A stretch of 59,507 bases of DNA from a virus (taxonomy: Duplodnaviria; Caudoviricetes), in IMG/VR virus record IMGVR_UViG_3300025098_000043, positions 1-59,507 of that record, one strand, 5' to 3'. Shown piece by piece: positions 1-59,507 of this stretch (positions are counted from its first letter, which is position 1; every line of letters starts with the position of its first letter). The position numbers and the translations under genes were made by a program. The notes under the pieces were generated by a model. That model was not told where the DNA came from. It saw only the letters and a list, made by a program, of their open reading frames with translations, and ran no database searches.

Positions 1-1147
1 CGTTACTCTTAATCATCAAAGCGGTTACATCTGAGCCGCTGTAAGGAGATAAAGCCGTAAGAGTTAAGTTAGGCGCTGTAGGCGTACCTGTAAATACAGG
101 GCTAGCTATTGGTGCTTTTAAAGAAATACTAGTCGCTATGGTGGTGCTGAAATTAGCATCGTCACCCAACGCTTCTGCTAATTCGTTAAGTGTGTTTAAC
201 AGAGGCGGAGCCGAATCAACTAGTCCAGCAACAGCCGTCCCTACAAAAGCTGTAGTCGCGAGCTGAGTTGTGTTTGTCCCCGCTGTTGCTGTTGGGGCTG
301 CTGGAACCCCTGTAAAAGTAGGGCTAGCTATTGGGGCTTTTAAGGCTAAAAACTGGTTTGTTTCAAGCTCTGTATAGTAGCGACTGTCTAAATCCGTACT
401 CGTTGCTGTTAAATAGTTAGGGTTTGTCGAAGGAACCCACGACGGCGTTACATCGGCGTTTGTTGCTCCAGTATAACCGATATCAGCTAACAATAACGGC
501 CTAGTAGTGACCCCCGTTACACGACCCGACGTATCAGATGTGAACGTATCTAAGACGTGCGCCCCACTAGTATTGATATTCCGCGCTGTAAACGATGTCG
601 GCAGGACGTATTTGTTGGCGTCTGTAGCTCCGGTATACCCTAAGTCAGCCAGAGTCAGCGTCCTAGTCGTGATATTAGTTACATGGCCCGCAACATCAGA
701 GGTAAATTCATCTAATACAGACGCCCCACTAGTATTAATACTACGGGACGTGTAGGTAGGGTGGACGTATTTGTTGGCCTGAGCCGCTATCCCGTCCAGC
801 TTAGTGCCGTCTACAGAGAGATCTCGACCATCTACCGTCCCACTAACCGTTATGGCGGCGAAGGTCGGAGAGTCCGTCGTATTTAAACTCTGGTTAAAAG
901 GATTAGCCGACGAGGATGACCCCGTAGACTGGTCAATAGTTAGCAGTATATTGTTGTCCTGAACCGTTATCGACGGGTCTGCCGAGCTGGTAACGGTAAG
1001 CAGAGAAGTAGGTGTGTCACTAACCGTTAAAGTTAAATCACCGCTAGCAATGGTTAACGGGGCGCTAGTGCCACTGACAGTTAGACTGTGCGTGGGGGTT
1101 TCACTAACGGTTAATCCATACTCATTCTCATTTACTGTTAAAGACAT
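1..1147 (-). CDS. Tail fibre protein 2, N-terminal part (missing from the ORF track; continues across the window junction)
   Basis: Manual translation from ATG 1147 (TAATG overlap with the upstream stop) is open to base 1: MSLTVNENEYGLTVSET...LKAPIASPTFTGVPAAPTATAGTNTTQLATTAFVGTAVAGLVDSAPPLLNTLNELAEALGDDANF, a typical phage tail-fibre repeat motif. Confidence 0.85.
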   Translation of the reverse strand, partial: MSLTVNENEYGLTVSETPTHSLTVSGTSAPLTIASGDLTLTVSDTPTSLLTVTSSADPSITVQDNNILLTIDQSTGSSSSANPFNQSLNTTDSPTFAAITVSGTVDGRDLSVDGTKLDGIAAQANKYVHPTYTSRSINTSGASVLDEFTSDVAGHVTNITTRTLTLADLGYTGATDANKYVLPTSFTARNINTSGAHVLDTFTSDTSGRVTGVTTRPLLLADIGYTGATNADVTPSWVPSTNPNYLTATSTDLDSRYYTELETNQFLALKAPIASPTFTGVPAAPTATAGTNTTQLATTAFVGTAVAGLVDSAPPLLNTLNELAEALGDDANFSTTIATSISLKAPIASPVFTGTPTAPNLTLTALSPYSGSDVTALMIKSN

Positions 1148-1506
1148 TAGAAGTCGGTGATGTTATTCTCTACTTGAAGATCCCCATAGATTAGGCGGAC
1201 TGTGTCTCCTGTAGGGTCACCGCCAGCAGCACCATCTACAATACGGAATAAATCCCACTTATAGCGGGCGTTCCCATCTAATTTTAACGTCTCTACTTTT
1301 GGTAGCTTTACCAAAACAGTGGCGGGGTTTGTGGCGTTAGTAATACTTACTGCAAACGTCGCAACAAGAGGCTTCCCCGAATCACGGCGAACTTCTGCTT
1401 TAAAAGTGTCGCCTGTCAAATTTACAGCAGGCGTTCCTGCTATCGTTAACGTAAACGAAAAATCTTCGCCGCGACCTACTGTAATGTTATGTTTTGCTGC
1501 TGCCAT
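1147..1506 (-). CDS. Putative tail-fibre adaptor / BppU-N-like virion protein
   Basis: 119 aa; I.RGEDF.F.LTI...VNLTG.T.KAEVR...KWDLF pattern; translationally coupled to the tail-fibre gene. Confidence 0.55.
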   Translation of the reverse strand: MAAAKHNITVGRGEDFSFTLTIAGTPAVNLTGDTFKAEVRRDSGKPLVATFAVSITNATNPATVLVKLPKVETLKLDGNARYKWDLFRIVDGAAGGDPTGDTVRLIYGDLQVENNITDF

Positions 1507-1807
1507 CAGTCATAGCCTTCTCTACGGCGATGACGAATCCTACATTATCGGGATCTTTTTGTCCAGCGTCCGGTTTGGCGTCCCCGCCGTTGACGACGTA
1601 AGAATGAACCGTGTCCAGATAATCATTAGCCAGAGTCACTTTTGACTGAACCCACGCTTCTGAAAGCTTAGGCGAGCCACAACCACACTGTTGCAGGAGT
1701 GCTTCAACATTAGCTTGCACATTGGAAAGCTGCTGATGAATCATCTCCAGATCCTTCTCAGCATTTTCATGCTGAGGAGAATCTTCGGATTGATAAACTT
1801 CGTTCAT
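1487..1807 (-). CDS. Hypothetical protein
   Basis: 106 aa in the late operon, overlapping both neighbours; contains AWVQSKVTLANDYLDTV. Confidence 0.6.
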   Translation of the reverse strand: MNEVYQSEDSPQHENAEKDLEMIHQQLSNVQANVEALLQQCGCGSPKLSEAWVQSKVTLANDYLDTVHSYVVNGGDAKPDAGQKDPDNVGFVIAVEKAMTDGSSKT

Positions 1808-3024
1808 TATTCGTCGCGGTAGACTTGGAGAGCAAACTGGTTAGCAGTCATATCTCCTAAACCACCTTGTTTAGCAAGTAGCTTTTTCATCTTTTCAAGC
1901 TTACCTTTATCCATGCTGGACTTAGGGTCAAACTCAGTAGCGTGGGTGTTCTTGAACAGGCCAATAGCTTCTTCAGTGTAGTCAGTTTCTGGTTCTTCTG
2001 CATCACCAGCTAAGTCGTAATCATCAGGATCATCTCCCGTAGTCCCCATCATGTCTTGCATGTCAGGATCTAGGTCGCCTCTTGTTACTGGTTTTTTAGC
2101 TTCCTCTGCCACACTAGCTTGACGCGCAGCTTCTGCTTTTAAAGCTCCTGCCATGCCTCCGTCAACCTCTGCTAGACCTTGATCAACAACTTCTTCTGCT
2201 GTAGGATCAGGGTCCCCAAAGGCCGAATCATATAATGCTTTGGCTTGCTCAGGACTTTGAATAGCTGCGTATTCCTTCAATAACTCAGGACTTTTAACAG
2301 CAGCTTTCTCAAGCTCCTTCATCTGCACGTCATTTAAACCATCACCTAAAGCGGACTCTCGTGCCTCACCTTTAGCTTGGTTCGCTGCACGTTGGGTCGC
2401 AAGACGTTCCTTCATTTGCCCTGCATCATACAAGGCTTGTTGCCCCGCCCCCATACTAGATATGGCGTCAGAAAATGCGGAACCTGCACCAAATATAGTG
2501 TCAGTAGGGCTGAGTAAACTTTTTCCAGCACGCATGAGGATATTGTCATCCTCCATATCAGCAACATAGTCTTTGGCTTCCTGACGTTTTTCTTCGTCTA
2601 GAATAAGTTTAGCCACATTAATACCTTCGCTAATAGCAGCTACTGGAGCCACATATTTACTAGCCGCTTTTCCAGCCCCCTTTAAAGCCGCGCCAGCTTT
2701 TTTCTCGAGAACTTTAGAAGCCCTACCTGCCTTAGACGCCGCAGAGGGGGTTTTAGCGGGTGTTGCTGCTGGCGTCGATGCGGGTGCTTTAGGAAGATCC
2801 GCCGCGCTTCTCACTTTAGACCCTAAACCTAAACGAGACTCAACGGCTGACGCAAAGTCCTTAGGATTCATGTTCAAGGCTTGTTGCAGTAGCTTTTTTT
2901 GAGCGGGTCCAAGATCCTGTGGACGACCCGATTGGGCTATCTGAAGAGCAGATCTCAAAGGTTTGTTAGTCGCAGCTAGGCGTTTTAGCTCTGAAATTTG
3001 AGCTGCCGTTAATAATTTTGCCAT
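1807..3024 (-). CDS. Hypothetical, probably virion-associated protein
   Basis: 405-aa Ala/Lys-rich then acidic helical ORF directly downstream of the capsid gene. Confidence 0.6.
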   Translation of the reverse strand: MAKLLTAAQISELKRLAATNKPLRSALQIAQSGRPQDLGPAQKKLLQQALNMNPKDFASAVESRLGLGSKVRSAADLPKAPASTPAATPAKTPSAASKAGRASKVLEKKAGAALKGAGKAASKYVAPVAAISEGINVAKLILDEEKRQEAKDYVADMEDDNILMRAGKSLLSPTDTIFGAGSAFSDAISSMGAGQQALYDAGQMKERLATQRAANQAKGEARESALGDGLNDVQMKELEKAAVKSPELLKEYAAIQSPEQAKALYDSAFGDPDPTAEEVVDQGLAEVDGGMAGALKAEAARQASVAEEAKKPVTRGDLDPDMQDMMGTTGDDPDDYDLAGDAEEPETDYTEEAIGLFKNTHATEFDPKSSMDKGKLEKMKKLLAKQGGLGDMTANQFALQVYRDE

Positions 3025-3039
3025 AATAATTGTTTCTGT

Positions 3040-3084
3040 AAAAAAGAACCCCGCTACCCGTTTTAGAGACAGGTAACGGGGTTC
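3040..3084 (-). terminator. Rho-independent terminator after the major capsid gene
   Basis: Minus strand reads GAACCCCGTTACCTG...CGGGTAGCGGGGTTC followed by T6, 20 nt after the capsid stop. Confidence 0.85.
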
Positions 3085-3104
3085 ATGTTAAGTGTTAGGC
3101 TATA

Positions 3105-4424
3105 TTAGGCACCTGCGGCTGCTCCGCGAAGATATACGATTACAAAACCAAACTCGGTCTTGATCGGCTTAGTAGCACTGGCGAGAACTCCACGGAAGAA
3201 ACCAATGGTTCCATCAGGGTTGGTGATCTCACTAACGATGTTCTTCCAGTCAAACTTACCACGGTAGTTAACAGGATCGAAGCTGAGTCCGTTAGAACCA
3301 CTCATTGGATTAGGAATGAGGGCTTCACAAACTTCAGGGTGAAGGACGAAAGCGGCTTCGTGAGTCGCGGTCTCATAAGCGGCATTTGGAGTAGCAACTC
3401 CAGCAGCAACAGTATAAGGCTCGACCCTCTCAAGTTTGTCAGTAGAACCATTGAAGTTATAGCGAGGAGCCATATCATCGATGAGGTGGTAGAACCCACG
3501 GAAGGACTTTTCAACACCAAGTGGTGCAATAAGATCACTTACCTTAGAGTTGTTATAGCGAATGTCATCACGGAATCCGGCTTCAGTCTGGAGCGCGTAG
3601 GACGCTTCAGAAGAAAGGACAACCGAAAATACTGGACGACCGTTCTCACGACCGTAAGCATTTGCACCAGCTCCGCCACGAACTTGCTTAAAGTAAACTT
3701 TATCCAAGATTGCGTTAGAGATGTTACCAGTGATGTCGCTACCGTCACTCCCTGCATCCACATCAAGATCGGTCAATGTAAGACCTTCTCTAGCCCCAGT
3801 AATAACTGTTCCAGCGGTCTTACAAAGGACGAGGTTGTCGGAAATAAGCTCAAACTCATCACGGTAGCGGTTCTCCCAAGTGTTACGGGTGACCTCAGTC
3901 ATGATGTTCATGATAGCGCGGAGCTGGTCCTGACGATGAGCAGCAAATCGGAGGTCTTCCAAAGAAATCTTAGGAGACTCGATAACAGCACGCTTCAATG
4001 AGTAAGGCTTCAGCTTCTTTCCGAACTGGACAAAAGAGCGGCGGTCGGTTCCGGTGGGGTTGTTGTCAGAGGCATCTTGCCCATCACCACGACCACCTTG
4101 GAAATCTTCAGCAGTACCTGCTTCTTTTGCAGCAGCTAGGTTTCCAGCAGTTTGGCCACTTCCACCAAACAAGCCGCCGAGATCAGACCAGTTTACTCCA
4201 GCAGTTCCACCACCAGCGGTAGTAGTAGCGATAGCGCGATCATATACCAAAGTCTGTTGGGTGTAACCTTGACCATCAGGGAAAGCTCCCTGCTTAGTTA
4301 GGTCCAACCAAGGAGAGGTGTGGAGGGTGCGTGAGTAGATGTCCTTGCCGATGCGGTTAGCTTCTTCAGCGAGGATTGTATTGACAGATGCGAGGCCCGT
4401 AGACCCCAAATTAAATGTAGACAT
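3105..4424 (-). CDS. Major capsid protein (likely start MSTFNLG at 4424, 439 aa)
   Basis: Sits after portal and scaffold; size fits; has its own promoter, a long leader and a downstream terminator, as expected for a highly expressed capsid gene. Confidence 0.8.
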   Translation of the reverse strand: MSTFNLGSTGLASVNTILAEEANRIGKDIYSRTLHTSPWLDLTKQGAFPDGQGYTQQTLVYDRAIATTTAGGGTAGVNWSDLGGLFGGSGQTAGNLAAAKEAGTAEDFQGGRGDGQDASDNNPTGTDRRSFVQFGKKLKPYSLKRAVIESPKISLEDLRFAAHRQDQLRAIMNIMTEVTRNTWENRYRDEFELISDNLVLCKTAGTVITGAREGLTLTDLDVDAGSDGSDITGNISNAILDKVYFKQVRGGAGANAYGRENGRPVFSVVLSSEASYALQTEAGFRDDIRYNNSKVSDLIAPLGVEKSFRGFYHLIDDMAPRYNFNGSTDKLERVEPYTVAAGVATPNAAYETATHEAAFVLHPEVCEALIPNPMSGSNGLSFDPVNYRGKFDWKNIVSEITNPDGTIGFFRGVLASATKPIKTEFGFVIVYLRGAAAGA

Positions 4425-4592
4425 TGTAATAAATAAATAAGAGTTTGCGCTTCCGGCCAACGTGGTCGGAAACTAAAGAGTTTTAGGGCGAACCTCTTAG
4501 AACTATGCAATGGCTAGAGCAACCTGAGTTTCTATGTGCTTTACCAGTCGTTTAGAACTATTTAAGGCTAGAGCAACCCAACTGATAAGCGC

Positions 4593-4620
4593 ATATTAAC
4601 ATTGTCTGGCAATCTGTCAA
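4593..4620 (-). promoter_or_regulatory. Sigma70-type promoter for the capsid gene
   Basis: Minus strand TTGACA-N16-TAATAT with a TGn extended -10, in the scaffold-capsid intergenic gap. Confidence 0.65.
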
Positions 4621-4625
4621 CGGGG

Positions 4626-5858
4626 TCACACGGCACCCAAAGCAGCCGCTACTCTTTCTTCAAAGGTACCATTTTCAGGGACGCCGGAGCTTGCTGCTGG
4701 TGCTTTCGTCTGACCAGACATCGCTGGCTCTGCATCTTCATACTCAGCAAGGCGATCAGTCAATGACTCAACTTCTTTTCTCATCTCAAGATACTGTCGA
4801 ACAACCGTTGGGAACACTTGGGCTGAGACCGCATTGTAGGCGTGGTCAACAGGATGGAGGACAGTAGGGTCAGTATCCGACGCCTTCTGCTGGATAGCGG
4901 ACATGTCAAGACCTTCGATTCCTTTAAGGAAGGGTAACTTTTGCTGGACTCTTTCGACGACATTCCTTGTAATATTCTGCCGCAATTGAGCCTGCTCTGC
5001 CGCTACGGCTGCTTGTTGTTGCTCTTCAAGGTTCTTAGCTTCCGCCAACGCCGCGTCAGCATTTTCATAAAGTTTCTCACGCCTCTTCAGGATCGGATCA
5101 ATATCTTCCATGATTCGGAAGATCCTCGCTTTATCTCGATCACTCGCATCCGGCAATAACTCACCAAGTTGTTCTTCCTGTTCTTCAGGATCGTCCAACG
5201 CTAATACATCAATCAAAGAATCAGAATCGACTTCATACTTATCCGCAATCTGGTCAGCCTGCTCGACTAGCGCCTCCAACGGCTCTGATACTATTTGTTT
5301 GTAGGCAGGAGTCTGCTCCAGATTAGTTAGAGCTTGCTGCTGTTCATATTCAGCAAGCCTTTCTTGTAGCTGCTCAACATCTCTACTCTCAGCGAGTCCG
5401 GTCAGTTCCTGAATCTTTGACTCGTATTCCTTAGACTGTTGGCGTAACTGCTCCAACTCTGACCGATTCGTCTTTAACTCAGTCTTGAGTTCTTTAAAAC
5501 GATTAGCCGCTTTAGGAGTCCACTCATCTCCGATGTCCTCAGTCAATTTTTCAATTGGGTCATTTGAGTCCTGTATCTCTGTATCCTGAACCTCTTCCGA
5601 CAATTCCTCAACAACTGGATCTTCGGCAACTGGCTCTTCAGCAACTGGCTCTTCAGCAACTGGCTCTTCAGCAACTGGATCTTCGGCAACTGGATCTTCA
5701 ATAACTGGCTCTGCGGGTTCTTGATCAAGGTTAGCGAACGCCGCTTCCAATGAGGCTTCAAAGGACGGGGGTTCAGTGGCATCAGGTAAAGCATCGATGT
5801 TAGTTGGTGCTTCTACGGCTTCAGTGGCCTCTACGGCTGATTCTACAGGTGCGTCCAT
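4626..5858 (-). CDS. Putative capsid scaffolding protein
   Basis: 410 aa, very acidic, coiled-coil, PVAE(E/D) repeats (15-bp units at ~5611-5712), located between portal and capsid. Confidence 0.7.
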   Translation of the reverse strand: MDAPVESAVEATEAVEAPTNIDALPDATEPPSFEASLEAAFANLDQEPAEPVIEDPVAEDPVAEEPVAEEPVAEEPVAEDPVVEELSEEVQDTEIQDSNDPIEKLTEDIGDEWTPKAANRFKELKTELKTNRSELEQLRQQSKEYESKIQELTGLAESRDVEQLQERLAEYEQQQALTNLEQTPAYKQIVSEPLEALVEQADQIADKYEVDSDSLIDVLALDDPEEQEEQLGELLPDASDRDKARIFRIMEDIDPILKRREKLYENADAALAEAKNLEEQQQAAVAAEQAQLRQNITRNVVERVQQKLPFLKGIEGLDMSAIQQKASDTDPTVLHPVDHAYNAVSAQVFPTVVRQYLEMRKEVESLTDRLAEYEDAEPAMSGQTKAPAASSGVPENGTFEERVAAALGAV

Positions 5859-6139
5859 TCGTCTGGTTGGTTAGTTTTGGTAGTGGAGGGCTGATGAGTC
5901 AGCTTCTCCAGATCATTAAAGGCGTCTCTGTAGCCCGCATACCAAGCCAGTTTATGGCTGTTTGCTTGCGGGTCTGCGTCCAACGACGTAACCGTTGGGC
6001 CAGATGCCTCTTTTAAAATTGCGATAGCTTGCTGCAAGGCAGGGTCGTCAATAATTTCCCGTAGCCTCGTAACAGACTTCAAATCGTTGAACCAACGCTC
6101 CAACTTAATTGGAACTGTGGCTTTCTTTTTAACTGGCAT
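5843..6139 (-). CDS. Small hypothetical head-module protein
   Basis: 98 aa, coupled to the portal stop (TAATG); typical small ORF between portal and scaffold. Confidence 0.6.
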   Translation of the reverse strand: MPVKKKATVPIKLERWFNDLKSVTRLREIIDDPALQQAIAILKEASGPTVTSLDADPQANSHKLAWYAGYRDAFNDLEKLTHQPSTTKTNQPDEWTHL

Positions 6140-8361
6140 TATTCTTGTTCGCGAAACTTCAAGGCGGCTTCGGCATCGCGGATCGCTTGCTCTTGGTCGA
6201 ACTTCTTCTGCTTAATAGCCATCTCAAGTTCAGCCTTCTGCTGCGTAATCTGCATATCGACTTGCGCCTTCTGTAGCTTCATATCTACCTCAGACGCTTG
6301 GGGTTGTCCACCCCCTTCTTGAGAAATTTGCTGCTGCTCTCTCTGGATCTTCTCCAACGCCTTCATGGTGTTGTTGATCGCTTCTTCAGCGTATTGGAGA
6401 ATCTGTTTCGCGTTGGACACTACGGCCTGTAGTGCCGGATCGCCAGCGGCATATTGGGCGGTCTCAGAAATATGCTGATAAAGTGCCTGCAATGCCGGAA
6501 GAACCTGTTGTGGATCAGCTTGCCCTTCGTTGATCGATTGCATGAACTGCTGCAACAACGGAACGTGTAGCTGCAAGTGCTGCCCATGCATCTCGCTAGA
6601 GACAACTGGAACTTGCTGCCCTTGCTGCAACTGCTGGTTCTCAAGATAAGCAATCTTGGTATCTACCGTTTTCCGGTCGTCTTCTTGCGCCGGAACGTAG
6701 CGATCCGCGAGGTCGTGACCGACACGAGTGCTAACGATGTCACGAGTAAGGTTGCGGCGACCAACGTCGTCGAATTGGCCACTAATTCCTTGAAGCTCGC
6801 GAAGCGAGACGAGTCTGTTTGCGTGCGATCCATTACCAATGGAACGAACTGCTTTGGTCTGTGCGACATCTAATTTCTTAATAAATTCTTTTTCCACGCC
6901 TCGCTTCTCACAACGGTCGAAGAAATCTTTAATCGCCGCATCAGGCCGCTTGACCTGAACAATACGGCGGACCATCTCGCGCATAAGGCGAGTCCAACTT
7001 GAGTAGAAGAGGTTTAGCGTTGAACCACTAATCCGTGTAGCCACATCCATGTCCGCTACAACCTGCATCTTATTCTTGTATGGCGAAGTCTGATTCGGCC
7101 CATACGGAGACATCGTGTCGGTGTTTAGATTTAACTGTTGCGTCAAATCCTGTAAGGCTGGTTGGACAGCTGTTCCTAAGTTCGGAATAGCCTTCTCAAC
7201 AATCTTTACGTTAGGTGACATTACGGCATACGCGCCATAGAAAGTAAAGCTGAGTTCATCCAACGAACGCTGGTTCTCAGGCTGTATCATCACAGCCGAC
7301 GCCAACATCGCGCCGTCGATCTGCTGACAACGAAGCCTGTTACTAGTCTGAATATGAGCAAAGATCCGCTGGCCGAGTCCTCTGATCGAATGATAAGTGC
7401 CGTTACTACCCACTCCATAAGTGAAGAAGATATACGCCTGTTCAGGTGTATCGTAGCGACTGACCTTCTTGTAGAGGAAATCTTTAGGACTAGACTCAGC
7501 GGAGATATAGTGACTTACACTACCATCGATCTCGCGCACCCAGTAGTGCAGCACGTCAACGGTGGGATTCTGAATGCCAGTGTAGAGATCATTGTTTTTT
7601 ATCTCTGCCTGCAACGATTCATAATCAGAGTAGTTATTGCCAGACGTATAAGAACGCCCCGAAGTCTTGACGTTCTCCATCATGACTCTTTTTACTTCCT
7701 CTACGTTCCAGCCGACCGCCTTAGCGGCCTTCTCGTTCTTAATGAAGTGATATAACTCGTGTAGTTGATACTGGCGGCGACCGACAGCTATATCGATACC
7801 ATTTTCTGAAGCAGTTGATTGACGTGGAATAAGTATGTCCGCGAAACCGCCGACACGGAACTTCCAGTCTTCCGGCGAGTCGAAGTAAGCAATACCAACT
7901 CCGTGCTTAATAAACTGTGTGCAAAGGCGAAGGTAACTGCTGTGAAACTCTGGCCAGCGGCGAAAGAGGTTTGTAAGCTCCTCCGCTACGATGTCCTCCT
8001 TTGGCCCCTGCTCGCTTCTCTCGCCCGTTGCAGCCTTTACCTCCACCAGCTTCTCCAAAGAGCTGTATAGGTCAACGTAGGCCGAAAGAGAGATGTCTAA
8101 CAAACGCTGCGCCTCGCCGAAGTTCAAGTTGGTCTTGAGTCCCTGACCACTAGAAGCTAATTGTGATTGACTGTAAGGCGCAACACCGTCGAACATACTG
8201 TCGATCCGAGAACGGTTAACAGCAGACTTTTCATCAGCGCGGAGCAAAGTTGCAAAGATACCAACAGCAGCTTTTACATCCTTGAGACGTGTTTCAACAG
8301 GTTTACCCTTTTCATCAAGGCTCCCTAAGTCGAGGCCGTCTAAGTCAATTAAGTTTGACAT
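6139..8361 (-). CDS. Portal protein (likely start MSNLIDL at 8361, 740 aa)
   Basis: First gene of the head operon; size and the Gln-rich helical C-terminus resemble P22-like portal barrels. Confidence 0.75.
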   Translation of the reverse strand: MSNLIDLDGLDLGSLDEKGKPVETRLKDVKAAVGIFATLLRADEKSAVNRSRIDSMFDGVAPYSQSQLASSGQGLKTNLNFGEAQRLLDISLSAYVDLYSSLEKLVEVKAATGERSEQGPKEDIVAEELTNLFRRWPEFHSSYLRLCTQFIKHGVGIAYFDSPEDWKFRVGGFADILIPRQSTASENGIDIAVGRRQYQLHELYHFIKNEKAAKAVGWNVEEVKRVMMENVKTSGRSYTSGNNYSDYESLQAEIKNNDLYTGIQNPTVDVLHYWVREIDGSVSHYISAESSPKDFLYKKVSRYDTPEQAYIFFTYGVGSNGTYHSIRGLGQRIFAHIQTSNRLRCQQIDGAMLASAVMIQPENQRSLDELSFTFYGAYAVMSPNVKIVEKAIPNLGTAVQPALQDLTQQLNLNTDTMSPYGPNQTSPYKNKMQVVADMDVATRISGSTLNLFYSSWTRLMREMVRRIVQVKRPDAAIKDFFDRCEKRGVEKEFIKKLDVAQTKAVRSIGNGSHANRLVSLRELQGISGQFDDVGRRNLTRDIVSTRVGHDLADRYVPAQEDDRKTVDTKIAYLENQQLQQGQQVPVVSSEMHGQHLQLHVPLLQQFMQSINEGQADPQQVLPALQALYQHISETAQYAAGDPALQAVVSNAKQILQYAEEAINNTMKALEKIQREQQQISQEGGGQPQASEVDMKLQKAQVDMQITQQKAELEMAIKQKKFDQEQAIRDAEAALKFREQE

Positions 8362-8369
8362 ACTTGGCG

Positions 8370-8397
8370 AGTATATTGAATTGACAGGCAATGTCAA
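8370..8397 (-). promoter_or_regulatory. Sigma70-type promoter for the portal operon (near-leaderless)
   Basis: TTGACA-N16-TATACT ending 8 nt before ATG 8361. Confidence 0.7.
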
Positions 8398-8825
8398 TCA
8401 TTTGGGTATGCTACCTCCATGATCTTCTCCATGCGGACCCAATGTCGTCTGCCGTCCTCGGTAGATATCCTAACATATTCTTTGCGTCCTATGTCTTTAG
8501 TCTCCACAAGAAATGGATTATTACGATACTTTCTGGGTGTCTTACGGTATTTCCAGACCGCGCCATACGGAGTCACTTTGTAGTCAGGATAACCCTTTAC
8601 AACCTTCATCTCTTCATCCGGTAACCCATGCACCGAAAACTTTAACTCGTCATGAGCAATTTGGCGGTATTTACCGTCATCACACGTCACAGATGACCAG
8701 TAGCGATGGTTTCGTATCCTCCGAGACATCGGTTTTCCTGACTTCATACTATGTATATAGCCTTCCGGTGATAGCGCGTAATTAGACGCGCCCTCTATCT
8801 GTTTCCATCCTTTCGGTATCTTCAT
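8394..8825 (-). CDS. Tandem NUMOD4-like domain protein (no recognisable HNH domain)
   Basis: Two repeats, WKQIEGASNYALSPEGYIHS and MKVVKGYPDYKVTPYGAVWK, match the NUMOD4 pattern WK.I.G...Y.VS..G.V.S. Confidence 0.6.
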   Translation of the reverse strand: MKIPKGWKQIEGASNYALSPEGYIHSMKSGKPMSRRIRNHRYWSSVTCDDGKYRQIAHDELKFSVHGLPDEEMKVVKGYPDYKVTPYGAVWKYRKTPRKYRNNPFLVETKDIGRKEYVRISTEDGRRHWVRMEKIMEVAYPND

Positions 8826-8860
8826 GTGTATAATACGTTAGTAACTCCAGAGGGCAGAAA

Positions 8861-8934
8861 AAAAACTTTTCTGTCTTACCCTTAGTTCTATAATATATAT
8901 ATTATAGAACTAACGGTCTAGGAAAAAAGTTTTT
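8861..8934. repeat. 74-bp nested palindrome, copy 1
   Basis: AAAAACTTTT-N11-TTAGTTCTATAATATATATATTATAGAACTAA-N11-AAAAGTTTTT; perfect 32-bp core at 8882-8913. Confidence 0.95.
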
Positions 8935-9190
8935 ATTTTGACTTTCTGCTCCGGCTCTCTGCTCGTTTACGTAATATCCTAGACTTGTTTTTCTTGTAAT
9001 ACTCTCTGTTGTAGTCACTTAACTGCTTTTTGTATGAATAAAACTGACTAGGCTCCAGTTCCTCCATAATCTCAAAAGCCCGCTCTCTCCGACTTTTTGT
9101 CCGCTCATAATAGTCGTTTTGGTATCTTAGACGCTCTTTTCGATGTTTCTGGTAATACTCTTTTTTCTTCTTCGGGTCGTATTCCGGCAT
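8933..9190 (-). CDS. Small basic hypothetical protein
   Basis: 85 aa, K/R/Y-rich (EYYQKH, DYYERT, EYYKKN repeats); preceded by a promoter-like sequence. Confidence 0.65.
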   Translation of the reverse strand: MPEYDPKKKKEYYQKHRKERLRYQNDYYERTKSRRERAFEIMEELEPSQFYSYKKQLSDYNREYYKKNKSRILRKRAESRSRKSK

Positions 9191-9196
9191 GCCTAT

Positions 9197-9224
9197 ATCC
9201 TACTAAACGAAGCACCATCGTCAA
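9197..9224 (-). promoter_or_regulatory. Sigma70-type promoter, leaderless transcript
   Basis: TTGACG-N16-TAGGAT ending 6 nt before ATG 9190. Confidence 0.55.
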
Positions 9225-9506
9225 TTTTTTTCTAAATAGACATATGTACACGGCGCGCCGCGAAAAAAAAAGCCGACCCCACCCGTGGCGTATATCTACT
9301 TCGCGCGCGACTATTAATAATGAACCCCGAATCACGAGCCACGAATCAAGAATAGCGTTACGGGAATCAGGATTCACCCTTCGGATTAAAGGCTTAGGCG
9401 AAGGGGGGCTGTCTGGATCAATAACCCTTGTAGGTATAAGGAAAAAGATCGTTGTCTCCCAGAAAAGGTGAAGGGCAACACTGCCCGAAACAATAAAACC
9501 AATACA

Positions 9507-10052
9507 ATGAAAAAGAATACAACCGCAAATGACCTAATCGCTGCCATCGACCTTATGTTTGATAGCATAGACCAAGCATCCCTTACCCTATTCAATCGAT
9601 GGGAAACCCTCACAGCTGAAGGGGAAGACAATGCTGCTAGTTTGGCAATCTTTGAAGCACTAGTGGCCACTAGTAAGCGAAGCACGAATGCTTGCCCTTA
9701 CTTCACTGAGATTGCAAATATGTGCTATCTCGCTGGATGGGAATGGTCAGACTTCAATGCCGATATGCTAGGAGCATACAAGCTCTACCTTGATTGGAAG
9801 GGTGAGAAGATTTCCGCCAAGAAACTCAACAGCCGTGCTGGTGGATGTTGGGGAAGGTTCAAGAAAGATCCTGAGCTTTGGGGCGAGTATGTCGAACCGA
9901 AAGAAAAGAAGGCTGAAGATGAACTGGCTAACATCCTGAAAACCCTCCGCCGCGTAAAAGCGAAGCTGGAAGAGATGGGGCCGGATGATGAGGCATCTGC
10001 TAAGGTCCAGTCATCATTGAACGACATTCAATCCCTGATCACAATTGGATAA
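9507..10052 (+). CDS. Hypothetical early protein (181 aa)
   Basis: ATG 9507 follows an A/C-rich leader (aaacaataaaaccaataca); first gene of the plus-strand early block. Confidence 0.7.
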   Translation: MKKNTTANDLIAAIDLMFDSIDQASLTLFNRWETLTAEGEDNAASLAIFEALVATSKRSTNACPYFTEIANMCYLAGWEWSDFNADMLGAYKLYLDWKGEKISAKKLNSRAGGCWGRFKKDPELWGEYVEPKEKKAEDELANILKTLRRVKAKLEEMGPDDEASAKVQSSLNDIQSLITIG

Positions 10053-10085
10053 ATACTAGTGACCACTAGTAACCCAACTAAAACC

Positions 10086-10277
10086 ATGATAGCAGATACA
10101 AAAGAGAAGATCGAAATGATGAGACTCCTGACCATTAGATCAGGATTGAAGTTAGAGTTGCTCGGAATGAGGCATTCAAGAAATGCCACATTCAAAGCTG
10201 CGAAGCAAATCACTGGAAAGAAAACGCGTCGGGAAGCTCTCGCAGCGTTGGAAGATATCATAAGATCTAAGCAATGA
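10086..10277 (+). CDS. Small basic hypothetical protein (63 aa)
   Basis: ATG 10086 follows the palindrome and an AC-rich leader. Confidence 0.65.
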   Translation: MIADTKEKIEMMRLLTIRSGLKLELLGMRHSRNATFKAAKQITGKKTRREALAALEDIIRSKQ

Positions 10278-10393
10278 AATGTCAGCCCCCGAAAGGGGGC
10301 GCATTCCCTTCTGCTTACCATACTGGTAGGTAGAATGGAGTGAAGATGCTCCGACTACTAGTGTCCACTAGTAAACCAAAACCAAAACTGAAT

Positions 10394-10666
10394 ATGAATA
10401 ATGTAACATCCGTGGACTTTGAGTCCCTTAGCCGTCGCAATGCAGTGTTAACCTACTGGGGGTTCTCTGAACTCTGCACCATGAAGAAACTATCTCCTGA
10501 TTTTAGTGTCCTAGCTGATGGAGTTAACAGCCGATCTGCCGAAACGCATTGGTATAACTTATCGTCGCTCACTAATGTGAGTGTCCGAGAATTAAAAGAG
10601 ATGGCAGATATTATCGTGCCGAAACAAGAACCTCGTTGGGTTAAAGACTACCTCAGCAAGCACTAG
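10394..10666 (+). CDS. Hypothetical protein (90 aa)
   Basis: ATG 10394 follows the palindrome and leader; its TAG stop lies inside the next palindrome. Confidence 0.65.
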   Translation: MNNVTSVDFESLSRRNAVLTYWGFSELCTMKKLSPDFSVLADGVNSRSAETHWYNLSSLTNVSVRELKEMADIIVPKQEPRWVKDYLSKH

Positions 10667-10691
10667 TGTCCACTAGTAAACCAAATAGACT

Positions 10692-10850
10692 ATGAACGAA
10701 ATAGCAAAAACAATTGGCGAGTCCCTTCAAGGAATGAAGGGGCCGGAAGTAATGCTAGTAATCGCTAGCGTATTATCGATGCCTGTCTTCCTTTACATCC
10801 TTGTGATGGAGGCAGTCAATGAAGTAAAGAAACGTAGAAATAGAAAATAG
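10692..10850 (+). CDS. Small membrane protein (52 aa, not in ORF track)
   Basis: Manual translation MNEIAKTIGESLQGMKGPEVMLVIASVLSMPVFLYILVMEAVNEVKKRRNRK: one hydrophobic stretch and a basic tail; fills the gap exactly. Confidence 0.6.
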   Translation: MNEIAKTIGESLQGMKGPEVMLVIASVLSMPVFLYILVMEAVNEVKKRRNRK

Positions 10851-10851
10851 A

Positions 10852-11106
10852 ATGACTAAAGAAAACCTGACGGAGGTCTTCCCTAAGACCTTCAGAATAA
10901 CTAAATGCGAGAGTGGCAGAGCAGATTGCTACTTTGAATACTCGGATAATAACAAAAAGCATTGGTTTACCATATGTTTGCATGGAGCGATTACGCTGCA
11001 TGGGCATTTCACAGAGTTAGGATATGCAGAGTTAGAGCCAAAAGTTAAATTCCCAAGTTGGCATATCGACAGAAGAGAAAGCTTAAAGAATACTAGTGAC
11101 CACTAG
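10852..11106 (+). CDS. Hypothetical protein (84 aa)
   Basis: Starts 1 nt after the upstream stop; its stop lies inside the palindrome at 11092. Confidence 0.6.
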   Translation: MTKENLTEVFPKTFRITKCESGRADCYFEYSDNNKKHWFTICLHGAITLHGHFTELGYAELEPKVKFPSWHIDRRESLKNTSDH

Positions 11107-11129
11107 TAAAACCAAAACCAAATACAACA

Positions 11130-11819
11130 ATGCAAACAAATAACGACAACACAATACCGCCATTCAGCTTCCTCCGTCCAAACCCCGTCAAGGGGTATGG
11201 AGAATTCAATGGCTACGTGTCCCTACCTATAGGCCATCCGTGGTATGGTAAGACATATCCTAAACTTCAAATGGTTGATATCCATTATGGATTAACCTAC
11301 TCCGAAGAGGAGGATGGTAGGTGGGTCATCGGATTCGATACGTATCATGCTAGTGACGATCAAGACTGGAACAGGGAGAAGGTCCGTAAGGAAGCGAATC
11401 GATTACTGGAACAAGCCGAAGATGAAGAGCGTTGGGAGCGGGAGCAGGAGGAGGAACGCCGTATCGAGCTAGAGTGCCACGAGAAACGGGAGGAAGGTAG
11501 TCATTGGTATCAACCTTACACCGAAGCAGTCCCTCTGGACTTATGGGAACTCTTTCGTGCCATAACGTATGAAATATATGGCAAGATAAATCATGAGCTA
11601 CTCATGAAGACGGTATCCCATCACTCCACAAGGTCCAATAAGCTAGACGCCTATCGTATATACCCTGAGAGAGGTGACGGAGTATTGACTGCGGGAAGTA
11701 GCTTCAAGCTGATCGTAGGTATCCGTTACGGAATGGGTGTTGGTGATTACGACTCACCTTTCGTTACTAATGAAACGGCTGCTTTATTTAACCTAGACCC
11801 CCTCAACCGAGACAACTAG
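11130..11819 (+). CDS. Hypothetical phage protein (229 aa)
   Basis: N-terminal NGYV.LP.GHPWYG...VDIHYGLTYS...W.IGFDT.H pattern resembles a recurrent phage domain of unknown function; bounded by palindromes. Confidence 0.7.
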   Translation: MQTNNDNTIPPFSFLRPNPVKGYGEFNGYVSLPIGHPWYGKTYPKLQMVDIHYGLTYSEEEDGRWVIGFDTYHASDDQDWNREKVRKEANRLLEQAEDEERWEREQEEERRIELECHEKREEGSHWYQPYTEAVPLDLWELFRAITYEIYGKINHELLMKTVSHHSTRSNKLDAYRIYPERGDGVLTAGSSFKLIVGIRYGMGVGDYDSPFVTNETAALFNLDPLNRDN

Positions 11820-11852
11820 TGACCACTAGTAAACCAATAAACAATAAACAAT

Positions 11853-12167
11853 ATGAAAGTAAGCAAAGAAATCCAAGACCACGTAGCCAAGCGAGCGGCT
11901 GGACACGAAGCCAAAAGAGCTAAGAATCCAGACTCCCTCTGGTTTGTTCCTGTGAAGTATACAGATCCAGAGGCTCTCGCTGAATGGTGTGACCACTACG
12001 GTCTTGAGACCGTCGAGCAATATGAGCAAGCGTCAGAATGGGAAGCCTATTATGACATCTACAAAGATGTCAACGGAATCCGCCCACGCTGGACCAAGTG
12101 GACAGACCACTCATCGGATGAGTGGGTCGAGATCAACCAGTCACTACTGGATCAGATATGCGACTAG
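11853..12167 (+). CDS. Hypothetical phage protein (104 aa)
   Basis: Contains YYDIYKDVNGIRPRW; bounded by palindromes. Confidence 0.7.
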   Translation: MKVSKEIQDHVAKRAAGHEAKRAKNPDSLWFVPVKYTDPEALAEWCDHYGLETVEQYEQASEWEAYYDIYKDVNGIRPRWTKWTDHSSDEWVEINQSLLDQICD

Positions 12168-12197
12168 TGGACACTAGTAAACCAATAACACTGAACT

Positions 12198-12359
12198 ATG
12201 AAAATAAGAATAAACAAACAACGCAATGCCGACCTCATGCTGTTGGCGGTGGTCATGATCGCCGATAGCTTGGTAACATTATTAACTCTAGCAATCATTA
12301 ACCCAACGTGGAGGGCAGACCTTATGTTTTCCGACTGGTGGGAAAACCGCAACGACTAA
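12198..12359 (+). CDS. Small hydrophobic protein (53 aa, not in ORF track)
   Basis: Manual translation MKIRINKQRNADLMLLAVVMIADSLVTLLTLAIINPTWRADLMFSDWWENRND; follows the palindrome and leader. Confidence 0.55.
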   Translation: MKIRINKQRNADLMLLAVVMIADSLVTLLTLAIINPTWRADLMFSDWWENRND

Positions 12360-12391
12360 CCAATAACCAATAACCAATAACCAATAACCAA
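12357..12391 (+). repeat. (TAACCAA)5 tandem repeat in a translation leader
   Basis: Five exact 7-mers just upstream of ATG 12400. Confidence 0.9.
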
Positions 12392-12399
12392 TAAGAAAA

Positions 12400-13155
12400 A
12401 TGAAACTACTAAACGCTGGAAACAATAAGACAATCAAGGGAGAAGCAATCGGATACCGCACTTACGGTATTCACCTAGCCCCTAGCAAGATATCAGGATA
12501 CAACACCTGCCCTTATGCATCGAAGGGATGTGCCTTAGCCTGCCTCAATACAGCAGGCCGAGGCATCATGAAGACAGTGCAGCAAGCACGCATCGACAAG
12601 ACCAAGATGTTCTTTGAAGATCGTGAAGCCTTCATGGAACAGCTGATCAAGGAGATCAGGTCCAGTATCAAGTCAGCTAAGAGAGCCGGACTCAAGCCAT
12701 GCTTCCGACTCAACCTGACATCGGACATCTCATGGGAGAAGCTCACTGTGGTAGGTGAGAAGACCAGCCTCTTCGACAAGAGGGACCAGACAATCTTCGA
12801 TCTCTTCCCTGATGTGACCTTCTATGACTACACCAAGTCAATGTCTAGGGCTAAGGCATCCCATCGATTGAAGGGTGGCTGCTGGCCTAGCAACTACCAC
12901 CTCACCTACTCACGGTCTGAAGTTACCAATGACGACTGGATCAAGAAGCTGGCCCACATGGGAGTGAACACGGCAGTCGTGTTCCGTGGTCAGCTACCTG
13001 AGAAATACTTAGGACTTGATGTGGTGAGTGGTGACGAGACAGACCTTAGGTTCCTCGACAAGAAGGGTGTGGTCGTGGGCCTTACTGAGAAGGGGCTGGC
13101 CAAGAAGGATGAGACAGGCTTCGTCGTGGAGCCTGCACTTACTAGTGTCCACTAG
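12400..13155 (+). CDS. Gp88-like protein with a Cys motif (possible Fe-S / radical-SAM-like fold)
   Basis: NTCPYASKGCALACL, RLNLTSDI, FYDYTK, NYHLTYS and GDETDLRFLD motifs characteristic of this phage family. Confidence 0.65.
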   Translation: MKLLNAGNNKTIKGEAIGYRTYGIHLAPSKISGYNTCPYASKGCALACLNTAGRGIMKTVQQARIDKTKMFFEDREAFMEQLIKEIRSSIKSAKRAGLKPCFRLNLTSDISWEKLTVVGEKTSLFDKRDQTIFDLFPDVTFYDYTKSMSRAKASHRLKGGCWPSNYHLTYSRSEVTNDDWIKKLAHMGVNTAVVFRGQLPEKYLGLDVVSGDETDLRFLDKKGVVVGLTEKGLAKKDETGFVVEPALTSVH

Positions 13156-13262
13156 TAGAAACCCATACCCACACAGCATCTATGTCTCGACAGGCATAGA
13201 CGTTGTAGGGTGTGCGTTGTTTCACGTTGAAACTGACGACCCAAACCAAGCAATAAGAAATA

Positions 13263-13643
13263 ATGAAAGCAATAAAGAAGGCAATCGCCAACACGAAGAA
13301 GACAGTAGCAACTAAGATCCGTAACGTAGCGATCTGGTTGTTTAAAGATGAACTCAAGAACATCGTCTTATCAGATGGTGTGCTTGATTACGAAAACCTA
13401 GCCCTGTTCATAGATGAGAAATACATCGCCGAGCATATCAGGGATGCCGATGTGGCGAAGCACGTCGAAGTAGATCCTGATGATGTAGCTTACGCTATGG
13501 ACGTTGATGATGTGGCATCACACATAGACATGGATAGCATAGCCCACGATATGGAATACAACGTCAAGCAGGAGTTGGGTGAGTCTCTTGAAGAGATGCT
13601 GGAAGACAAACTCAAGAATGCCACGTTCAAGATGTCGATATAA
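13263..13643 (+). CDS. Acidic hypothetical protein (126 aa)
   Basis: Imperfect ~9-aa D..D(V/I)A.H(I/V) repeats; its stop overlaps copy 2 of the 74-bp element. Confidence 0.7.
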   Translation: MKAIKKAIANTKKTVATKIRNVAIWLFKDELKNIVLSDGVLDYENLALFIDEKYIAEHIRDADVAKHVEVDPDDVAYAMDVDDVASHIDMDSIAHDMEYNVKQELGESLEEMLEDKLKNATFKMSI

Positions 13644-13715
13644 AAACTTTTTCTCCAGACCGTTAGTTCTATAATATATATATTATAGAACTAAGGGTAA
13701 GAGAGAATAGTTTTT
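13642..13715. repeat. 74-bp nested palindrome, copy 2 (inverted relative to copies 1 and 3)
   Basis: Identical 32-bp core at 13663-13694; spacers TCTCCAGACCG and GGGTAAGAGAG approximate the reverse complements of the copy-1 spacers. Confidence 0.95.
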
Positions 13716-13797
13716 TACCCCGCACCCCGAATCATTTACCTTGAATCTGGTATCCGAATCGGCTGTAAGCTAGTATCTACGGGGAAAGAAAATAAAT

Positions 13798-13825
13798 TTG
13801 ACACAAGATATCATCAACCTATTAT
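13798..13825 (+). promoter_or_regulatory. Sigma70-type promoter
   Basis: TTGACA-N16-TATTAT with an A-rich UP-like region, upstream of ATG 13897. Confidence 0.65.
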
Positions 13826-13896
13826 CAATGAATCCAGCTGAGAGAATGGTCTCAGCACCAACTAAAACCAAAACCAAATAGAAAGAACCAAATACA

Positions 13897-14949
13897 ATGG
13901 AAACAAATACAACAGTAGAAGCCATCAATGAACTCGACACCGTCCTCGTTCCGCAAGGAAGTGAATACAAAATGTATCACGGACTTGAGGTAGAGTCGGA
14001 GGGTGAGTTCATAACTCCTCGTGATGCCAAGCGTCACGGTGTGTTCCACCCGATAGAGAAGGCCCGTGTCCACGCTACGTTGGACGGTCTGACAATCCCG
14101 TTGCCTAAGCAGCGCGCTCTCATAGCGAGGACGCCGGACGATAGGCGCATCCCGTTGCACATGGCAACGGATAAGTATTCAGTCATCCTCAACGAGGTGA
14201 TTGCTAAGGCAGTCAGCAAAGCGTTGAGGAAGACTGACTGTGACTCCACGTTGTCGTCGATGGGAACCCTCAACAACCTGAAGATGTTCTTCATGAGTTA
14301 CAAGATGGGTGAGTATGATGTGAATGGTGACAAGCATAACACCTACCTGAACGTGACGAGTGGTCACAACGGGGAAGCTCTTCGGGTCTTCCTGTCTGGC
14401 CTCCGTCTTGTGTGTAAGAACTCAATCATGCAGGCTCTCTCCAATGAGAAGGGCTTCATTAATCTGAAGGTCACCCATCGTGGGGACGTGGATGTGAAGT
14501 GTGCTGACCTCTCGAAGAGTATCGCTGGTCTGATTGAAGGACAGCGTAAGCATATCGAAGCGATGGAGATCCTCGCTGCACAGAAGGTGGCCAAGCAGGA
14601 CGTTGTTGCCATCGTGGCAGGTTACTTCTTGAAGGATGCCATGAAGACTGAGAAGTTCTCAGCCCGCACCATGAACACCGTATCCGGTATCACGGATCTC
14701 GCATTCGATGGTAGGGGGAACCGTGGTGAGACATGGTATGATGTCTTGAATGGGGCCACTGAGTATTGGACTAGTGGTGAAGGTGTTGGGGTCCGCACGT
14801 CGAATGCTAGCAAGGCATACTCAAGTGAGTATGGCACTGCTGCCAAGCACAAGACACGGTTCGCTGACTACCTGTTGTCTGCTGATGAGTCCTCTATTGA
14901 GGCTGGCCGTCGTGTCCTTGTTGAATCCCTTAATGCTAAGTTGGTATGA
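13897..14949 (+). CDS. DUF932/DUF945-family phage/plasmid protein
   Basis: Y.V..N, SGHNG, RLVCKNS, THRG and T.YD.LNG.TEY motifs typical of this family. Confidence 0.75.
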   Translation: METNTTVEAINELDTVLVPQGSEYKMYHGLEVESEGEFITPRDAKRHGVFHPIEKARVHATLDGLTIPLPKQRALIARTPDDRRIPLHMATDKYSVILNEVIAKAVSKALRKTDCDSTLSSMGTLNNLKMFFMSYKMGEYDVNGDKHNTYLNVTSGHNGEALRVFLSGLRLVCKNSIMQALSNEKGFINLKVTHRGDVDVKCADLSKSIAGLIEGQRKHIEAMEILAAQKVAKQDVVAIVAGYFLKDAMKTEKFSARTMNTVSGITDLAFDGRGNRGETWYDVLNGATEYWTSGEGVGVRTSNASKAYSSEYGTAAKHKTRFADYLLSADESSIEAGRRVLVESLNAKLV

Positions 14950-15266
14950 TTGTAAACGGTCAAATTAAATGCACCCAGTATCGTGTATCTCAGATCAAGA
15001 AGCTGTCCGAGAAGGACAAGCGTCTTGTGTTGAAGGCATTCAACTCGTTGATCGCCGCGAACAAAGAGCGTGTGTCTTACACTGAGTTCCACCGCAAGCT
15101 CAAGCCTGCTGTGAAGATAGCCTCGACTGTCGTGCAGAGGGGGACACCACAAGCGAACATCTTCTCATGGATTGGTAAGCTTGTAGAGGATGAGCATGAT
15201 GAAGTGAAGGACTGGTTCTTCGTGTGTCATGGACCACCAGAGAACCCGTTCAACCTCAGTCACTAG
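14946..15266 (+). CDS. Hypothetical protein (106 aa)
   Basis: ATGA overlap with the upstream gene. Confidence 0.6.
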   Translation: MIVNGQIKCTQYRVSQIKKLSEKDKRLVLKAFNSLIAANKERVSYTEFHRKLKPAVKIASTVVQRGTPQANIFSWIGKLVEDEHDEVKDWFFVCHGPPENPFNLSH

Positions 15267-15268
15267 CC

Positions 15269-15308
15269 CCGCCATGGGCTATGGTCTTCGGGCCATAGCC
15301 TTAGGCGG
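15269..15308 (+). other. Stable cUUCGg hairpin (terminator or processing/stability element)
   Basis: GGCTATGGTC-TTCG-GGCCATAGCC with outer CCGCC/GGCGG pairing; intergenic; no clear U-tract. Confidence 0.65.
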
Positions 15309-15344
15309 TGTTGGAATGAACTAACACCTAGTAGAAATAAACCA

Positions 15345-15626
15345 ATGAAAGAAACTGATATGACAAATGATAATGCAGGCGTGCCTGTAATCCACATGAA
15401 CGGCTCGTCTAAGAATAGCCTCGTGAAAGAGTGGGTCGCCTTTAACAGTGCGTTAGAGGAAGCCTGTAACAAGTTCCCATTTGAGAGCTTCCACCCTCGT
15501 AACCATTACGTGAAGGAAGGAGACGGTGAGGGAGAAGCAGAGGCATACAAGGCTGAGATGTGTGAGCATCTCCACGCTTTGAAGCGGTGTGTCCAAGAAA
15601 ACGTGGCGGGAATTTGCAAACAATAG
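15345..15626 (+). CDS. Hypothetical protein (93 aa)
   Basis: ATG follows an aaataaacca leader. Confidence 0.65.
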   Translation: MKETDMTNDNAGVPVIHMNGSSKNSLVKEWVAFNSALEEACNKFPFESFHPRNHYVKEGDGEGEAEAYKAEMCEHLHALKRCVQENVAGICKQ

Positions 15627-15630
15627 ACCG

Positions 15631-15933
15631 ATGAAAGCAGACGAGAAAAGAATACTGGCCCTCGCAGAGGGGACACAATCGGATGACGTAAGGGAGAGTG
15701 ACATCCCCCTCGTTCGGGCAGGACTACTGAGCCTGACTAGTTGTTACGTTGAAGACGGCGGACTAAAACGTAACTGGATGTGGGTGGACCCCCACCCTGA
15801 TGCGCTCCGCTATATGAACAAGCACAAGCGACTGACTCCTGCCCACCGTAGGACGTTACGTGCTACCGTTAAAGGTAAGATCCGCCAGTGTGATGTGGAC
15901 TACGCCCGTCAATGTATTGAACCAAAGTATTAG
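15631..15933 (+). CDS. Hypothetical protein (100 aa)
   Basis: ATG 15631 lies 4 nt after the upstream stop. Confidence 0.55.
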   Translation: MKADEKRILALAEGTQSDDVRESDIPLVRAGLLSLTSCYVEDGGLKRNWMWVDPHPDALRYMNKHKRLTPAHRRTLRATVKGKIRQCDVDYARQCIEPKY

Positions 15934-15934
15934 T

Positions 15935-16324
15935 ATGGAACAGGAGACCAGTATGAAACTATGCTCCGGCTGTAAGCAGGAGCTGCTTGAGAGCGACTTC
16001 AACATGGACGCTTGCAAGCCAGACGGATTGCAGACGCAGTGCCGAGACTGTAAGCGTGCCGCCCAACGTAGAGACTACAAAAAAAAGAAAGGCATCTACG
16101 CTGACAGGATGCGAGAAACAAGGAAGACTAAACCTGAGCAGAAGAAAGCGCATGAAGCTGTCCGCCGTGCTATAAGGAAGGGAGTTCTTGTGAGACCTAA
16201 AGCTTGCACCAAGTGTGGGGGATCACACATGCGAATCGAAGCACACCACCACAAAGGTTATGCCGAAGAGAACCGCTTGGACGTTATCTTTTTATGCACC
16301 TCCTGCCACCGAGCAAGCGAGTAA
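15935..16324 (+). CDS. Zinc-binding HNH endonuclease-like protein
   Basis: CSGC...CRDC, then CTKC...IEAHHHKGY...LCTSCH. Confidence 0.75.
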   Translation: MEQETSMKLCSGCKQELLESDFNMDACKPDGLQTQCRDCKRAAQRRDYKKKKGIYADRMRETRKTKPEQKKAHEAVRRAIRKGVLVRPKACTKCGGSHMRIEAHHHKGYAEENRLDVIFLCTSCHRASE

Positions 16325-16385
16325 ACATTTAACCAAAGAACAAATAAACCAATGACAATCAAACAATACGTAGACTCACAGTAAC

Positions 16386-16529
16386 ATGGACTACCTACAA
16401 ATAATCGGTATCATATTGTTGATGCCCTTAACCGTTGTGATCCTCTACTTGAATGCGATCAAGACTGAAGACCGCCGCTTCCGTAAGATGAAAGAACGTG
16501 CAGATAAGAAAGCTAAACTAAACAGATGA
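16386..16529 (+). CDS. Small membrane protein (47 aa, not in ORF track)
   Basis: MDYLQIIGIILLMPLTVVILYLNAIKTEDRRFRKMKERADKKAKLNR; ATGA overlap with the next gene. Confidence 0.6.
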   Translation: MDYLQIIGIILLMPLTVVILYLNAIKTEDRRFRKMKERADKKAKLNR

Positions 16530-16942
16530 GCGAGAAGAAATATTCCAAAAAGTATCTTGATGCCCTCTTCGAGACTAAGATCAAGAGGCTCAAAGGTCAG
16601 CCGACTTACGTTCGTGATCACGTTAGGGCCATCCTAAGTGAGACAGCGAAAGAGTATAACCTGACGCACCCCATTGAGTTGTTTACTAACTCTAGGGACA
16701 TGATGTATGTTGCGCCTCGGCGGATCTCAGTCGCCTTAGTGAGAGATAAGCTGGGCTTTTCTTATACTACTCTGAGTAATCTAATCGGATACAAGAACCA
16801 CACGGCTGTGATACACGCCGTTAAAATAGTGCAAGAGGAAATACAGAACAGCCCCGCCTTGTGCAGGACTGTTCGTAATATCCTTGACCGTGTCGATAAG
16901 ATACAGGCTGAGGCTGAAGAGGATCAGTCGTCTAGTCTGTGA
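16526..16942 (+). CDS. Stand-alone DnaA C-terminal (domain IV) HTH protein
   Basis: SR....V.PR.I...L.R...G.SY..L...IG.KNHTAVIHA matches the DnaA RDHTTV.HA signature; no AAA+ domain. Confidence 0.75.
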   Translation: MSEKKYSKKYLDALFETKIKRLKGQPTYVRDHVRAILSETAKEYNLTHPIELFTNSRDMMYVAPRRISVALVRDKLGFSYTTLSNLIGYKNHTAVIHAVKIVQEEIQNSPALCRTVRNILDRVDKIQAEAEEDQSSSL

Positions 16943-19900
16943 TACCTAGCCCTCTTGTTCTTCTCTTCTAGCATAGGAGAGATACGATCAGCTAGCCCCC
17001 TCTGTTGGAGTCCTTCAAGGAACCCGACATTGGGGGTTAGTCTATCTGATATGCCGACTCTAAGGAGTCTTGCTTTATCCTTCCCGATTCCCGCACCTTT
17101 CATCACGTTGAACTGTTCCCTGTCCTCGATGCCTAGACCTTTGAATCCTTGCATCACGGTATACATTTCCTTGTTCAATGTGATTAGATCATCTGCTTCA
17201 TCGTTGTAGATGTCGCGGATGTCATCTTCACTGATGGGCTGGTCGCTATACATGCGATACTTTTTAGACTTCACTTCATTCACCCGATCCTTGTGGTCTC
17301 GGATGAACCTACGGAACTGAGCTTCCTCATCCACATCGTGGATTCTGAATGGTAAAGTGCCATCGAAGAACTCACCAACAGGAGAGTCGCTAACCTTATC
17401 CCAGTCTGTCCCCATAGCTTTGTATGCGTCCCATGCATCACTAATCAGGCGGGGATTGTAAGCTGTGTCCACGACGTAGCCTAACCTCTTAGCGAACGCG
17501 ACAGAGAACCCGTCCACCTTGTCGATGGAGATCGGCCTGTCTGTCTTGGCATCTCGGTTATCCATTGCATCTTGAACAGCACCTGCAAGGATCTGTTCAT
17601 CGAGGTATTGGTCGAAGAAGGCTCCCTTCAGGAATGCCCCTACGGCACCGTCGATATTGCCTCTTGTTAGTTCCTGAACGCCGCGTGCAACTGGATCAGC
17701 CATGATGCTGAATGGGTTGACGTAAGTCAGGTCGATTGATTTTAGTTCGCCAAACCACCTAAAGAAGAAGAACGAATGCCCCCTCAAGTAGGATGGCATC
17801 GACTTCCTAAGTGCTTCGTCTTCATCGTTACCAATCCCCAGCACAAGCAGGGCGAGCGCAGAAGGTACTCCTAATGATAACCCACCTACCATTGATGTCA
17901 TGGCGATACGTCTCCGCTTACCTCTAGCTTTTATCAATGGGTTATCGCTAGCCATTTCTTCCTTCGCCAGCTCGTATGTATTGAACACGATACGCGGAAT
18001 TTCAGTTTTGAATCGGATGAACGGAGCAAAGAGCATACCGTAGCTAGACTTCGATAGCTTGCTAATGATCGGTGGGGCTTGGCTCAGTGACTGGGCAGTC
18101 CGCTTAACCTTGTCAGCTGCCATGCGCTTGAGTTGCTCGTCTGTTGCATCTTTAAATTTCTTCGACCCTTTACCAAATATTCTCGTGTCGGGATACTTCT
18201 CTCTAGCCTCCATCAGGACACCCAACTCGTGCTTGTAGTATTGGATTTTGTATACCCCATCTACGTTAGAGGACAATCTCATGAGTGCTTCCTCTAGTGA
18301 TTTAAAACCCTTACCAGTCTTGGCGATAGCCCCCTTGGCTCCTGATGCTTTATCGTCAGGAACCTTGTCGAGGATGTTGTTGAGCTTATCGAGGAAGGTT
18401 TCATTCTTACCGTCGAGTAACTCCTTGATCATACCAGCACGAAGCTCGTCACCAAATACACCTAAAGCTGTCATCTCAGTAAGCTCCGCGTCTATCTGGT
18501 CGGGATTCATTACACCAATAATAGACTTCCAAGAATCCGCCGCAGTCCTGCCCATTGTTGAGAGCGACACACCTTGAGCAGGTCCGAAGAACAATACGTT
18601 TCCTAAGATGTTACGGACGTAGAAACCAACGGAGCCGAGTGTCTTGAACAGCATCGACTTACCCGTTAGGTTCTGCATCACTTTAGCCATACCCTCTACG
18701 GTCTTACCAGCAGATGAGGAATCAATTCCTATCGGCGAAGGTGTGAGCATATCCCGCAAGTCTTTAACTGTATCAGCTGCGGCATACATACCAGCCAGTG
18801 GATCACCTTTGACTGCTGTCTTAGGATCAAGTAAGAGAACATAGTCTCCAAATTTAGCTGGGTCTGCGTCTCTCTTTTCTTTACTGACGATTGAATTACT
18901 TTCATCACCCCACTTAACAATGTTACTTCTGAACTTCTGTTGTGCCGCTAGTGTGGACACGGTAGCAAAGGTTCTAAGCAGGAGGTTGGTGGCTGGCTCT
19001 CCTTTAGTAGACTCTTCTAAACCATACTCACCCATAAGATTTCTAAGTGCAATCGGTAGATCCTTCCGGCGTGAAAGGTTCTTCATGATCTTCTTATAAG
19101 ACTTAGTGAGGGGAGTCCCACTTCCTTGGAGTCCAGTGTCATACTGTTGCACGAACACCCTCATGGCTTCAGTAGCTTCATCCTTTGAGAGTCCCATCTG
19201 GTTCGTGAAGTATTCGATAGCGAACTCACGAGCGGTCTGGAAGTCAGGATCTTCCAGAACCTTCTGAGCGTATGTCGGATCGTTGAAGATCTTATACTGT
19301 CTCGTAAGATAGATACCACCAGTCCTGTCAATTCTAGCCCTAAGCTCTTTCGATAGACCTGAACCGTCTTCAGTCATGATCTTCTGAATAGGTCGGATAA
19401 GTTCCTCACGCATCAGAGTGATCTTAGCAGCGAGGTCTGGAGATATTTTTCTGATATCATCCAGTGCTTTGTCAACGGCCTGTTGATGTTCTGCGATGGC
19501 TTTTGTCTCAGCCTTCACTTGCAGCCGATCTCTACGGTCTCTGGATTCTTGTTTCTGTTCTTCCTTTTGAGCGTCGGTGAGCGAGTCATCATTCTTTAAC
19601 TGCCTTACTGTAAGGCGATGTTCTTCCTCAATCTCTCTGTAGGATTTTTCTTTAACGAGGCTGACGGGAGAATAACCTTGAGCTAGATTAATCTTATCAC
19701 TCAACTCCTGAGTCATCTCACCGAAATCTCTTTCGATGATCTTGTTGAATTCCGTGTGGAATGTTTTCAAGACACGAGTTGATGCTCTCTCAAACTCAGC
19801 GCGCTGCTCCATGATCCTTCTGATAGGTAGGTCAACGTCACCTTTGAAGTTCCTAGCGAACCAAGTCTTTGGAGATTTGTAAGTCTTGAACTCCACCATC

Positions 19901-22900
19901 GAAAGCTCAAGCAGCTTTGGAATATTAGAGAAGTCTACATCACTTGCGGAGGATGCCCCGACTTTAGCTTGAAGAGCTACTCCTTCTGGCTGTCCTGAAC
20001 CGATGTCTCGCTTCAATATCTCATTGAACTTATTTAAAGATTCTTCAGGGTCGTCAGTGTTGAACTCCGTCGAAGGATCGTAATGAACATAACCGTTCTG
20101 GATGAGGATGACCTCATCGTGAATACGGATAAGCATCTCGTCTAAAACACCTGAGCCTTTCTCAGCTCTCCTGCGGTTTGCCAATCGAGCGAACATCGAC
20201 CTGAAGTATCGTGCAATTATTCTAAGGAGAGAGGGGTCAGACGACCAGAACTCAGCATCCTCTTCAGTTGTTGTTCCAGACAGCACACGCTCCGAGTTCA
20301 TACGGAGATACTCCTCAGCGAGTTGCCTCTTGATGAGGGCAACTTCCTCCACGTTATCGCTTTCGAGTTTCGCCTTCGCTTCTGCGATTGCCTCATCGGT
20401 TCTGAAGTATGTCTCAGCAATAGAGGCGTAGTCACTATCTGAGATGGACTCCTCTAGCTTAGTAATCTCTTCGACGGTAAGAGCGTTATAGGAAGCAGAG
20501 TGGATCGTCTCATGCAGTAGAAGTTTCTCTGCGTAGACCTTAGCTCCAATCATATCCATTCCTCTAGTCGCGACCTCAAAAGCTTCAAAGTCAAACTCAA
20601 CTATCTGTATCCCGTCCGAATTAAAATTGCCTTGGTTCAACCGAGCAATACCTCCTTCATCCATTAGACTAGATTCCTGTAGAGACAGACCTCTTGGAGT
20701 CCTACTCCGCAAGTGGGCTTCGACTTCCTCGATCTTACGCCTATTCTCAGACTCGAAAGTGACTGGCTCATCAGAGGCGGTATCTTCTACAGTATCATCA
20801 ACCGCTTCCTCAGATGTCATGCGGCTCTCCCGCTGCTCCTGTTGTTCGATGATCTTCTCTTGAACTTTCGTAATAACTCTTCCTGTATCTTCAGCAACTC
20901 GTGCGGCTTCTTGTGTAAGAGGAGGGCGTTGTGCTAAGGTAGAAGACTTGGTTAGGTCGATGACATCCTGTAGAGCCTTACCATATTCAACAGCTTCAGT
21001 CTTTGATACCTTACGCTTTCGGAACATGGACAAGATAGAATCAATGATCCTCTTGAAGAAACCACGTTGATCAGCAGGAGCTTCCAGTAACTTGATGCTA
21101 GCTTGAAGCTTAGGTGACAATAAGAACTTAGCTAAGAACTCGTCGAAATCTACGAAGGCGTCTTCAAGCATAGGATCTTTAATACCACTGGCGCGATACT
21201 GTTTCTCTGCCAGCTTGTAGATCCGGTTGAGTCTTTCGACAGCGGCGTTCTGTTGATCAGATCTCTGATCGGTATTTGATTTAGTTACGTCAGACAAGAA
21301 TGCGTGGACATATTCCTCAAGCAGGACGTTCTCAAGTCCGAGCTTGTTGCCTGTATCGATATTGATTGCTACCCGATGAGTCCCATCATTACGATAAGCA
21401 TACTGTCCGGCGTAGTCCTCTGGGCTATCTACAATGTAGAAGTCTACAGTGCTGATGAAAGACTCATCTTCTAAAAGAAGGTCAGCTACTAACTTATGTG
21501 ATGGGTTATCTGACTCAGCGGATATAGTCTTGAGTGCAGCGATAACTGTCTCAGGACTATTATGCTCAAGCCCAAGTCTTTCGATCTCCGCTAGGTTATC
21601 TGCTCGCATCAACTGGCGCTCCATCGGAGTCGCCGCTTGTGACGCTGAGTTCTGTGAAGCGTGGTTGTTAGCCCGACCAACAATCATCATAGCTTCATCA
21701 CTTAGCTCCGCCCTTTCTAGAGGATCGGTAGTGCTTTCAAGATCCTCAACGATTTCAATGAGCGACTCTCTATCTTCAGGACTAAGTTTATCTAAGGTAG
21801 TTCCATAGATCTTTCTCTCATTGTCCTTCCTCTCAGCTTCATCCACCCCTTTAGCAACCTCCGTCTCAATTCTAGACGAGACATTTTTCTTTTCGGCTTT
21901 ACTGGCATCAGGGTCGATAAGCTTGGACCGGAGATTACGAACTACTGTCTGGTCTTCGGGACTTAACTTGTAGAACTTCTTGTTACCTTTAATCAGGTCA
22001 ATAGCTTCTTTAGTTAGGCCATCTACCGGAACAGTCTTTCCTTCTAAGAAAGCTTTTCGGACTGCTTTTGCAGGAGCCGACTTAGCTAAAAGCTCCTGTG
22101 CTTTTTCAGGAAGGGCAAGAGCAAGGCGGACAAATTCGTCTTCCTTCGCTATGTCTCTTTTCGCGACTATGATCTTACCTCTATCTGTGAGTTTCTGTTT
22201 CTCTTCTCTAGACGTTACGAAATCGAAAAGAGATACATCACTAGGGACACCACTTATGCGAGCGTCTTCTCTTCTACGGAAGTTGGCGAAAGCAATAGTA
22301 TTGCTAGTGACATCGCCCTTAGTAATCAGCTTACCTGTATTAAGAACTTTAGCGTCAGGGTAATAAACTGTTTCTAAGAGATCTTTGAGCTTTTCCGCAG
22401 AGGGTAGTAAGCTCTGTTCAATCTGCCTTTTGAATTCTAGTGCGTCGAGAGCCATCGGGCTGTCATAACCAGCCTGTCTAATCTTATGAGCAATCGAATC
22501 AATAAGAAACTCTGTAGGCAAATTCGGGACTTCGTCTATAGCTTCTTGGCTACTGTTGTTGCCAATGTCTATGTAGAGCTGTTCTAATTGCTGCCGGACT
22601 TCTGGATTAACTTCAACCTCAGTGACCGCTGCCTCCACTGTGTCTTTGAAAACTTCTGACATAGCATCTGAATCGAAAGACAGAAGTTCAGGTTCTTCCG
22701 CGCCAAGTATGGCGTCTAATCCATCAAGTGATCCAGTCGATGGATCGTAGCCTGCTTCCGTTATCTCTTCCAAAGAAACAGCTTGACTCGCGACCCTAGC
22801 ACTATCTCGGCTGATGCTTTGGCCAATGTATCTATCAATCGATTGGCGGATGAGCGTCATGAAGTCAGGCATCGAGCCTGTCTTTATAAATGCTTGGTTG

Positions 22901-25900
22901 TTAACCACATCATTCTTTAGAAAGTTTTTGACGTTCTGCTCTGGAGCATAGGCGTTGAAGTCTTTAAGACCAAACCCAGCTAACATGTCGGACAGTGCCT
23001 CTATGCGATCTCCTTTTTTAACACTTTCATCGAAGTCCACCCTACTGAGCAGAGCCTTTACCCCACGACTTACTTGGGCGGGAGTTAGATCTTCGATTTT
23101 CTTACCTTTAGATTGTTTATCATTATCGGTTAAAATATCCTGACGTATCTTGAATAAGTTAAGTAGAAGTTCGTATTCGTTTTCAGCCTCATTAACTACT
23201 GACGGGATACTAAAGTTGGTCTCGATATCAAGGCGATCAAAAGAAGATCTCTTAGAAGAGTAAAGTAGTCCTCTAATTGTTTTTACCGCCCTATCCATAG
23301 CTTTGGCATCTTTTGACGGTGGTGTGACTTTTTTAACGAAAGCTGCGACAGGACTTATGGCGTCTGCAAACTTCTGCTGAGTCTTATCAGACGCGGTGAT
23401 TGGTTTCCCTGTTTGTCTGTCGGTTACAGAAACACCTAAAGGTAGGATAAACTTTTCATCCGGTCTGATAAACTTGATTTGAGACAGCCTTCTAGCCCTA
23501 TCAAAGTTGTATGCAAGCTCCGTGTATCGGATCTCTTTTAATAGAGAAACATTTTGAGATGGGTATTTTTTGTGGGGAGCTACAATCGTGTGTAGTTTCC
23601 CTGTCTTTACATCGAATCCATCTCTGAAAGAAGGGTTCAACAATACACTATCTCTATACTCTTTTGGTATAGTGATGGGTATGTTCCTCGACAACATCTC
23701 CAACATAGTAACAGGATCGTTGTTGAAGACCCCAGCTCCGTCTCTAGTTAGTAACCCTTTAACAGCCAATGATGATCTCTTTCCTGTTTTAGGATTATAG
23801 TGCATCACCTTTTTACTCTTAGTAGAGAATGTCTCAAGCGAAGCTTTTGCCTTATCAGTAGGTTCAAGGACGGGGAAGCGGTCGTAGATTTTTCTAGCTA
23901 GAGCCTCGGATACGTCGCGCCTGTTATGGTTTGAAAGGTCAACGCCATACGTAGATTGAGTAGCAAAGGACACTGGAAAACCTCGGACAACGAGATCGAG
24001 AACTTGATCAGCTACTTCCCGTTCATTTGTAGACAGAGTGATCTTACCATCTTCGTCGGTAACATCTTCTGTTTTGATGTTCTTCGACAAGAAAGCTTTC
24101 TCATTGTAGAAGTCTACCGAAGACTTAGATTCGGGAGTGGTGTAGAATGGATCTCTAGCCTTCCGAACCTTCCGGTTCTGTAACTTAATTTTCTTAGCAG
24201 CTTTCTTAGTTGTCTTCTTAGCTGCTTTCTTAGCTGTCGCTGTCTTTATAGCAGCTTTCTTAGCTATCGCTGTCTTTCTAGCAGCTTTCTTAGCAGCTTT
24301 CTTAGCAGCTTTCTTAGCAGCTTTCTTAGCTATCGCTGTATTTCTAGCTGCTTCCTTAGCTTCTTGCTCCTTAGCAGGTTTCTCTTCAGGAGTTGCCTGA
24401 GCCGCTTCGGCTTCAGCTTCGATTTGAGCTGACTCTGCCTTAGCTAAGGCAGCTTCAATTTTTCTAAGTTCCTGAGCCTCTATCTTAGTCAGCTCAGCCT
24501 CTCGCTGTTGTTGACCTTCCTGAACGATTCTTTCTTCTATCGAGGGATAATCAACAACTTCGTCCGCATAAAAATCATCATCAAGTTCTTCTAGAACTAT
24601 TGAGTTTTCTGCAGCTCGCTCGTTGATAACATTGTTGCTCTCTCTCTTTGTTTGATCAGGATCGCTTAGTGTTTCTTCTACAAACTTACTATCACCTTCC
24701 ACTTCAGGTGCAGCTTCTGTAACTTCGGGTGCAGCTTCTGTAACTTCGGGTGCAGCTTCTGTAACTTCGGGTGCAGCTTCTGTAACTTCAGGCGCAGCTT
24801 CTGTAACTTCAGGCGCAGCTTCTGTAACTTCAGGCGCAGCTTCTGTAACTTCAGGCGCAGCTTCTGTAACTTCAGGCGCAGCTTCTGTAACTTCAGGCGC
24901 AGCTACCATCTCACGCATAGGAGTCCTGAAAATCCTTTCAAGTACAGCCGCTGAAACGGGGCTATTATTATCCTTTAGGTTTTTCGACGCACTCTGGGCA
25001 ACGTCAGAAACCATCCTATCAACCTGTGATAAGTTGACTCCTCTCTTCTGACGCAAAGACCTACCAAAACGCTGGACAGCAGGCGCACCTGCTCCCAACG
25101 CTCCACCTAACACAGCTGCGTGGAACGTCTGTCCCAATCTTTCAAACATTGGAGTGTCCTGATCCAATGCGGCATCTTCGACGAACGAGTTTACAAACTC
25201 GTCTAGACCTTCTTCGACAGCTTCGTTACCAGCGTCACGCCCTATTGCTTTAACAACATCTGCCGCTCTGGATATATTTCGTCTAGACCTCTTTGTTATA
25301 GCCGCTGAAGCCATGCCCGCTTTCTTAGCAGACTCTGCGATGCTCTTTTTAAGAGCCGCTTTAACATTTGCATCAAGGTTAGTTTTGTTCGTGACGTTCG
25401 ACATCTTGCCGACCACTGAAGTCATATCGCGGAAAGTCATCCCGCGAAGCAGGGCGTCATCAAGACCGCCCCTGCCGAGTGCTGAGAATCCACCAGTAAT
25501 AATTCCGGTGATGGCTCCACTCATCATGCCTGCTCCTAAAGCTTTGTCGCGAATCTCTTCGTCTGACATATCTGTATCAGACCTAAGAGCATTGGTGATC
25601 GCCCCATAGGTAGCAGCACTTGATCGAGTTGCCGCCGGAATAGCAGCAGCACTTGAAATACCTGCTTTACGGACGATTTCGCTGTTGAATGTTTTCAAGA
25701 CATCCATCGTCAGGTCACCGTGGCCTTCTTTAACTGCGATGTTAATCGCGTCAGAGAGTTTACCTTGATACTTAGCTCCTTTGATTCTGAATACAGACCT
25801 TGGAACACTCTTAACTACGTGGTTGACGTAAGATTTAGTGACTGTCTTAGCCACTGCAACGGAACCAGACTTCGCTGCAACGTAAGCAGCTCCTCCTGTC

Positions 25901-27477
25901 CCGAAAGTTCCGGCTGAAAGGAAGGCAGTAGCCGAGATATCCGTGACCATAGGAGCAAGAGTCTCACCAATCTCGCCAGCATATCCATACTCCTGCCCAA
26001 AGAGACGAGCAATCTGCTGCCTGTCAGAATTCTTCTGAGCAACGTCAGCTAAGTAGTCAGTAGCCATCTTGTTACCTGCTGCTGCTGGAATGGCTGCTGC
26101 CAAAGTCCCGATAGAGTTCACAAGGGACCACGCGATTCCTTTAGATCGTTGGGTAACGAGGCTGTAGTTGTCTTCGTCCTTCAAGAAGTCATTCAAGATC
26201 TCATGATTCTTCTTACCTTGGTTGGCTCCTTCGATTAATGCTTGGCTCCACTGGTCGTCAACAGCACTACGCTTAAACATCTCAGAGTAATCCTCAAAGC
26301 GGTCAGTAAGGACTGACGTGCGGGTCTGCCTAAGAAAATCTTTCTGGTTATCATCAAGAGTAGATCCTTTAACAGTATCGTTGAAGAGATCTTCGTTTGC
26401 GAGAACGTCGCTCGCCATGATTGGCATACCCGTCGAAGAGATGCGGAGGTTACGTCCAGCGTCTTCACCAGTATACTGGTCAAACATGTTTTGTGCTGTC
26501 GCACGTTCGAGGACCGCGTGGTCAAAAGCTGCCCCAATCTCTTGAGCAGTAAACTCTTCACCTTCCGGCAAAGCGTTTGAGCTGTTGACACGGAGCATCA
26601 TGTCTGCGACTGCTTCATCGCGTGTCACATCCTTCGCTCTAAACATCGCAGAGTTCTGCTCCCGTTTCTCAGAAGAGAAGATACCAACAAACGCATCACC
26701 AAACGCATTAACTACATTGGCTGCTTGGTCCATGAAGCCTTCATCCTCTTCGCCAGCACGAAGTTCTGCGTGTGCTTGTAAGAGGGTGTTGGTTTTCTCA
26801 TCACCCCTAATCAACTCAGACATAATAGCTGAAGCTTGATTATAACGAGAAGCCTTGAAGGCGGGAACCTTAGTTCCAAATGCAGGAGTCATCTGCTGTT
26901 GAGCAGCAAGCGCGTCGGATAAAGTGACCTCTCCCATCTTAGAAGCTTTCAAAGCATCACTGAGGTTAGATCCAATAGCCGCGTCGCCCGCTACAATCTC
27001 ACGGCTTCCGTCAAGGTTAGTAAAAGCAGCGAAGGCTAGCTCGCCGTTGCGAACCATCTGCCTCTTCATGGAGTCATACTCCCGATCAGCGATAAACCCT
27101 GCGTTGGTTTTTAACCTTTGGACTTCTTCCGGTGGTAGGCCATCAGCTTCCGCAGTCTTATAAGCAGTGATCGCCTGCCAGCTAGAGCTTTTCGGGTTGA
27201 TGCGAGACTGGATGATATCCATTTTAGCCTCTGAAGATATCGCTTGAGGAGTAGTGAGAGAACTAAACGCATCTATATCACCTTCTTCAATGTCTCCTGA
27301 CGAAACTAAACTACCGTAAAGCTCGTTCTGGATTGAGTTCTCGACCTCTAGAGAATAGTCGTCGGAGTCGAGGTGGGTTTTACGGAGGTAGTTTGAGTAG
27401 TCTACCTTGTTTTGGGTGCTATCTGTAGAGACAGGTCTTTGCTTTACCCAATCTGAGTAATCTTGGAATTCAGTCAT
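16924..27477 (-). CDS. Giant (3517 aa) internal virion / ejection protein, polyvalent-protein-like, with zincin-type motifs
   Basis: Last of three helical ORFs of the podovirus ejectosome type. Hydrophobic Gly/Ala segments in the N-terminal part; LLEEYVHAF and LLHETIHSA motifs; low-complexity repeats. Confidence 0.7.
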   Translation of the reverse strand: MTEFQDYSDWVKQRPVSTDSTQNKVDYSNYLRKTHLDSDDYSLEVENSIQNELYGSLVSSGDIEEGDIDAFSSLTTPQAISSEAKMDIIQSRINPKSSSWQAITAYKTAEADGLPPEEVQRLKTNAGFIADREYDSMKRQMVRNGELAFAAFTNLDGSREIVAGDAAIGSNLSDALKASKMGEVTLSDALAAQQQMTPAFGTKVPAFKASRYNQASAIMSELIRGDEKTNTLLQAHAELRAGEEDEGFMDQAANVVNAFGDAFVGIFSSEKREQNSAMFRAKDVTRDEAVADMMLRVNSSNALPEGEEFTAQEIGAAFDHAVLERATAQNMFDQYTGEDAGRNLRISSTGMPIMASDVLANEDLFNDTVKGSTLDDNQKDFLRQTRTSVLTDRFEDYSEMFKRSAVDDQWSQALIEGANQGKKNHEILNDFLKDEDNYSLVTQRSKGIAWSLVNSIGTLAAAIPAAAGNKMATDYLADVAQKNSDRQQIARLFGQEYGYAGEIGETLAPMVTDISATAFLSAGTFGTGGAAYVAAKSGSVAVAKTVTKSYVNHVVKSVPRSVFRIKGAKYQGKLSDAINIAVKEGHGDLTMDVLKTFNSEIVRKAGISSAAAIPAATRSSAATYGAITNALRSDTDMSDEEIRDKALGAGMMSGAITGIITGGFSALGRGGLDDALLRGMTFRDMTSVVGKMSNVTNKTNLDANVKAALKKSIAESAKKAGMASAAITKRSRRNISRAADVVKAIGRDAGNEAVEEGLDEFVNSFVEDAALDQDTPMFERLGQTFHAAVLGGALGAGAPAVQRFGRSLRQKRGVNLSQVDRMVSDVAQSASKNLKDNNSPVSAAVLERIFRTPMREMVAAPEVTEAAPEVTEAAPEVTEAAPEVTEAAPEVTEAAPEVTEAAPEVTEAAPEVTEAAPEVTEAAPEVEGDSKFVEETLSDPDQTKRESNNVINERAAENSIVLEELDDDFYADEVVDYPSIEERIVQEGQQQREAELTKIEAQELRKIEAALAKAESAQIEAEAEAAQATPEEKPAKEQEAKEAARNTAIAKKAAKKAAKKAAKKAARKTAIAKKAAIKTATAKKAAKKTTKKAAKKIKLQNRKVRKARDPFYTTPESKSSVDFYNEKAFLSKNIKTEDVTDEDGKITLSTNEREVADQVLDLVVRGFPVSFATQSTYGVDLSNHNRRDVSEALARKIYDRFPVLEPTDKAKASLETFSTKSKKVMHYNPKTGKRSSLAVKGLLTRDGAGVFNNDPVTMLEMLSRNIPITIPKEYRDSVLLNPSFRDGFDVKTGKLHTIVAPHKKYPSQNVSLLKEIRYTELAYNFDRARRLSQIKFIRPDEKFILPLGVSVTDRQTGKPITASDKTQQKFADAISPVAAFVKKVTPPSKDAKAMDRAVKTIRGLLYSSKRSSFDRLDIETNFSIPSVVNEAENEYELLLNLFKIRQDILTDNDKQSKGKKIEDLTPAQVSRGVKALLSRVDFDESVKKGDRIEALSDMLAGFGLKDFNAYAPEQNVKNFLKNDVVNNQAFIKTGSMPDFMTLIRQSIDRYIGQSISRDSARVASQAVSLEEITEAGYDPSTGSLDGLDAILGAEEPELLSFDSDAMSEVFKDTVEAAVTEVEVNPEVRQQLEQLYIDIGNNSSQEAIDEVPNLPTEFLIDSIAHKIRQAGYDSPMALDALEFKRQIEQSLLPSAEKLKDLLETVYYPDAKVLNTGKLITKGDVTSNTIAFANFRRREDARISGVPSDVSLFDFVTSREEKQKLTDRGKIIVAKRDIAKEDEFVRLALALPEKAQELLAKSAPAKAVRKAFLEGKTVPVDGLTKEAIDLIKGNKKFYKLSPEDQTVVRNLRSKLIDPDASKAEKKNVSSRIETEVAKGVDEAERKDNERKIYGTTLDKLSPEDRESLIEIVEDLESTTDPLERAELSDEAMMIVGRANNHASQNSASQAATPMERQLMRADNLAEIERLGLEHNSPETVIAALKTISAESDNPSHKLVADLLLEDESFISTVDFYIVDSPEDYAGQYAYRNDGTHRVAINIDTGNKLGLENVLLEEYVHAFLSDVTKSNTDQRSDQQNAAVERLNRIYKLAEKQYRASGIKDPMLEDAFVDFDEFLAKFLLSPKLQASIKLLEAPADQRGFFKRIIDSILSMFRKRKVSKTEAVEYGKALQDVIDLTKSSTLAQRPPLTQEAARVAEDTGRVITKVQEKIIEQQEQRESRMTSEEAVDDTVEDTASDEPVTFESENRRKIEEVEAHLRSRTPRGLSLQESSLMDEGGIARLNQGNFNSDGIQIVEFDFEAFEVATRGMDMIGAKVYAEKLLLHETIHSASYNALTVEEITKLEESISDSDYASIAETYFRTDEAIAEAKAKLESDNVEEVALIKRQLAEEYLRMNSERVLSGTTTEEDAEFWSSDPSLLRIIARYFRSMFARLANRRRAEKGSGVLDEMLIRIHDEVILIQNGYVHYDPSTEFNTDDPEESLNKFNEILKRDIGSGQPEGVALQAKVGASSASDVDFSNIPKLLELSMVEFKTYKSPKTWFARNFKGDVDLPIRRIMEQRAEFERASTRVLKTFHTEFNKIIERDFGEMTQELSDKINLAQGYSPVSLVKEKSYREIEEEHRLTVRQLKNDDSLTDAQKEEQKQESRDRRDRLQVKAETKAIAEHQQAVDKALDDIRKISPDLAAKITLMREELIRPIQKIMTEDGSGLSKELRARIDRTGGIYLTRQYKIFNDPTYAQKVLEDPDFQTAREFAIEYFTNQMGLSKDEATEAMRVFVQQYDTGLQGSGTPLTKSYKKIMKNLSRRKDLPIALRNLMGEYGLEESTKGEPATNLLLRTFATVSTLAAQQKFRSNIVKWGDESNSIVSKEKRDADPAKFGDYVLLLDPKTAVKGDPLAGMYAAADTVKDLRDMLTPSPIGIDSSSAGKTVEGMAKVMQNLTGKSMLFKTLGSVGFYVRNILGNVLFFGPAQGVSLSTMGRTAADSWKSIIGVMNPDQIDAELTEMTALGVFGDELRAGMIKELLDGKNETFLDKLNNILDKVPDDKASGAKGAIAKTGKGFKSLEEALMRLSSNVDGVYKIQYYKHELGVLMEAREKYPDTRIFGKGSKKFKDATDEQLKRMAADKVKRTAQSLSQAPPIISKLSKSSYGMLFAPFIRFKTEIPRIVFNTYELAKEEMASDNPLIKARGKRRRIAMTSMVGGLSLGVPSALALLVLGIGNDEDEALRKSMPSYLRGHSFFFFRWFGELKSIDLTYVNPFSIMADPVARGVQELTRGNIDGAVGAFLKGAFFDQYLDEQILAGAVQDAMDNRDAKTDRPISIDKVDGFSVAFAKRLGYVVDTAYNPRLISDAWDAYKAMGTDWDKVSDSPVGEFFDGTLPFRIHDVDEEAQFRRFIRDHKDRVNEVKSKKYRMYSDQPISEDDIRDIYNDEADDLITLNKEMYTVMQGFKGLGIEDREQFNVMKGAGIGKDKARLLRVGISDRLTPNVGFLEGLQQRGLADRISPMLEEKNKRARYHRLDD
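24701..24904 (-). repeat. 21-bp tandem repeat, about 9.7 copies, encoding (APEVTEA)n
   Basis: ACTTC(A/G)GG(C/T)GCAGCTTCTGTA units read directly from the sequence. Confidence 0.95.
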
Positions 27478-27511
27478 AGCTGAGTTATTTTAGGGTGATG
27501 TAGTGTTGTGT

Positions 27512-28465
27512 TTAACGGCCCATAGAGCCTGAAATTTTGCTTGCTGCGCTTTCTGTGACAGCTGAGGTTCCTCCCATTGCTAATATAGCGGCCCTTAATG
27601 CTCTTCTCCTCGCTTCAAAAGGAGTATTGAACTGCGAAGGATCAATACCGTATTGGTTTTCTAGCATAGTGTTGATTGTCTGCCACTGAGAATCAGTTTT
27701 AGCCGCATCGGCGTAATCAATGTCATCGCCTTCACCAATCTCCATACTATCTAGCAGCTTCTTGTTCGCCATATTTACATCGAAGCGAGCTTTCTCTTCT
27801 TCTTCTCTCTGCTCTGCGGTCTTCTCAGCTTGTGCTAGTTGCGCCCTCTTCTTAGCGTCGCCCGCTATGCTGAGGTAAGCGTTACCTAGTTCAGAGGGTT
27901 GGCTAGTCAACATCTCTTCAAGTGCTTTGACATTACCAGACTTAGCGTAAGCCTCCATGATTTTTTGGTTTTCTGCCTCACGCTTATTGTCTTGAGCCAG
28001 TTGAAGTCTCTGCTGCTTCTCCTTCTGCTCGTTCTTGTATTTCTCTGAATTAAACTGAGCTTGGGCCATGCTATTAGCTGCTCCAAACACCGCAGTAACT
28101 GCGGGGTTAGTGAGGGCGGAGGGCGGTAGCTGCGCGTAGATTGCAGCGATACCTTGTGTTTTTTCAAACGCATCTTTAGAAGGATCATTCGCGAGACCTA
28201 GTTGAGCGTCCACGAAATCAGGAATCATTTGGTGAGCTTCGGCTTCGTTCTTAGCCTTACGACGAAGTTCTTCTAGCTGAAAATTCTGGGTCTCTTGCGA
28301 TATTCTTACACTCTCAGCCCGCATAGCTGCACTCGCCATCTTAGCGAGATGCTCTTGTTCGGGCATCTCAACTTCTCTTTGATACTGCATTTGCTGTGCA
28401 GCGTCTAAACCTCCCCTGAAGATGTCCTGCATCTTCAAAGCTTCCATTTCCTGAGCGATATCCAT
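27512..28465 (-). CDS. Putative internal virion protein (317 aa)
   Basis: Ala/Gln/Glu-rich and helical; upstream of the giant ORF. Confidence 0.55.
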   Translation of the reverse strand: MDIAQEMEALKMQDIFRGGLDAAQQMQYQREVEMPEQEHLAKMASAAMRAESVRISQETQNFQLEELRRKAKNEAEAHQMIPDFVDAQLGLANDPSKDAFEKTQGIAAIYAQLPPSALTNPAVTAVFGAANSMAQAQFNSEKYKNEQKEKQQRLQLAQDNKREAENQKIMEAYAKSGNVKALEEMLTSQPSELGNAYLSIAGDAKKRAQLAQAEKTAEQREEEEKARFDVNMANKKLLDSMEIGEGDDIDYADAAKTDSQWQTINTMLENQYGIDPSQFNTPFEARRRALRAAILAMGGTSAVTESAASKISGSMGR

Positions 28466-28482
28466 TGTCTAAAGTATTTAGG

Positions 28483-29628
28483 TTAAACGTTCCCGTATTG
28501 TTTCACTTGCTCATAAGGTTTAGGAGACTTTTTGTATGACCGTAGGATGTCGTCCAAGAGAGACCGAGTCTTTTCAGCACGTTCGGCTGAAGCCATAGAC
28601 TGTAGAACGTCTCGTTGTCTGTCGGATTGAGAAGTAATTGAAGGTCGATTCTTACCCATCTGGCCTGCTTGTGCTAGTAATGGATTTACAAGAGCATCAA
28701 CTTTAAGCCCCTTACGTTTAGCTAGCCGAGCCATTCGGGCAGCTTTATTAATCATAAGAGTTTCAGGGCTAGTGATTGATCGGCTTTCACCTGCTGCTCC
28801 AGTCAAAGAATTACGTGCTACGAAAGGTTTCCCAGCTGCTCTATCTTGCTGGGCGAGTCTAACTTTCTGATCATAAGCACCTAACCCACCACCTAGTTTC
28901 CCTTCAAACCTCTGAAGGTAACCTAGTTCTTTCTCAGTTGCTCTATCTTTAATCAAATCTTCTCTTGAGAAAGCTTTCTTCATCTCATCTTTAGTGAGGT
29001 TAGCTTTGCCTGACTCACCTTTTTCAAAGAGTTTTTCTTGTGCGGCTTCATCTAGCATACCACCTTTAGATAGCTTTTTGGCTTCTTCCATCAAACCTAC
29101 CCTTGCCTGCTTCTTCTGCATTGCGGGTTGTTGTGCAATGTCACCGAGAAGTTTACTCTTTTCTTCTTGCGGCATTGAGGTATCAGCTATCGTTTGCTTA
29201 CGTAGCTGCCCTAGTTCCAAAAGATCTCTTTCGTAGTCTCCCTTTTTTTCTACGCCTGCTTGATCTAAAGCTTGGAAGCCTTTGTCGTAAGCGTCCATAA
29301 CAGGTTCTTCTGCGGGTGCGCCTACAGCACCAGTAGCTCCAATCGGGCCTACTTCACCTAAGCCACCAGAATCACCTAATCCTCCGGTTTCACCAAAGTT
29401 TTCGCTGCGCTTCTTCTCTTCCTCCGAATTTTGTAATCCTCCGGTTTTACCAAAGTTTTCTCTGCGATTCTTCTCTGCCTCCGAATTTTGTAATCCTCCG
29501 GTTTTACCAAAGTTTTCTCTGCGATTCTTCTCTTCCTCCGAATTTTGTAATCCTCCGGTCTGCCCTAATCCTTGAGGCTTTCCTTGAGCAAGGCGTTTAG
29601 CAGCCTCTTTTTTTTGTCTCTCAGTCAT
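28483..29628 (-). CDS. Putative internal virion protein (likely start ATG 29628)
   Basis: Gly/Lys/Glu-rich, with three 57-bp repeats (29377-29559) encoding TGGLQNSE.EK.R.ENFG. Confidence 0.55.
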   Translation of the reverse strand: MTERQKKEAAKRLAQGKPQGLGQTGGLQNSEEEKNRRENFGKTGGLQNSEAEKNRRENFGKTGGLQNSEEEKKRSENFGETGGLGDSGGLGEVGPIGATGAVGAPAEEPVMDAYDKGFQALDQAGVEKKGDYERDLLELGQLRKQTIADTSMPQEEKSKLLGDIAQQPAMQKKQARVGLMEEAKKLSKGGMLDEAAQEKLFEKGESGKANLTKDEMKKAFSREDLIKDRATEKELGYLQRFEGKLGGGLGAYDQKVRLAQQDRAAGKPFVARNSLTGAAGESRSITSPETLMINKAARMARLAKRKGLKVDALVNPLLAQAGQMGKNRPSITSQSDRQRDVLQSMASAERAEKTRSLLDDILRSYKKSPKPYEQVKQYGNV

Positions 29629-29630
29629 GG

Positions 29631-29924
29631 TTACCAAAGTTTCTTACAGGCCCAGTATCTAGCCGTTGTTTTGTCTTTTGCAGTTTTGCAGTTGTGCCTA
29701 GCGCGGAAATTAGCTCTACGCTTAGGGTTCTTATGTTTCGTGAAATCACTGTAGTCGCGGTGGCCGAAGCCAACTTTCTTTATTTTCTCGCCCTCTTTAC
29801 CTAAAACGACAAATTTTTTCTTCGATCCTTTAGGCGCGCGCTTAGGTTTATTAAAACCAGCATAAGTCTCGCCATGATACTGGATTCGCCCAGACGGCAA
29901 GCGTTTGAATCGTTTAGTCGCCAC
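29631..29924 (-). CDS. Small basic viral protein (DUF5754/DUF6321-like); likely GTG start at 29924
   Basis: KKVGFGHRDYSDFTKH...RRANFRARHNC...DKTTARYWACKKLW. Confidence 0.65.
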   Translation of the reverse strand: MATKRFKRLPSGRIQYHGETYAGFNKPKRAPKGSKKKFVVLGKEGEKIKKVGFGHRDYSDFTKHKNPKRRANFRARHNCKTAKDKTTARYWACKKLW

Positions 29925-29931
29925 GCGACAT

Positions 29932-29960
29932 AAACTACCAGAATTCAACGAAACTGTCAA
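29932..29960 (-). promoter_or_regulatory. Sigma70-type promoter, leaderless transcript
   Basis: TTGACA-N17-TAGTTT ending 7 nt before GTG 29924. Confidence 0.55.
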
Positions 29961-29987
29961 CGGAGGGTCTGCTGCGGCACCCGCCTA

Positions 29988-30061
29988 AAAAACTTTTCTG
30001 TCTTACCCTTAGTTCTATAATATATATATTATAGAACTAACGGTCTAAGGAAAAAGTTTTT
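29988..30061. repeat. 74-bp nested palindrome, copy 3
   Basis: Identical 32-bp core at 30009-30040; outer arms extend to CGCCTAAAAAACTTTT / AAAAGTTTTTTAGGCG; overlaps the TerL stop. Confidence 0.95.
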
Positions 30062-31848
30062 TAGGCGAGTAGCGACGAATCGGGATTATTAAGCGCACCA
30101 CTCAAACTCTTAATCGAAACCTGTTTCCTGAACCCTTTACCATCTTCGTCTTTCGGTGGATCAACAGCCACGAGTCCCATACGCTGGCGAGCGCAATCGA
30201 GCGCAAGAAATGCGGCATCAGCCAAGTCAGGACTACGACCGAACCTAGCTTTGAACTCTAATTTTGATTCGATCTTCACTTTAAGGGAACCAGTTTTCAC
30301 CATATCGTAGTTTCTGGCGCACATCTCTTTGGCTAAATCCGACGAGATTCCGTAGATCTGGCGCGTCCGCATTAGCTCCTTACCGACGAACCAGAGTTCT
30401 GACACTCTATTAGTGTAGAGTTCTTCACCTGTAAGTTGACTGTTCATACTGACTCGTTTGTCGGATGCTTTACCGCCAAAAGTAACGCGCATGAATGAAC
30501 TCTCCCACTCGCCAGCTAATACATCACAGAAAGGCGCACCTGCACCAGTGGAGTCAATAGCTAGATTACTAGCAGATATATCTCTCCGTTTGCAGTGGTC
30601 GATAATTTGATGAACAATCTGGTAGGTGCGCGGAACCGCTTTATTTGAGGCATCATCATTGAGGTGTATGGCCTCTCCCAATTTGCATACATACTGACCG
30701 TTTCGAGCGTAACCAACCTCAGCGGTGTATAAGATCGTACGGTCTCCGCCTGTCGTGAACGCGGGGTCACATCCTGCGATAATCGTCGGTTTTTCTACCC
30801 AATCTACGTCACCTAAAGCGCCACTTTTAGCCATCTCAGCCTCAGAGTAGATTCCGGTTGTCTCGTCGCTGTCGAAGAAAACGGCCCTGACCATTCGCAT
30901 GTAGCCTCTTGACTCTGGCCCTAACAATAGTCGGTCCTCTTCCAGCTTGGCAGCGGTCGGGAGCCAAGGATATTTTTCTTCTCCTAATAATATATTTGGG
31001 CTTCGCTCACCATCTAGTCTTATATACTTACCACCCCACTTAGTTTTCCACTCATCAGCAGTCTGCGTATCGATGGCTTCCCAGCCCTTCTTCGGCTCTG
31101 ACCACACGCCAAAAGCGTCGAATCGGCTATTCGGGTTAGACATTCCAATCATCTGGAAGAACGGGTTCTTAGAAAGGTTAGTCAGACCAGCCTGCAATAT
31201 ACTTTCAGAAAGTTCTGAAAGTTCATCACCAATCATAATTACCCGCTTCTGCTTAATTCCTATGAATCTGCCAACTGCCTCGCGTGTTTTGGATTTCTCC
31301 GCTGCAATCAAAGAAAGACCAGCCCGTTCGATAAGCGTGCCGTTCTCATCGACATACGCTGCGTTTCCGATTGAATCCCGAATCTTGATTGGCGCACCAT
31401 CGATCACGGACAACAAAGACATAACGGAACCCCATATCCTTTTTCGCGCTTCCCGTAACGTGGTAGAGGTCATCAGGACTAGTGTGTCACGAGGCTGGCA
31501 GAGCCATTGGACAATACCCCACGCGGCCATCGTGTGTGATTTACCACTACTGGCGGAGCCACCGATAGCCAGATATTTATCTTTTAGAGCAGCTCGAATC
31601 ATCTTTTCGGCCCAAGGATGGCGAACCATCATCGGCTCTGGTAGTTCTTCGCGATTCCAAAGTTCGTCGCATATCCGCCAGAAGTAGAACTCTTTAGCTT
31701 TATTATTAGGGTGATGAGCGAACCCATATAATAGAGCGGTCAGCGTGCTAGTAGGTTGAATCATTAGACCACCTACGTCCATCTGCTTAGATTGTGGGTC
31801 GATGCGCGGCTCTAGAACGCGCTTGCGTTTGTCTGCTTCTGACGGCAT
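30061..31848 (-). CDS. terL: Terminase large subunit (likely start MPSEADK at 31848)
   Basis: Walker A GGSASSGKS, Walker B MIGDE, coupling motif MSNP, and RNase H-like GCDPA, IDSTG and SPDLADA. Confidence 0.9.
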   Translation of the reverse strand: MPSEADKRKRVLEPRIDPQSKQMDVGGLMIQPTSTLTALLYGFAHHPNNKAKEFYFWRICDELWNREELPEPMMVRHPWAEKMIRAALKDKYLAIGGSASSGKSHTMAAWGIVQWLCQPRDTLVLMTSTTLREARKRIWGSVMSLLSVIDGAPIKIRDSIGNAAYVDENGTLIERAGLSLIAAEKSKTREAVGRFIGIKQKRVIMIGDELSELSESILQAGLTNLSKNPFFQMIGMSNPNSRFDAFGVWSEPKKGWEAIDTQTADEWKTKWGGKYIRLDGERSPNILLGEEKYPWLPTAAKLEEDRLLLGPESRGYMRMVRAVFFDSDETTGIYSEAEMAKSGALGDVDWVEKPTIIAGCDPAFTTGGDRTILYTAEVGYARNGQYVCKLGEAIHLNDDASNKAVPRTYQIVHQIIDHCKRRDISASNLAIDSTGAGAPFCDVLAGEWESSFMRVTFGGKASDKRVSMNSQLTGEELYTNRVSELWFVGKELMRTRQIYGISSDLAKEMCARNYDMVKTGSLKVKIESKLEFKARFGRSPDLADAAFLALDCARQRMGLVAVDPPKDEDGKGFRKQVSIKSLSGALNNPDSSLLA

Positions 31849-31858
31849 AATTAAATCG

Positions 31859-32473
31859 ATGTCTGAAAAACCTATACGAGAGTGCGAGGCTGAAGCCTTG
31901 CGCCTTAACAAAGAAGGTTACAGTAATAGTGCGATTGGTCAACACATTGGGGTCCACCGCAATACAATACGTAAGTGGTTAAAGAAACACGGAGTCGCCG
32001 CTAAGATGAACGGGGACACAGTAGAAGGTAAAGTGCTGGGAAATTTAATCCACGATAAAGGCCAAGATAAAGACCAACTAAAAGAAGATGTTGAAGAACA
32101 CTTCAATGACACCATAAGTTCAGCAATTGTAGAGGAGCGGTTTCGAGCATCTAAAGAAGAGGACGTGACCCTCAACGAAATCGCTGAAGCACAGAACTCG
32201 CCCGCTGATAAATACCAACACTACATCGCAGCTGCTGGAATTAAACTTCTACGTGACTCGATGAAGGGGTTACGCGGGCCTAGAACGATTAGGGAGATGT
32301 CAGAACTAGACCAGCTCATCAGGCGTAACTTAGGACTCAACGCTAAGACTGGTGGCGGTAGTAGTAAAATGCAGATCGACATATCTATACTGAACAACTC
32401 TAAAGCAGATAAAGGTGGAGGCGCGGTCAGGCAGAAAAAAACGATTGACGCGGAGACCGGAAACGAGATTTAA
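31859..32473 (+). CDS. HTH protein, putative terminase small subunit (start ATG 31859)
   Basis: N-terminal HTH EGYSNSAIGQHIGVHRNTIRKW, helical middle region and a C-terminal strand, adjacent to terL. Confidence 0.6.
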   Translation: MSEKPIRECEAEALRLNKEGYSNSAIGQHIGVHRNTIRKWLKKHGVAAKMNGDTVEGKVLGNLIHDKGQDKDQLKEDVEEHFNDTISSAIVEERFRASKEEDVTLNEIAEAQNSPADKYQHYIAAAGIKLLRDSMKGLRGPRTIREMSELDQLIRRNLGLNAKTGGGSSKMQIDISILNNSKADKGGGAVRQKKTIDAETGNEI

Positions 32474-32483
32474 TACCCTTACA

Positions 32484-32714
32484 ATGTTCCAAGATCGTGA
32501 GCCAGAGGTAGGGCCGAAGTTTATTACCCGAATTGACGAGGGGGCGGACTTCCGTTTCCCCGTCGATACCGCTGACGGCCTTTGGTATCGCGTGAAGCCT
32601 TCAACAGCCCGCGAAGTATTCTACTTGCAGTCTCTGCCGAAAGGGATCAGAGTCTTAGTTCCAGCTGAGGGCGACGGCCTTCTAGTCAGAGGAGATTCAA
32701 TCCCAGCAAAATAA
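32484..32714 (+). CDS. Hypothetical protein (76 aa)
   Basis: ATG 32484; TAATG coupling to the next gene. Confidence 0.55.
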   Translation: MFQDREPEVGPKFITRIDEGADFRFPVDTADGLWYRVKPSTAREVFYLQSLPKGIRVLVPAEGDGLLVRGDSIPAK

Positions 32715-33097
32715 TGAAACCAGAAACCCTATTCCGTCTTCACGAATCGACGTGCAAGAAAACGCTCGAAATTATGCGAGCAAAAAACTCTGACTACTGC
32801 GGTGGTGAGAACACTGTCGATGCACTCGCCAATTTCAAGACTGCTAAATCACTTGGCCTCCATCCTGTCACCGGACTCTTGTTGAGAATGCAAGATAAGT
32901 TGATGCGGATTAAATCGTTCGTGAATGACGGTGAGTTAAAAGTAGCAGGTGAGTCAGTAGATGATGCCTGTGAAGATCTCGTGAACTATTCGATTCTCGC
33001 GAAAGCTTTACTAAGTGAGGAGCGTGAGTGCGGCACTTGCAGCAATCCAGTTTCTGGTGGGGAGTGTGACAATCTCTATTGTCCTGAAAAATCTTGA
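32714..33097 (+). CDS. DUF1599 / nucleotide-modification-associated domain 1 protein (all-alpha NTP-PPase-like)
   Basis: KNSDY...ANF...RMQDKLMRI...ESVDD...DLVNY, plus a C-terminal Cys cluster. Confidence 0.7.
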   Translation: MKPETLFRLHESTCKKTLEIMRAKNSDYCGGENTVDALANFKTAKSLGLHPVTGLLLRMQDKLMRIKSFVNDGELKVAGESVDDACEDLVNYSILAKALLSEERECGTCSNPVSGGECDNLYCPEKS

Positions 33098-33582
33098 TGA
33101 TCGTCGGGATCGACAACGGACTCGATGGCGGACTTTGCGCTATATCTAAATTTGATGGTGGCATCATCGACAAGATTCGTATGCCGACTCTTCAAATGTC
33201 GAAGAAGAAAGAAATTGACATCCGTTCCATCAACCAGTGGCTCCTCGATTTTAATACACCATTCGATCTCGCAATCGAAGAACCATTAGCCCATGCAAAA
33301 AGCAGCCAAGCTGTTAGATCAATGGCTATTAGCTTTGGTAAGCTAATAGGTATGGCTGAGTCACACGATTACTCAGTCCTACGTGTGAGCGTCCATAAGT
33401 GGCAGAAGCATATGCTTGGTCGGACTCCTAAAGGAAAAACCAAAGAAGCAGCTTTAGCATTGGCTGATTCACTCGCGCCAGAAGAGAACTGGCTTGCAAA
33501 CAAGAGGTGTAAAAAACCTCACGACGGTATGATCGACGCCTATCTTATTGCTCAGTATATTTGGGGTGGGAGAAAAAGTTGA
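33097..33582 (+). CDS. RuvC-like Holliday junction resolvase
   Basis: IVGIDNG, AIEEP, WQK and HDGMIDA.LIA acidic motifs. Confidence 0.8.
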   Translation: MIVGIDNGLDGGLCAISKFDGGIIDKIRMPTLQMSKKKEIDIRSINQWLLDFNTPFDLAIEEPLAHAKSSQAVRSMAISFGKLIGMAESHDYSVLRVSVHKWQKHMLGRTPKGKTKEAALALADSLAPEENWLANKRCKKPHDGMIDAYLIAQYIWGGRKS

Positions 33583-33635
33583 ACTTTTTCTGGACATAGC
33601 TAGTTGCTTCAATTATTTGTCTGTCCATAGACAAT

Positions 33636-34928
33636 ATGAAGAAACTATATCCCAAGCAGCAAGAAGCTTTCGACTTCTTTTTAGCAAAGCATAAACTAGG
33701 ACTTAACTCGTTAGATACGAGTCACGTCGGAACTGGCAAGACCATCGTAGCTTGCCACCTTGCCAAAATTCTCAAGAAGCCAGTCGCAGTCATCTGCCCG
33801 AAGGCAGTGATCCCATCTTGGGAACGCGAACTCGCTGAGTGCGGTATGAAGCCTCTGTTCGTTCTTAACTACGAGAAGATCAGGACCGGAAAGACAGAGT
33901 GGATGTCTAAGCGCGGGAAGAAGATTATGTCTTGGTATCTGCCTGAAGATACACTAGTGCTAGTCGATGAGGTCCATAAGTGCAAAGGACCATATACTCA
34001 AAACGCGCAGCTACTTATTTCTCTCGTCACTCAAGGCTACTCTGTCCACGCCATGAGTGCGACCGCTGCCGAAGACCCTACTGAGATGCGACCGATAGGT
34101 TACGCATTGGGCCTACATAGCTTAAACAAACCTGAAGGGGAACTTAAAAGCTGGTTTAGCTGGATGATGAAATTCGGTTGCACTCAAAATCAATGGAATG
34201 CGTGGGAGTTGCGCCGTAAAACAAAACTTAATGACCTTAATAAGGTCATGTATGGGAAGAATGTTAAACGTCTTACGGTGGACGATTTCCCAGATTCTTT
34301 TAAAGATAACCGAGTGTTCATCGAGCCTGTTGCCTTTGGGTCTGCCGCTAAGATTGCTAAGGCTTATAAAGATCTGGACATCACACCGGAGATCGTGACT
34401 AATCTTTTAGAGAATGGAACCGTCGAAGATAGTGATTGGGTTCTCGTTAATCTGTTACGCGCACGTCAATTAGCGGAGTCGCTCAAAGCTAAAGACATGG
34501 CTGATATGGCTAAAGATTACGTTGAGCAAGGCCATAGTGTTGTTCTCTTCGTTAATTTTTCCGAAACAGCTTCAACACTCCAACAACTACTTGAATGCCC
34601 AGCTATTTTAGGAGGACAGACTACCGCAGAAAGGCAGCAGGTAATTGACGACTTCCAAGAAGATAAAGAACACGTCATTGTAGTTAACATCGCAGCAGGA
34701 GGAACGGGCATCTCGTTGCACGATATCAACGGCAACCGCCAACGGATCTCGTTGATATCACCGACCTTCAATGTCAAGGATCACTTACAAGCATTAGGGC
34801 GCATACACCGCAACGGAGCTAAATCTGACGCCATCCAGAAAATTCTGGTTGCTAGTGACTCAATTGAAGAACACGTTATGAGAGTCATAGATCAGAAGTC
34901 AGAAAATCTAGAAACACTTCACCAATAA
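33636..34928 (+). CDS. Superfamily 2 (DExH) helicase
   Basis: VGTGKT, DEVH, SAT and QALGRIHR motifs. Confidence 0.9.
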   Translation: MKKLYPKQQEAFDFFLAKHKLGLNSLDTSHVGTGKTIVACHLAKILKKPVAVICPKAVIPSWERELAECGMKPLFVLNYEKIRTGKTEWMSKRGKKIMSWYLPEDTLVLVDEVHKCKGPYTQNAQLLISLVTQGYSVHAMSATAAEDPTEMRPIGYALGLHSLNKPEGELKSWFSWMMKFGCTQNQWNAWELRRKTKLNDLNKVMYGKNVKRLTVDDFPDSFKDNRVFIEPVAFGSAAKIAKAYKDLDITPEIVTNLLENGTVEDSDWVLVNLLRARQLAESLKAKDMADMAKDYVEQGHSVVLFVNFSETASTLQQLLECPAILGGQTTAERQQVIDDFQEDKEHVIVVNIAAGGTGISLHDINGNRQRISLISPTFNVKDHLQALGRIHRNGAKSDAIQKILVASDSIEEHVMRVIDQKSENLETLHQ

Positions 34929-34934
34929 AACAAA

Positions 34935-35111
34935 ATGAACGAAAGCACTAAATACCTATCAGATGCAGAAAAGATTCGCCTCAAATTACTTGAGGATGAG
35001 ATCTACATGCTAAACCACAAAATTGACCGGACAATCAAGAAACGTGATTATATCCAGCGTGAGGTAACGCACATAAAAGAATCGACCCATGAGCGAACAA
35101 CCAAACCATAG
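34935..35111 (+). CDS. Small coiled-coil hypothetical protein (58 aa, not in ORF track)
   Basis: Manual translation MNESTKYLSDAEKIRLKLLEDEIYMLNHKIDR...; A-rich leader; fills the gap. Confidence 0.55.
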   Translation: MNESTKYLSDAEKIRLKLLEDEIYMLNHKIDRTIKKRDYIQREVTHIKESTHERTTKP

Positions 35112-35409
35112 CGATAGGGGCCACGCGGAGTTCTCACCATCGAGCCTGAAATATGTAGCCGCCTGTGCTGGCTTTGATCCCGACGAGCATGAAATGCTGT
35201 TGATGGACGGATACGATGACTGCCTCGTCGGAGTTGTCGAAAGGTTTGGGCAAAACCCTATCCTGTGTTACAGCAAGGACAGAGTTCTTCGTAAACTAGA
35301 ATCCGATGAAATGAGTAGAGACGAAGCGGAGGAGTTTTTCTACTATAATCAAATTGGCGCGTGGTGGGGAGATGGCACTCCATGCTTTTTATCGTCGAAC
35401 GAAACTTAA
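35089..35409 (+). CDS. Chimeric hypothetical protein: copy of the nuclease N-terminus fused to an acidic phage domain
   Basis: The first ~28 aa match 35431..; the rest is DGYDDC.VG...Y......EAEEFF.YN..GAW.G..TP.F. Confidence 0.7.
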   Translation: MSEQPNHSDRGHAEFSPSSLKYVAACAGFDPDEHEMLLMDGYDDCLVGVVERFGQNPILCYSKDRVLRKLESDEMSRDEAEEFFYYNQIGAWWGDGTPCFLSSNET

Positions 35410-35510
35410 AAATAATTAAACAACAAAGCTATGAACCAACCAGACCACCAAAGCAGGGGCCACGCGGAGTTCTCACCATCGAGCCTGAAATATGTAGCCG
35501 CTTGTGCTGG
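35116..35510 (+). repeat. 56-bp direct repeat (35116-35171 and 35455-35510, one mismatch)
   Basis: AGGGGCCACGCGGAGTTCTCACCATCGAGCCTGAAATATGTAGCCGC(C/T)TGTGCTGG occurs twice, 339 bp apart. Confidence 0.95.
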
Positions 35511-36525
35511 TTATCAAGGTCGCGACGGGACGTCAGCGGCAGCCGAAATGGGGACCAGAATCCACGAGGCCCTAGAAGTTTTTGACCCTTCTGCCCTCCA
35601 CACCGAACAGGAACATGATATCTATGAACAGATCGTTCAAATGGAGCAGGATTTCATGGATAACTTTGGGGACGTCTCTGAGGAGCTAAACGAGATTCAG
35701 GTTGAGGTTGCCCTAGATGGTACTGAGACATGGGGAACCTGTGATCGATTCCTTATCCTTAAAGGAGGTGACCGAGCAGTCATGGCCGATTATAAAACCG
35801 GAATCAGTATTATTGATCCGCCAGAGAAGAACTGGCAAGCCAAAGCCTATACGACTGGAGCCTTCCAGAAGTACCCAGACATTCAAGAGATCGTTTTCGC
35901 GTTTTACGTGCCGCAGCATAATGCGACCCTTCACCACACGTTTACGCGAGGCGATCTCCCTACTTTAGTCGAGGATCTTAGCCGTGTTATAACGGCAGGC
36001 GAAAAGATCCGACCTAAATGGGAGTCCGGCACACCGGAGCTGGAGGAATGCACTCCGACTCAGTATTGCCGATTCTGTAAGCACGAAGATACTTGTCCTG
36101 CATTAGGTGGACTCGTTATCAGCGTAGCTAAGAAACTTGATACCACGTTGCCGGACATTGATCCTACTGACGTGGACAATCCAGCTAGACTCTCTGAGCT
36201 ATTTAACATCGCGAAGATTGTTGAGAACTGGTCAGCGTCTATTAAACGTAAAACACTCGACGCTCTTAAAGACGGTGAGCAGCTTGATGGACTTAAACTA
36301 CGCTCGATGGGGCGGACCCGAAAAATCTCTGACAATGCTACTTTTGTAAAAATTGCAGAAAAACATGGAATAGATCTCGACACGTTACTAGATCAAGTTA
36401 ATATCCCGCTCGCCAAGGTTGCCAAGAAAGCGGGAGCCGATAGCAAACAACCTTTCCTCGACGAATGCGAAGATGCAGGAATCGTTGAAACATCCGACGA
36501 ACGACACAGTGTCGCGACTCAATAA
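35431..36525 (+). CDS. Cas4-like / DUF2800 PD-(D/E)XK exonuclease
   Basis: HAEFSPSS...C, GTRIH, GTCD, DYKTG, Q..AY and CRFC...CP motifs. Confidence 0.85.
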   Translation: MNQPDHQSRGHAEFSPSSLKYVAACAGYQGRDGTSAAAEMGTRIHEALEVFDPSALHTEQEHDIYEQIVQMEQDFMDNFGDVSEELNEIQVEVALDGTETWGTCDRFLILKGGDRAVMADYKTGISIIDPPEKNWQAKAYTTGAFQKYPDIQEIVFAFYVPQHNATLHHTFTRGDLPTLVEDLSRVITAGEKIRPKWESGTPELEECTPTQYCRFCKHEDTCPALGGLVISVAKKLDTTLPDIDPTDVDNPARLSELFNIAKIVENWSASIKRKTLDALKDGEQLDGLKLRSMGRTRKISDNATFVKIAEKHGIDLDTLLDQVNIPLAKVAKKAGADSKQPFLDECEDAGIVETSDERHSVATQ

Positions 36526-36546
36526 ACCAAAACAATAATTGATATT

Positions 36547-37203
36547 ATGGCTAAAACCAAAACCCAAGAAGTCGTTGCTGCCGAGACCAACACTGGTCTC
36601 TCCACCAACGTAAGCGGAATCGAAATCGACGTAGAGGACATCGAGATTCCACGTATTAATGTCTGTCAAAAGATGTCTCAGTCTGACGCTCCAGTTGGAT
36701 CGATTCTTTTCGACAAGACATACGAGGTCGCTCCACCGGACACTCCGGTTAAGACGATCACTGTCGCTGCCCAGAAGGGCTGGCGGGAGAACATCCCCTT
36801 CGATGAAGAGGACATCCCCCGTATCGCTTGGTCTAAATCTGAGTCTGACGCTATTGCAGCAGAGTCAGAGTGGGATATGACCGAGTTCGCCGAGATCACT
36901 CTCCTCATGCGTCAGCCTGAAGGTAGTGAAAACGACGAGGCGTTTCAGTTACCTATCGGCGACCACAACTATGCGTTGGGTAAGATTAATGTAGGTAAGA
37001 ACGCATACCGTTCAACCTACAAGCGTCTTGCGACATTCGCCGCTCTTCAGTCTGGAATTACTATCCATAGCAAAGTATGGAACTTCGTCTCTGAAGAACT
37101 TAGTAAGGGTAAATACACTTGGTTTAATCCGTCACTTACCGTGACTAAGGAAGAAGCCGATGAAGCTGTTACCGCATTTGTTAAAAACTTTCTCGGAGCT
37201 TAG
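36547..37203 (+). CDS. Putative ssDNA-binding / annealing protein
   Basis: 218 aa between the exonuclease and PolA; DIEIPRINVCQKMS start and KGKYTWF end. The call rests mostly on synteny. Confidence 0.5.
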   Translation: MAKTKTQEVVAAETNTGLSTNVSGIEIDVEDIEIPRINVCQKMSQSDAPVGSILFDKTYEVAPPDTPVKTITVAAQKGWRENIPFDEEDIPRIAWSKSESDAIAAESEWDMTEFAEITLLMRQPEGSENDEAFQLPIGDHNYALGKINVGKNAYRSTYKRLATFAALQSGITIHSKVWNFVSEELSKGKYTWFNPSLTVTKEEADEAVTAFVKNFLGA

Positions 37204-37205
37204 TT

Positions 37206-37403
37206 ATGACTGACGAAGAGAAAGAACAAAAAACCCGCGATCTCCTTCTCGAAGAGATCACGATGCTCGACGGCATGATCGCTGAAGTCGAGGATCAGCT
37301 CTCCCAAGTCGGAGCCAACTTGAGAAAGTTGAGGGTAGTTCGGGAAGCTCTCCAGCATGTTACTGGTGAGCAGACTGAATTAGATTTGGAATCGAAAGAA
37401 TAG
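37206..37403 (+). CDS. Small coiled-coil protein
   Basis: 65 aa with a heptad pattern. Confidence 0.6.
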   Translation: MTDEEKEQKTRDLLLEEITMLDGMIAEVEDQLSQVGANLRKLRVVREALQHVTGEQTELDLESKE

Positions 37404-37415
37404 TCGTTAGAAAGC

Positions 37416-37465
37416 AAGCCCGCCGCAGAGTTTTCCAACATTTCCCTTTGCGGTGGGCTTTTTCT
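37416..37465 (+). terminator. Rho-independent terminator
   Basis: AAGCCCGCCGCAGAG-loop-CTTTGCGGTGGGCTT followed by TTTCT. Confidence 0.75.
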
Positions 37466-37483
37466 GCCCACAAATAAACTTAT

Positions 37484-39241
37484 ATGAATACATACGCCTT
37501 AGATTTTGAAACTTACTATGATAAGCACTGCTCTATCCGAAAGCTCGGACCGTTAGGATACTTTTCTCATTACGACTTCGACGCTTATATGGTGAGTGTC
37601 GTCGGAGATGATGGATACGAATGGGTTGGCCACCCTGAAGATTTTGACTGGCCAATGCTTAACGGCAATATTGTCCTGTCCCATAACGCATCATTTGATG
37701 AAACACTTTACCTCTACGGCATTAACTATGGTTGGTGGCCTAAAGTAGAACCCGCCGAATGGCACTGCACCGCAGACATGGCTGCTGCTGTGGGTCTGCC
37801 AAGATCATTGAAGAACTCAACGGCTGAAGCCTTCGACTTAGAGATCTCCAAATCTACCCGTGATAACATGTCCGGTAAGACGTGGACTGGTATGACTAAG
37901 GAGTTCCAGAAGGAAGTAGAAGAATACGCCATCAAAGATTCTGTTCTCTGTCTCCGTCTATGGAAGGCTTATGAGTGTAAGTGGTCTCAGTTTGAGCGGG
38001 ACATCAGCGTTATCAACCGACGTATCGTCCAGAGAGGGATACCAATCGATGTGGATGCTTTACGTAAGGCCAAGGAGACAATCAATGAACTCATCTTTGA
38101 AACTGAGAAGTCGATTCCTTGGGCTGACGAAAAACCTCTACTGAGCCGGAAAGCATTTGATGAACACTGCATTCAGCTCGGCATCGAGCCTCCTGCTTCT
38201 CTCGCTAAAACTGATGTTGATGCCCAGAGATGGATACTCGCGCACGGACACAAATACAAATGGATCGAGGCCGTAACGAACTGGCGACGCATCAACACGA
38301 TTAAGAAAAAGCTGGAAAGTTTTGATCACGCTACTATGCCAGACAACCGATACTACGGCGGCATTATGTATTTTGGAGGACACACTGGACGCTTTAGCGG
38401 GAGCGGCGGGAACCTGAACCTCCAGAATTTGCCTAGAGAGGGTATGTTCGGAGTCAACATGCGTAACTTGATTACTGCTCCTGAAGGTAAGAAGCTAGTC
38501 GTTGTTGACCTCTCGCAGATCGAAGTCCGTACGCTGTGCTGGCTGTCTGGTGACCGAGAGACAATGGACGCTATTGAAAAATCAGATGATATCTACGAAG
38601 CGTTCGCAATCCAGTTCGGCTTGTGGTCTGAAGATAGGGGAGTCCTGAAGAAGGAAGACGCCAAGCTGAGACACAAAGTTAAGGCTCTCGTATTAGGCTG
38701 CGGCTACGGTGCAGGGGCTAAACGGTTTGCTGAGATGTATGATATGCCTCAGCAAGAAGCTCAAGACGCGGTCGATCTATACCGGAAAAAGATTGCGAAG
38801 GTTCCCCGCTACTGGAAGAAACTAGACAAGGAAGTCGATAAAGCGTATAATGCTGGTCGCCTATCTCTGACGCTTCCGTCAGGAAGGTCTCTTAACTACG
38901 GTAATCTTCGCAAGACTCTGGCCCAAGGACGAATCCAGTTTGTCTCCAGTATTAACCGAAATGGCCAAAAACGCATCATGAAACTATGGGGTGGAGTCCT
39001 CGCTGAGAATCTCTCACAGGCTTTGGCCAGAGATATTTTCAGTTTCATGATGTTAGAGATCGACAAGGCTGACATAAATATTATCTTCCACGTTCATGAT
39101 GAAGTAATCTGCGAGTGTGATGAAGATAAAGCCGAAGAGACCTTACAAAAAATTACCCAAATTATGTCCACTCCTCCTGAGTGGATTAGCGATATTCCTC
39201 TGGATGCAGAGGGAGAAATTCTAACCCAATACCAAAAATAA
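37484..39241 (+). CDS. polA: Family A DNA polymerase with 3'-5' exonuclease domain
   Basis: ExoI DFET, ExoII HNASFD, ExoIII YAIKD; TGRFSG..NLQN; motif A DLSQIEVR, motif B R...K...LG..YG, motif C HVHDE. Confidence 0.92.
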   Translation: MNTYALDFETYYDKHCSIRKLGPLGYFSHYDFDAYMVSVVGDDGYEWVGHPEDFDWPMLNGNIVLSHNASFDETLYLYGINYGWWPKVEPAEWHCTADMAAAVGLPRSLKNSTAEAFDLEISKSTRDNMSGKTWTGMTKEFQKEVEEYAIKDSVLCLRLWKAYECKWSQFERDISVINRRIVQRGIPIDVDALRKAKETINELIFETEKSIPWADEKPLLSRKAFDEHCIQLGIEPPASLAKTDVDAQRWILAHGHKYKWIEAVTNWRRINTIKKKLESFDHATMPDNRYYGGIMYFGGHTGRFSGSGGNLNLQNLPREGMFGVNMRNLITAPEGKKLVVVDLSQIEVRTLCWLSGDRETMDAIEKSDDIYEAFAIQFGLWSEDRGVLKKEDAKLRHKVKALVLGCGYGAGAKRFAEMYDMPQQEAQDAVDLYRKKIAKVPRYWKKLDKEVDKAYNAGRLSLTLPSGRSLNYGNLRKTLAQGRIQFVSSINRNGQKRIMKLWGGVLAENLSQALARDIFSFMMLEIDKADINIIFHVHDEVICECDEDKAEETLQKITQIMSTPPEWISDIPLDAEGEILTQYQK

Positions 39242-41436
39242 TGACCTACAGATATTTGCGTAACCTACGCGACAGTAAAGCAGAGAAGACGAGTAAACTT
39301 CATAACCTGAAGCTACCCAAACCTAACTTTAAGAACAAAGCAGACTACCGCGAATGGTGTAGTAACAACACTACCGACCACGTTTTCTATTCTTGTGTTG
39401 AAGGACGTGCGCCTTCCAAACGAGTTAGTAATGACAATCCTGTTCATAAGATTCATGGAGTAGTAGCTGATTACGACTCCCCAATTGATTGGGTGAGTTT
39501 TGAAAGCAAGCTTGAGAAAGTGTGTCTGGCAAGCCCATTACCTACGTGGGCTAGTAGAACAGAAAGTGGATACCTTCGATTAGTGTGGGAGTTTGATACG
39601 CCGATGCCTATAGACCCATCTATGTATGAGTCGTTTATGAACTACATGAACAAGGCTATAAAAATGGATAAGCTTTTTGCGGGCTTTGATAAAACTTCAC
39701 TACGCCCTAATCAATATTTTGAGTTAGGAGAAGACTGGATAAAAACAGGAGAGCAGATCACTTCTCAAGTAACCCACGCTTGCCTGTCGAAGGCGGTATC
39801 GTCTAAGCCACCAGAGTCTTCTGACACATCAATTCCTTTAGATGTGGTCGCCTCTGAAGTTGAATCCCGATTCCCGAATCGGTGGTTCGGTGAATTTGAA
39901 GTAGGAGCCAGAGGACCACTGTTCTGGATTGACGACGGTATTGACCGTGACGGTTGTCAGGTTGTAGAAGATGGTATTGTCTGTTATTCAGACAGAGCTG
40001 GTAAAGGATTCATGAGTTGGTCAGAAATCTTTGGTAGTTCATTCGTCAAAGACTATGAGACCAAGAAGCTGGCTAACCTCCTCGACGAATACTGGTTTAA
40101 TGGTAAGACCTTTTTCAAGCTGCTCTACGGGAACGCAGTCTCGATTCCGAAGGAACAACTCCTTCTTGAGCTTAGGCAAGCTGGCTTCTCTGTAAGAGTT
40201 AGAAGAGGAAGGGCAATCAGTGAAGTAGAAGAAGCTCTCTTGACAGTTAGTAACAACAACCGGATTGACGAGATCGCTCCTGTCGTGTTCTCAAACGAGC
40301 GCATCGTATCTTACAACGCTAGCCGGATTCTCAACTGCTCTAACCTAGTTCCAGTTCACCCTGACGGTGACGGTGACCCGTCAAAGTGGCCGTTCCTCTA
40401 TCAATGGTTCAATCAGCTATTTGTAGATAGCTCAAAGAACCCAGCCCTAGATTATTTTTACTCTTGGATGCAGCGTTTTTACACTGCGGTCTTGGATAGG
40501 GTTCCTTTACAGGGACAAGCTCTGCTGCTGGTCGGGCCGACAGGTCGCGGCAAGTCGCTACTGTCGAACAAAATTATCAGCGGACTCGTCGGGGGTTTCT
40601 CTGATGCGTCTGATTATCTGTCAGGTCAGACGAAGTTTAACAAAGACTTAGGTCGTGTCGCCTCTTGGGTTATTGATGACACTACCTCAGCAGCTAGCTT
40701 TCAAGATCAGAGACGTGCGACTGAGTTGCTCAAGCGTGCGGTAGCTAATCCGAGAGTCGAATATATGGCCAAGTATGCAGACGCTATGTCGATTCCTTGG
40801 ACAGGCCGAGTTATCTTGTCTCTGAACATGGACGCTAACTCGTTGTCAGTGATTCCTTCTTTGGATACCAGTAACCGTGATAAGCTTATGGCCTTATTGA
40901 TTGCTGACTCCTCTACAACATCATTCCCACCTAACGCCCAGTTAGAAGCTACCATCGAACAAGAACTGCCGCACTTTGGTAAGTTCCTACTCGACTGGAA
41001 GATCCCTAAAGAAGTTGAAGACGTTGGGCGGTTCGGAGTTAAGTCATACATCGAGCCTACCATTGCCGATGCCGCTTATGATAACAGCAGCCGTAGTTCG
41101 ATTGCAGAGCTAGTCGAGTTCTTCGCCAAGCGTTGCCGTGAAGTTTACCCTGACTTGGACCTATGGAGTGGGACTCTCACTGAGTTTCAAGTGGCGCTCC
41201 ACGAATTGAATAATGGGCGTGACGTAGGTTCTTCTCGTAATCTGGAGTTTTGTCGAAGGGGGATGATAACTCTTGAAGAGGCGAGCCGAGTCAATAAAAA
41301 GATCCGACCCGTTATTTCTCAAGGACAAGGCGGAGGTAAATTGTGGAGCATTGACCTGAGTGAGATTTACGATATAGCTTATACAGCGGATGACAAACGA
41401 AGATCTTCAGATCAGGAGGCAAGAACTCTGCGGTGA
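39241..41436 (+). CDS. Primase-helicase (N-terminal primase-like domain plus SF3/DUF5906-type P-loop NTPase)
   Basis: N-terminal ADYD and TESG.LRLVW; Walker A GPTGRGKS; Walker B VIDD; follows PolA. Confidence 0.75.
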   Translation: MTYRYLRNLRDSKAEKTSKLHNLKLPKPNFKNKADYREWCSNNTTDHVFYSCVEGRAPSKRVSNDNPVHKIHGVVADYDSPIDWVSFESKLEKVCLASPLPTWASRTESGYLRLVWEFDTPMPIDPSMYESFMNYMNKAIKMDKLFAGFDKTSLRPNQYFELGEDWIKTGEQITSQVTHACLSKAVSSKPPESSDTSIPLDVVASEVESRFPNRWFGEFEVGARGPLFWIDDGIDRDGCQVVEDGIVCYSDRAGKGFMSWSEIFGSSFVKDYETKKLANLLDEYWFNGKTFFKLLYGNAVSIPKEQLLLELRQAGFSVRVRRGRAISEVEEALLTVSNNNRIDEIAPVVFSNERIVSYNASRILNCSNLVPVHPDGDGDPSKWPFLYQWFNQLFVDSSKNPALDYFYSWMQRFYTAVLDRVPLQGQALLLVGPTGRGKSLLSNKIISGLVGGFSDASDYLSGQTKFNKDLGRVASWVIDDTTSAASFQDQRRATELLKRAVANPRVEYMAKYADAMSIPWTGRVILSLNMDANSLSVIPSLDTSNRDKLMALLIADSSTTSFPPNAQLEATIEQELPHFGKFLLDWKIPKEVEDVGRFGVKSYIEPTIADAAYDNSSRSSIAELVEFFAKRCREVYPDLDLWSGTLTEFQVALHELNNGRDVGSSRNLEFCRRGMITLEEASRVNKKIRPVISQGQGGGKLWSIDLSEIYDIAYTADDKRRSSDQEARTLR

Positions 41437-41617
41437 GTTTTGGATGGAACTCAGACAAATTCTAGAGCAAATTGGGGGTGACCCGTCTGTTATAGATGCT
41501 TACTTAGATGCTCCACTCAGTGAGTTTGTAGATTTTGTCGCTCCTAACGGTATAAGGCCCGTCTATAAAAAGACGGGTCACATCCACCATAACTGCCTAC
41601 CGCCGGAGGAGCAGTGA
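41390..41617 (+). CDS. Hypothetical protein (75 aa)
   Basis: Last plus-strand ORF of the replication block. Confidence 0.55.
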   Translation: MTNEDLQIRRQELCGEFWMELRQILEQIGGDPSVIDAYLDAPLSEFVDFVAPNGIRPVYKKTGHIHHNCLPPEEQ

Positions 41618-42115
41618 CTCGAAAGCGTCTGGCCGACGAGTTCTCTTGATCTCGATATTGTAGCCATCAGCTTTGAATCTAAATCCGTCTGCGTCACGCT
41701 CACCTCTTTCGTTGAATCGTTTTTTGTGGATGATGGATTTCTTAGGGGACCACCCGCAAAGCCATACCTTTCGCAGACCTTTGTGGACGCGCATGAAGAA
41801 GTATACGTCGGCCTCAAACTTGCTGAACTTAGTCCTGACTACAGAGGCATTGTAATTTAACTTAGGGGGTGTGTTGCAGCTCTTAGCCTTAACGTCAACC
41901 TTGAGACCTTTGTATTCGTAGTCGTGAGTGTAAGACTTATCTCCTACGTAGTCGAACTGTTTAAAAGTTTTTTCAAAAGCGACCTCACCTAAGAAGCCAG
42001 TCATGTTTCCTTTACCGTTAGTGAACGATGTCCTGAGATTTCCTAAGGCGTCAGATCTCCGGCACGCTTCAGCGACATCTTCTGGTGTAGGTTTGTAGAG
42101 TATGAAACGACTCAT
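41597..42115 (-). CDS. PD-(D/E)XK restriction-endonuclease-like protein
   Basis: GFLGEVAF...HDY......VDVKAK...DVYFF......VWLCGW. Confidence 0.6.
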   Translation of the reverse strand: MSRFILYKPTPEDVAEACRRSDALGNLRTSFTNGKGNMTGFLGEVAFEKTFKQFDYVGDKSYTHDYEYKGLKVDVKAKSCNTPPKLNYNASVVRTKFSKFEADVYFFMRVHKGLRKVWLCGWSPKKSIIHKKRFNERGERDADGFRFKADGYNIEIKRTRRPDAFESLLLRR

Positions 42116-42405
42116 GATTTGCGCTTACGCGCTTTTTTCCGTGCCTTCTTCAAGAGCCTTTTTTTGCTCCGATACTTAGCAGTCTTCTCCGCAATCTTTT
42201 TAGGTTGCTTAACGTGCTGCTTGCCTTTACGCATACCTTTCCGCTTCTTCCGGCTAGTGCGGGCATATTCTTCGTCCGTCAAAGCTTCACGCGCGGCCTT
42301 CGGCAAATACCGCTCGCCTGTCTTCAAAGACGGCTTACCGGATTTGGTCCCCCATTTCTCCCGTGTCCAATTATCGAGAGATCTCTGTGAAGCTTTCTTA
42401 GGCAT
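42112..42405 (-). CDS. Basic protein, DUF5872-like C-terminal half
   Basis: SQRSL..WT.EKW.TKSG...ERYLPKAA..AL...EY..T.RKKR.G...GKQ.V. Confidence 0.6.
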   Translation of the reverse strand: MPKKASQRSLDNWTREKWGTKSGKPSLKTGERYLPKAAREALTDEEYARTSRKKRKGMRKGKQHVKQPKKIAEKTAKYRSKKRLLKKARKKARKRKS

Positions 42406-42614
42406 TAGTAACCGGAGCGTCTGCGGATGATCTTCTTAGCCTTCTTCTTAGTAGAAGACTTAGTCGAGGGTTTACTCGCTGGCTTTGAGTGTCCGTATCC
42501 TTTTTGTTTCATGTTCATATGTTGTTCGTAGGTTTTCGCTTGGTAGGCTTTACCCGTTTTCGGGTCATACATAATGTGAGGCTTAAAGTCCTCTTTGGTG
42601 TGGGTTTTTTTCAT
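42405..42614 (-). CDS. Small basic protein
   Basis: 69 aa; FKPH.MYDPKTGK...A.TY.QH......GY.H. Confidence 0.6.
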   Translation of the reverse strand: MKKTHTKEDFKPHIMYDPKTGKAYQAKTYEQHMNMKQKGYGHSKPASKPSTKSSTKKKAKKIIRRRSGY

Positions 42615-42636
42615 AAATTTCTATTTTAAAGGTAGA

Positions 42637-42822
42637 TTAGTCTCTGTATCCCCCTCCGTTTTTCTTGTATCGTGCTGCTAGTAGTTGTGCTTTGCGGGCT
42701 GACCACTGGCCAGCTCTACCGCCTTTTGTTCCGGCTTTGATTGAATTAAACAAACGTTTCCGCATTGCGGGCTTCGTGTAGTTGCCCGCCTCGTTTACTC
42801 TTGATTTCTTCCTCTTCTTCAT
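42637..42822 (-). CDS. Basic protein, DUF5872-like N-terminal half
   Basis: YTKP..RKR....IKAG.KGG.AGQWSARKAQLLA..YK..GGGY. Confidence 0.65.
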   Translation of the reverse strand: MKKRKKSRVNEAGNYTKPAMRKRLFNSIKAGTKGGRAGQWSARKAQLLAARYKKNGGGYRD

Positions 42823-43106
42823 TTCAAGCGTTTAAGGATTCGTTCGTATGCCGGAAAGAAAACCTCGTCGATGCAACGGATACATGCTTCTTCCTGAAAG
42901 CTCTCGCAGAACGAGATGCCGGAGATATGGAAGGCGGCGTGTAACATTTCATGGCGTAAGGTCGGTATAAGGTCTTTATCAGATAAGCTGGTATCGAGTT
43001 GAATTGTTTTTCTGTCGTGTAGGTATTGCCCGTAACAAGAATCTAGATCAGTCTTTTGAATTTTGATTCGCTGGCCTGCGATCATGACTGATTTTAATTT
43101 CTTCAC
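42819..43106 (-). CDS. Small zincin-like (HExxH) metallopeptidase-domain protein
   Basis: YGQY......I.LD......TLRHEMLHA...EE. Confidence 0.6.
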   Translation of the reverse strand: MKKLKSVMIAGQRIKIQKTDLDSCYGQYLHDRKTIQLDTSLSDKDLIPTLRHEMLHAAFHISGISFCESFQEEACIRCIDEVFFPAYERILKRLK

Positions 43107-43121
43107 TTATCAGGTAATTTT

Positions 43122-43772
43122 TCATGCGTTAAAGTATTCGACAATCGCTTGTGCATATACGTCGGCTAGTAGTGAGTGCTTTGAGTCAAAGAGAATCCAT
43201 TCCTTCGGGGAACTTCCGAAGAAAGGCTCGCAGATCACGGCAGGTGGTGGGACGCTCCGCAAGAATCCAGCCCCACGTCCGCTCGACTCGATTGCTTTTA
43301 CGCCTCTATCTTTCTGCACCTTGAAAGTTTCCGATTGGGCTTTACTAAAACACTCGGCTAAACGGCGTCCGTTGTTGCTGGTGTGGTAGTAGAGATACTC
43401 GTAGCCCTCTGCTTTCGAGCTAGAGTAGCTGTTGAAGTGCAGCTCGATGGCGATGTCGCACTTTTCTTTTGCTACGCTCTGTGCAATCCAGTCCATAGCG
43501 CGGCTGTAGCTTTCTGACGGGTAGTCGTCAAAGACAACCGATTGTATTCCTTGGTGGCGTAGGTGGTTCTGCAACAGGTCTGCGACCTTCTTGTTGTAAG
43601 TCCACTCGTCCACACCGCCGACAGAGCTAGCTCCTTTATCACCGATCCGGCTGTGGCCGACACAAATAGCGACTTTTTTTAGCTTCTTTACTTTCTTTCG
43701 CCGCAAAGCTTTAGCCGCTTTGTAGGCGGCTATCAATTCAAGGATCTTGTCTAGTATTTCACTAGGCTTCAT
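43122..43772 (-). CDS. Endolysin, N-acetylmuramoyl-L-alanine amidase (Amidase_3)
   Basis: ICVGHS, DEW..N, IELHFNS, G.E and PAVICEPFF zinc-amidase motifs. Confidence 0.85.
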   Translation of the reverse strand: MKPSEILDKILELIAAYKAAKALRRKKVKKLKKVAICVGHSRIGDKGASSVGGVDEWTYNKKVADLLQNHLRHQGIQSVVFDDYPSESYSRAMDWIAQSVAKEKCDIAIELHFNSYSSSKAEGYEYLYYHTSNNGRRLAECFSKAQSETFKVQKDRGVKAIESSGRGAGFLRSVPPPAVICEPFFGSSPKEWILFDSKHSLLADVYAQAIVEYFNA

Positions 43773-44005
43773 TTGCCGATAATAATTGCGCGACGATAAC
43801 TGTAATCACTGTGGAACTTCTGGCCATCACCGACGAAGATTCCCTCTTTAAACTGATACTCAGCACCTTCAATTAAGGTCACTGTTGGTGGATCGTAGAG
43901 CGCACTTCTGTTCAAAGCGGAGGCGTCGCGATAGCCTCTCGATACGCAGCTTGGCGTTAGGAGAACCATCAGCAGCGAGAGAATCGATTTCGTCTTCCAG
44001 TTCAT
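43769..44005 (-). CDS. Putative lipoprotein (o-spanin/Rz1-like)
   Basis: Signal peptide with lipobox-like LTPSC; overlaps 43869..44078 in another frame; lies in the lysis cassette. Confidence 0.55.
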   Translation of the reverse strand: MNWKTKSILSLLMVLLTPSCVSRGYRDASALNRSALYDPPTVTLIEGAEYQFKEGIFVGDGQKFHSDYSYRRAIIIGK

Positions 44006-44078
44006 AAATATGTCGCCTTCTTTTCCAGTTAAGCATAGCTACGTATGCCTTGATCAGCTCGGTGATCAGTTTAATCAC
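43869..44078 (-). CDS. Putative i-spanin/Rz-like protein
   Basis: 69 aa; GTGA coupling to the holin; overlapped by the lipoprotein gene. The N-terminal hydrophobic segment is weak. Confidence 0.45.
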   Translation of the reverse strand: MIKLITELIKAYVAMLNWKRRRHIYELEDEIDSLAADGSPNAKLRIERLSRRLRFEQKCALRSTNSDLN

Positions 44079-44254
44079 TTGTCTTTAGCCTTGAACACAT
44101 TAAGCGCGAGCCAGTCGATAACTTTATACGCTTTGCCAACGAGCGTGTCGTCTGCTGGTGTAGGTGTAAGAGCAGCGATAGCTGACGCGGCTGCAATAAT
44201 GGCGGTAGCAATTCCAAAGATTTGCTCCTTGTTTTCAAAGATATAATTAATCAT
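44075..44254 (-). CDS. Putative holin (59 aa, not in ORF track)
   Basis: MINYIFENKEQIFGIATAIIAAASAIAALTPTPADDTLVGKAYKVIDWLALNVFKAKDK: a TM segment plus the TPTP.DD motif. Confidence 0.65.
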   Translation of the reverse strand: MINYIFENKEQIFGIATAIIAAASAIAALTPTPADDTLVGKAYKVIDWLALNVFKAKDK

Positions 44255-44430
44255 TTCTTACGGTTTTTGAATTTTTCAACTGCTGTTATAGCAGAGAGGA
44301 CGGCGATAATCAAGCCGAGAAAAGTCGAGAGCAGTTTAATGCCCATATCTAGGTTTTCAGGTAGGGTTGACATGAAAGCAATAGCGGAACCAACGATGCC
44401 GGATATAGGGTGTGTGAGGTGTTGAAACAT
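44251..44430 (-). CDS. Two-TM membrane protein, holin/antiholin candidate (59 aa, not in ORF track)
   Basis: MFQHLTHPISGIVGSAIAFMSTLPENLDMGIKLLSTFLGLIIAVLSAITAVEKFKNRKK; ATGA coupling. Confidence 0.6.
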   Translation of the reverse strand: MFQHLTHPISGIVGSAIAFMSTLPENLDMGIKLLSTFLGLIIAVLSAITAVEKFKNRKK

Positions 44431-44431
44431 T

Positions 44432-45394
44432 TTACATTATATTAGGGATGGTGGACCTAGATCCTGACGGATCTAGAGAAACTCGTGGTTTGGCGGCTCC
44501 TCTGGCGGCGTCTAGCTCCTCGTCCAGAAGCTTTTGGCAAATCGTCCAGTGATATTGAGCGCGTTCTAAATCGGCATTGTCCTCTGCTAGCATGCCCAAA
44601 AGGCCGTGTTTAATAGCGTTTAGGTTGCCTAGATAGATTAGATCGTCTTGAACAAGAACTGGCTCCCATGCCCGCTTGAGTAGAAGCTTTATATTCTTAA
44701 CCTCAGCGGAGGGATTACTAAACCGGAATCGACGGTAGCGGGCTACGCCGTCGCCTTTGACTACGGCTAGTGTGATCGTTACGGGATCAGCCCCCGCTGC
44801 TTGGTAGTCGTAACAGACCTTAACTGACTTTGGGACATCTTCAAAACTAATAGATTTGATACTAGAGACATCCGAACTAGGAGTAGTTAATTGCGCCCCA
44901 TTTAGATTAAATGTATGGGTCGCGACAGAGTCTTCCCCGAACACAGAGTCTGTGCTACGCCCGTAAACTATAGTAATAGACCCTTCTGTAGGCAGGCTTG
45001 TTGCAGGGTCAACATGGTTCACTACAATTCGATCCCCGTCAGATACAGTTTTGTAAATTATATCTTCTTTTGTGGGGTGGTAACCATCATCGACGACCCC
45101 AAAAATAGGTGAGGGACCAGCCTTCGCGTAGCCCCCAATCCGGTAATCATGCCACTGAGAACGAGCTTCTACCGGAGAATCTTGTAGCATAGCCCCTAAA
45201 AGGCTCTCAGAATGCTCTGGCAACGCAAAATAATCGTTCGTAGTCTCGATAGACCAGTCATAGAGTAGATCCTTCCACATCCCCATCGCGTAGAGGCGGG
45301 GCATGACTAGATTCAGCTTGGCTACAAGATCTTCGTCAGGCCGGACGTATTCAGATAAGGCTTTAGTTACGGCCTTTACGGTCAAAGCTGGCAT
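44432..45394 (-). CDS. Putative head-tail adaptor / tail tubular protein
   Basis: 320 aa; helical N- and C-termini (LN....RLY..G.W; A..H...C...L..E) around a beta insert. Confidence 0.45.
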   Translation of the reverse strand: MPALTVKAVTKALSEYVRPDEDLVAKLNLVMPRLYAMGMWKDLLYDWSIETTNDYFALPEHSESLLGAMLQDSPVEARSQWHDYRIGGYAKAGPSPIFGVVDDGYHPTKEDIIYKTVSDGDRIVVNHVDPATSLPTEGSITIVYGRSTDSVFGEDSVATHTFNLNGAQLTTPSSDVSSIKSISFEDVPKSVKVCYDYQAAGADPVTITLAVVKGDGVARYRRFRFSNPSAEVKNIKLLLKRAWEPVLVQDDLIYLGNLNAIKHGLLGMLAEDNADLERAQYHWTICQKLLDEELDAARGAAKPRVSLDPSGSRSTIPNIM

Positions 45395-45400
45395 GCGATA

Positions 45401-45429
45401 ACCTTACAATTAGGCTAAAGTAAAGTCAA
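45401..45429 (-). promoter_or_regulatory. Sigma70-type promoter, leaderless transcript
   Basis: TTGACT-N17-TAAGGT ending 6 nt before ATG 45394. Confidence 0.5.
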
Positions 45430-45458
45430 TCACTGAGAAATAGGCTTATTTATCTACA

Positions 45459-46133
45459 CTACCGCCAATCCTTGCATATCCCTAAGAAATCAGCATACTC
45501 CGTCAGTTGCTCTTTACCGCCGCCGACGAAGTGTAATATATGGTTGTTGGCGATAGCCCATTGGCGGTCGCCTACGTTACGTTGATTGTATTCCTCCCCG
45601 ATCCAAGTAATGTCAATACCCGCCTCTGCCGTACGCATATTTAAGAAATCTTGGTCGTAGGCGTAAGAGTCGGGATACGGCGGGTCCAAGTTAAGGGAGC
45701 AGAGAGCGTCCAAACGAAACAGTAATACTCCTGCGTTGAAATAGGGGTCGTCGATGCTGGAGGCGTTCTCGGTGCTGTCAGGGTAGTGTTCGGCGATCCA
45801 CTTCTTATACCTATCGTCTTTCGTTGTCCACGCTTGATCTAGAGCGCACACTAGGTCGCCTCTCGTTTCAAACAGGTTAGGGCAGCTCGGAAGAATCAAG
45901 ACATCGCAGTCCAACACCAACACTTCCTTGTAATAATCCTGCTCTCGAAACCGCTTCAGGAAGTCAACGAAAGCCCAGACGGGGTTGCCGTTATACGGCT
46001 TGCTCGACTCTTCAGGGAACCACTTCACCTCATGAAAGTCTGCTCCCACTTTGCTCGCATAGTCCCGCATGGACGCTATGGAAGCCGACGCCCAAGGCAT
46101 ACCTCCAATAGCGAATGTAACAATAAGTCTCAT
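45459..46133 (-). CDS. GT-A fold glycosyltransferase, GT8-like (start uncertain, ATG 46133 preferred)
   Basis: VLVLDCDVLI (DxD), YFNAGVLLF, DQDFLN, YN and ILHFVG. Confidence 0.8.
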   Translation of the reverse strand: MRLIVTFAIGGMPWASASIASMRDYASKVGADFHEVKWFPEESSKPYNGNPVWAFVDFLKRFREQDYYKEVLVLDCDVLILPSCPNLFETRGDLVCALDQAWTTKDDRYKKWIAEHYPDSTENASSIDDPYFNAGVLLFRLDALCSLNLDPPYPDSYAYDQDFLNMRTAEAGIDITWIGEEYNQRNVGDRQWAIANNHILHFVGGGKEQLTEYADFLGICKDWR

Positions 46134-46185
46134 CGTCTGGATGGCTTTACAAAAACAATTATAGTTTGTCCACTCTTCATTTACA

Positions 46186-46857
46186 CTACCAAAACTGTAT
46201 ACCGTTTGTCTTACCACTGATGTTTGACACACCCGCCCGTTGTCCTACAATCCACTCTTTTGGGCAGTAAACTGGCCAATCCTTGCGGCGATGGGCCATT
46301 TCAAGTTGATGGTCGATATGTTTAATCGTGTTACGGTAGTCCGTCGCATACGATATATGGCGGTAAAACGACGTGAAAGTAGGCTGGTTAACGGCGTAGG
46401 CGTGCGTCCTGTTTACAGAATTACCAAGAATCACATTAGGAGACTCAGTAGGTGTAGGGTCACGGCGATGTTGACCGCCTAAATATATCTGCCCCCAATC
46501 CTCCGGCACGTCTTCCATGAACTCGTTAAGCTTCTCTAACGAATCGTTTTTGAAGATCACGTCGTCTTCTAACACCAATACGTTGTTCAGAGAGATGCTG
46601 TAGCGGTCATCTCTGGTATGGAGGACATCCTCCAGAATCCTTTGGTGCGAACGCAAGCAACCCCACGCTCCTCTGCCAGACCCCCAATCAGCCGGACAGG
46701 TTGTCCAGCCGCCAATAATCGCCGGATAGTAAATGACTTTGTCGTTGTCTGCCATTCTAGTCTCGTCCAGATGCTTCTTCGTCTCATCAAGGCGCTCCGG
46801 TCTATGGGCGCAGTTGATCACGTAAACGCGGTCAAACCAGTCCGTTAGGTTCTTCAT
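46186..46857 (-). CDS. Glycosyltransferase family 25-like
   Basis: YVIN...RPER, GCLRSH, VLEDDV, THAYAV and HIDH. Confidence 0.82.
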   Translation of the reverse strand: MKNLTDWFDRVYVINCAHRPERLDETKKHLDETRMADNDKVIYYPAIIGGWTTCPADWGSGRGAWGCLRSHQRILEDVLHTRDDRYSISLNNVLVLEDDVIFKNDSLEKLNEFMEDVPEDWGQIYLGGQHRRDPTPTESPNVILGNSVNRTHAYAVNQPTFTSFYRHISYATDYRNTIKHIDHQLEMAHRRKDWPVYCPKEWIVGQRAGVSNISGKTNGIQFW

Positions 46858-47303
46858 GGGTTTCCATCTCCTTCAGATACTGAGGATGAACTTTTTGATG
46901 ATCCTGAAGAACTAGAACTAGAAGAACTAGAACTAGAAGAACTAGAACTAGAAGAACTAGAACTAGAAGAGCTAGAACTAGAAGAGCTAGAACTAGAAGG
47001 ACTACAAGGGGAATCATGAACGGTAACCTCTATGGTTACAGTAGATGAGGAAGACGAAGACGAAGACGAATTACTGCTCGTGTAAGTTCCCGAAGCATCA
47101 TTTTCACTGGAACCTCCCTCCCATTGCTGGAAAAACACATCGAGTATTATCCATTCCGAACTACCGTTCCAATAAAGGGTATAAGATGCAGCAGCAGTAT
47201 AATATTGAACGCTGTCGTCCCAATACAAGTCGATGGGGTCTCCGCTCACCCCATCGTCAGTGACGACGAGCCGCGCCCTACACTTTCCGTTCGGTGCCGC
47301 CAT
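46854..47303 (-). CDS. Hypothetical protein with long poly-Ser tracts (149 aa)
   Basis: Internal Ser run and a ~29-Ser run near the C-terminus; ATGA-coupled to the GT25 gene. Confidence 0.65.
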   Translation of the reverse strand: MAAPNGKCRARLVVTDDGVSGDPIDLYWDDSVQYYTAAASYTLYWNGSSEWIILDVFFQQWEGGSSENDASGTYTSSNSSSSSSSSSTVTIEVTVHDSPCSPSSSSSSSSSSSSSSSSSSSSSSSSSSSSSSSGSSKSSSSVSEGDGNP

Positions 47304-48377
47304 TTATTCTCTAGGATAAGCTGAGTTAATAAACCTCTCGTTAGCGATGAACTGCTCTTTACTACGCTCAGGCATGTCAAACCCTCTAAATCCTTTACGG
47401 GTTCCGGTAAGTTTCAAAGTTACTTTAGAAGGCCGTAAAAAAGATAAAGGCCACGCCGAAAGAATTACGTTGTTCTTCTCGACCACCGCTCCGACTGATC
47501 CGGCCCTGTCGCCAGAGATTCCTGTAACAGTCATAGAGTCCGGCTCACATACCGCTAAGAACCTGTCATCAATTCGGGTTACTGTATTGGCTCCTTCTAA
47601 TGGTATGTCTCTCATCACAAATTCAAAGAGAACCTCATTAGACTCCATCGTGAATAACGCGCCGTATCCTTTGTCATGCCAATCCATAGGCACAATAGCG
47701 GTGGATTTGTCAGAGCCAGATGAAGACGAAGACGAAGACGAAGACGAAGACGAAGACGAAGACGAAGATGAAGATGAAGATGAAGATGATCCAATGTCGC
47801 TTTGATTGACGGCAAAAGCTGTTAGCCAATAAACATCAGTCGAAATGTTTTGGTCTAGTGTTGCGATATCATTATCGTCTACTTTTCCGACCTTAACATA
47901 GAACTTCCCGCCGTTGGAATTAGGTAAACTTTGCTGTTCTGGGGGTTCGTCATTCTCGTCATCTCCTTTCAGTTCACACAAAGTTACACTGCCCGATGAA
48001 TCAGTTTCCCAATAAAGATAAACATTTCCGCGCCAATCTAACTCATAAAACTTGAAGCGGTTCTTAGCCGCGGCGAGGTTAGAGGGGATTATCGTTTGTG
48101 GGCTGGATAAACCAGTTTGAGACACTAACCCATCCGTATCAAATACCATTCTATTAATCTGATGTACGAGAACACCGAAGTAGATATGGATCTTGTTGTT
48201 AGGAGCAGGGCGTAGAGCAAACGGAAACGGCTTATAGGCTGGAGGTTCTGGGACAACTGAACCAAAAGGGGTATCGTCCGCGTCCGTAAGAGACACTGTA
48301 TAGTCACTCAAACCTTCGTCAGGCATCTCATAAGAGATAGGTGCTTCTATATCCAAGCTATTGTCTTCAGAACTCAT
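47304..48377 (-). CDS. Putative tail-module protein with a poly-Ser linker (start ATG 48377)
   Basis: ATGA overlap with the upstream tail gene; ~23-Ser run at 47719-47790 between two domains. Confidence 0.65.
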   Translation of the reverse strand: MSSEDNSLDIEAPISYEMPDEGLSDYTVSLTDADDTPFGSVVPEPPAYKPFPFALRPAPNNKIHIYFGVLVHQINRMVFDTDGLVSQTGLSSPQTIIPSNLAAAKNRFKFYELDWRGNVYLYWETDSSGSVTLCELKGDDENDEPPEQQSLPNSNGGKFYVKVGKVDDNDIATLDQNISTDVYWLTAFAVNQSDIGSSSSSSSSSSSSSSSSSSSSSSSSGSDKSTAIVPMDWHDKGYGALFTMESNEVLFEFVMRDIPLEGANTVTRIDDRFLAVCEPDSMTVTGISGDRAGSVGAVVEKNNVILSAWPLSFLRPSKVTLKLTGTRKGFRGFDMPERSKEQFIANERFINSAYPRE

Positions 48378-50584
48378 GACGGTGGGTAGACAGTAGTTGT
48401 CTGCATTAACCAACCTCCTCTAAAAGGTTTTACTTCAGAGGAAGCTATATGAGGCTCCCAACTCGTGACGTTCGTCGCTCCTTTGGTATATATTGCATTA
48501 GTCGGTTCCCACGTCTCATCATTAGACCCCGTGCTAACTGTAAAGTTAACAGGCCCATGTAGTGTTGGGGGGATGTTTAAAGTAAATAGAGGATTCGTAA
48601 TTGAAATAGTTTCAGGTTCCGGCTTCTCCGCTGCTGCTAAACCAAATGGCTGAGTCGTACTCCAACTGATATCTACTACCGCCCTACACGGGCCTTGAAA
48701 CTTTCCTTTCTCGTATTGCACTCTAGGATAAGTCCTTGCGCCTCCTGAACGTAACTCCCAAACATCAAATTCTACTCCCGCCAATATTGGGGGGAAGTAA
48801 TAAGTAATAACAGTTTCATAACGAAGACGCGCACACCCAATTCCCTGACTCTGCTCTTCAGGACGATAGCTCTTATAATCGAAGCTAAGATCTATGGTTT
48901 GGAGTTGATAATTGTCGCTGTAGTAGTCGGCCACGTCTGTTTTAGCTGCCGTAGCTGCTGCATACTCTGCATCAACTCTAGTAAGTAATTCATTCAGATC
49001 TTTGAAGTTTTTCGGTGAACCAATAAATGGTCCTTTGCCGTTTGATCTCGCGACGACACCGAGTAGCACACACTCATCCCCTACGACAATAGTCGCAATA
49101 CTTCCAGAGTCCCCACCCTCTAGGGTATCGCTCCAATCGGTGTGTAAGTAACTTGTATCATTTAAAGTAAATTCTGTATAACTTGAGTCAGGGTTGTTAT
49201 GATCAAAGCTACCAAATTCTAAAGTCTGGACCTTCCGAATATGCGCGTTTTCATATTGATCAGTTGTCATCGCCAATACTATTTCCCCGCTCGATGACGG
49301 AGATGTCCAAGTAGCAGCACCTGTAAATTCATCAGTTTGAAAATATTGATAGCCGTCTTTAGGCAAAACTTTTACGACTTCAATAGAAGAAGGTAGATCA
49401 GAATCTAGTAGACCAACAGCATAGTCCCAATTATGAGAAGGCGCTCCCGTAGCGTCTGCGTGTGCTTCTATAGACAAAATTCTACGAGAATAGATCTCAC
49501 CATTCTTTGAACAAAAATAAACTATATCTCCATGCTCAAAACTGGCTTGGGTATTTGCTCTTTCCAAACGTCCGTCATAATATTGAGCATGGTTTGTAAA
49601 CAGTATGTGGCGAGGAGTTATGGCAACTCCACCAAATTGTTTTTGCTGCGACGCAGTTGGCCTGTCGTTCCAAGCTACAAAACCAGTAACCCCTTTTAAG
49701 TTATGCGCCCAACAGTTCGTATTGCGGGCGAGACTAGACGGAGCCGCATACGAACTGAACAAATTTAAAACATTACTAGATGGAGATCCGTCAGTTTCTT
49801 TTTTACCTGAAATAGCTGAATCAATAGATTGCCTAGCTACGGTTTGTAAATCAGATCGCATCCCCTCAGAAGGACACTTAACAACTTCTTTCTCTGTTAC
49901 TGCATACCAGTTATCGGACAACTGCTGAACTGTGCGGACCGTGCCGGAGTTCATGCCCCAGTATGCGTTGTCTGGCGCACCAGCTAAAGCTTCGATGGTA
50001 GACCCTGCTACAGCTTCTCCCTTATGATAAAGAATTTGCTTAGTCTCGTTTGTCGTCTGGAAGAATTCGTCAAAGTCTAGACGAGACAACGGAATCTTCT
50101 TCACGTAGACCCGTTGCTCGATAACATACAAGCCGTTTAGAATCTTGTCGTTAATAGGAATCTGTTTCCGTTGGGCTAGAACGTGCGTGCCACTGAACTT
50201 GCCTGTTGGAGTATCAGGCATCGCCGCTCCCATTGCAGGAACGGTAGAGCTAAACTCGCTACGACGGATTACGTAGTCGCGAGAAACAGCGTCAAACTTA
50301 GTGCCGCCGATATCAGCCTCACTGTAAGACCAGTTGTCGTTGTCCTGCTCTAGCTGATCAGCCGCATAGTAGTAACGGTAATATCTACTCTGCTCGTCCA
50401 CTGATTGGACGCTAACCAGTCGATGGTTTGGCCACTTTTTGTAGTCGGGGTGGCTAGACCCGTATTTAGGAACATCAGGCCCAACCCTCTCCGCATCAAC
50501 GGTTTCAAAAAAGAGGATGTCGTTAACATTCGGTGTAGGGAATGTAACGACTGACTGTCGTTGCGGGGAGGGATTAAGGGCCAT
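48374..50584 (-). CDS. Tail-module protein with an internal trypsin-like serine protease domain
   Basis: GGVAITPRHILFTNH (His), DYAVGLL (Asp) and GGDSGS (Ser) in canonical order in the middle of a 736-aa ORF. Confidence 0.7.
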   Translation of the reverse strand: MALNPSPQRQSVVTFPTPNVNDILFFETVDAERVGPDVPKYGSSHPDYKKWPNHRLVSVQSVDEQSRYYRYYYAADQLEQDNDNWSYSEADIGGTKFDAVSRDYVIRRSEFSSTVPAMGAAMPDTPTGKFSGTHVLAQRKQIPINDKILNGLYVIEQRVYVKKIPLSRLDFDEFFQTTNETKQILYHKGEAVAGSTIEALAGAPDNAYWGMNSGTVRTVQQLSDNWYAVTEKEVVKCPSEGMRSDLQTVARQSIDSAISGKKETDGSPSSNVLNLFSSYAAPSSLARNTNCWAHNLKGVTGFVAWNDRPTASQQKQFGGVAITPRHILFTNHAQYYDGRLERANTQASFEHGDIVYFCSKNGEIYSRRILSIEAHADATGAPSHNWDYAVGLLDSDLPSSIEVVKVLPKDGYQYFQTDEFTGAATWTSPSSSGEIVLAMTTDQYENAHIRKVQTLEFGSFDHNNPDSSYTEFTLNDTSYLHTDWSDTLEGGDSGSIATIVVGDECVLLGVVARSNGKGPFIGSPKNFKDLNELLTRVDAEYAAATAAKTDVADYYSDNYQLQTIDLSFDYKSYRPEEQSQGIGCARLRYETVITYYFPPILAGVEFDVWELRSGGARTYPRVQYEKGKFQGPCRAVVDISWSTTQPFGLAAAEKPEPETISITNPLFTLNIPPTLHGPVNFTVSTGSNDETWEPTNAIYTKGATNVTSWEPHIASSEVKPFRGGWLMQTTTVYPPS

Positions 50585-50598
50585 GATGTGATTAGGTT

Positions 50599-50799
50599 TT
50601 AGGCTTCTCCGCCTTCACCCTCACCTTCTTCAGCAGCAGCTTCTTCTTGCAGAGAGGCTCCAGCTTCTTGGAGCTTCTTAGTAAGGTGAACAGCGGCTTC
50701 AGCGACTTGAAGTCCTGCGGCTTTCGTCGCAAGATCGATCAACTTGATGAGTGCGTTGGCTTCGTTAGCGTTTAGAGTAAGTTCGATATTATCTTCCAT
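50599..50799 (-). CDS. Small tail-fibre-associated protein
   Basis: 66 aa, helical, downstream of the fibre genes. Confidence 0.55.
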   Translation of the reverse strand: MEDNIELTLNANEANALIKLIDLATKAAGLQVAEAAVHLTKKLQEAGASLQEEAAAEEGEGEGGEA

Positions 50800-50817
50800 A
50801 CGGAAGAAAGATTTGCA

Positions 50818-51246
<429 letters not shown>

Positions 51247-51275
51247 AGTTTTGTTTGGTTTGGTTAAAAAATTGT

Positions 51276-54200
51276 TTAGCCCACTCTCCAGTTAGTCCCG
51301 TCAGAATACATTGGGCAGAAATTAGACCCTGACCCGACAGTAACTAATCCATGTGCTTGTGACACGCTATAGGAGGAGTCACTCACGAAGGCTCGTTGAC
51401 CCGCTGGCGAAGCTGACGGCAGCGTAGACACGGTGTAAACTTTGTGGGCGATAGTCCCTTCGACATGTAGTTTTGTAGCTGGACTCGTTGTCCCTATACC
51501 AACGTTTCCGTTAGCAGCTAAACGCATAGCTTCTGTGCTATCACCAGTAAGGAGCTTTAAGTAATTGCTAGCAGTTGTAGTACCAACAGACATAAAACTA
51601 TTATTAGGATCGTGCATTACAACTGCGCCAGTGGTGTCTCCTGTAGTTCCAAATACTAATTTTTGTTTCTGTGCGCTTCCACTACCTGTACCAATAAGTG
51701 ATATACCTCCTGCTACTGACGATTCAATAACCATTGTATCTGCTTCAGAATCAGGAGAGTATGAACCAGAAGTGCCATCTAGAACATTTAATTTGCCTTT
51801 TGGACTATCTGTTCCTATACCAACGTTGCCAGAAGTTTCCTGTATAAACAATCTAGTGTCATCTCCCGAATCACCTCCCACCGTTTCTTTTATGGAAAAC
51901 CCAACTCCCTTATTAACAAGTAAATCAAAAGCTAAATTGCTTGAGTCACTGTCTTCTAATCTTATCTTAGCTTCTCCAGTGTTTTTAACATGTAGCTGAA
52001 CCCCACTTGTCACAACATTAGATGTTGCGGAGTTTCCTATCATTTGCGCTCCAACAACTCTAAATTGACCGTTTACTTCAAGTTTACTTGCTGGACTAGT
52101 TGTTCCTATACCAACGTTACCGTTAGTAAGATCAATAGTTAGATTACTATTACTGTTAGCACTAGTGCTACCAATATACCCTCTTTGACTTTGAGTTCCA
52201 ACATACAAAGAATCAGCATTATCATTGATTCTAATATGAGCGTCAGAATCAGAAGACTCAAATCGTCCAACAGTATTTGATGATGTATAAGTATGAAGTA
52301 TATTTGTCGGACTAGTTGTTCCTATACCAACGTTGCCGCTCGAAGCGATACGCATTTTTTCAGAACCACCTGACTGAAATAGCATAATAGCTGTATTTCT
52401 AGCATTTAACGTCAGTGAACCACTACTAGATGAAATAGTTCCGTGTATTGATGAACCTGAATTAATATTTAAAGCTCCCCCAACATTTACACCACCTGTA
52501 AAACTTGAAGCTCCTGAGCCTGAGCATTGTATAACTCCCCCAACAGTTACGTTACCTACAAAATCAACTGATTTATTATGGCCATTAACGGTTTGATATG
52601 TACCTAATGTACCTCCATCTCTTACTCCAAAATTAACAATAGTGTTACTAGAATCACTTTCATTAATAATCCCAACATCTATTGCAAAACCTTCTCTCGC
52701 GCTAAAATTATGACCGTTTTCAGAGATACCCATTACAAACCTTACTTTTTCGTTTGTACCAGTACCTGAACCATAAGTCTTTTGGTTCATTAACCTAAGA
52801 GCTGTGAAATCACCATCTACAATCCCAGATGCTACCAATTTAGCATCTGGACTCGTCGTTCCTATACCAACGTTACCGTCAGTATTTACAAATAATTTTG
52901 TAGTCTCACCTCCAAAAGACGTTCCATAACCTAGCGACCAGTTTGCAGACTGATTTAAGCCTTGCCACCAGTAGTTAGAGCCTGTCGAGTAGTTGTTATA
53001 TTTAACAGCAACTTCTTCTGGAGTGCCTGTAGACGTTGATTCTAAAGTAAGGTAAACATCTGTAGTTTCAGCTAGATGAAGTTTTGTAGCTGGATAAATT
53101 GCTCCGATACCAACGTTACCAGCATTGGATACAGTTAAAGCTAATATATTATCAGTTAAATTTTGCCAATAGGTATTTGCATTATCTGAATGGAAGCCCC
53201 ATTTTTTTGCAGAAGCTCCTGTTCGTAGGTAAGCTATTGATACACTAGCTGCATTAGCTACTTCTAATGGATAAGAAGGACTAATTGTACCTATGCCAAC
53301 GTTACCGCCATTTAAATAAGAATTACCATTAGTATTTAAGTGAATTTTAGCTGTATTGCTAGTATTATAAGCAAGGTAATTAGCATTCCCGCTACTATCG
53401 TTATATAGTATATGTAATCTGTTTGTATTGTTATTAGCGTTAGCTTTACCTATTATAACACCTTGACCCGCACTTATGAAAAATGCATGTTCACCAGTCC
53501 AATCATTTTGAGCTTGTGTTCCGTGTCCACTAATAAAAATATCCCGTGTTGCAGTAGAGTAGACTTGGAGTTTAGCTGCTGGACTCGTTGTCCCTATACC
53601 AACGTTACCAGTGTTGGTTATTTTCATTTTCGGCAGACCAAAAGCTACTCCGAAATTTAATGAACCATCTCCATATCCATGACCTCCACCTGTTGAAGTT
53701 ATGTCCCAAGCAACTCCATTACTACCAGTATTATTAATTATAAGTGATGTATTTGCTCCACTACCAGTAATTCTAATACCGTCTGTGTTTCCTGAACCAG
53801 AATTAACTTCTAATTTTTTTGCTGGAGTCGTTGTTCCTATACCAACGTTGCCTGTGGTTAACACAGTCAGTAAACCTGCTTCTTCTACTTGGAAGGAAGC
53901 ATTTGTTGCAAGAGATGTTGTGCTAGGGACACCTATTGAAAATGGCCAATACCTTACACCTACTCTTCCCCCGTCCATAATGTAGAAAATTTCGTTATTA
54001 GAAAAGTCAGTTGTCTTAAAGGTCAGACCTGATGAGCCGCCAGCGCCCTTTAACCTTAACCTAGCGTCGGGATTAGTTCCCCCTACACCTATACCAACGT
54101 TACTGTTAGCATCAATAGTTAAACCTTCAATTCCGTTAGTAACTATTGAAAGTCTTGATGGCCCAGTAAATCCTTTATACCCATAATAATTACCCCCACC

Positions 54201-56141
54201 TGTATACAGATCATGGAATATAAATCCATCTTTAGCACCATTAGCCCCCGCTAGAACTCCACTGTCTTTAGCTAGTATATTGCCCGCAACTTCTAATTTT
54301 TCTGCTGGACTAACTGTTCCTATACCAACGTTACCACCGCTTAGGATGGTCATTTTCGTAGAATTATTAGCAACAATAGCTACTGATTGATTATCTAGAG
54401 TTCCAAATTGCCCAGTACCACTGGAAGCAGTTAAATATTTACCAAGATTGTTTTGTATTCTATTATTTGGAACATCAAACGTAATAGCAGTCGTTACCCC
54501 ATTTCTGAAATTCAAAACGCCGTTACCCCAAGAACCTCCTACTTGTATACCCGCCGTGTTGTTTGTAAAGTATAGACTTGAAGTCAATCCTATAGTACCA
54601 GAGACATGAAGTCTATACGCTGGACTCGTTGTTCCTATACCAACGTTGCCATCACCTTGAACTCTTAATATATTGTTATTACCACCCTCAGTGCCTATTG
54701 ATACAAAATCATTAGATGTTGCTGCTTGAATATATATTTCCCCATCGGTTCTTGATGAACGATAGGTTTCAGCATATATATGGTTAGACTTTATGTTACC
54801 TTGAACGTGTAATTTTTCGTCTACTGAGGTTGTTCCTATACCAACGTTGCCGCTATCTGAAAATATTACTGTTGGATTTGCGTTAGCACTATTGAAAAAA
54901 TTAAGGTCGCCATCAACACCAACTCCGATATCCCAACTTTCATTTGCTGAATCATTCTCTAAAATTCTTATAGCCCTATGTGAAGTATCTGAATTTATTG
55001 TTAATGGTCTATCAGGACTCGTTGTTCCTATACCAACGTTACCCGCAGAAGTAATCCGCATTTTTTCTGCCGCTGCGTTATTTAAAACAGGCGAGAAAGT
55101 AATCGCTACATCTTTATTGGCAGACGAAGAGAAATCTGCATTTTCTTTTACTGCTGAAATTGCTACTCCGTTTGCACGAAGATCTGGAGACATCCTTAAC
55201 GCAGAAGTCTGCGTGGTAGTATTACCTTGGTCGAGATTAAACAACTTAATTTCAGAAGCACCGCCTGTTTGCGTATCTCGTATATCTAGAATACTGGTTG
55301 GATTATTTGTTCCTATGCCAACGTTGCCAGAAGAATTGATGCTTAATCGTGTATTATTACCTACAACGTTATTGTCGCAAATTTCAAATGTGCTAGAATT
55401 AGTTCCTAAAGAAAAAGTATTTGATGATGAAGCGAATTGTATTTGAGGGTCACTGCCGCTTGAATTTATCTCTATCGATCCACTACCTCCAACATCACGG
55501 GTAAATTTGGCTAATGGACCTCCTTGACCTCCTCCAGTTACCAAAAGACCTGTCCCAAGAGAAGCGTTATCGTCGATATGAAGCTTCGCTTGAGGGTGTG
55601 TTGTTCCTATACCAACGTTACCTGCTAGAGCGGTGCTGCCTTTAATAAATATGCCACTTGTTCCCCCAGCATACCCCAAGTTTAAATCGGTATTGCCATA
55701 AACAAGACTTGTAACTACATAACCATTAAAAATTGCATTACCACCTGCTGACATATCGAGGGTAAGAGCTGTGAAGGAAGAACCACCATCATTACCTTTA
55801 AATTTTATGTCTTTGTCAGAAGCTCCGTTTGATATGTTTAAGTCGCCAGTACCGCTAATAACATTCCCGTTACTACCATCGTGTACAAACCTCAAACCAC
55901 TAGTACCAGACATATAAATATTTTTGCCTGTCCCTAAGTTTATATCACCAGTCATATTACCACCTGCTAGTGGTAAGTAGGATGTGCTGTTGAAGGCGTT
56001 AGTTCCTAAAGCTCTCTTGCCGACTACATCAGCACCAGCGATCATCAACGCCGTAACTTGTGAACCGCTATAAGTGGGTAAACTTGGTAGAGTTAAATTT
56101 GCGTTGACCTTAAGATCTGAATTTATGTTCCTTGTTGGCAT
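51276..56141 (-). CDS. Tail fibre protein 1 with 16 (G)NVGIGT modules (1621 aa)
   Basis: 16 NVGIG repeats; C-terminal YTVSTLPSA...YSDGTNWR tip motif. Confidence 0.85.
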   Translation of the reverse strand: MPTRNINSDLKVNANLTLPSLPTYSGSQVTALMIAGADVVGKRALGTNAFNSTSYLPLAGGNMTGDINLGTGKNIYMSGTSGLRFVHDGSNGNVISGTGDLNISNGASDKDIKFKGNDGGSSFTALTLDMSAGGNAIFNGYVVTSLVYGNTDLNLGYAGGTSGIFIKGSTALAGNVGIGTTHPQAKLHIDDNASLGTGLLVTGGGQGGPLAKFTRDVGGSGSIEINSSGSDPQIQFASSSNTFSLGTNSSTFEICDNNVVGNNTRLSINSSGNVGIGTNNPTSILDIRDTQTGGASEIKLFNLDQGNTTTQTSALRMSPDLRANGVAISAVKENADFSSSANKDVAITFSPVLNNAAAEKMRITSAGNVGIGTTSPDRPLTINSDTSHRAIRILENDSANESWDIGVGVDGDLNFFNSANANPTVIFSDSGNVGIGTTSVDEKLHVQGNIKSNHIYAETYRSSRTDGEIYIQAATSNDFVSIGTEGGNNNILRVQGDGNVGIGTTSPAYRLHVSGTIGLTSSLYFTNNTAGIQVGGSWGNGVLNFRNGVTTAITFDVPNNRIQNNLGKYLTASSGTGQFGTLDNQSVAIVANNSTKMTILSGGNVGIGTVSPAEKLEVAGNILAKDSGVLAGANGAKDGFIFHDLYTGGGNYYGYKGFTGPSRLSIVTNGIEGLTIDANSNVGIGVGGTNPDARLRLKGAGGSSGLTFKTTDFSNNEIFYIMDGGRVGVRYWPFSIGVPSTTSLATNASFQVEEAGLLTVLTTGNVGIGTTTPAKKLEVNSGSGNTDGIRITGSGANTSLIINNTGSNGVAWDITSTGGGHGYGDGSLNFGVAFGLPKMKITNTGNVGIGTTSPAAKLQVYSTATRDIFISGHGTQAQNDWTGEHAFFISAGQGVIIGKANANNNTNRLHILYNDSSGNANYLAYNTSNTAKIHLNTNGNSYLNGGNVGIGTISPSYPLEVANAASVSIAYLRTGASAKKWGFHSDNANTYWQNLTDNILALTVSNAGNVGIGAIYPATKLHLAETTDVYLTLESTSTGTPEEVAVKYNNYSTGSNYWWQGLNQSANWSLGYGTSFGGETTKLFVNTDGNVGIGTTSPDAKLVASGIVDGDFTALRLMNQKTYGSGTGTNEKVRFVMGISENGHNFSAREGFAIDVGIINESDSSNTIVNFGVRDGGTLGTYQTVNGHNKSVDFVGNVTVGGVIQCSGSGASSFTGGVNVGGALNINSGSSIHGTISSSSGSLTLNARNTAIMLFQSGGSEKMRIASSGNVGIGTTSPTNILHTYTSSNTVGRFESSDSDAHIRINDNADSLYVGTQSQRGYIGSTSANSNSNLTIDLTNGNVGIGTTSPASKLEVNGQFRVVGAQMIGNSATSNVVTSGVQLHVKNTGEAKIRLEDSDSSNLAFDLLVNKGVGFSIKETVGGDSGDDTRLFIQETSGNVGIGTDSPKGKLNVLDGTSGSYSPDSEADTMVIESSVAGGISLIGTGSGSAQKQKLVFGTTGDTTGAVVMHDPNNSFMSVGTTTASNYLKLLTGDSTEAMRLAANGNVGIGTTSPATKLHVEGTIAHKVYTVSTLPSASPAGQRAFVSDSSYSVSQAHGLVTVGSGSNFCPMYSDGTNWRVG

Positions 56142-56151
56142 CTTTAAAAAA

Positions 56152-59100
56152 TTAAGCGTAAGTGTTGTTGATGGAGCTTCCGAATGCTTCTACTGATACT
56201 CTTGGTGTGTAGCTCTTTGTCCCTGATCTAGATTTGAATGTAAAGGTTATGGTGGACCCGTTAGCTGATGCGGTTACATCAAAATCGTTTGTTCCTTCGT
56301 CGATTACCTTTTGGGTGTTCCATGTCCCACTAACATTGTAACAACTGTAAACAATCTTTTGGTAATCTCCAGTATGCCCGAAGCAGGTGAACGTGAAGCC
56401 AGCAGAAGCTCCATTACCCGCTGGGAAGCTAGTTAATCCAGCCACTGCATAGCCAGTCGTGGTGAGGGAACCAGCAGACTTATGGTATGTGACCTTACCA
56501 CCAGCGCGGATACCGCCGTTGACATCTAGTTTGTAAGACGGGCTACTTGATCCTACGCCAACTCTATCGTATGCGCTATCCACAAACAGCGTGTATGAAT
56601 CAAATTGAACGTCGCCTGTTATTGATAAAGTGCCTTGGTCATTTAAAAGCGAACCTCTAACTCGTAAGGCATTTTGGACATAAGCTCCTCCACCAGAACT
56701 AACATAAAAATAGCCTTGCGGAACTGTTACTACACCACTATCTGTAACTTGCAGAAGTTCAGTATTAGAACTATTCCTAACTCGTAGAGCCGCCCCACTT
56801 CCTGTCCCTGATCCAATGATTTCTAATTTGGCATCAGGGTCAGTTACTCCTATACCGACGTTGCCTCCCCCCTTTATTCTTAAACCCTCTATGGCTGTAT
56901 CTGCCGTTGCAGTTTTAAAAACTATATCTCCATTAGCATTATTCCAAGTGTTACTTATTATTAAGTTTCCTGTAGAAGCTGCGTCGTAATCAATAACACC
57001 TCTGTATGCAGCGGTATTGCCAATATAGATTGTCCCATTAGCACTGTTGTTTGATCCCACTCTATCACTCCACCCAGAGACTTGTAATTGAGCGCCAGTT
57101 GAATTTGTTACACTTAATTGACCACTATAAATAACTACTTCTCCAGTGGAACTAATACGCATTCTTTCTGTACCTGATGTAGAGAAACCTAAAGCATTTG
57201 CAGCGGCACGGAACATCCCGTTATCAGGATCTCCGTAAAAACTGTGTGTTGGTGCAGCCGCTGAACCGTTGGTCGTACCTATTACACCTTGAACATGTAA
57301 TAATGTGCTGGCATCAGGGTTAGTCGTTCCTATGCCTACTCTGCCGCCATCCCCATCAACCGTTAGTCTATCAGCCCCACCTGCGAAGACCCTGATGTCG
57401 TTGCCATTCCTATAAATGTATTCTCCTTCAGAAGTTGATGATCCAAAGACAAATCCAGCAGGGCCGCCAGAATAAACATTACCAGATGAGACTGTGCTGC
57501 CCGTTAGGGACACACCCCAAGTTTCTGTTTGCAGCTTCTTGGAATTGTCGAAGTAAAGTTCAACAGCACCATTAGCTATCGCTACAAGCATATTTTCGTT
57601 GGTACTCGAAAGTAAAGCTGTTGCACTATTAGATCTTATTCTTAAGTCACCAGCGCCTACCTCATCTATGTAACTATGTGAAGCATCATGGTAGATTGCT
57701 AAGTCATAACTTGCCCCCATCCGAATACGCCCATTATCAGGCATATCCAAATAACCATTCCCATACAACTGGATTCCGTCAATCGTGGTGGCGAACTTCT
57801 TATTACTGTCATAATATAAATCTACAGAACCTCCATCTTTAAACTCTGCTTGAAGGCTGCTCATATCAGCATCATAAATTCTTGTAGCAGAACCTGATAT
57901 TCTTAACTCGCCAGTTCCAACGTCTTTTATATAGCTATCTGAACCATCATGGTAGATTTGTAAATCGTTACCATGACCGAAAGTTATCCTTCCGAAACTA
58001 GTGCTAGACGAATCAAGTAGTTGAATATTACCAGCAACATAAATACCGCTAGATGTTGTCTCTAATTTTGCAGAACCATTATGGTATAAGTTTACCGCAC
58101 CACCTTGATGAGCGACCAACATAGCAGAAGAATCTGCTCCCAGTAATCTTAAGCTGTTGCTTTGTATATTTAAATTACCTGTCCCAGTATCTTGAATGTA
58201 GGAATTACTACCATCATGGAATATCTGGAGATCCTGACTTGCGCCAAGTTTGAGCTTGGCTGTGTCATTAGCAATTAAGAGATCTTTGTAGGCTTGAAGA
58301 GTCGTTGAGCCTCCATCTATTCTTAAGTATTCTGTTATGCCACCAAATCCATCATCTGATTTAAAAATAATATCAGCATCATTAGTAAACTGTCTTATTT
58401 CTATATTACCAGAAAAGTTATCGAAATAACTTATACCATTATGATAAATTCTAAAATCATGGCCGTTACCAAATACTAAATGCGACGAATCAGGAAATAC
58501 TGTAAACGGGAAAGCACCGCCAGCACCCCCCTGTAACTCAAAATAATTTTCATAACCACCAGAACCATTATCGTTTTGGAAGATAATACTCTTATCGTCA
58601 GCAAGGTTTCTAATGTAGATGTGTCCTGTAGTATTCTCTAAATATGAGTTTGTGCCGTCATGGAAGATTCCTAAATCCCCATTGTTTCCATATTTAGAAG
58701 CGACACCATCTACAAATCTAATTTCTCTTGATGCATACATTCTTGCATCGCCACCATCTAGTCGTAAGTATTCTGTTACACCACCTGAGCCGTCATCAGA
58801 TATAAATTGTATATCCCCGTCATCAGCGTTGTTATAAATCTGTAGGTTGCCTGTTGTGTTATTTAGAACACTATTAGAACCATCATGGTAAACCTGTAAG
58901 TCGTTGCTCGCACCGAAAAATAGAATACCTTGTCCGCTACCAGTCGCGTCAGGTAGTTTGATATTACCTGCAAAAGTCGCAGTGTTTGCAGCGTCTAATG
59001 TTAAAACATCACTTCCATTTGTTGCAAAAACAATTTTATCATTAGTGGAAGGAAATTGTATATAAGTATTTGTATCTCCAGTATGTATTAATTTTTCGGC

Positions 59101-59507
59101 AATACTTACATTACCTGTAAACGTAGGGCTAGCTAAGTTAGCTTTGAGATTCAAAAACCCATTCGTTTCAGTCTTTGTATAGTAATCTCCTAAAGCACTC
59201 GCAGCAGCGAAAGCACTCGTAGCACTAAAAGCGGCAGTACCTAAAACCCTTTTCCCAACTACGCCGTTACTCTTAATCATCAAAGCGGTTACATCTGAGC
59301 CGCTGTAAGGAGATAAAGCCGTAAGAGTTAAGTTAGGCGCTGTAGGCGTACCTGTAAATACAGGGCTAGCTAAGTTAGCTTTGAGATTCAAAAACCCATT
59401 CGTTTCAGTCTTTGTATAGTAATCTCCTAAAGCACTCGCAGCAGCGAAGTCTGAAGTAGCACTAAAAGCGGCAGACCCTAAAACCCTTTTCCCAACTACG
59501 CCGTTAC
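56152..59507 (-). CDS. Tail fibre protein 2, C-terminal part (about 1498 aa in total with 1..1147 if the 6-nt end overlap is removed)
   Basis: The frame is open from the window end and in frame with the 1..1147 segment. It contains repeated DLQ(I/V)YHDGSNSY-type and G(N/R)VGIG motifs and is Gly/Ser/Thr/Asn-rich. Confidence 0.85.
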   Translation of the reverse strand, partial: NGVVGKRVLGSAAFSATSDFAAASALGDYYTKTETNGFLNLKANLASPVFTGTPTAPNLTLTALSPYSGSDVTALMIKSNGVVGKRVLGTAAFSATSAFAAASALGDYYTKTETNGFLNLKANLASPTFTGNVSIAEKLIHTGDTNTYIQFPSTNDKIVFATNGSDVLTLDAANTATFAGNIKLPDATGSGQGILFFGASNDLQVYHDGSNSVLNNTTGNLQIYNNADDGDIQFISDDGSGGVTEYLRLDGGDARMYASREIRFVDGVASKYGNNGDLGIFHDGTNSYLENTTGHIYIRNLADDKSIIFQNDNGSGGYENYFELQGGAGGAFPFTVFPDSSHLVFGNGHDFRIYHNGISYFDNFSGNIEIRQFTNDADIIFKSDDGFGGITEYLRIDGGSTTLQAYKDLLIANDTAKLKLGASQDLQIFHDGSNSYIQDTGTGNLNIQSNSLRLLGADSSAMLVAHQGGAVNLYHNGSAKLETTSSGIYVAGNIQLLDSSSTSFGRITFGHGNDLQIYHDGSDSYIKDVGTGELRISGSATRIYDADMSSLQAEFKDGGSVDLYYDSNKKFATTIDGIQLYGNGYLDMPDNGRIRMGASYDLAIYHDASHSYIDEVGAGDLRIRSNSATALLSSTNENMLVAIANGAVELYFDNSKKLQTETWGVSLTGSTVSSGNVYSGGPAGFVFGSSTSEGEYIYRNGNDIRVFAGGADRLTVDGDGGRVGIGTTNPDASTLLHVQGVIGTTNGSAAAPTHSFYGDPDNGMFRAAANALGFSTSGTERMRISSTGEVVIYSGQLSVTNSTGAQLQVSGWSDRVGSNNSANGTIYIGNTAAYRGVIDYDAASTGNLIISNTWNNANGDIVFKTATADTAIEGLRIKGGGNVGIGVTDPDAKLEIIGSGTGSGAALRVRNSSNTELLQVTDSGVVTVPQGYFYVSSGGGAYVQNALRVRGSLLNDQGTLSITGDVQFDSYTLFVDSAYDRVGVGSSSPSYKLDVNGGIRAGGKVTYHKSAGSLTTTGYAVAGLTSFPAGNGASAGFTFTCFGHTGDYQKIVYSCYNVSGTWNTQKVIDEGTNDFDVTASANGSTITFTFKSRSGTKSYTPRVSVEAFGSSINNTYA
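59125..59507. repeat. 237-bp (79-codon) tandem repeat in tail fibre 2, continuing into bases 1-108
   Basis: 59125-59270 is nearly identical to 59362-59507, and 1-108 is identical to 59265-59372. Confidence 0.9.

Follow-up and report, generated by a model that had tools for sequence, protein, structure and literature searches.

A conserved family of stop-codon hairpins in a marine uncultured phage lineage: candidate leaky terminators between head-to-tail transcription units

Introduction

L5-type mycobacteriophages have dozens of stoperators, asymmetric repressor sites of 13 bp, and in phage T7 the promoters precede the RNase III sites and do not come after them. In the PeSL cassettes of T4-type phages, a strong sigma-70-like promoter is paired with a stem-loop that lowered lacZ expression to a similar extent as rrnB T1 (PMC2839356). 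For phage LUZ7, terminators are reported that can be weak and can shift in strength during infection (PMC9163698).

We analysed a complete 59.5-kb virus record of a marine, uncultured lineage (hereafter the window, the whole stretch of 59,507 nucleotides), in which an initial annotation had pointed to three copies of a nested palindrome. Here we document the structure, covariation, positions, downstream promoter, copy number and within-genome homogenisation of this hairpin element. On balance, and with a confidence only a little above even, we take the conserved hairpin family to be leaky intrinsic terminators or attenuators that insulate head-to-tail transcription units; termination, leakiness and the homogenising mechanism are what we infer.

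As PeSL are portrayed in the published descriptions (PMC2839356, PMC4122927), the element resembles them in being a repeated intergenic motif that starts at an upstream stop codon, in joining a stem-loop, here a putative terminator or attenuator, to a sigma-70-like promoter that serves the following gene, in its within-genome similarity and in a possible tie to variable gene blocks and recombination. It differs in that PeSL number about 50 per genome, clustered in hyperplastic regions, and have a short stem-loop, often of polyG/polyC, interleaved with the promoter, whereas the element occurs in 2-3 copies per genome in 14 records, forms a 72-nt, AT-rich, two-tier hairpin with symmetric A/T runs, has its promoter separate and downstream, and belongs to an unrelated, uncultured phage lineage. 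With the bidirectional terminators described for LUZ7 it shares an A-run on one side of the hairpin and a U-run on the other, which yields a hairpin plus U-tract from either strand; three of the four bidirectional regions reported there lie at convergent gene pairs, whereas the copies here stand between co-directional genes and have an AT-rich stem of about 34 bp (PMC9163698). The element is absent from the window's convergent junctions (16.9 kb and 41.5 kb). Like L5-type stoperators, the elements are repeated sites overlapping stop codons, with one orientation in the window; unlike them, they are few, form hairpins and do not conserve their orientation in relatives.

Results

Three copies of a two-tier hairpin

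A search for the 32-nt core (TTAGTTCTATAATATATATATTATAGAACTAA) with up to three mismatches permitted found exactly three sites in the window and none in 100 dinucleotide shuffles (0 expected). The core is a perfect palindrome, because both strands match at identical coordinates. The palindrome trio of the initial annotation is therefore real, and the copies are placed as follows:

8861..8934, minus strand: copy 1, 3' of the stop codon of an 85-aa ORF and 35 nt ahead of the start of an HNH-like gene
13642..13715, plus strand: copy 2, inverted relative to copies 1 and 3, ending a small-gene block
29988..30061, minus strand: copy 3, directly 3' of the stop codon of the terminase large subunit (TerL) gene

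A repeat search of the window grouped the three as a single 75-nt repeat family. Copies 1 and 3 share 97% identity; copy 2 is inverted, its arms being complementary to those of the other two at 92-93%. The element is a hairpin of about 72 nt in two tiers, running from an A-run through a lower stem, an internal loop and a 14-bp upper stem to a T-run, with a near-constant length of 69-74 nt. When the window was scanned with filters off by a covariance model from the relatives, three sites only were recovered (80.5, 78 and 80.5 bits for copies 1, 2 and 3), the next match having an E value of 2.2. The predicted folding energies of the sense RNA were -29.9 kcal/mol for copy 1 (z -7.7), -33.4 kcal/mol for copy 2 (z -7.4) and -51.4 kcal/mol for copy 3 (z -11.7), the palindrome of the last reaching further, over 29979-30070. 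Rfam gave no match to the window at gathering score; sub-threshold matches were to long-hairpin (miRNA precursor) families only, at 23-28 bits against gathering scores of 56-120.

Flanking genes and promoter-like sites

Each copy had been said to overlap the TAA of an upstream gene. This holds, as the ORFs 8933-9190(-), 13263-13643(+) and 30061-31911(-) each touch one copy, and all three copies lie just 3' of a stop codon between co-directional genes. The features around them are:

8370..8397, minus strand: promoter-like TTGACA-16-TATACT (11/12 matches), overlapping the HNH stop codon
8394..8825, minus strand: HNH-endonuclease-like gene (phrog_6086, phrog_959), between copy 1 and the next promoter
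8933..9190, minus strand: very basic 85-aa ORF whose TAA opens copy 1
9197-9224, minus strand: promoter-like site of the 85-aa ORF, which appears to be a single-gene unit
13263..13643, plus strand: last ORF of the small-gene block 9468-13643, whose TAA opens copy 2
13798..13825, plus strand: promoter-like TTGACA-16-TATTAT (11/12 matches), about 80 nt past copy 2
29932..29960, minus strand: promoter-like TTGACA-N17-TAGTTT with TGG before, 28 nt past copy 3
30061..31911, minus strand: TerL gene (phrog_2, E 6e-14), whose TAA opens copy 3

Judging from the TerL proteins of relatives, which are about 595 aa long, translation probably begins about 20 codons inside the ORF. Downstream of the TerL copy, at a distance of 18-77 nt, the pattern TTGACA-N17-TAnnTT was present in 54 of 56 unique loci, compared with 3% of background windows. 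The promoter-like site past copy 2 precedes the gene at 13897-14949. A PeSL-like coupling to a promoter is thus present with copy 2 and at the TerL site. Copy 1 lacks it: the next feature there is the HNH gene, and only then comes the site at 8370-8397. Eight nucleotides downstream of that site is the ATG (8361-8359) of a 752-aa, portal-sized gene, and the site is kept in relatives L171, L172, L174, L177, L179 and L182, as judged by direct reading of the region upstream of the portal gene, where a stricter pattern matched 13 of 46.

Homologues of the 85-aa ORF occupy the equivalent place in relatives G001-G004; the protein itself gave no lead in Pfam, PHROG or Atlas. HNH homologues come after the element or elements in G001-G004 and L138, and in every genome examined the HNH gene stands beside the element. 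It starts 15-35 nt past the element(s), a distance too short for a promoter of its own, and is conserved at 60-90% amino acid identity. The giant 3517-aa protein encoded in the window, queried as a possible virion RNA polymerase, had no Pfam, PHROG or PDB sequence match.

Conservation and covariation among relatives

A search for cultured relatives, with DNA and TerL protein queries against 50,697 phage records, gave no match, and none of the 120 TerL homologues listed bears an informative name. The sequencing runs listed as holding the sequence (20 across 15 studies) were DNA throughout, with none recorded as RNA. The covariance model gave exactly one match just 3' of the TerL stop in 71 of 80 TerL loci, and six of the nine without a match were truncated; the element was accordingly present in 71 of the 74 informative loci, the remaining three carrying a similar hairpin. 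At portal-gene loci, one or two matches lay upstream of the HNH gene in 30 of 50 cases. Three copies were found in five of the six near-complete relatives, and 13 other virus records had 2-3 copies each (14 records with the window), which, these being independent assemblies, rules out an assembly artefact. Relatives with TerL identity as low as 81% and portal identity of about 68% still carry the element at these positions. Conservation of the family across relatives supports the earlier suggestion of a dedicated cis-element.

On 43 sequences, the two-helix structure left 86.2% of cells paired, against 49-57% when the pairing was slid. Cells with double changes numbered 166 against 51-86 for slid pairings, a count matched by none of 500 shuffles, and both stems covary. 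Template switching can reportedly generate such covariation in the absence of selection (PMC8794818, PMC8604942), which counts against the terminator reading proposed below.

Local tandem duplications of the element have a period of 115-119 nt, two tandem copies are found at the copy-1 site in G002-G004, and decayed half-copies adjoin the TerL stop in some relatives. Matches to the outer-arm pattern in an unrelated 36-kb phage group belong to a different repeat array and were rejected as members.

Homogenisation and orientation

Identity of the core was 0.96 within a genome and 0.68 between genomes. The copies had also been described as oriented with transcription. Relative to the upstream gene, all three window copies do have the same orientation, a 1-in-4 chance event, but orientation varies in relatives: G002, G004 and G006 carry the TerL copy the other way round, and the TerL sites of 40 relatives comprised 4 forward, 9 reverse and 27 unmarked cases.

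Three proteins were considered as co-varying partners of the core and rejected. Changes in the apex sequence are not followed by the 85-aa or the HNH protein; for the 85-aa protein, G002 is 99% identical to G003 and 93% to G004 although their apices differ. The HTH protein at 31802-32473 is 86-88% identical to its counterparts in all four relatives whatever their core. The within-genome likeness may be kept by exchange between copies together with hairpin-templated mutation and would then not be owed to a specific factor reading the apex.

Discussion

Proposed termination and its putative leakiness

Among the functions that the initial annotation offered for the element, "transcript end or processing site" fits best, given the co-directional 3' ends and the downstream promoter in 54 of 56 loci. 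Under termination, the upper 14-bp RNA stem would fold first, and the lower stem (C-UUUUC.../...GAAAAG) would then close directly against 5-8 U; this is how a factor-independent terminator is built. With the matching A-run the signal becomes symmetric, and it could therefore act in either direction. Three junctions would be insulated in this way: between the TerL gene and the virion-gene block, which has a promoter of its own; between the small-gene block and the block after it; and between the 85-aa and HNH genes. Once retained, the 3' hairpin would also shield the upstream mRNA. The reading is favoured by the position of all copies behind stop codons, by the predicted RNA folds (-30 to -51 kcal/mol, z -6 to -12) and by the closing C-G pair that is followed at once by T5-T8 in the window and most relatives. 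Leakiness is suggested by the HNH gene, which has no room for a promoter after the element and is nevertheless conserved. Stem covariation, the occupied TerL and portal-gene loci and the precedent of the PeSL cassettes also speak for this reading.

Several observations count against termination. The element has a GC content of 0.25 and a stem base of CUUUUC/GAAAAG, unlike the G+C-rich stem of a typical terminator; a canonical GC-rich terminator is found elsewhere in the genome (3046-3084(-), after a capsid-sized gene). In relatives L047-L056 the lower arms are non-complementary, with about 12 nt separating the T-run from the paired stem. Tests for a strand signature of the sense RNA are neutral or weak: G-U cells number 66 and A-C cells 59, the A-run and T-run are symmetric (with mean lengths of 6.0 and 6.1, and the same length in 25 of 47), and the sense fold is lower than the antisense in only 32 of 47 sequences that are not independent. 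The constant length and within-genome identity exceed the needs of a plain terminator. A terminating ribosome may, moreover, hinder a hairpin that abuts the stop codon; the terminator tR2 is reported to be repressed when placed a few bp after a gene (PMC4824070).

Possible processing of a read-through transcript

A credible though unlikely alternative is an RNA processing or stabilising hairpin of the T7 RNase III-site type, in which transcripts would read through, be cut by a double-strand-specific RNase in or near the internal loop and have their upstream mRNA protected, termination being minor. The element has the two-stem arrangement of such sites, with an internal loop between stems of about 12 and 14 bp and a duplex of 30-36 bp; pairing is nearly complete in the hairpins of some relatives (-38 to -45 kcal/mol), and the length is constant at 69-74 nt. 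Placement between co-transcribed genes, with an HNH gene lacking its own promoter, also agrees with processing, and T7 likewise has its sites, several similar copies per genome, at co-directional gene junctions. T7 sites, however, lack flanking A/U runs, and here the A-run and T-run are the most invariant alignment columns, although a processing site needs neither. The order of promoter and hairpin is opposite to that at T7 RNase III sites. Because a promoter directly follows the TerL copy, the downstream genes on that side are independent of read-through, which is not needed there. Processing and termination can coexist in one hairpin.

Possible regulated switch points

Rather improbable, to our judgement, is that the copies are regulated switch points, all opened at once by a phage factor or by the state of upstream translation, or, in a variant acting on DNA, exchange points that flip or swap gene blocks. 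If so, read-through from the TerL, 85-aa and small genes into the virion, HNH and next-block genes would be timed together, and the copies would have to stay alike since one partner would be reading them.

Possible sites acting in the DNA

More doubtful still is a cruciform or hairpin site in the DNA that would be bound or cut by a phage protein, for instance the adjacent HNH nuclease, serve as a point of module exchange or inversion, or start replication. The core is perfectly palindromic with an AT-rich centre, wobble pairs are without strand bias, A and T runs are symmetric, the interior of the element flips orientation, and copies are homogenised within genomes; the HNH gene adjoins the element in all genomes examined. 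Many relatives, though, have asymmetric loops and GC-rich apices, which disfavour cruciform extrusion, and adjacent proteins do not follow the apex, the 85-aa one being 93-99% identical between relatives whose apices differ. Copies 1 and 2 form inverted repeats bracketing a 4.7-kb block, and tblastn matched none of the ORFs from 9386 to 13643 in G002-G004. The block past copy 2 also differs between the window and these relatives, which leaves the breakpoints without a fixed link to the elements. The sites are invariably intergenic, at unit ends and near promoters, and a Pfam scan of 47 ORFs found no recombinase, resolvase or protelomerase. An origin or packaging signal gained no support, though it is conceivable.

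A protelomerase target, also proposed at the outset, is not supported. The element shares a long palindrome with an alternating AT centre with N15-type telRL, but there the site is single, here there are three per genome, and the stem varies freely among close relatives. Searches for a protelomerase or tyrosine recombinase found none in the 47 ORFs scanned with Pfam nor in 16 compared with PHROGs; as many proteins match no family, a very divergent one may be encoded. A bidirectional TATAAT promoter is not supported either: TATAAT is present in only 15 of 47 unique elements.

Very improbable is a miniature mobile element, akin to MITE, REP or Correia elements, that spread to three sites: terminal inverted arms, near-identical copies within a genome, tandem duplications (115-119 nt period) and half-copies decaying by the TerL stop would suit one, but the sites are positionally conserved, with the TerL site occupied in 71 of 74 informative loci, copies number just 2-3 per genome, the flanks examined show no target-site duplication, no transposase was found, and flank duplication in the tandem pairs resembles ordinary tandem duplication.

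Implications

Should termination be confirmed, the element would represent a compact, symmetric, AT-rich terminator design. Here a structured non-coding element undergoes concerted evolution within genomes, inverts and duplicates in tandem, all the while keeping its length and pairing. As a clean natural example, it bears on how much of stem covariation stems from selection and how much from hairpin-templated mutation. In a lineage that is abundant in the sea and whose proteins are mostly unannotatable, the hairpin is a first regulatory landmark, and with their promoters the three hairpins would parse the genome into transcription units.

Three hairpin copies at co-directional gene junctions

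The initial annotation had described a nested palindrome occurring three times and fused to TAA stops, and all three copies were confirmed, at 8861–8934(−), 13642–13715(+), and 29988–30061(−) (copies 1, 2, and 3). The 32-nt core is indeed a perfect palindrome, both strands matching at identical coordinates, and it had exactly three matches in the window with up to three mismatches permitted and none in 100 shuffles. Each copy starts within the TAA of its upstream ORF (8933–9190(−), 13263–13643(+), and 30061–31911(−), respectively) and consists of an A-run, CTTTT(T)C.., a poorly paired spacer of ~10 nt, the 32-nt palindrome, a second spacer of ~10 nt, ..GAAAAG, and a T-run. The copies group into a single repeat family, in which copy 3 is 97% identical to copy 1 and copy 2 is an inverted version with arms 92–93% complementary. 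The GC content of the element is 0.25, its stems are AT-rich, and Rfam gave no match to it. A search of the window with R1, our covariance model of the element, returned the three copies only.

Gene blocks were drawn from the ORF map and protein family scans.

Gene blocks and promoter-like sites in the window
8825 to 2, then 59505 to 41597, minus strand: long virion and lysis block (ORF map and family scans)
9190–8933, minus strand: single 85-aa gene, with a promoter-like site at 9197–9224
9468–13643, plus strand: small-gene block (ORF map)
13897–16942, plus strand: next block (ORF map)
29960–16924, minus strand: block ending in a 3517-aa ORF (ORF map)
31911–30061, minus strand: terminase large subunit gene, TerL (ORF map and family scans)
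31802–41436, plus strand: replication block with helicase, DUF2800 nuclease, DNA polymerase A, and DUF5906 protein (family scans)
29932–29960, minus strand: promoter-like site TTGACA-N17-TAnnTT downstream of copy 3 (motif shared with relatives)
13798–13825, plus strand: promoter-like site TTGACA-16-TATTAT after copy 2 (sequence motif)
8359–8397, minus strand: promoter-like site TTGACA-16-TATACT, the next after copy 1, overlapping the stop of the HNH-endonuclease-like gene (HNH); the interval includes the ATG of the portal-sized 752-aa gene

Copy 1 lies between the 85-aa gene and the virion block, copy 2 between the two plus-strand blocks, and copy 3 between TerL and the block ending in the giant ORF, so that all three junctions join co-directional units. 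The element is absent from both convergent junctions of the window, at 16.9 and 41.5 kb.

The early blocks encode a small protein carrying the C-terminal helix-turn-helix domain of DnaA (16526–16942(+)), a GP88-family protein (12400–13155(+)), and a DUF932 protein (13897–14949(+)). The 3517-aa ORF (16924–27477(−)), with tandem repeats of 21 nt and 12 nt around 24190–24946, had no Pfam, PHROG, or PDB sequence match; among the compared virus records, its identity is 72% over 2221 aa in G001 and just 37% over ~1020 aa in G002–G004. The 85-aa gene is divergent from the small-gene block and is kept beside the element in relatives; its product, P0121, is very basic, has an internal repeat (KEYYQKHRKERLRYQNDYY / DYNREYYKKNKSRILRKR), and matched no family. 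Within 9659–13156, ACTAGTGNNCACTAGT occurs eight times exactly (0.02 expected), always on the plus strand and in the block that copies 1 and 2 enclose. Most of these motifs overlap a small-gene stop, ~25–38 nt ahead of the next ATG, and are followed by AAACCAA(A)ACCAAA; seven are found in the homologous block of G001 and none was reported in the early region of G004. The motif could be a gene-by-gene promoter or processing hairpin, and hairpin early promoters are mentioned for N4-type phages in the LUZ7 paper (PMC9163698). The window is the entire virus record (59,507 bases, completeness rating 100%). Bases 1–108 are identical to 59265–59372, and the window end (59112–59507) carries 237-nt repeats, 93% identical, within a tail-fibre-like gene; as the record ends within this repeated gene, genome closure there is uncertain.

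Conservation and covariation among relatives

The phage collection gave no match to the window by DNA or TerL protein; IMG/VR contained many relatives. In a set of 80 TerL loci (81–96% amino acid identity), the sequence after the TerL stop showed the same architecture nearly everywhere, with quite different upper-stem sequences and a length of 69–74 nt, mostly 72 (trimmed to four A and four T). We aligned 43 sequences, comprising 40 relatives from the 53 unique TerL-site elements and the three window copies, and specified a two-helix structure for the covariation test. Under this structure, 86.2% of the cells were paired, compared with 49–57% with the partner slid, and 166 cells showed double changes, compared with 51–86 slid; the observed values were reached in 0 of 500 shuffles. 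The lower stem also covaries (ACTTTTC/GAAAAGT, ACTATTC/GAATAGT, AGTCTTC/GAAGACT).

Of the 80 TerL loci, 71 gave a single R1 site, in every case directly past the TerL stop; matches in 40 of the loci are by construction, as R1 was built from those 40. Among the misses, six loci have at most 12 nt beyond the stop and three (L062, L064, L065) carry a similar hairpin below threshold. R1 also matched sites that had no part in its construction. In whole records (all at least 92% complete), three sites were counted in each of G001, G002, G003, G004, and G006 and two in G005; partial records have one to three. Among 50 loci fetched by the 752-aa protein, 30 showed one or two R1 matches 450–650 nt upstream of its gene; in the 20 without an R1 match, a simple hairpin scan found 71-nt AAAAGTCT.../...AGACTTTT elements in 4 and a doubtful element in 1, leaving 15 with none. 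We conclude that the element is a real, conserved, structured cis-element.

Four element sites were also found across four contigs, L138, L157, and L162 among them, of a MAG titled uncultured Opitutae bacterium, one site being followed by an HNH homologue (49% identity). These contigs are likely pieces of a related phage that were binned into the MAG, so the title gives no more than a weak hint of the host. The 36.8-kb IMG/VR record G015 (locus L159) comes from an unrelated phage group, with only DNA polymerase in common (26% identity). At 1500–1760 of L159 lies a 72-nt hairpin that has the outer arms of the element; beyond it, several AAAAGTTTTTTGAGAGAAA and TTACTAACGTTTTGAC repeats follow in a non-coding stretch of ~300 nt.

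Copy arrangement, homogenization, and inversion

G001 has the layout of the window, with copies at the 85-aa|HNH junction, the small-gene block end, and the TerL end. G002, G003, G004, G006, and G008 have the TerL copy and, at the 85-aa|HNH junction, two tandem direct copies with a spacing of 115–119 nt. The tandem pair is present in 7 of the 50 portal loci. Its 47-nt spacer resembles a duplicated 3' end of the 85-aa gene. In G002–G004, tblastn gave no match to the ORFs lying between 9386 and 13643. In L047, L029, L007, and similar loci, the element lies 40–55 nt past the TerL stop and the gap holds an extra partial stem-arm copy, which resembles what is left of a decayed tandem copy; in L047, for example, the 18-nt CTTTGGTGCTGTAATTAG occurs twice.

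The mean identity of the central 34 nt was 0.96 within genomes (27 pairs, 13 genomes) and 0.68 between them (78 genome pairs). In G004, the TerL copy and the tandem copies are reverse complements that share the same two non-palindromic positions, which shows transfer between copies and not convergence. We judged orientation relative to transcription by the asymmetric spacers. The proposal that the copies are oriented with transcription holds for the window, and orientation is likewise uniform in G001 and G003, but it fails as a family property: G002, G004, and G006 have a flipped TerL copy, and at the TerL site of 40 relatives, 4 are oriented as in the window, 9 are opposite, and 27 have no marker. 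Reported effects of template switching between inverted arms are homogenization of the arms, inversion of the spacer, and the creation and maintenance of hairpins (PMC8604942, PMC8794818). Together with exchange between copies, it would account for the flipped copies, perfect palindromes, and rapid paired changes. With such a mechanism, covariation alone is no proof of selection on RNA.

Evidence for and against termination

We lean, by a modest degree, toward the element being a leaky terminator or insulator that is homogenized within genomes. In the hairpin, the C next to the A-run is paired with the G bordering the T-run, placing a T5–T8 tract directly after the stem. A conserved promoter-like motif, TTGACA-N17-TAnnTT, often with TG ahead of the second hexamer, follows the TerL element: TTGACA lies 18–77 nt downstream in 54 of the 56 unique TerL loci with enough sequence, against a background of only 3% of 110-nt windows. 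A conserved GTGGCGA(A/C)T is found ~12–15 nt past the second hexamer, in the leader of the gene after the TerL element (29900–29930(−) and relatives).

The HNH gene starts 35 nt downstream of copy 1, and 15–20 nt in G002 and G004, leaving no space for a promoter between the element and HNH. The second hexamer of TTGACA-16-TATACT, a site kept in six close relatives, is 8 nt ahead of the ATG of the 752-aa gene, a spacing that suggests a leaderless or nearly leaderless mRNA. As the HNH protein is conserved (60–90% amino acid identity among relatives), it is presumably expressed through read-through, and the hairpins would thus be leaky or regulated, not absolute stops. Work on LUZ7 shows that terminators of phages may be weak or bidirectional and may vary in strength during infection (PMC9163698). 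The sole clear textbook terminator of the genome is a GC-rich canonical one at 3046–3084(−), with 16 pairs, 9 of them G–C, and T6, after a 451-aa capsid-sized gene.

Tests for a sense-RNA signal were neutral or weak: G–U was seen in 66 cells and A–C in 59; mean run length was 6.0 for A and 6.1 for T, with equal lengths in 25 of 47 elements; and the sense strand had the lower folding energy in 32 of 47 (P = 0.018, for nonindependent sequences). The fold comparison used 47 of the 53 unique elements, six being left out as mis-delimited. Such symmetry would suit a bidirectional signal or a DNA-level element, or could reflect a bias erased by flipping. In L047–L056, ACTTTT is repeated directly, not inverted, in the lower arms, and the T-run lies far from the stem.

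All observations are compatible with RNase III-type processing of the transcript, which may operate alongside termination. As for the TATAAT promoter suggested in the initial annotation, TATAAT is present in only 15 of 47 unique elements, which makes a built-in promoter unlikely. No recombinase, protelomerase, or transposase family was found in the 47 ORFs scanned, many proteins having no family at all. A protein reading the apex is not supported: apices differ between G002 and G003 and between G002 and G004, but the identity of the neighboring 85-aa protein is 99% for the first pair and 93% for the second.

Relation to known systems

A limited, word-based literature search found no account of the element or the lineage. 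By analogy, the closest described system is the PeSL cassettes of T4-type phages, repeated intergenic units beginning at the upstream stop codon, in which a stem-loop is coupled to a strong sigma-70-like promoter (PMC2839356, PMC4122927). The PeSL stem-loop is reported to cut lacZ expression about equally to rrnB T1 (PMC2839356), and the cassettes are described as recombination points (PMC2839356, PMC4122927). PeSL cassettes number ~50 copies and the elements 2–3; in the latter, the promoter is a separate unit downstream, the hairpin has a fixed length, and the phage lineage is uncultured and unrelated. The element family thus shares the logic of PeSL cassettes but differs from them in its long, symmetric, AT-rich two-tier form.

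Follow-up and report, generated by a model that had tools for sequence, protein, structure and literature searches.

A 16-base palindrome recurs between early genes of an uncultured marine phage and lies where related phages appear to have exchanged genes

Integron cassettes are separated by attC sites, which are 57–141 bp long, are conserved at the level of structure, not sequence, and work only with an IntI tyrosine recombinase located next to them. Phage phiC31 carries highly conserved palindromic repressor operators, the CIRs, in many intergenic regions of its early region. T4-type phages carry promoter-early stem-loop (PeSL) regulatory cassettes (Arbiol et al. 2010, PMC2839356; Comeau et al. 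2014, PMC4122927), ∼100-bp elements combining a sigma-70 promoter, a GC-rich terminator stem-loop and a Shine-Dalgarno sequence that are only loosely conserved in sequence. Stoperators, known from mycobacteriophage L5 and cluster A phages, are asymmetric 13-mers recognized by the monomeric immunity repressor of a temperate phage, and they number more than 20 across the whole genome (PMC9283540). Coliphage N4 has three early promoters formed by hairpins of 5–7 bp that share a conserved 3-nt loop; an A-run comes next and fixes where transcription starts. Its vRNAP is a recognizable T7-like enzyme (PMC4496689).

Here we describe a 16-base palindrome found repeatedly between early genes in an uncultured marine phage. 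The window analyzed was the entire virus record (59,507 bases; CheckV 100%). A whole-window scan recovered all eight exact matches to ACTAGTG-NN-CACTAGT put forward in the original prediction (9659, 10055, 10357, 10662, 11092, 11815, 12163 and 13141), compared with a mean of 0.00 and a maximum of 0 in 100 dinucleotide shuffles. The accompanying claim that the window holds no further full copy was borne out even when up to two mismatches were allowed (no extra copy; 0.24 expected), and a control pattern, the palindrome read backwards, gave no match in the window. All eight copies are confined to one co-directional gene array at 9.5–13.7 kb (9659–13156). The hexamer ACTAGT, which forms two half-sites per palindrome spaced 10 bp apart, occurs 30 times in the window; the array holds 16 of these, and the 14 outside it are at about chance level. 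CTAG was counted 232 times versus 229–244 expected. The element is best written as (T)ACTAGTG-NN-CACTAGT-A, with a G-free leader of the AAACCAA type after it, and the T at position −1, present in 18 of 33 copies, extends the dyad opposite an invariant A at +17.

The array, which lies entirely on the plus strand, begins with gene A (9507..10052; 181 aa), the constant first gene in every array. Gene A encodes an all-helical protein of no known family, and its AlphaFold2 model (pLDDT 76.4, pTM 0.64) gave no Foldseek match in the PDB at E≤0.001 and none to a DNA-binding fold. As predicted, the first palindrome (copy 1, 9659..9674; centre GC), a perfect 16-bp palindrome, falls within this coding region. 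The other seven lie at gene boundaries. Copy 2 (10055..10070; centre AC) begins 3 nt past the gene A stop (TAA, 10050–10052); next come the leader AACCCAACTAAAACC and a 63-aa ORF (10086–10277). Copy 3 (10357..10372; centre TC) ends a 110-bp non-coding module that contains a GC-rich hairpin, GCCCCC-GAAA-GGGGGC (10285..10300), and is followed by a leader and a 90-aa ORF (10394–10666). The stop codon of this ORF is the first TAG (10664–10666) of copy 4 (10662..10677; centre TC), after which come a leader, a 52-aa ORF (10692–10850) and an 84-aa ORF (10852–11106) that terminates at the second TAG (11104–11106) of copy 5 (11092..11107; centre AC). Two further leader-preceded ORFs, of 229 aa (11130–11819) and 104 aa (11853–12167), stop at the first TAG of copy 6 (11815..11830; centre AC) and of copy 7 (12163..12178; centre GA), respectively. 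A leader and a 53-aa ORF (12198–12359) follow copy 7, then five tandem CCAATAA heptamers (12360..12394) that form the leader of a 251-aa Pfam GP88 gene (12400–13155), whose stop is the second TAG of copy 8 (13141..13156; centre TC). A 126-aa ORF (13263–13643) completes the array. Thus the ORF ends agree with the prediction that five palindromes hold the upstream TAG, and the two TAGs of the element supply a stop codon in two of the three frames. An AAACC- or AACCC-type leader comes after six of the eight copies, with an ATG 14–22 nt on; leader length after the palindrome ranges from 5 to 37 nt. Judged from upstream sequences, Shine-Dalgarno motifs are generally absent from this phage genome.

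The original prediction held that this arrangement resembled no described system, which was too strong, since PeSL cassettes do the same evolutionary job (PMC2839356, PMC4122927). Both elements are intergenic repeats that fill the space from one gene's stop codon to the start codon of the gene after it, both cluster in a hyperplastic region populated by small ORFans, both have indel or replacement breakpoints between close relatives at the repeats, and for both, module shuffling by inter-repeat recombination has been proposed. Unlike the PeSL, the element described here consists of a perfect 16-bp palindrome that does not vary, together with a G-free leader; it lacks a sigma-70-like promoter, a T tract and a Shine-Dalgarno sequence, and its stem is weak.

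We compared seven arrays, that of the window and six from public contigs (G001, L145, L185, L126, L184 and L359). Cassette content varies among them, with the palindrome at the borders. Together they contain 40 exact palindromes with identical arms; because copies were collected by exact pattern this invariance is partly ascertainment, and a re-scan of the seven arrays at up to three mismatches added a single 1-mismatch variant, at an orthologous junction of L145 and L185. The motif is absent from four relatives at ∼90% TerL identity. The proposed check, whether gene presence/absence breakpoints in relatives coincide with the palindrome, gave a positive answer: homology stops 0–1 nt from its edge in several independent comparisons. 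In seven cross-array comparisons one flank was 77–98% identical and the opposite flank less than 45%, with homology extending 0–1 nt past the left edge or 7 nt past the right, the latter being the shared leader start. At copy 2, homology to L126 and L184 is confined to the left flank. Copy 3 matches L185 on its left side and L126 on its right, each at 98% identity, and in both cases the opposite flank is unrelated; 10269–10379 is 98% identical in L185 and L215, although the flanking genes differ there. At copy 4 the right flank is 95% identical to G001 and the left is unrelated. Against G001, one blastn block begins at 11091, beside copy 5, and another ends at 11815, at copy 6. The flanks of copy 8 are kept in G001, L145 and L359.

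Identity also steps at palindromes, from 85% to 98.5% against L126 and through 89, 97, 82, 97 and 96% against L359, the step from 82% to 97% being at copy 6. Among 139 unique internal blastn block ends, 29 lay within 5 nt of a palindrome versus 6.2 expected, and 67 within 30 nt versus 18.3 expected, counts that do not represent independent events; block ends at gene boundaries are also expected if selection simply removes recombinants that break genes. Further breakpoints were found in the CA-rich leader, at the leader/ATG border and in the CCAATAA leader repeats. The last are a second kind of crossover point, where the 53-aa ORF (12198–12359) is inserted relative to L359 and G001. These sequence comparisons support the view that the palindrome marks where related phages swapped, gained or lost genes.

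Exact breakpoints at the element could reflect dedicated site-specific recombination, integron-like or serine-recombinase-like, with cassettes exchanged after a dimeric enzyme had cut at the 2-bp centre. Serine-recombinase crossover sites have inverted arms around a 2-bp centre, as does the palindrome, and the centre is inverted at one orthologous site, where GA in copy 7 is the reverse complement of TC in L359. However, the arms are merely 7–8 bp, AC- and TC-centred sites have evidently been joined, additional breakpoints fall in leader repeats and at the ATG, and one copy is conserved inside a coding region. Moreover, as the original prediction had noted for tyrosine and serine recombinases, no recombinase, integrase or transposase was found in the 42 proteins scanned, either among all 16 Pfam families matched or among the 25 PHROG families listed of 38. 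We consider this reading very improbable. The integron-cassette logic proposed earlier survives as an analogy, in that both systems are co-directional arrays of small cassettes without a recognized promoter of their own, with palindromic sites between them and with content that varies between relatives; it has little support as a mechanism, given that no recombinase was found, the breakpoints in leaders and at the ATG, and an invariant 16-bp site that shares neither the length, the structure-based conservation nor the adjacent IntI of attC. Homology-driven recombination fits better than a site-specific mechanism with these breakpoints, with the lack of a recombinase and with the exonuclease and Holliday-junction-resolvase PHROG families that are present in the phage.

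A repeat that recombines might have no function of its own, its uniformity maintained by gene conversion as it hitch-hikes with the leader, and its boundary breakpoints produced by selection against broken genes. Copies have indeed spread with the leader and even with first codons (ATGCAAACAAATAA is common to unrelated ORFs), and the four motif-less relatives evidently manage without it. Yet none of the 40 copies departs from the common arms, even in lineages where the adjacent gene is at 50% amino acid identity, and hitch-hiking leaves the perfect dyad symmetry unexplained. Copy 1, which has no leader, encodes ..A-L-V-A-T-S.. and is kept in all seven arrays, and LVATSK is invariant across six gene A homologues down to 50% identity. 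In L126 and L184, where gene A has diverged to 50–56% amino acid identity, the copy 1 codons are identical in 5/5 cases, whereas the codon is kept at only 52% (L126) and 47% (L184) of other conserved gene A residues. Synonymous sites are thus conserved in this copy as well, and we consider a functionless repeat improbable.

The palindrome could instead act in RNA. Every copy sits on the sense strand of the same operon, with a stop codon before it and a leader after it, and would form a hairpin with a 6–7-bp stem and a GNNC loop in a polycistronic mRNA, ahead of a leader that has no Shine-Dalgarno sequence and whose structure may consequently matter. Such a hairpin could serve as a processing or stability signal, insulate the unstructured leader, or couple termination to re-initiation; RNase III sites stand between the early genes of T7. 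The predicted hairpin dominates local structure in 8/8 folds, and the centre is strand-biased: of 40 copies, 37 read AC, TC or GC, three read GA and none reads GT. On the other hand, the stem is weak (local-fold MFE −4.9 to −8.8 kcal/mol, z +0.2 to −3.0) and, to our knowledge, seven base pairs are too short for an RNase III substrate. There is no covariation at all; variation is confined to the loop and the stem never changes, contrary to what most RNA-hairpin recognition shows. In addition, copy 1 is kept at synonymous sites yet separates no genes. On balance we regard an RNA role as unlikely. Strong folding was found next to copy 8, in the ∼100-nt spacer that separates it from the ATG at 13263 (145-nt fold, −43.5 kcal/mol, z −3.6), and the hairpin at 10285..10300 has no T tract and was not called by a terminator scan.

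A sigma-70 scan found no promoter upstream of gene A or at seven of the eight palindromes, which would suit a compact promoter for an unrecognized RNA polymerase that the phage delivers or redirects, either N4-like and extruded as a hairpin or T7-like and read as duplex. Transcription would then begin in the AAACC leader, making every cassette a separate unit. We take CACTAGTA to resemble the CACTATA core of T7-group promoters. The element is directly upstream of each leader with an invariant A-run next, and the GC-rich hairpin module stands 5′ of copy 3. As in N4, short inverted repeats with 5–7-bp stems thus precede early genes and an A-run; the genome also has an ORF of roughly 3,500 aa, a 3,517-aa product of the virion module that matches N4 vRNAP in size. 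That protein, however, has no PHROG or Pfam match, no PDB sequence match with a single sequence or a 4-sequence profile, and no T/DxxGR or DxDxD motif; the sole hint of its identity is a link to ‘large polyvalent protein’ domains, for which the Atlas scores are weak (0.76–0.84). Nor was an RNA polymerase family or a sigma factor detected among the 42 other proteins (16 Pfam families and the 25 PHROG families listed of 38), and a 752-aa protein looks like a portal (Atlas 0.97). N4 requires a conserved 3-nt loop at its three promoters, whereas these eight copies have a variable loop of 2 or 4 nt; furthermore, leader length is not constant, one copy is inside a gene and another, copy 8, is 106 nt from the next ATG. 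A promoter is therefore quite unlikely.

The explanation we favor, with a little less than even confidence, is a lineage-specific intergenic control site, likely bound by a dimeric protein on the operon, that doubles as a short-homology crossover. Of its two parts the crossover role has the more direct support from sequence comparison. For the palindrome's molecular role, a binding site for a symmetric DNA-binding protein, one of the earlier proposals, seems most likely given its symmetry, invariance and position. The dyad with invariant arms and a variable 2-bp centre, the two ACTAGT half-sites 10 bp apart, the T(−1)/A(+17) extension, the confinement to one operon, and an RNA stem that is weak with a variable loop all point to such a putative site. 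The strand-biased centre is not predicted by a purely symmetric DNA site; it could reflect a strand-specific function, in RNA or single-stranded DNA, or could merely have spread by direct duplication.

The part of that proposal that named possible binders fared less well. No palindrome-binding protein was identified, the nearby candidates being P0002 (an 85-aa basic protein) and P0003 (DnaA domain IV); homologues of both are present in the four motif-less relatives, which counts against them. The earlier ‘DnaA-IV’ label for 16526–16942 is supported by Pfam (Bac_DnaA_C, 5.6e-10), and the ‘NUMOD4’ label for 8394–8825 was not reproduced (no Pfam match at E≤1). An HNH-endonuclease PHROG was matched somewhere among the 42 scanned proteins. 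The E. coli trp operator has ACTAGT half-sites, and TrpR-like helix-turn-helix proteins read CTAG-centred half-sites; DnaA domain IV presumably belongs to the TrpR-like fold group. However, the half-sites are 10 bp apart in the palindrome versus 8 bp in trp, and no evidence ties P0003 or any other protein to the motif, in contrast to trp and the phiC31 CIRs.

We propose that the element, in direct order at nearly every boundary of the co-directional accessory-gene operon (gene A to 13643), would be bound as double-stranded DNA by a symmetric protein, which may control, boundary by boundary, whether the polycistronic transcript is read through; since no sigma-70 promoter was recognized upstream of gene A, that transcript is a premise. 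Gating of this kind would resemble that of L5 stoperators, which likewise occur as many copies of a short sequence in short intergenic spaces inside operons and are proposed to stop elongation at each boundary (PMC9283540). The palindrome differs in being symmetric and limited to one operon, in a phage that yielded no repressor or integrase and showed no sign of lysogeny. Because the 16–25 bp are repeated in the same orientation, they would act as crossover points for short-homology recombination with co-infecting relatives or between copies within one genome, so that cassettes of one or two ORFs may be deleted, inserted or exchanged, each retaining its leader and with stop codons provided by the palindrome's TAGs. 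By analogy, this palindrome, a much shorter element with no promoter or terminator, would fill the evolutionary role that PeSL cassettes have in T4-type phages.

A pattern search of the window returned all eight copies of ACTAGTG-NN-CACTAGT that the original prediction had described, starting at 9659, 10055, 10357, 10662, 11092, 11815, 12163 and 13141, where dinucleotide-preserving shuffles gave an expectation of 0. Allowing two mismatches across the whole window added no further copy, and a reversed-pattern control gave 0 matches. An eight-copy pattern confined to 9659-13156 of a complete 59,507-base virus record is far beyond chance. Outside the array, ACTAGT and CTAG occur at chance frequency, so the oddity is the 16-mer and not a SpeI-type hexamer; restriction-site avoidance and a SpeI connection were ruled out on the same count. 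All palindromes lie in one co-directional block that runs from gene A, the first gene of each array (181 aa, 9507-10052, plus strand), to 13643, and nine of the ten array ORFs have no Pfam family. Seven of the eight copies stand between co-directional ORFs, in gaps given as 25-45 nt with a spacer of ~100 nt at the last copy; the copy at 9659 is within gene A. The TAG stops previously placed inside the element were borne out for five upstream ORFs (ends 10666, 11106, 11819, 12167 and 13155). Two of the three frames are closed by the first TAG (element positions 3-5) and the second (positions 13-15, with TAA next in frame), and the third is read through in one cassette family of relatives, where the stop is a TAG in the leader. 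Six copies are then followed by a G-free leader of the AAACC or AACCC type, with an ATG 14-22 nt downstream. Across the array the leaders are CA-rich and G-free, with a recurrent CCAAATAGA directly before the ATG. After the copy at 13141 the next ATG is 106 nt away, across a strongly folding spacer of ~100 nt. This spacer (13157-13262; 145-nt fold of -43.5 kcal/mol, z -3.6) includes a long hairpin based on CTATG...CATAG, is kept in three public contigs with related arrays (G001, L145 and L359), and matched no Rfam family; an Rfam scan of the window likewise matched none.

We sought relatives by scanning viral_contigs, metagenome_contigs and genome_contigs for the exact pattern. In viral_contigs it was present in 22 stretches, with dispersed multiple copies in G001 only (7 copies). 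At least 117 stretches of metagenome_contigs carried it; among the matches listed, those related to the window were L122 (the same record as G001), L145 (7 copies), L185 (6), L126 (3), L184 (2), L215 (2) and L224 (1). In genome_contigs there were 118 stretches, with an array only in L359 (7 copies). This 7.3-kb phage contig is binned with a Porticoccaceae bacterium MAG, a weak host lead that fits oddly with the phage, in which Shine-Dalgarno sequences are absent from most genes of the window. Single matches and short tandem 16-mer runs elsewhere had no blastn similarity to the window; the tandem runs, found in the unrelated L012, L121, L150, L170, L192, L197 and others, hold two or three copies spaced 10-42 bp apart. 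With L215 omitted as a part-duplicate of L185, seven arrays hold 40 exact copies, whose centres are AC (16), TC (14), GC (7) and GA (3). Re-scanning these arrays at up to three mismatches turned up one variant, with A in place of a single C, which L145 and L185 have at their orthologous gene A junction. Four near-complete relatives with ~90% TerL identity (G003-G006) have 0 copies at up to three mismatches, and between their homologues of 9290 and 16386 there is no comparable palindrome family and the gene content is unrelated. The element is thus confined to one sublineage, where it moves together with its module. More distant arrays were sought in viral_contigs through gene A, a 350-aa protein and the DnaA-domain-IV protein P0003 (16526-16942), and G001 alone was returned. 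The sequencing runs listed for the array are DNA runs, some of which contain 37-60% of its words, and no RNA run is among them.

Maps of the seven arrays were drawn from ORF clustering. With P for the palindrome, the window reads A-P-(63 aa + GC hairpin)-P-(90 aa)-P-(52 aa, 84 aa)-P-(229 aa)-P-(104 aa)-P-(53 aa, GP88)-P-(126 aa), where GP88 is a 251-aa ORF. The order in G001 is A-P-(52 aa)-P-(120 aa, 73 aa)-P-(233 aa, 127 aa)-P-(104 aa)-P-(GP88)-P-(126 aa), and that in L145 is (A, 98 aa)-P-(93 aa, 72 aa)-P-(67 aa)-P-(226 aa)-P-(104 aa)-P-(GP88)-P-(126 aa); L185 follows L145 except for a 69-aa ORF and a GC-hairpin module after A. L359 reads A-P-(63 aa + hairpin)-P-(52 aa)-P-(long 229-aa type)-P-(104 aa)-P-(GP88)-P-(126 aa), and the shorter maps are A-P-(90 aa)-P-(52 aa) in L126 and A-P-(66 aa) in L184. 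Gene pairs without an intervening palindrome overlap or abut and move as one.

Cross-array comparison placed many junctions at the element. In seven comparisons, one flank was 77-98% identical over 60 nt and the other below 45%, and homology overran by 0-1 nt past the left edge or by 7 nt (AAACCAA) past the right; four more pairs, which differ in leader length before the same gene, were left uncounted. When arrays were compared by blastn, blocks of 100 bp or more gave 139 unique internal ends, which are not independent events: 10 lay inside a palindrome (3.8 expected) and 29 within 5 nt of one (6.2 expected), rising to 67 with the limit set at 30 nt (18.3 expected), and the other 72 lay at other borders or in coding sequence that has diverged. 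Against the window, the identity of L126 changes from 85% to 98.5% on passing the site from left to right, and successive inter-palindrome blocks of L359 are 89, 97, 82, 97 and 96% identical. Some junctions fall off the palindrome. The window and L185 have different ORFs behind the same leader, AACCCAACTAAAACC, and the window's 53-aa ORF is inserted, relative to L359 and G001, within CCAATAA leader repeats; the GP88 leader (12360-12394) consists of five tandem CCAATAA heptamers, with three to five copies in relatives. Leader and first codons are also common to unrelated ORFs. The recombination idea put forward in the original prediction stands as far as evolutionary junctions are concerned, in that breakpoints lie at palindromes, and the data favour exchange through short homology, at a regulatory sequence present in repeated copies, over a dedicated recombinase.

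The search for an enzyme agrees with this assessment. An integron IntI tyrosine recombinase is absent from the 16 Pfam families matched by 42 proteins, no recombinase is among the 25 of 38 PHROG families listed, neither set includes a resolvase or invertase family of serine recombinases, a repressor or an integrase, and the array ORFs contain no recombinase domain. Site-specific recombination as the function of the element is highly improbable in view of the missing enzyme family. The known site types also differ in form. Integron attC sites are imperfect palindromes of 57-141 bp kept in structure, whereas here a perfect-armed 16-bp site is invariant in sequence in 40 copies. Serine-recombinase crossover sites have half-sites of ~12 bp and a 2-bp crossover whose sequence the two partners must share; the array has 7-8-bp arms, and its junctions join AC and TC centres. 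We see only a slender chance that a lytic phage has here a genuine system of gene cassettes, integron-like and with no known recombinase family. An enzyme of the phage or its host, not yet recognisable as such, would then recognise the 16-bp palindrome with its 2-bp centre and use it for crossover, perhaps as an extruded hairpin, and accessory cassettes would be cut out and inserted as small circles.

A closer parallel is found in the PeSLs of T4-type phages, which the excerpts of PMC2839356 and PMC4122927 describe as repeated intergenic elements of ~100 bp that combine a sigma-70 promoter, a terminator stem-loop and a Shine-Dalgarno sequence and that flank ORFans of hyperplastic regions; the same excerpts trace the indels that separate RB49 from phi1 to recombination between PeSLs, by which mini-circles also form. 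Such circles would carry one cassette and one chimeric repeat. Like PeSLs, the array palindromes are intergenic, from upstream stop to downstream start, and clustered among hyperplastic-region ORFans, and the indel and replacement breakpoints of related phages lie at the repeats. Unlike PeSLs, they include no early sigma-70-type promoter (-35/-10) and no stable terminating or attenuating stem-loop, and their core is far shorter and invariant. The array performs the evolutionary job of PeSLs without the PeSL promoter and terminator. A literature search for such an arrangement found no match.

What the element does at the molecular level was considered from its pattern of constraint. The arms are invariant and the centre variable, with the two ACTAGT hexamers 10 bp apart. 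Where it is free, the upstream base tends to be T (18 of 33 copies), lengthening the dyad against an invariant A at +17; the 18-bp form is TACTAGTG-NN-CACTAGTA. We take the element to resemble the E. coli trp operator. The internal copy encodes an invariant LVATS, and its codons are kept at 5 of 5 positions against L126 and again against L184, where other conserved residues keep 52% and 47% (roughly p=0.03, the two lineages not being independent). A functionless homogenised repeat is, in our judgement, very unlikely. Folded as RNA, the element has only a stem of 6-7 bp and a GNNC loop, with local folds of -4.9 to -8.8 kcal/mol, and it is followed directly by an A-run, not a T-run. We consider function as an RNA hairpin unlikely, because the stem is invariant and the loop variable, with no compensatory change. 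Such a combination is what would be predicted for a protein that reads duplex DNA symmetrically and by sequence, and is the opposite of what most forms of RNA-hairpin recognition would predict. The molecular function of the element is most probably that of a symmetric protein-binding site on DNA, and the interpretation that we tentatively adopt for the whole pairs this putative site with a role as cassette junction. One feature counts against a symmetric DNA-protein site, namely the strand bias of the centre, which is AC, TC or GC in 37 of 40 copies, GA in 3 and GT in 0. The bias may come from spread by direct duplication together with the leader, or from a strand-specific function; one orthologous site has an inverted centre, with GA in the window where L359 has TC.

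By analogy, the nearest functional model would be the stoperators of L5, protein sites that recur in the intergenic gaps of operons, which an excerpt of PMC9283540 describes as asymmetric and from a temperate phage. As in the array, many copies lie in short gaps between genes of an operon. Stoperators, however, are orientation-dependent and serve a monomeric immunity repressor, whereas the array site is dyad-symmetric.

We searched the module proteins for a binder of the element and found none. P0003 has a DnaA-domain-IV helix-turn-helix, and P0002, an 85-aa protein (8933-9190), is small, very basic and transcribed divergently from the array; co-occurrence with the motif was rejected for both, since four motif-less relatives have homologues of each. 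Gene A was rejected as a DNA binder, its AlphaFold2 model (pLDDT 76) being all-helical with no significant PDB match. The GP88-family protein (12400-13155) matches Pfam PF17338 (2.8e-48), with Cys37, Cys44 and Cys48 invariant, and its model has an alpha/beta barrel-like fold (pLDDT 77, pTM 0.77) that looks like an enzyme rather than a DNA binder. As the acting enzyme it was rejected, with no PDB profile match and weak, non-significant matches of the TIM-barrel type. A repeated palindrome family with 7-bp arms is present at 5 of 80 GP88 loci. Four marine phage contigs sampled solely for encoding a GP88 homologue (L112, L075, L105 and L083) have invariant-arm, variable-centre palindromes of their own, among them GTAA(G/C)TCGTTGA-NNN-TCAACGA(G/C)TTAC, with 11 copies in L112 and 6 in L075, and AAATCGC-NNN-GCGATTT, with 6 in L105. 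Repeat units of ~80 bp and GP88 are almost the sole nucleotide similarity between L112 and L075. Phage-specific families of intergenic palindromes may be common.

The position of the element would fit a compact promoter for a phage polymerase. We hold this to be quite unlikely, however, because no polymerase or sigma factor was found, leader length varies from 5 to 37 nt, and one copy lies inside gene A and another 106 nt from the next ATG. A sigma-70-type scan of 8700-17000 gave 12 promoter-like sites against 11.9 expected, with 0 at seven of the eight palindromes, one weak chance-level site (9/12, 11066-11094) at the other, and no plus-strand site upstream of gene A; the eight terminator-like sites in the same scan coincide with no palindrome. 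Bacteroidota-type TAnnTTTG promoters were rejected, with 34 on the plus and 28 on the minus strand against ~22 expected and none at palindromes or upstream of gene A. The hairpin promoters of the N4 virion polymerase, as presented in an excerpt of PMC4496689, served as a comparison system. They differ in having a conserved 3-nt purine-centred loop on a 5-7-bp stem, where the array has a variable 2-nt centre or a 4-nt GNNC loop, and sequence-level searches of a 3,517-aa ORF, described below, gave no T7-like catalytic domain. In N4, transcription begins at a fixed distance beyond the hairpin.

Large proteins of the phage were examined as possible polymerases. A 3,517-aa ORF (16924-27477, minus strand) adjoins packaging and structural genes and contains about ten APEVTEA repeats, an Ala/Lys-rich tract and HExxH-like motifs; relatives encode versions of 3,573 to 4,282 aa at 33-78% identity. 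It was rejected at the sequence level as an N4-like virion RNA polymerase (0 PHROG, 0 Pfam, motif regexes negative), and neither its sequence nor a four-sequence profile matched any PDB entry, RNAPs included. The sole lead, from Atlas, is to large-polyvalent-protein domains (LPD38/39, MuF_C) with weak scores of 0.76-0.84. A 752-aa protein was rejected as a hidden polymerase, its best lead, from Atlas, being an SU10-type portal. Among the remaining proteins, a search for an RNA polymerase or sigma factor returned no RNAP family in the 16 Pfam families matched or the 25 of 38 PHROG families listed.

The window phage is tailed and encodes TerL, PolA, a DUF5906 primase-helicase, a helicase, an exonuclease, a Holliday-junction resolvase, an amidase endolysin and long tail-fibre proteins. 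Among 50,697 phage records, neither blastn of 9000-14000 nor tblastn of TerL found a match to a cultured relative, and PolA reached ~27% identity at most; IMG/VR holds 189 TerL relatives. A minus-strand ORF spans both record ends (1-1147, 382 aa; 56152-59505, 1,117 aa), and because it runs off both, the assembly is circular or permuted and cut within a tail-fibre-like gene. A repeat of ~75 bp, unrelated to the 16-bp palindrome, lies at borders of transcription blocks (8860-8935, 13642-13717 and 29985-30063). Its first two copies are mutually inverted and bracket the palindrome array together with the divergent 85-aa gene. The repeat contains a 7-bp A/T hairpin and an AT-rich palindrome with 14-bp arms (TTAGTTCTATAATA..TATTATAGAACTAA); three copies are present in G001, and the repeat is also found in L145, L126, L359 and L224. 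Its role may be that of a promoter element or of a terminator acting in both directions. The 316-bp gap between the 85-aa gene and gene A (9191-9506) is GC-rich, with several inverted repeats, and ~85-89% conserved among relatives; it gave no plus-strand sigma-70-like promoter and no Rfam match. On its minus strand, TTGACG-16-TAGGAT lies 6 nt ahead of the 85-aa gene's ATG, a position that suggests a leaderless mRNA, and a similar TTGACG...TTTAAT lies 9 nt ahead of the ATG at 32484.

Accessory ('ORFan') regions of phages gain and lose genes fast, but descriptions of the guiding sequence signals exist for few lineages, above all for T4-type phages with their PeSLs. The array described here is an unusually clean natural case, in which an invariant 16-bp site sets the junctions in seven marine-metagenome array variants, so that single events can be read at base resolution. 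Its main appeal lies in an element short enough and sharp enough for every alternative to be directly testable, and such phages might be engineered with the site as a defined 'landing pad'. A promoter or recombination site read by an unrecognised enzyme would imply a new enzyme. If the element is a protein operator, it would mean operon-wide shut-off or gating in a widespread group of uncultured marine phages.
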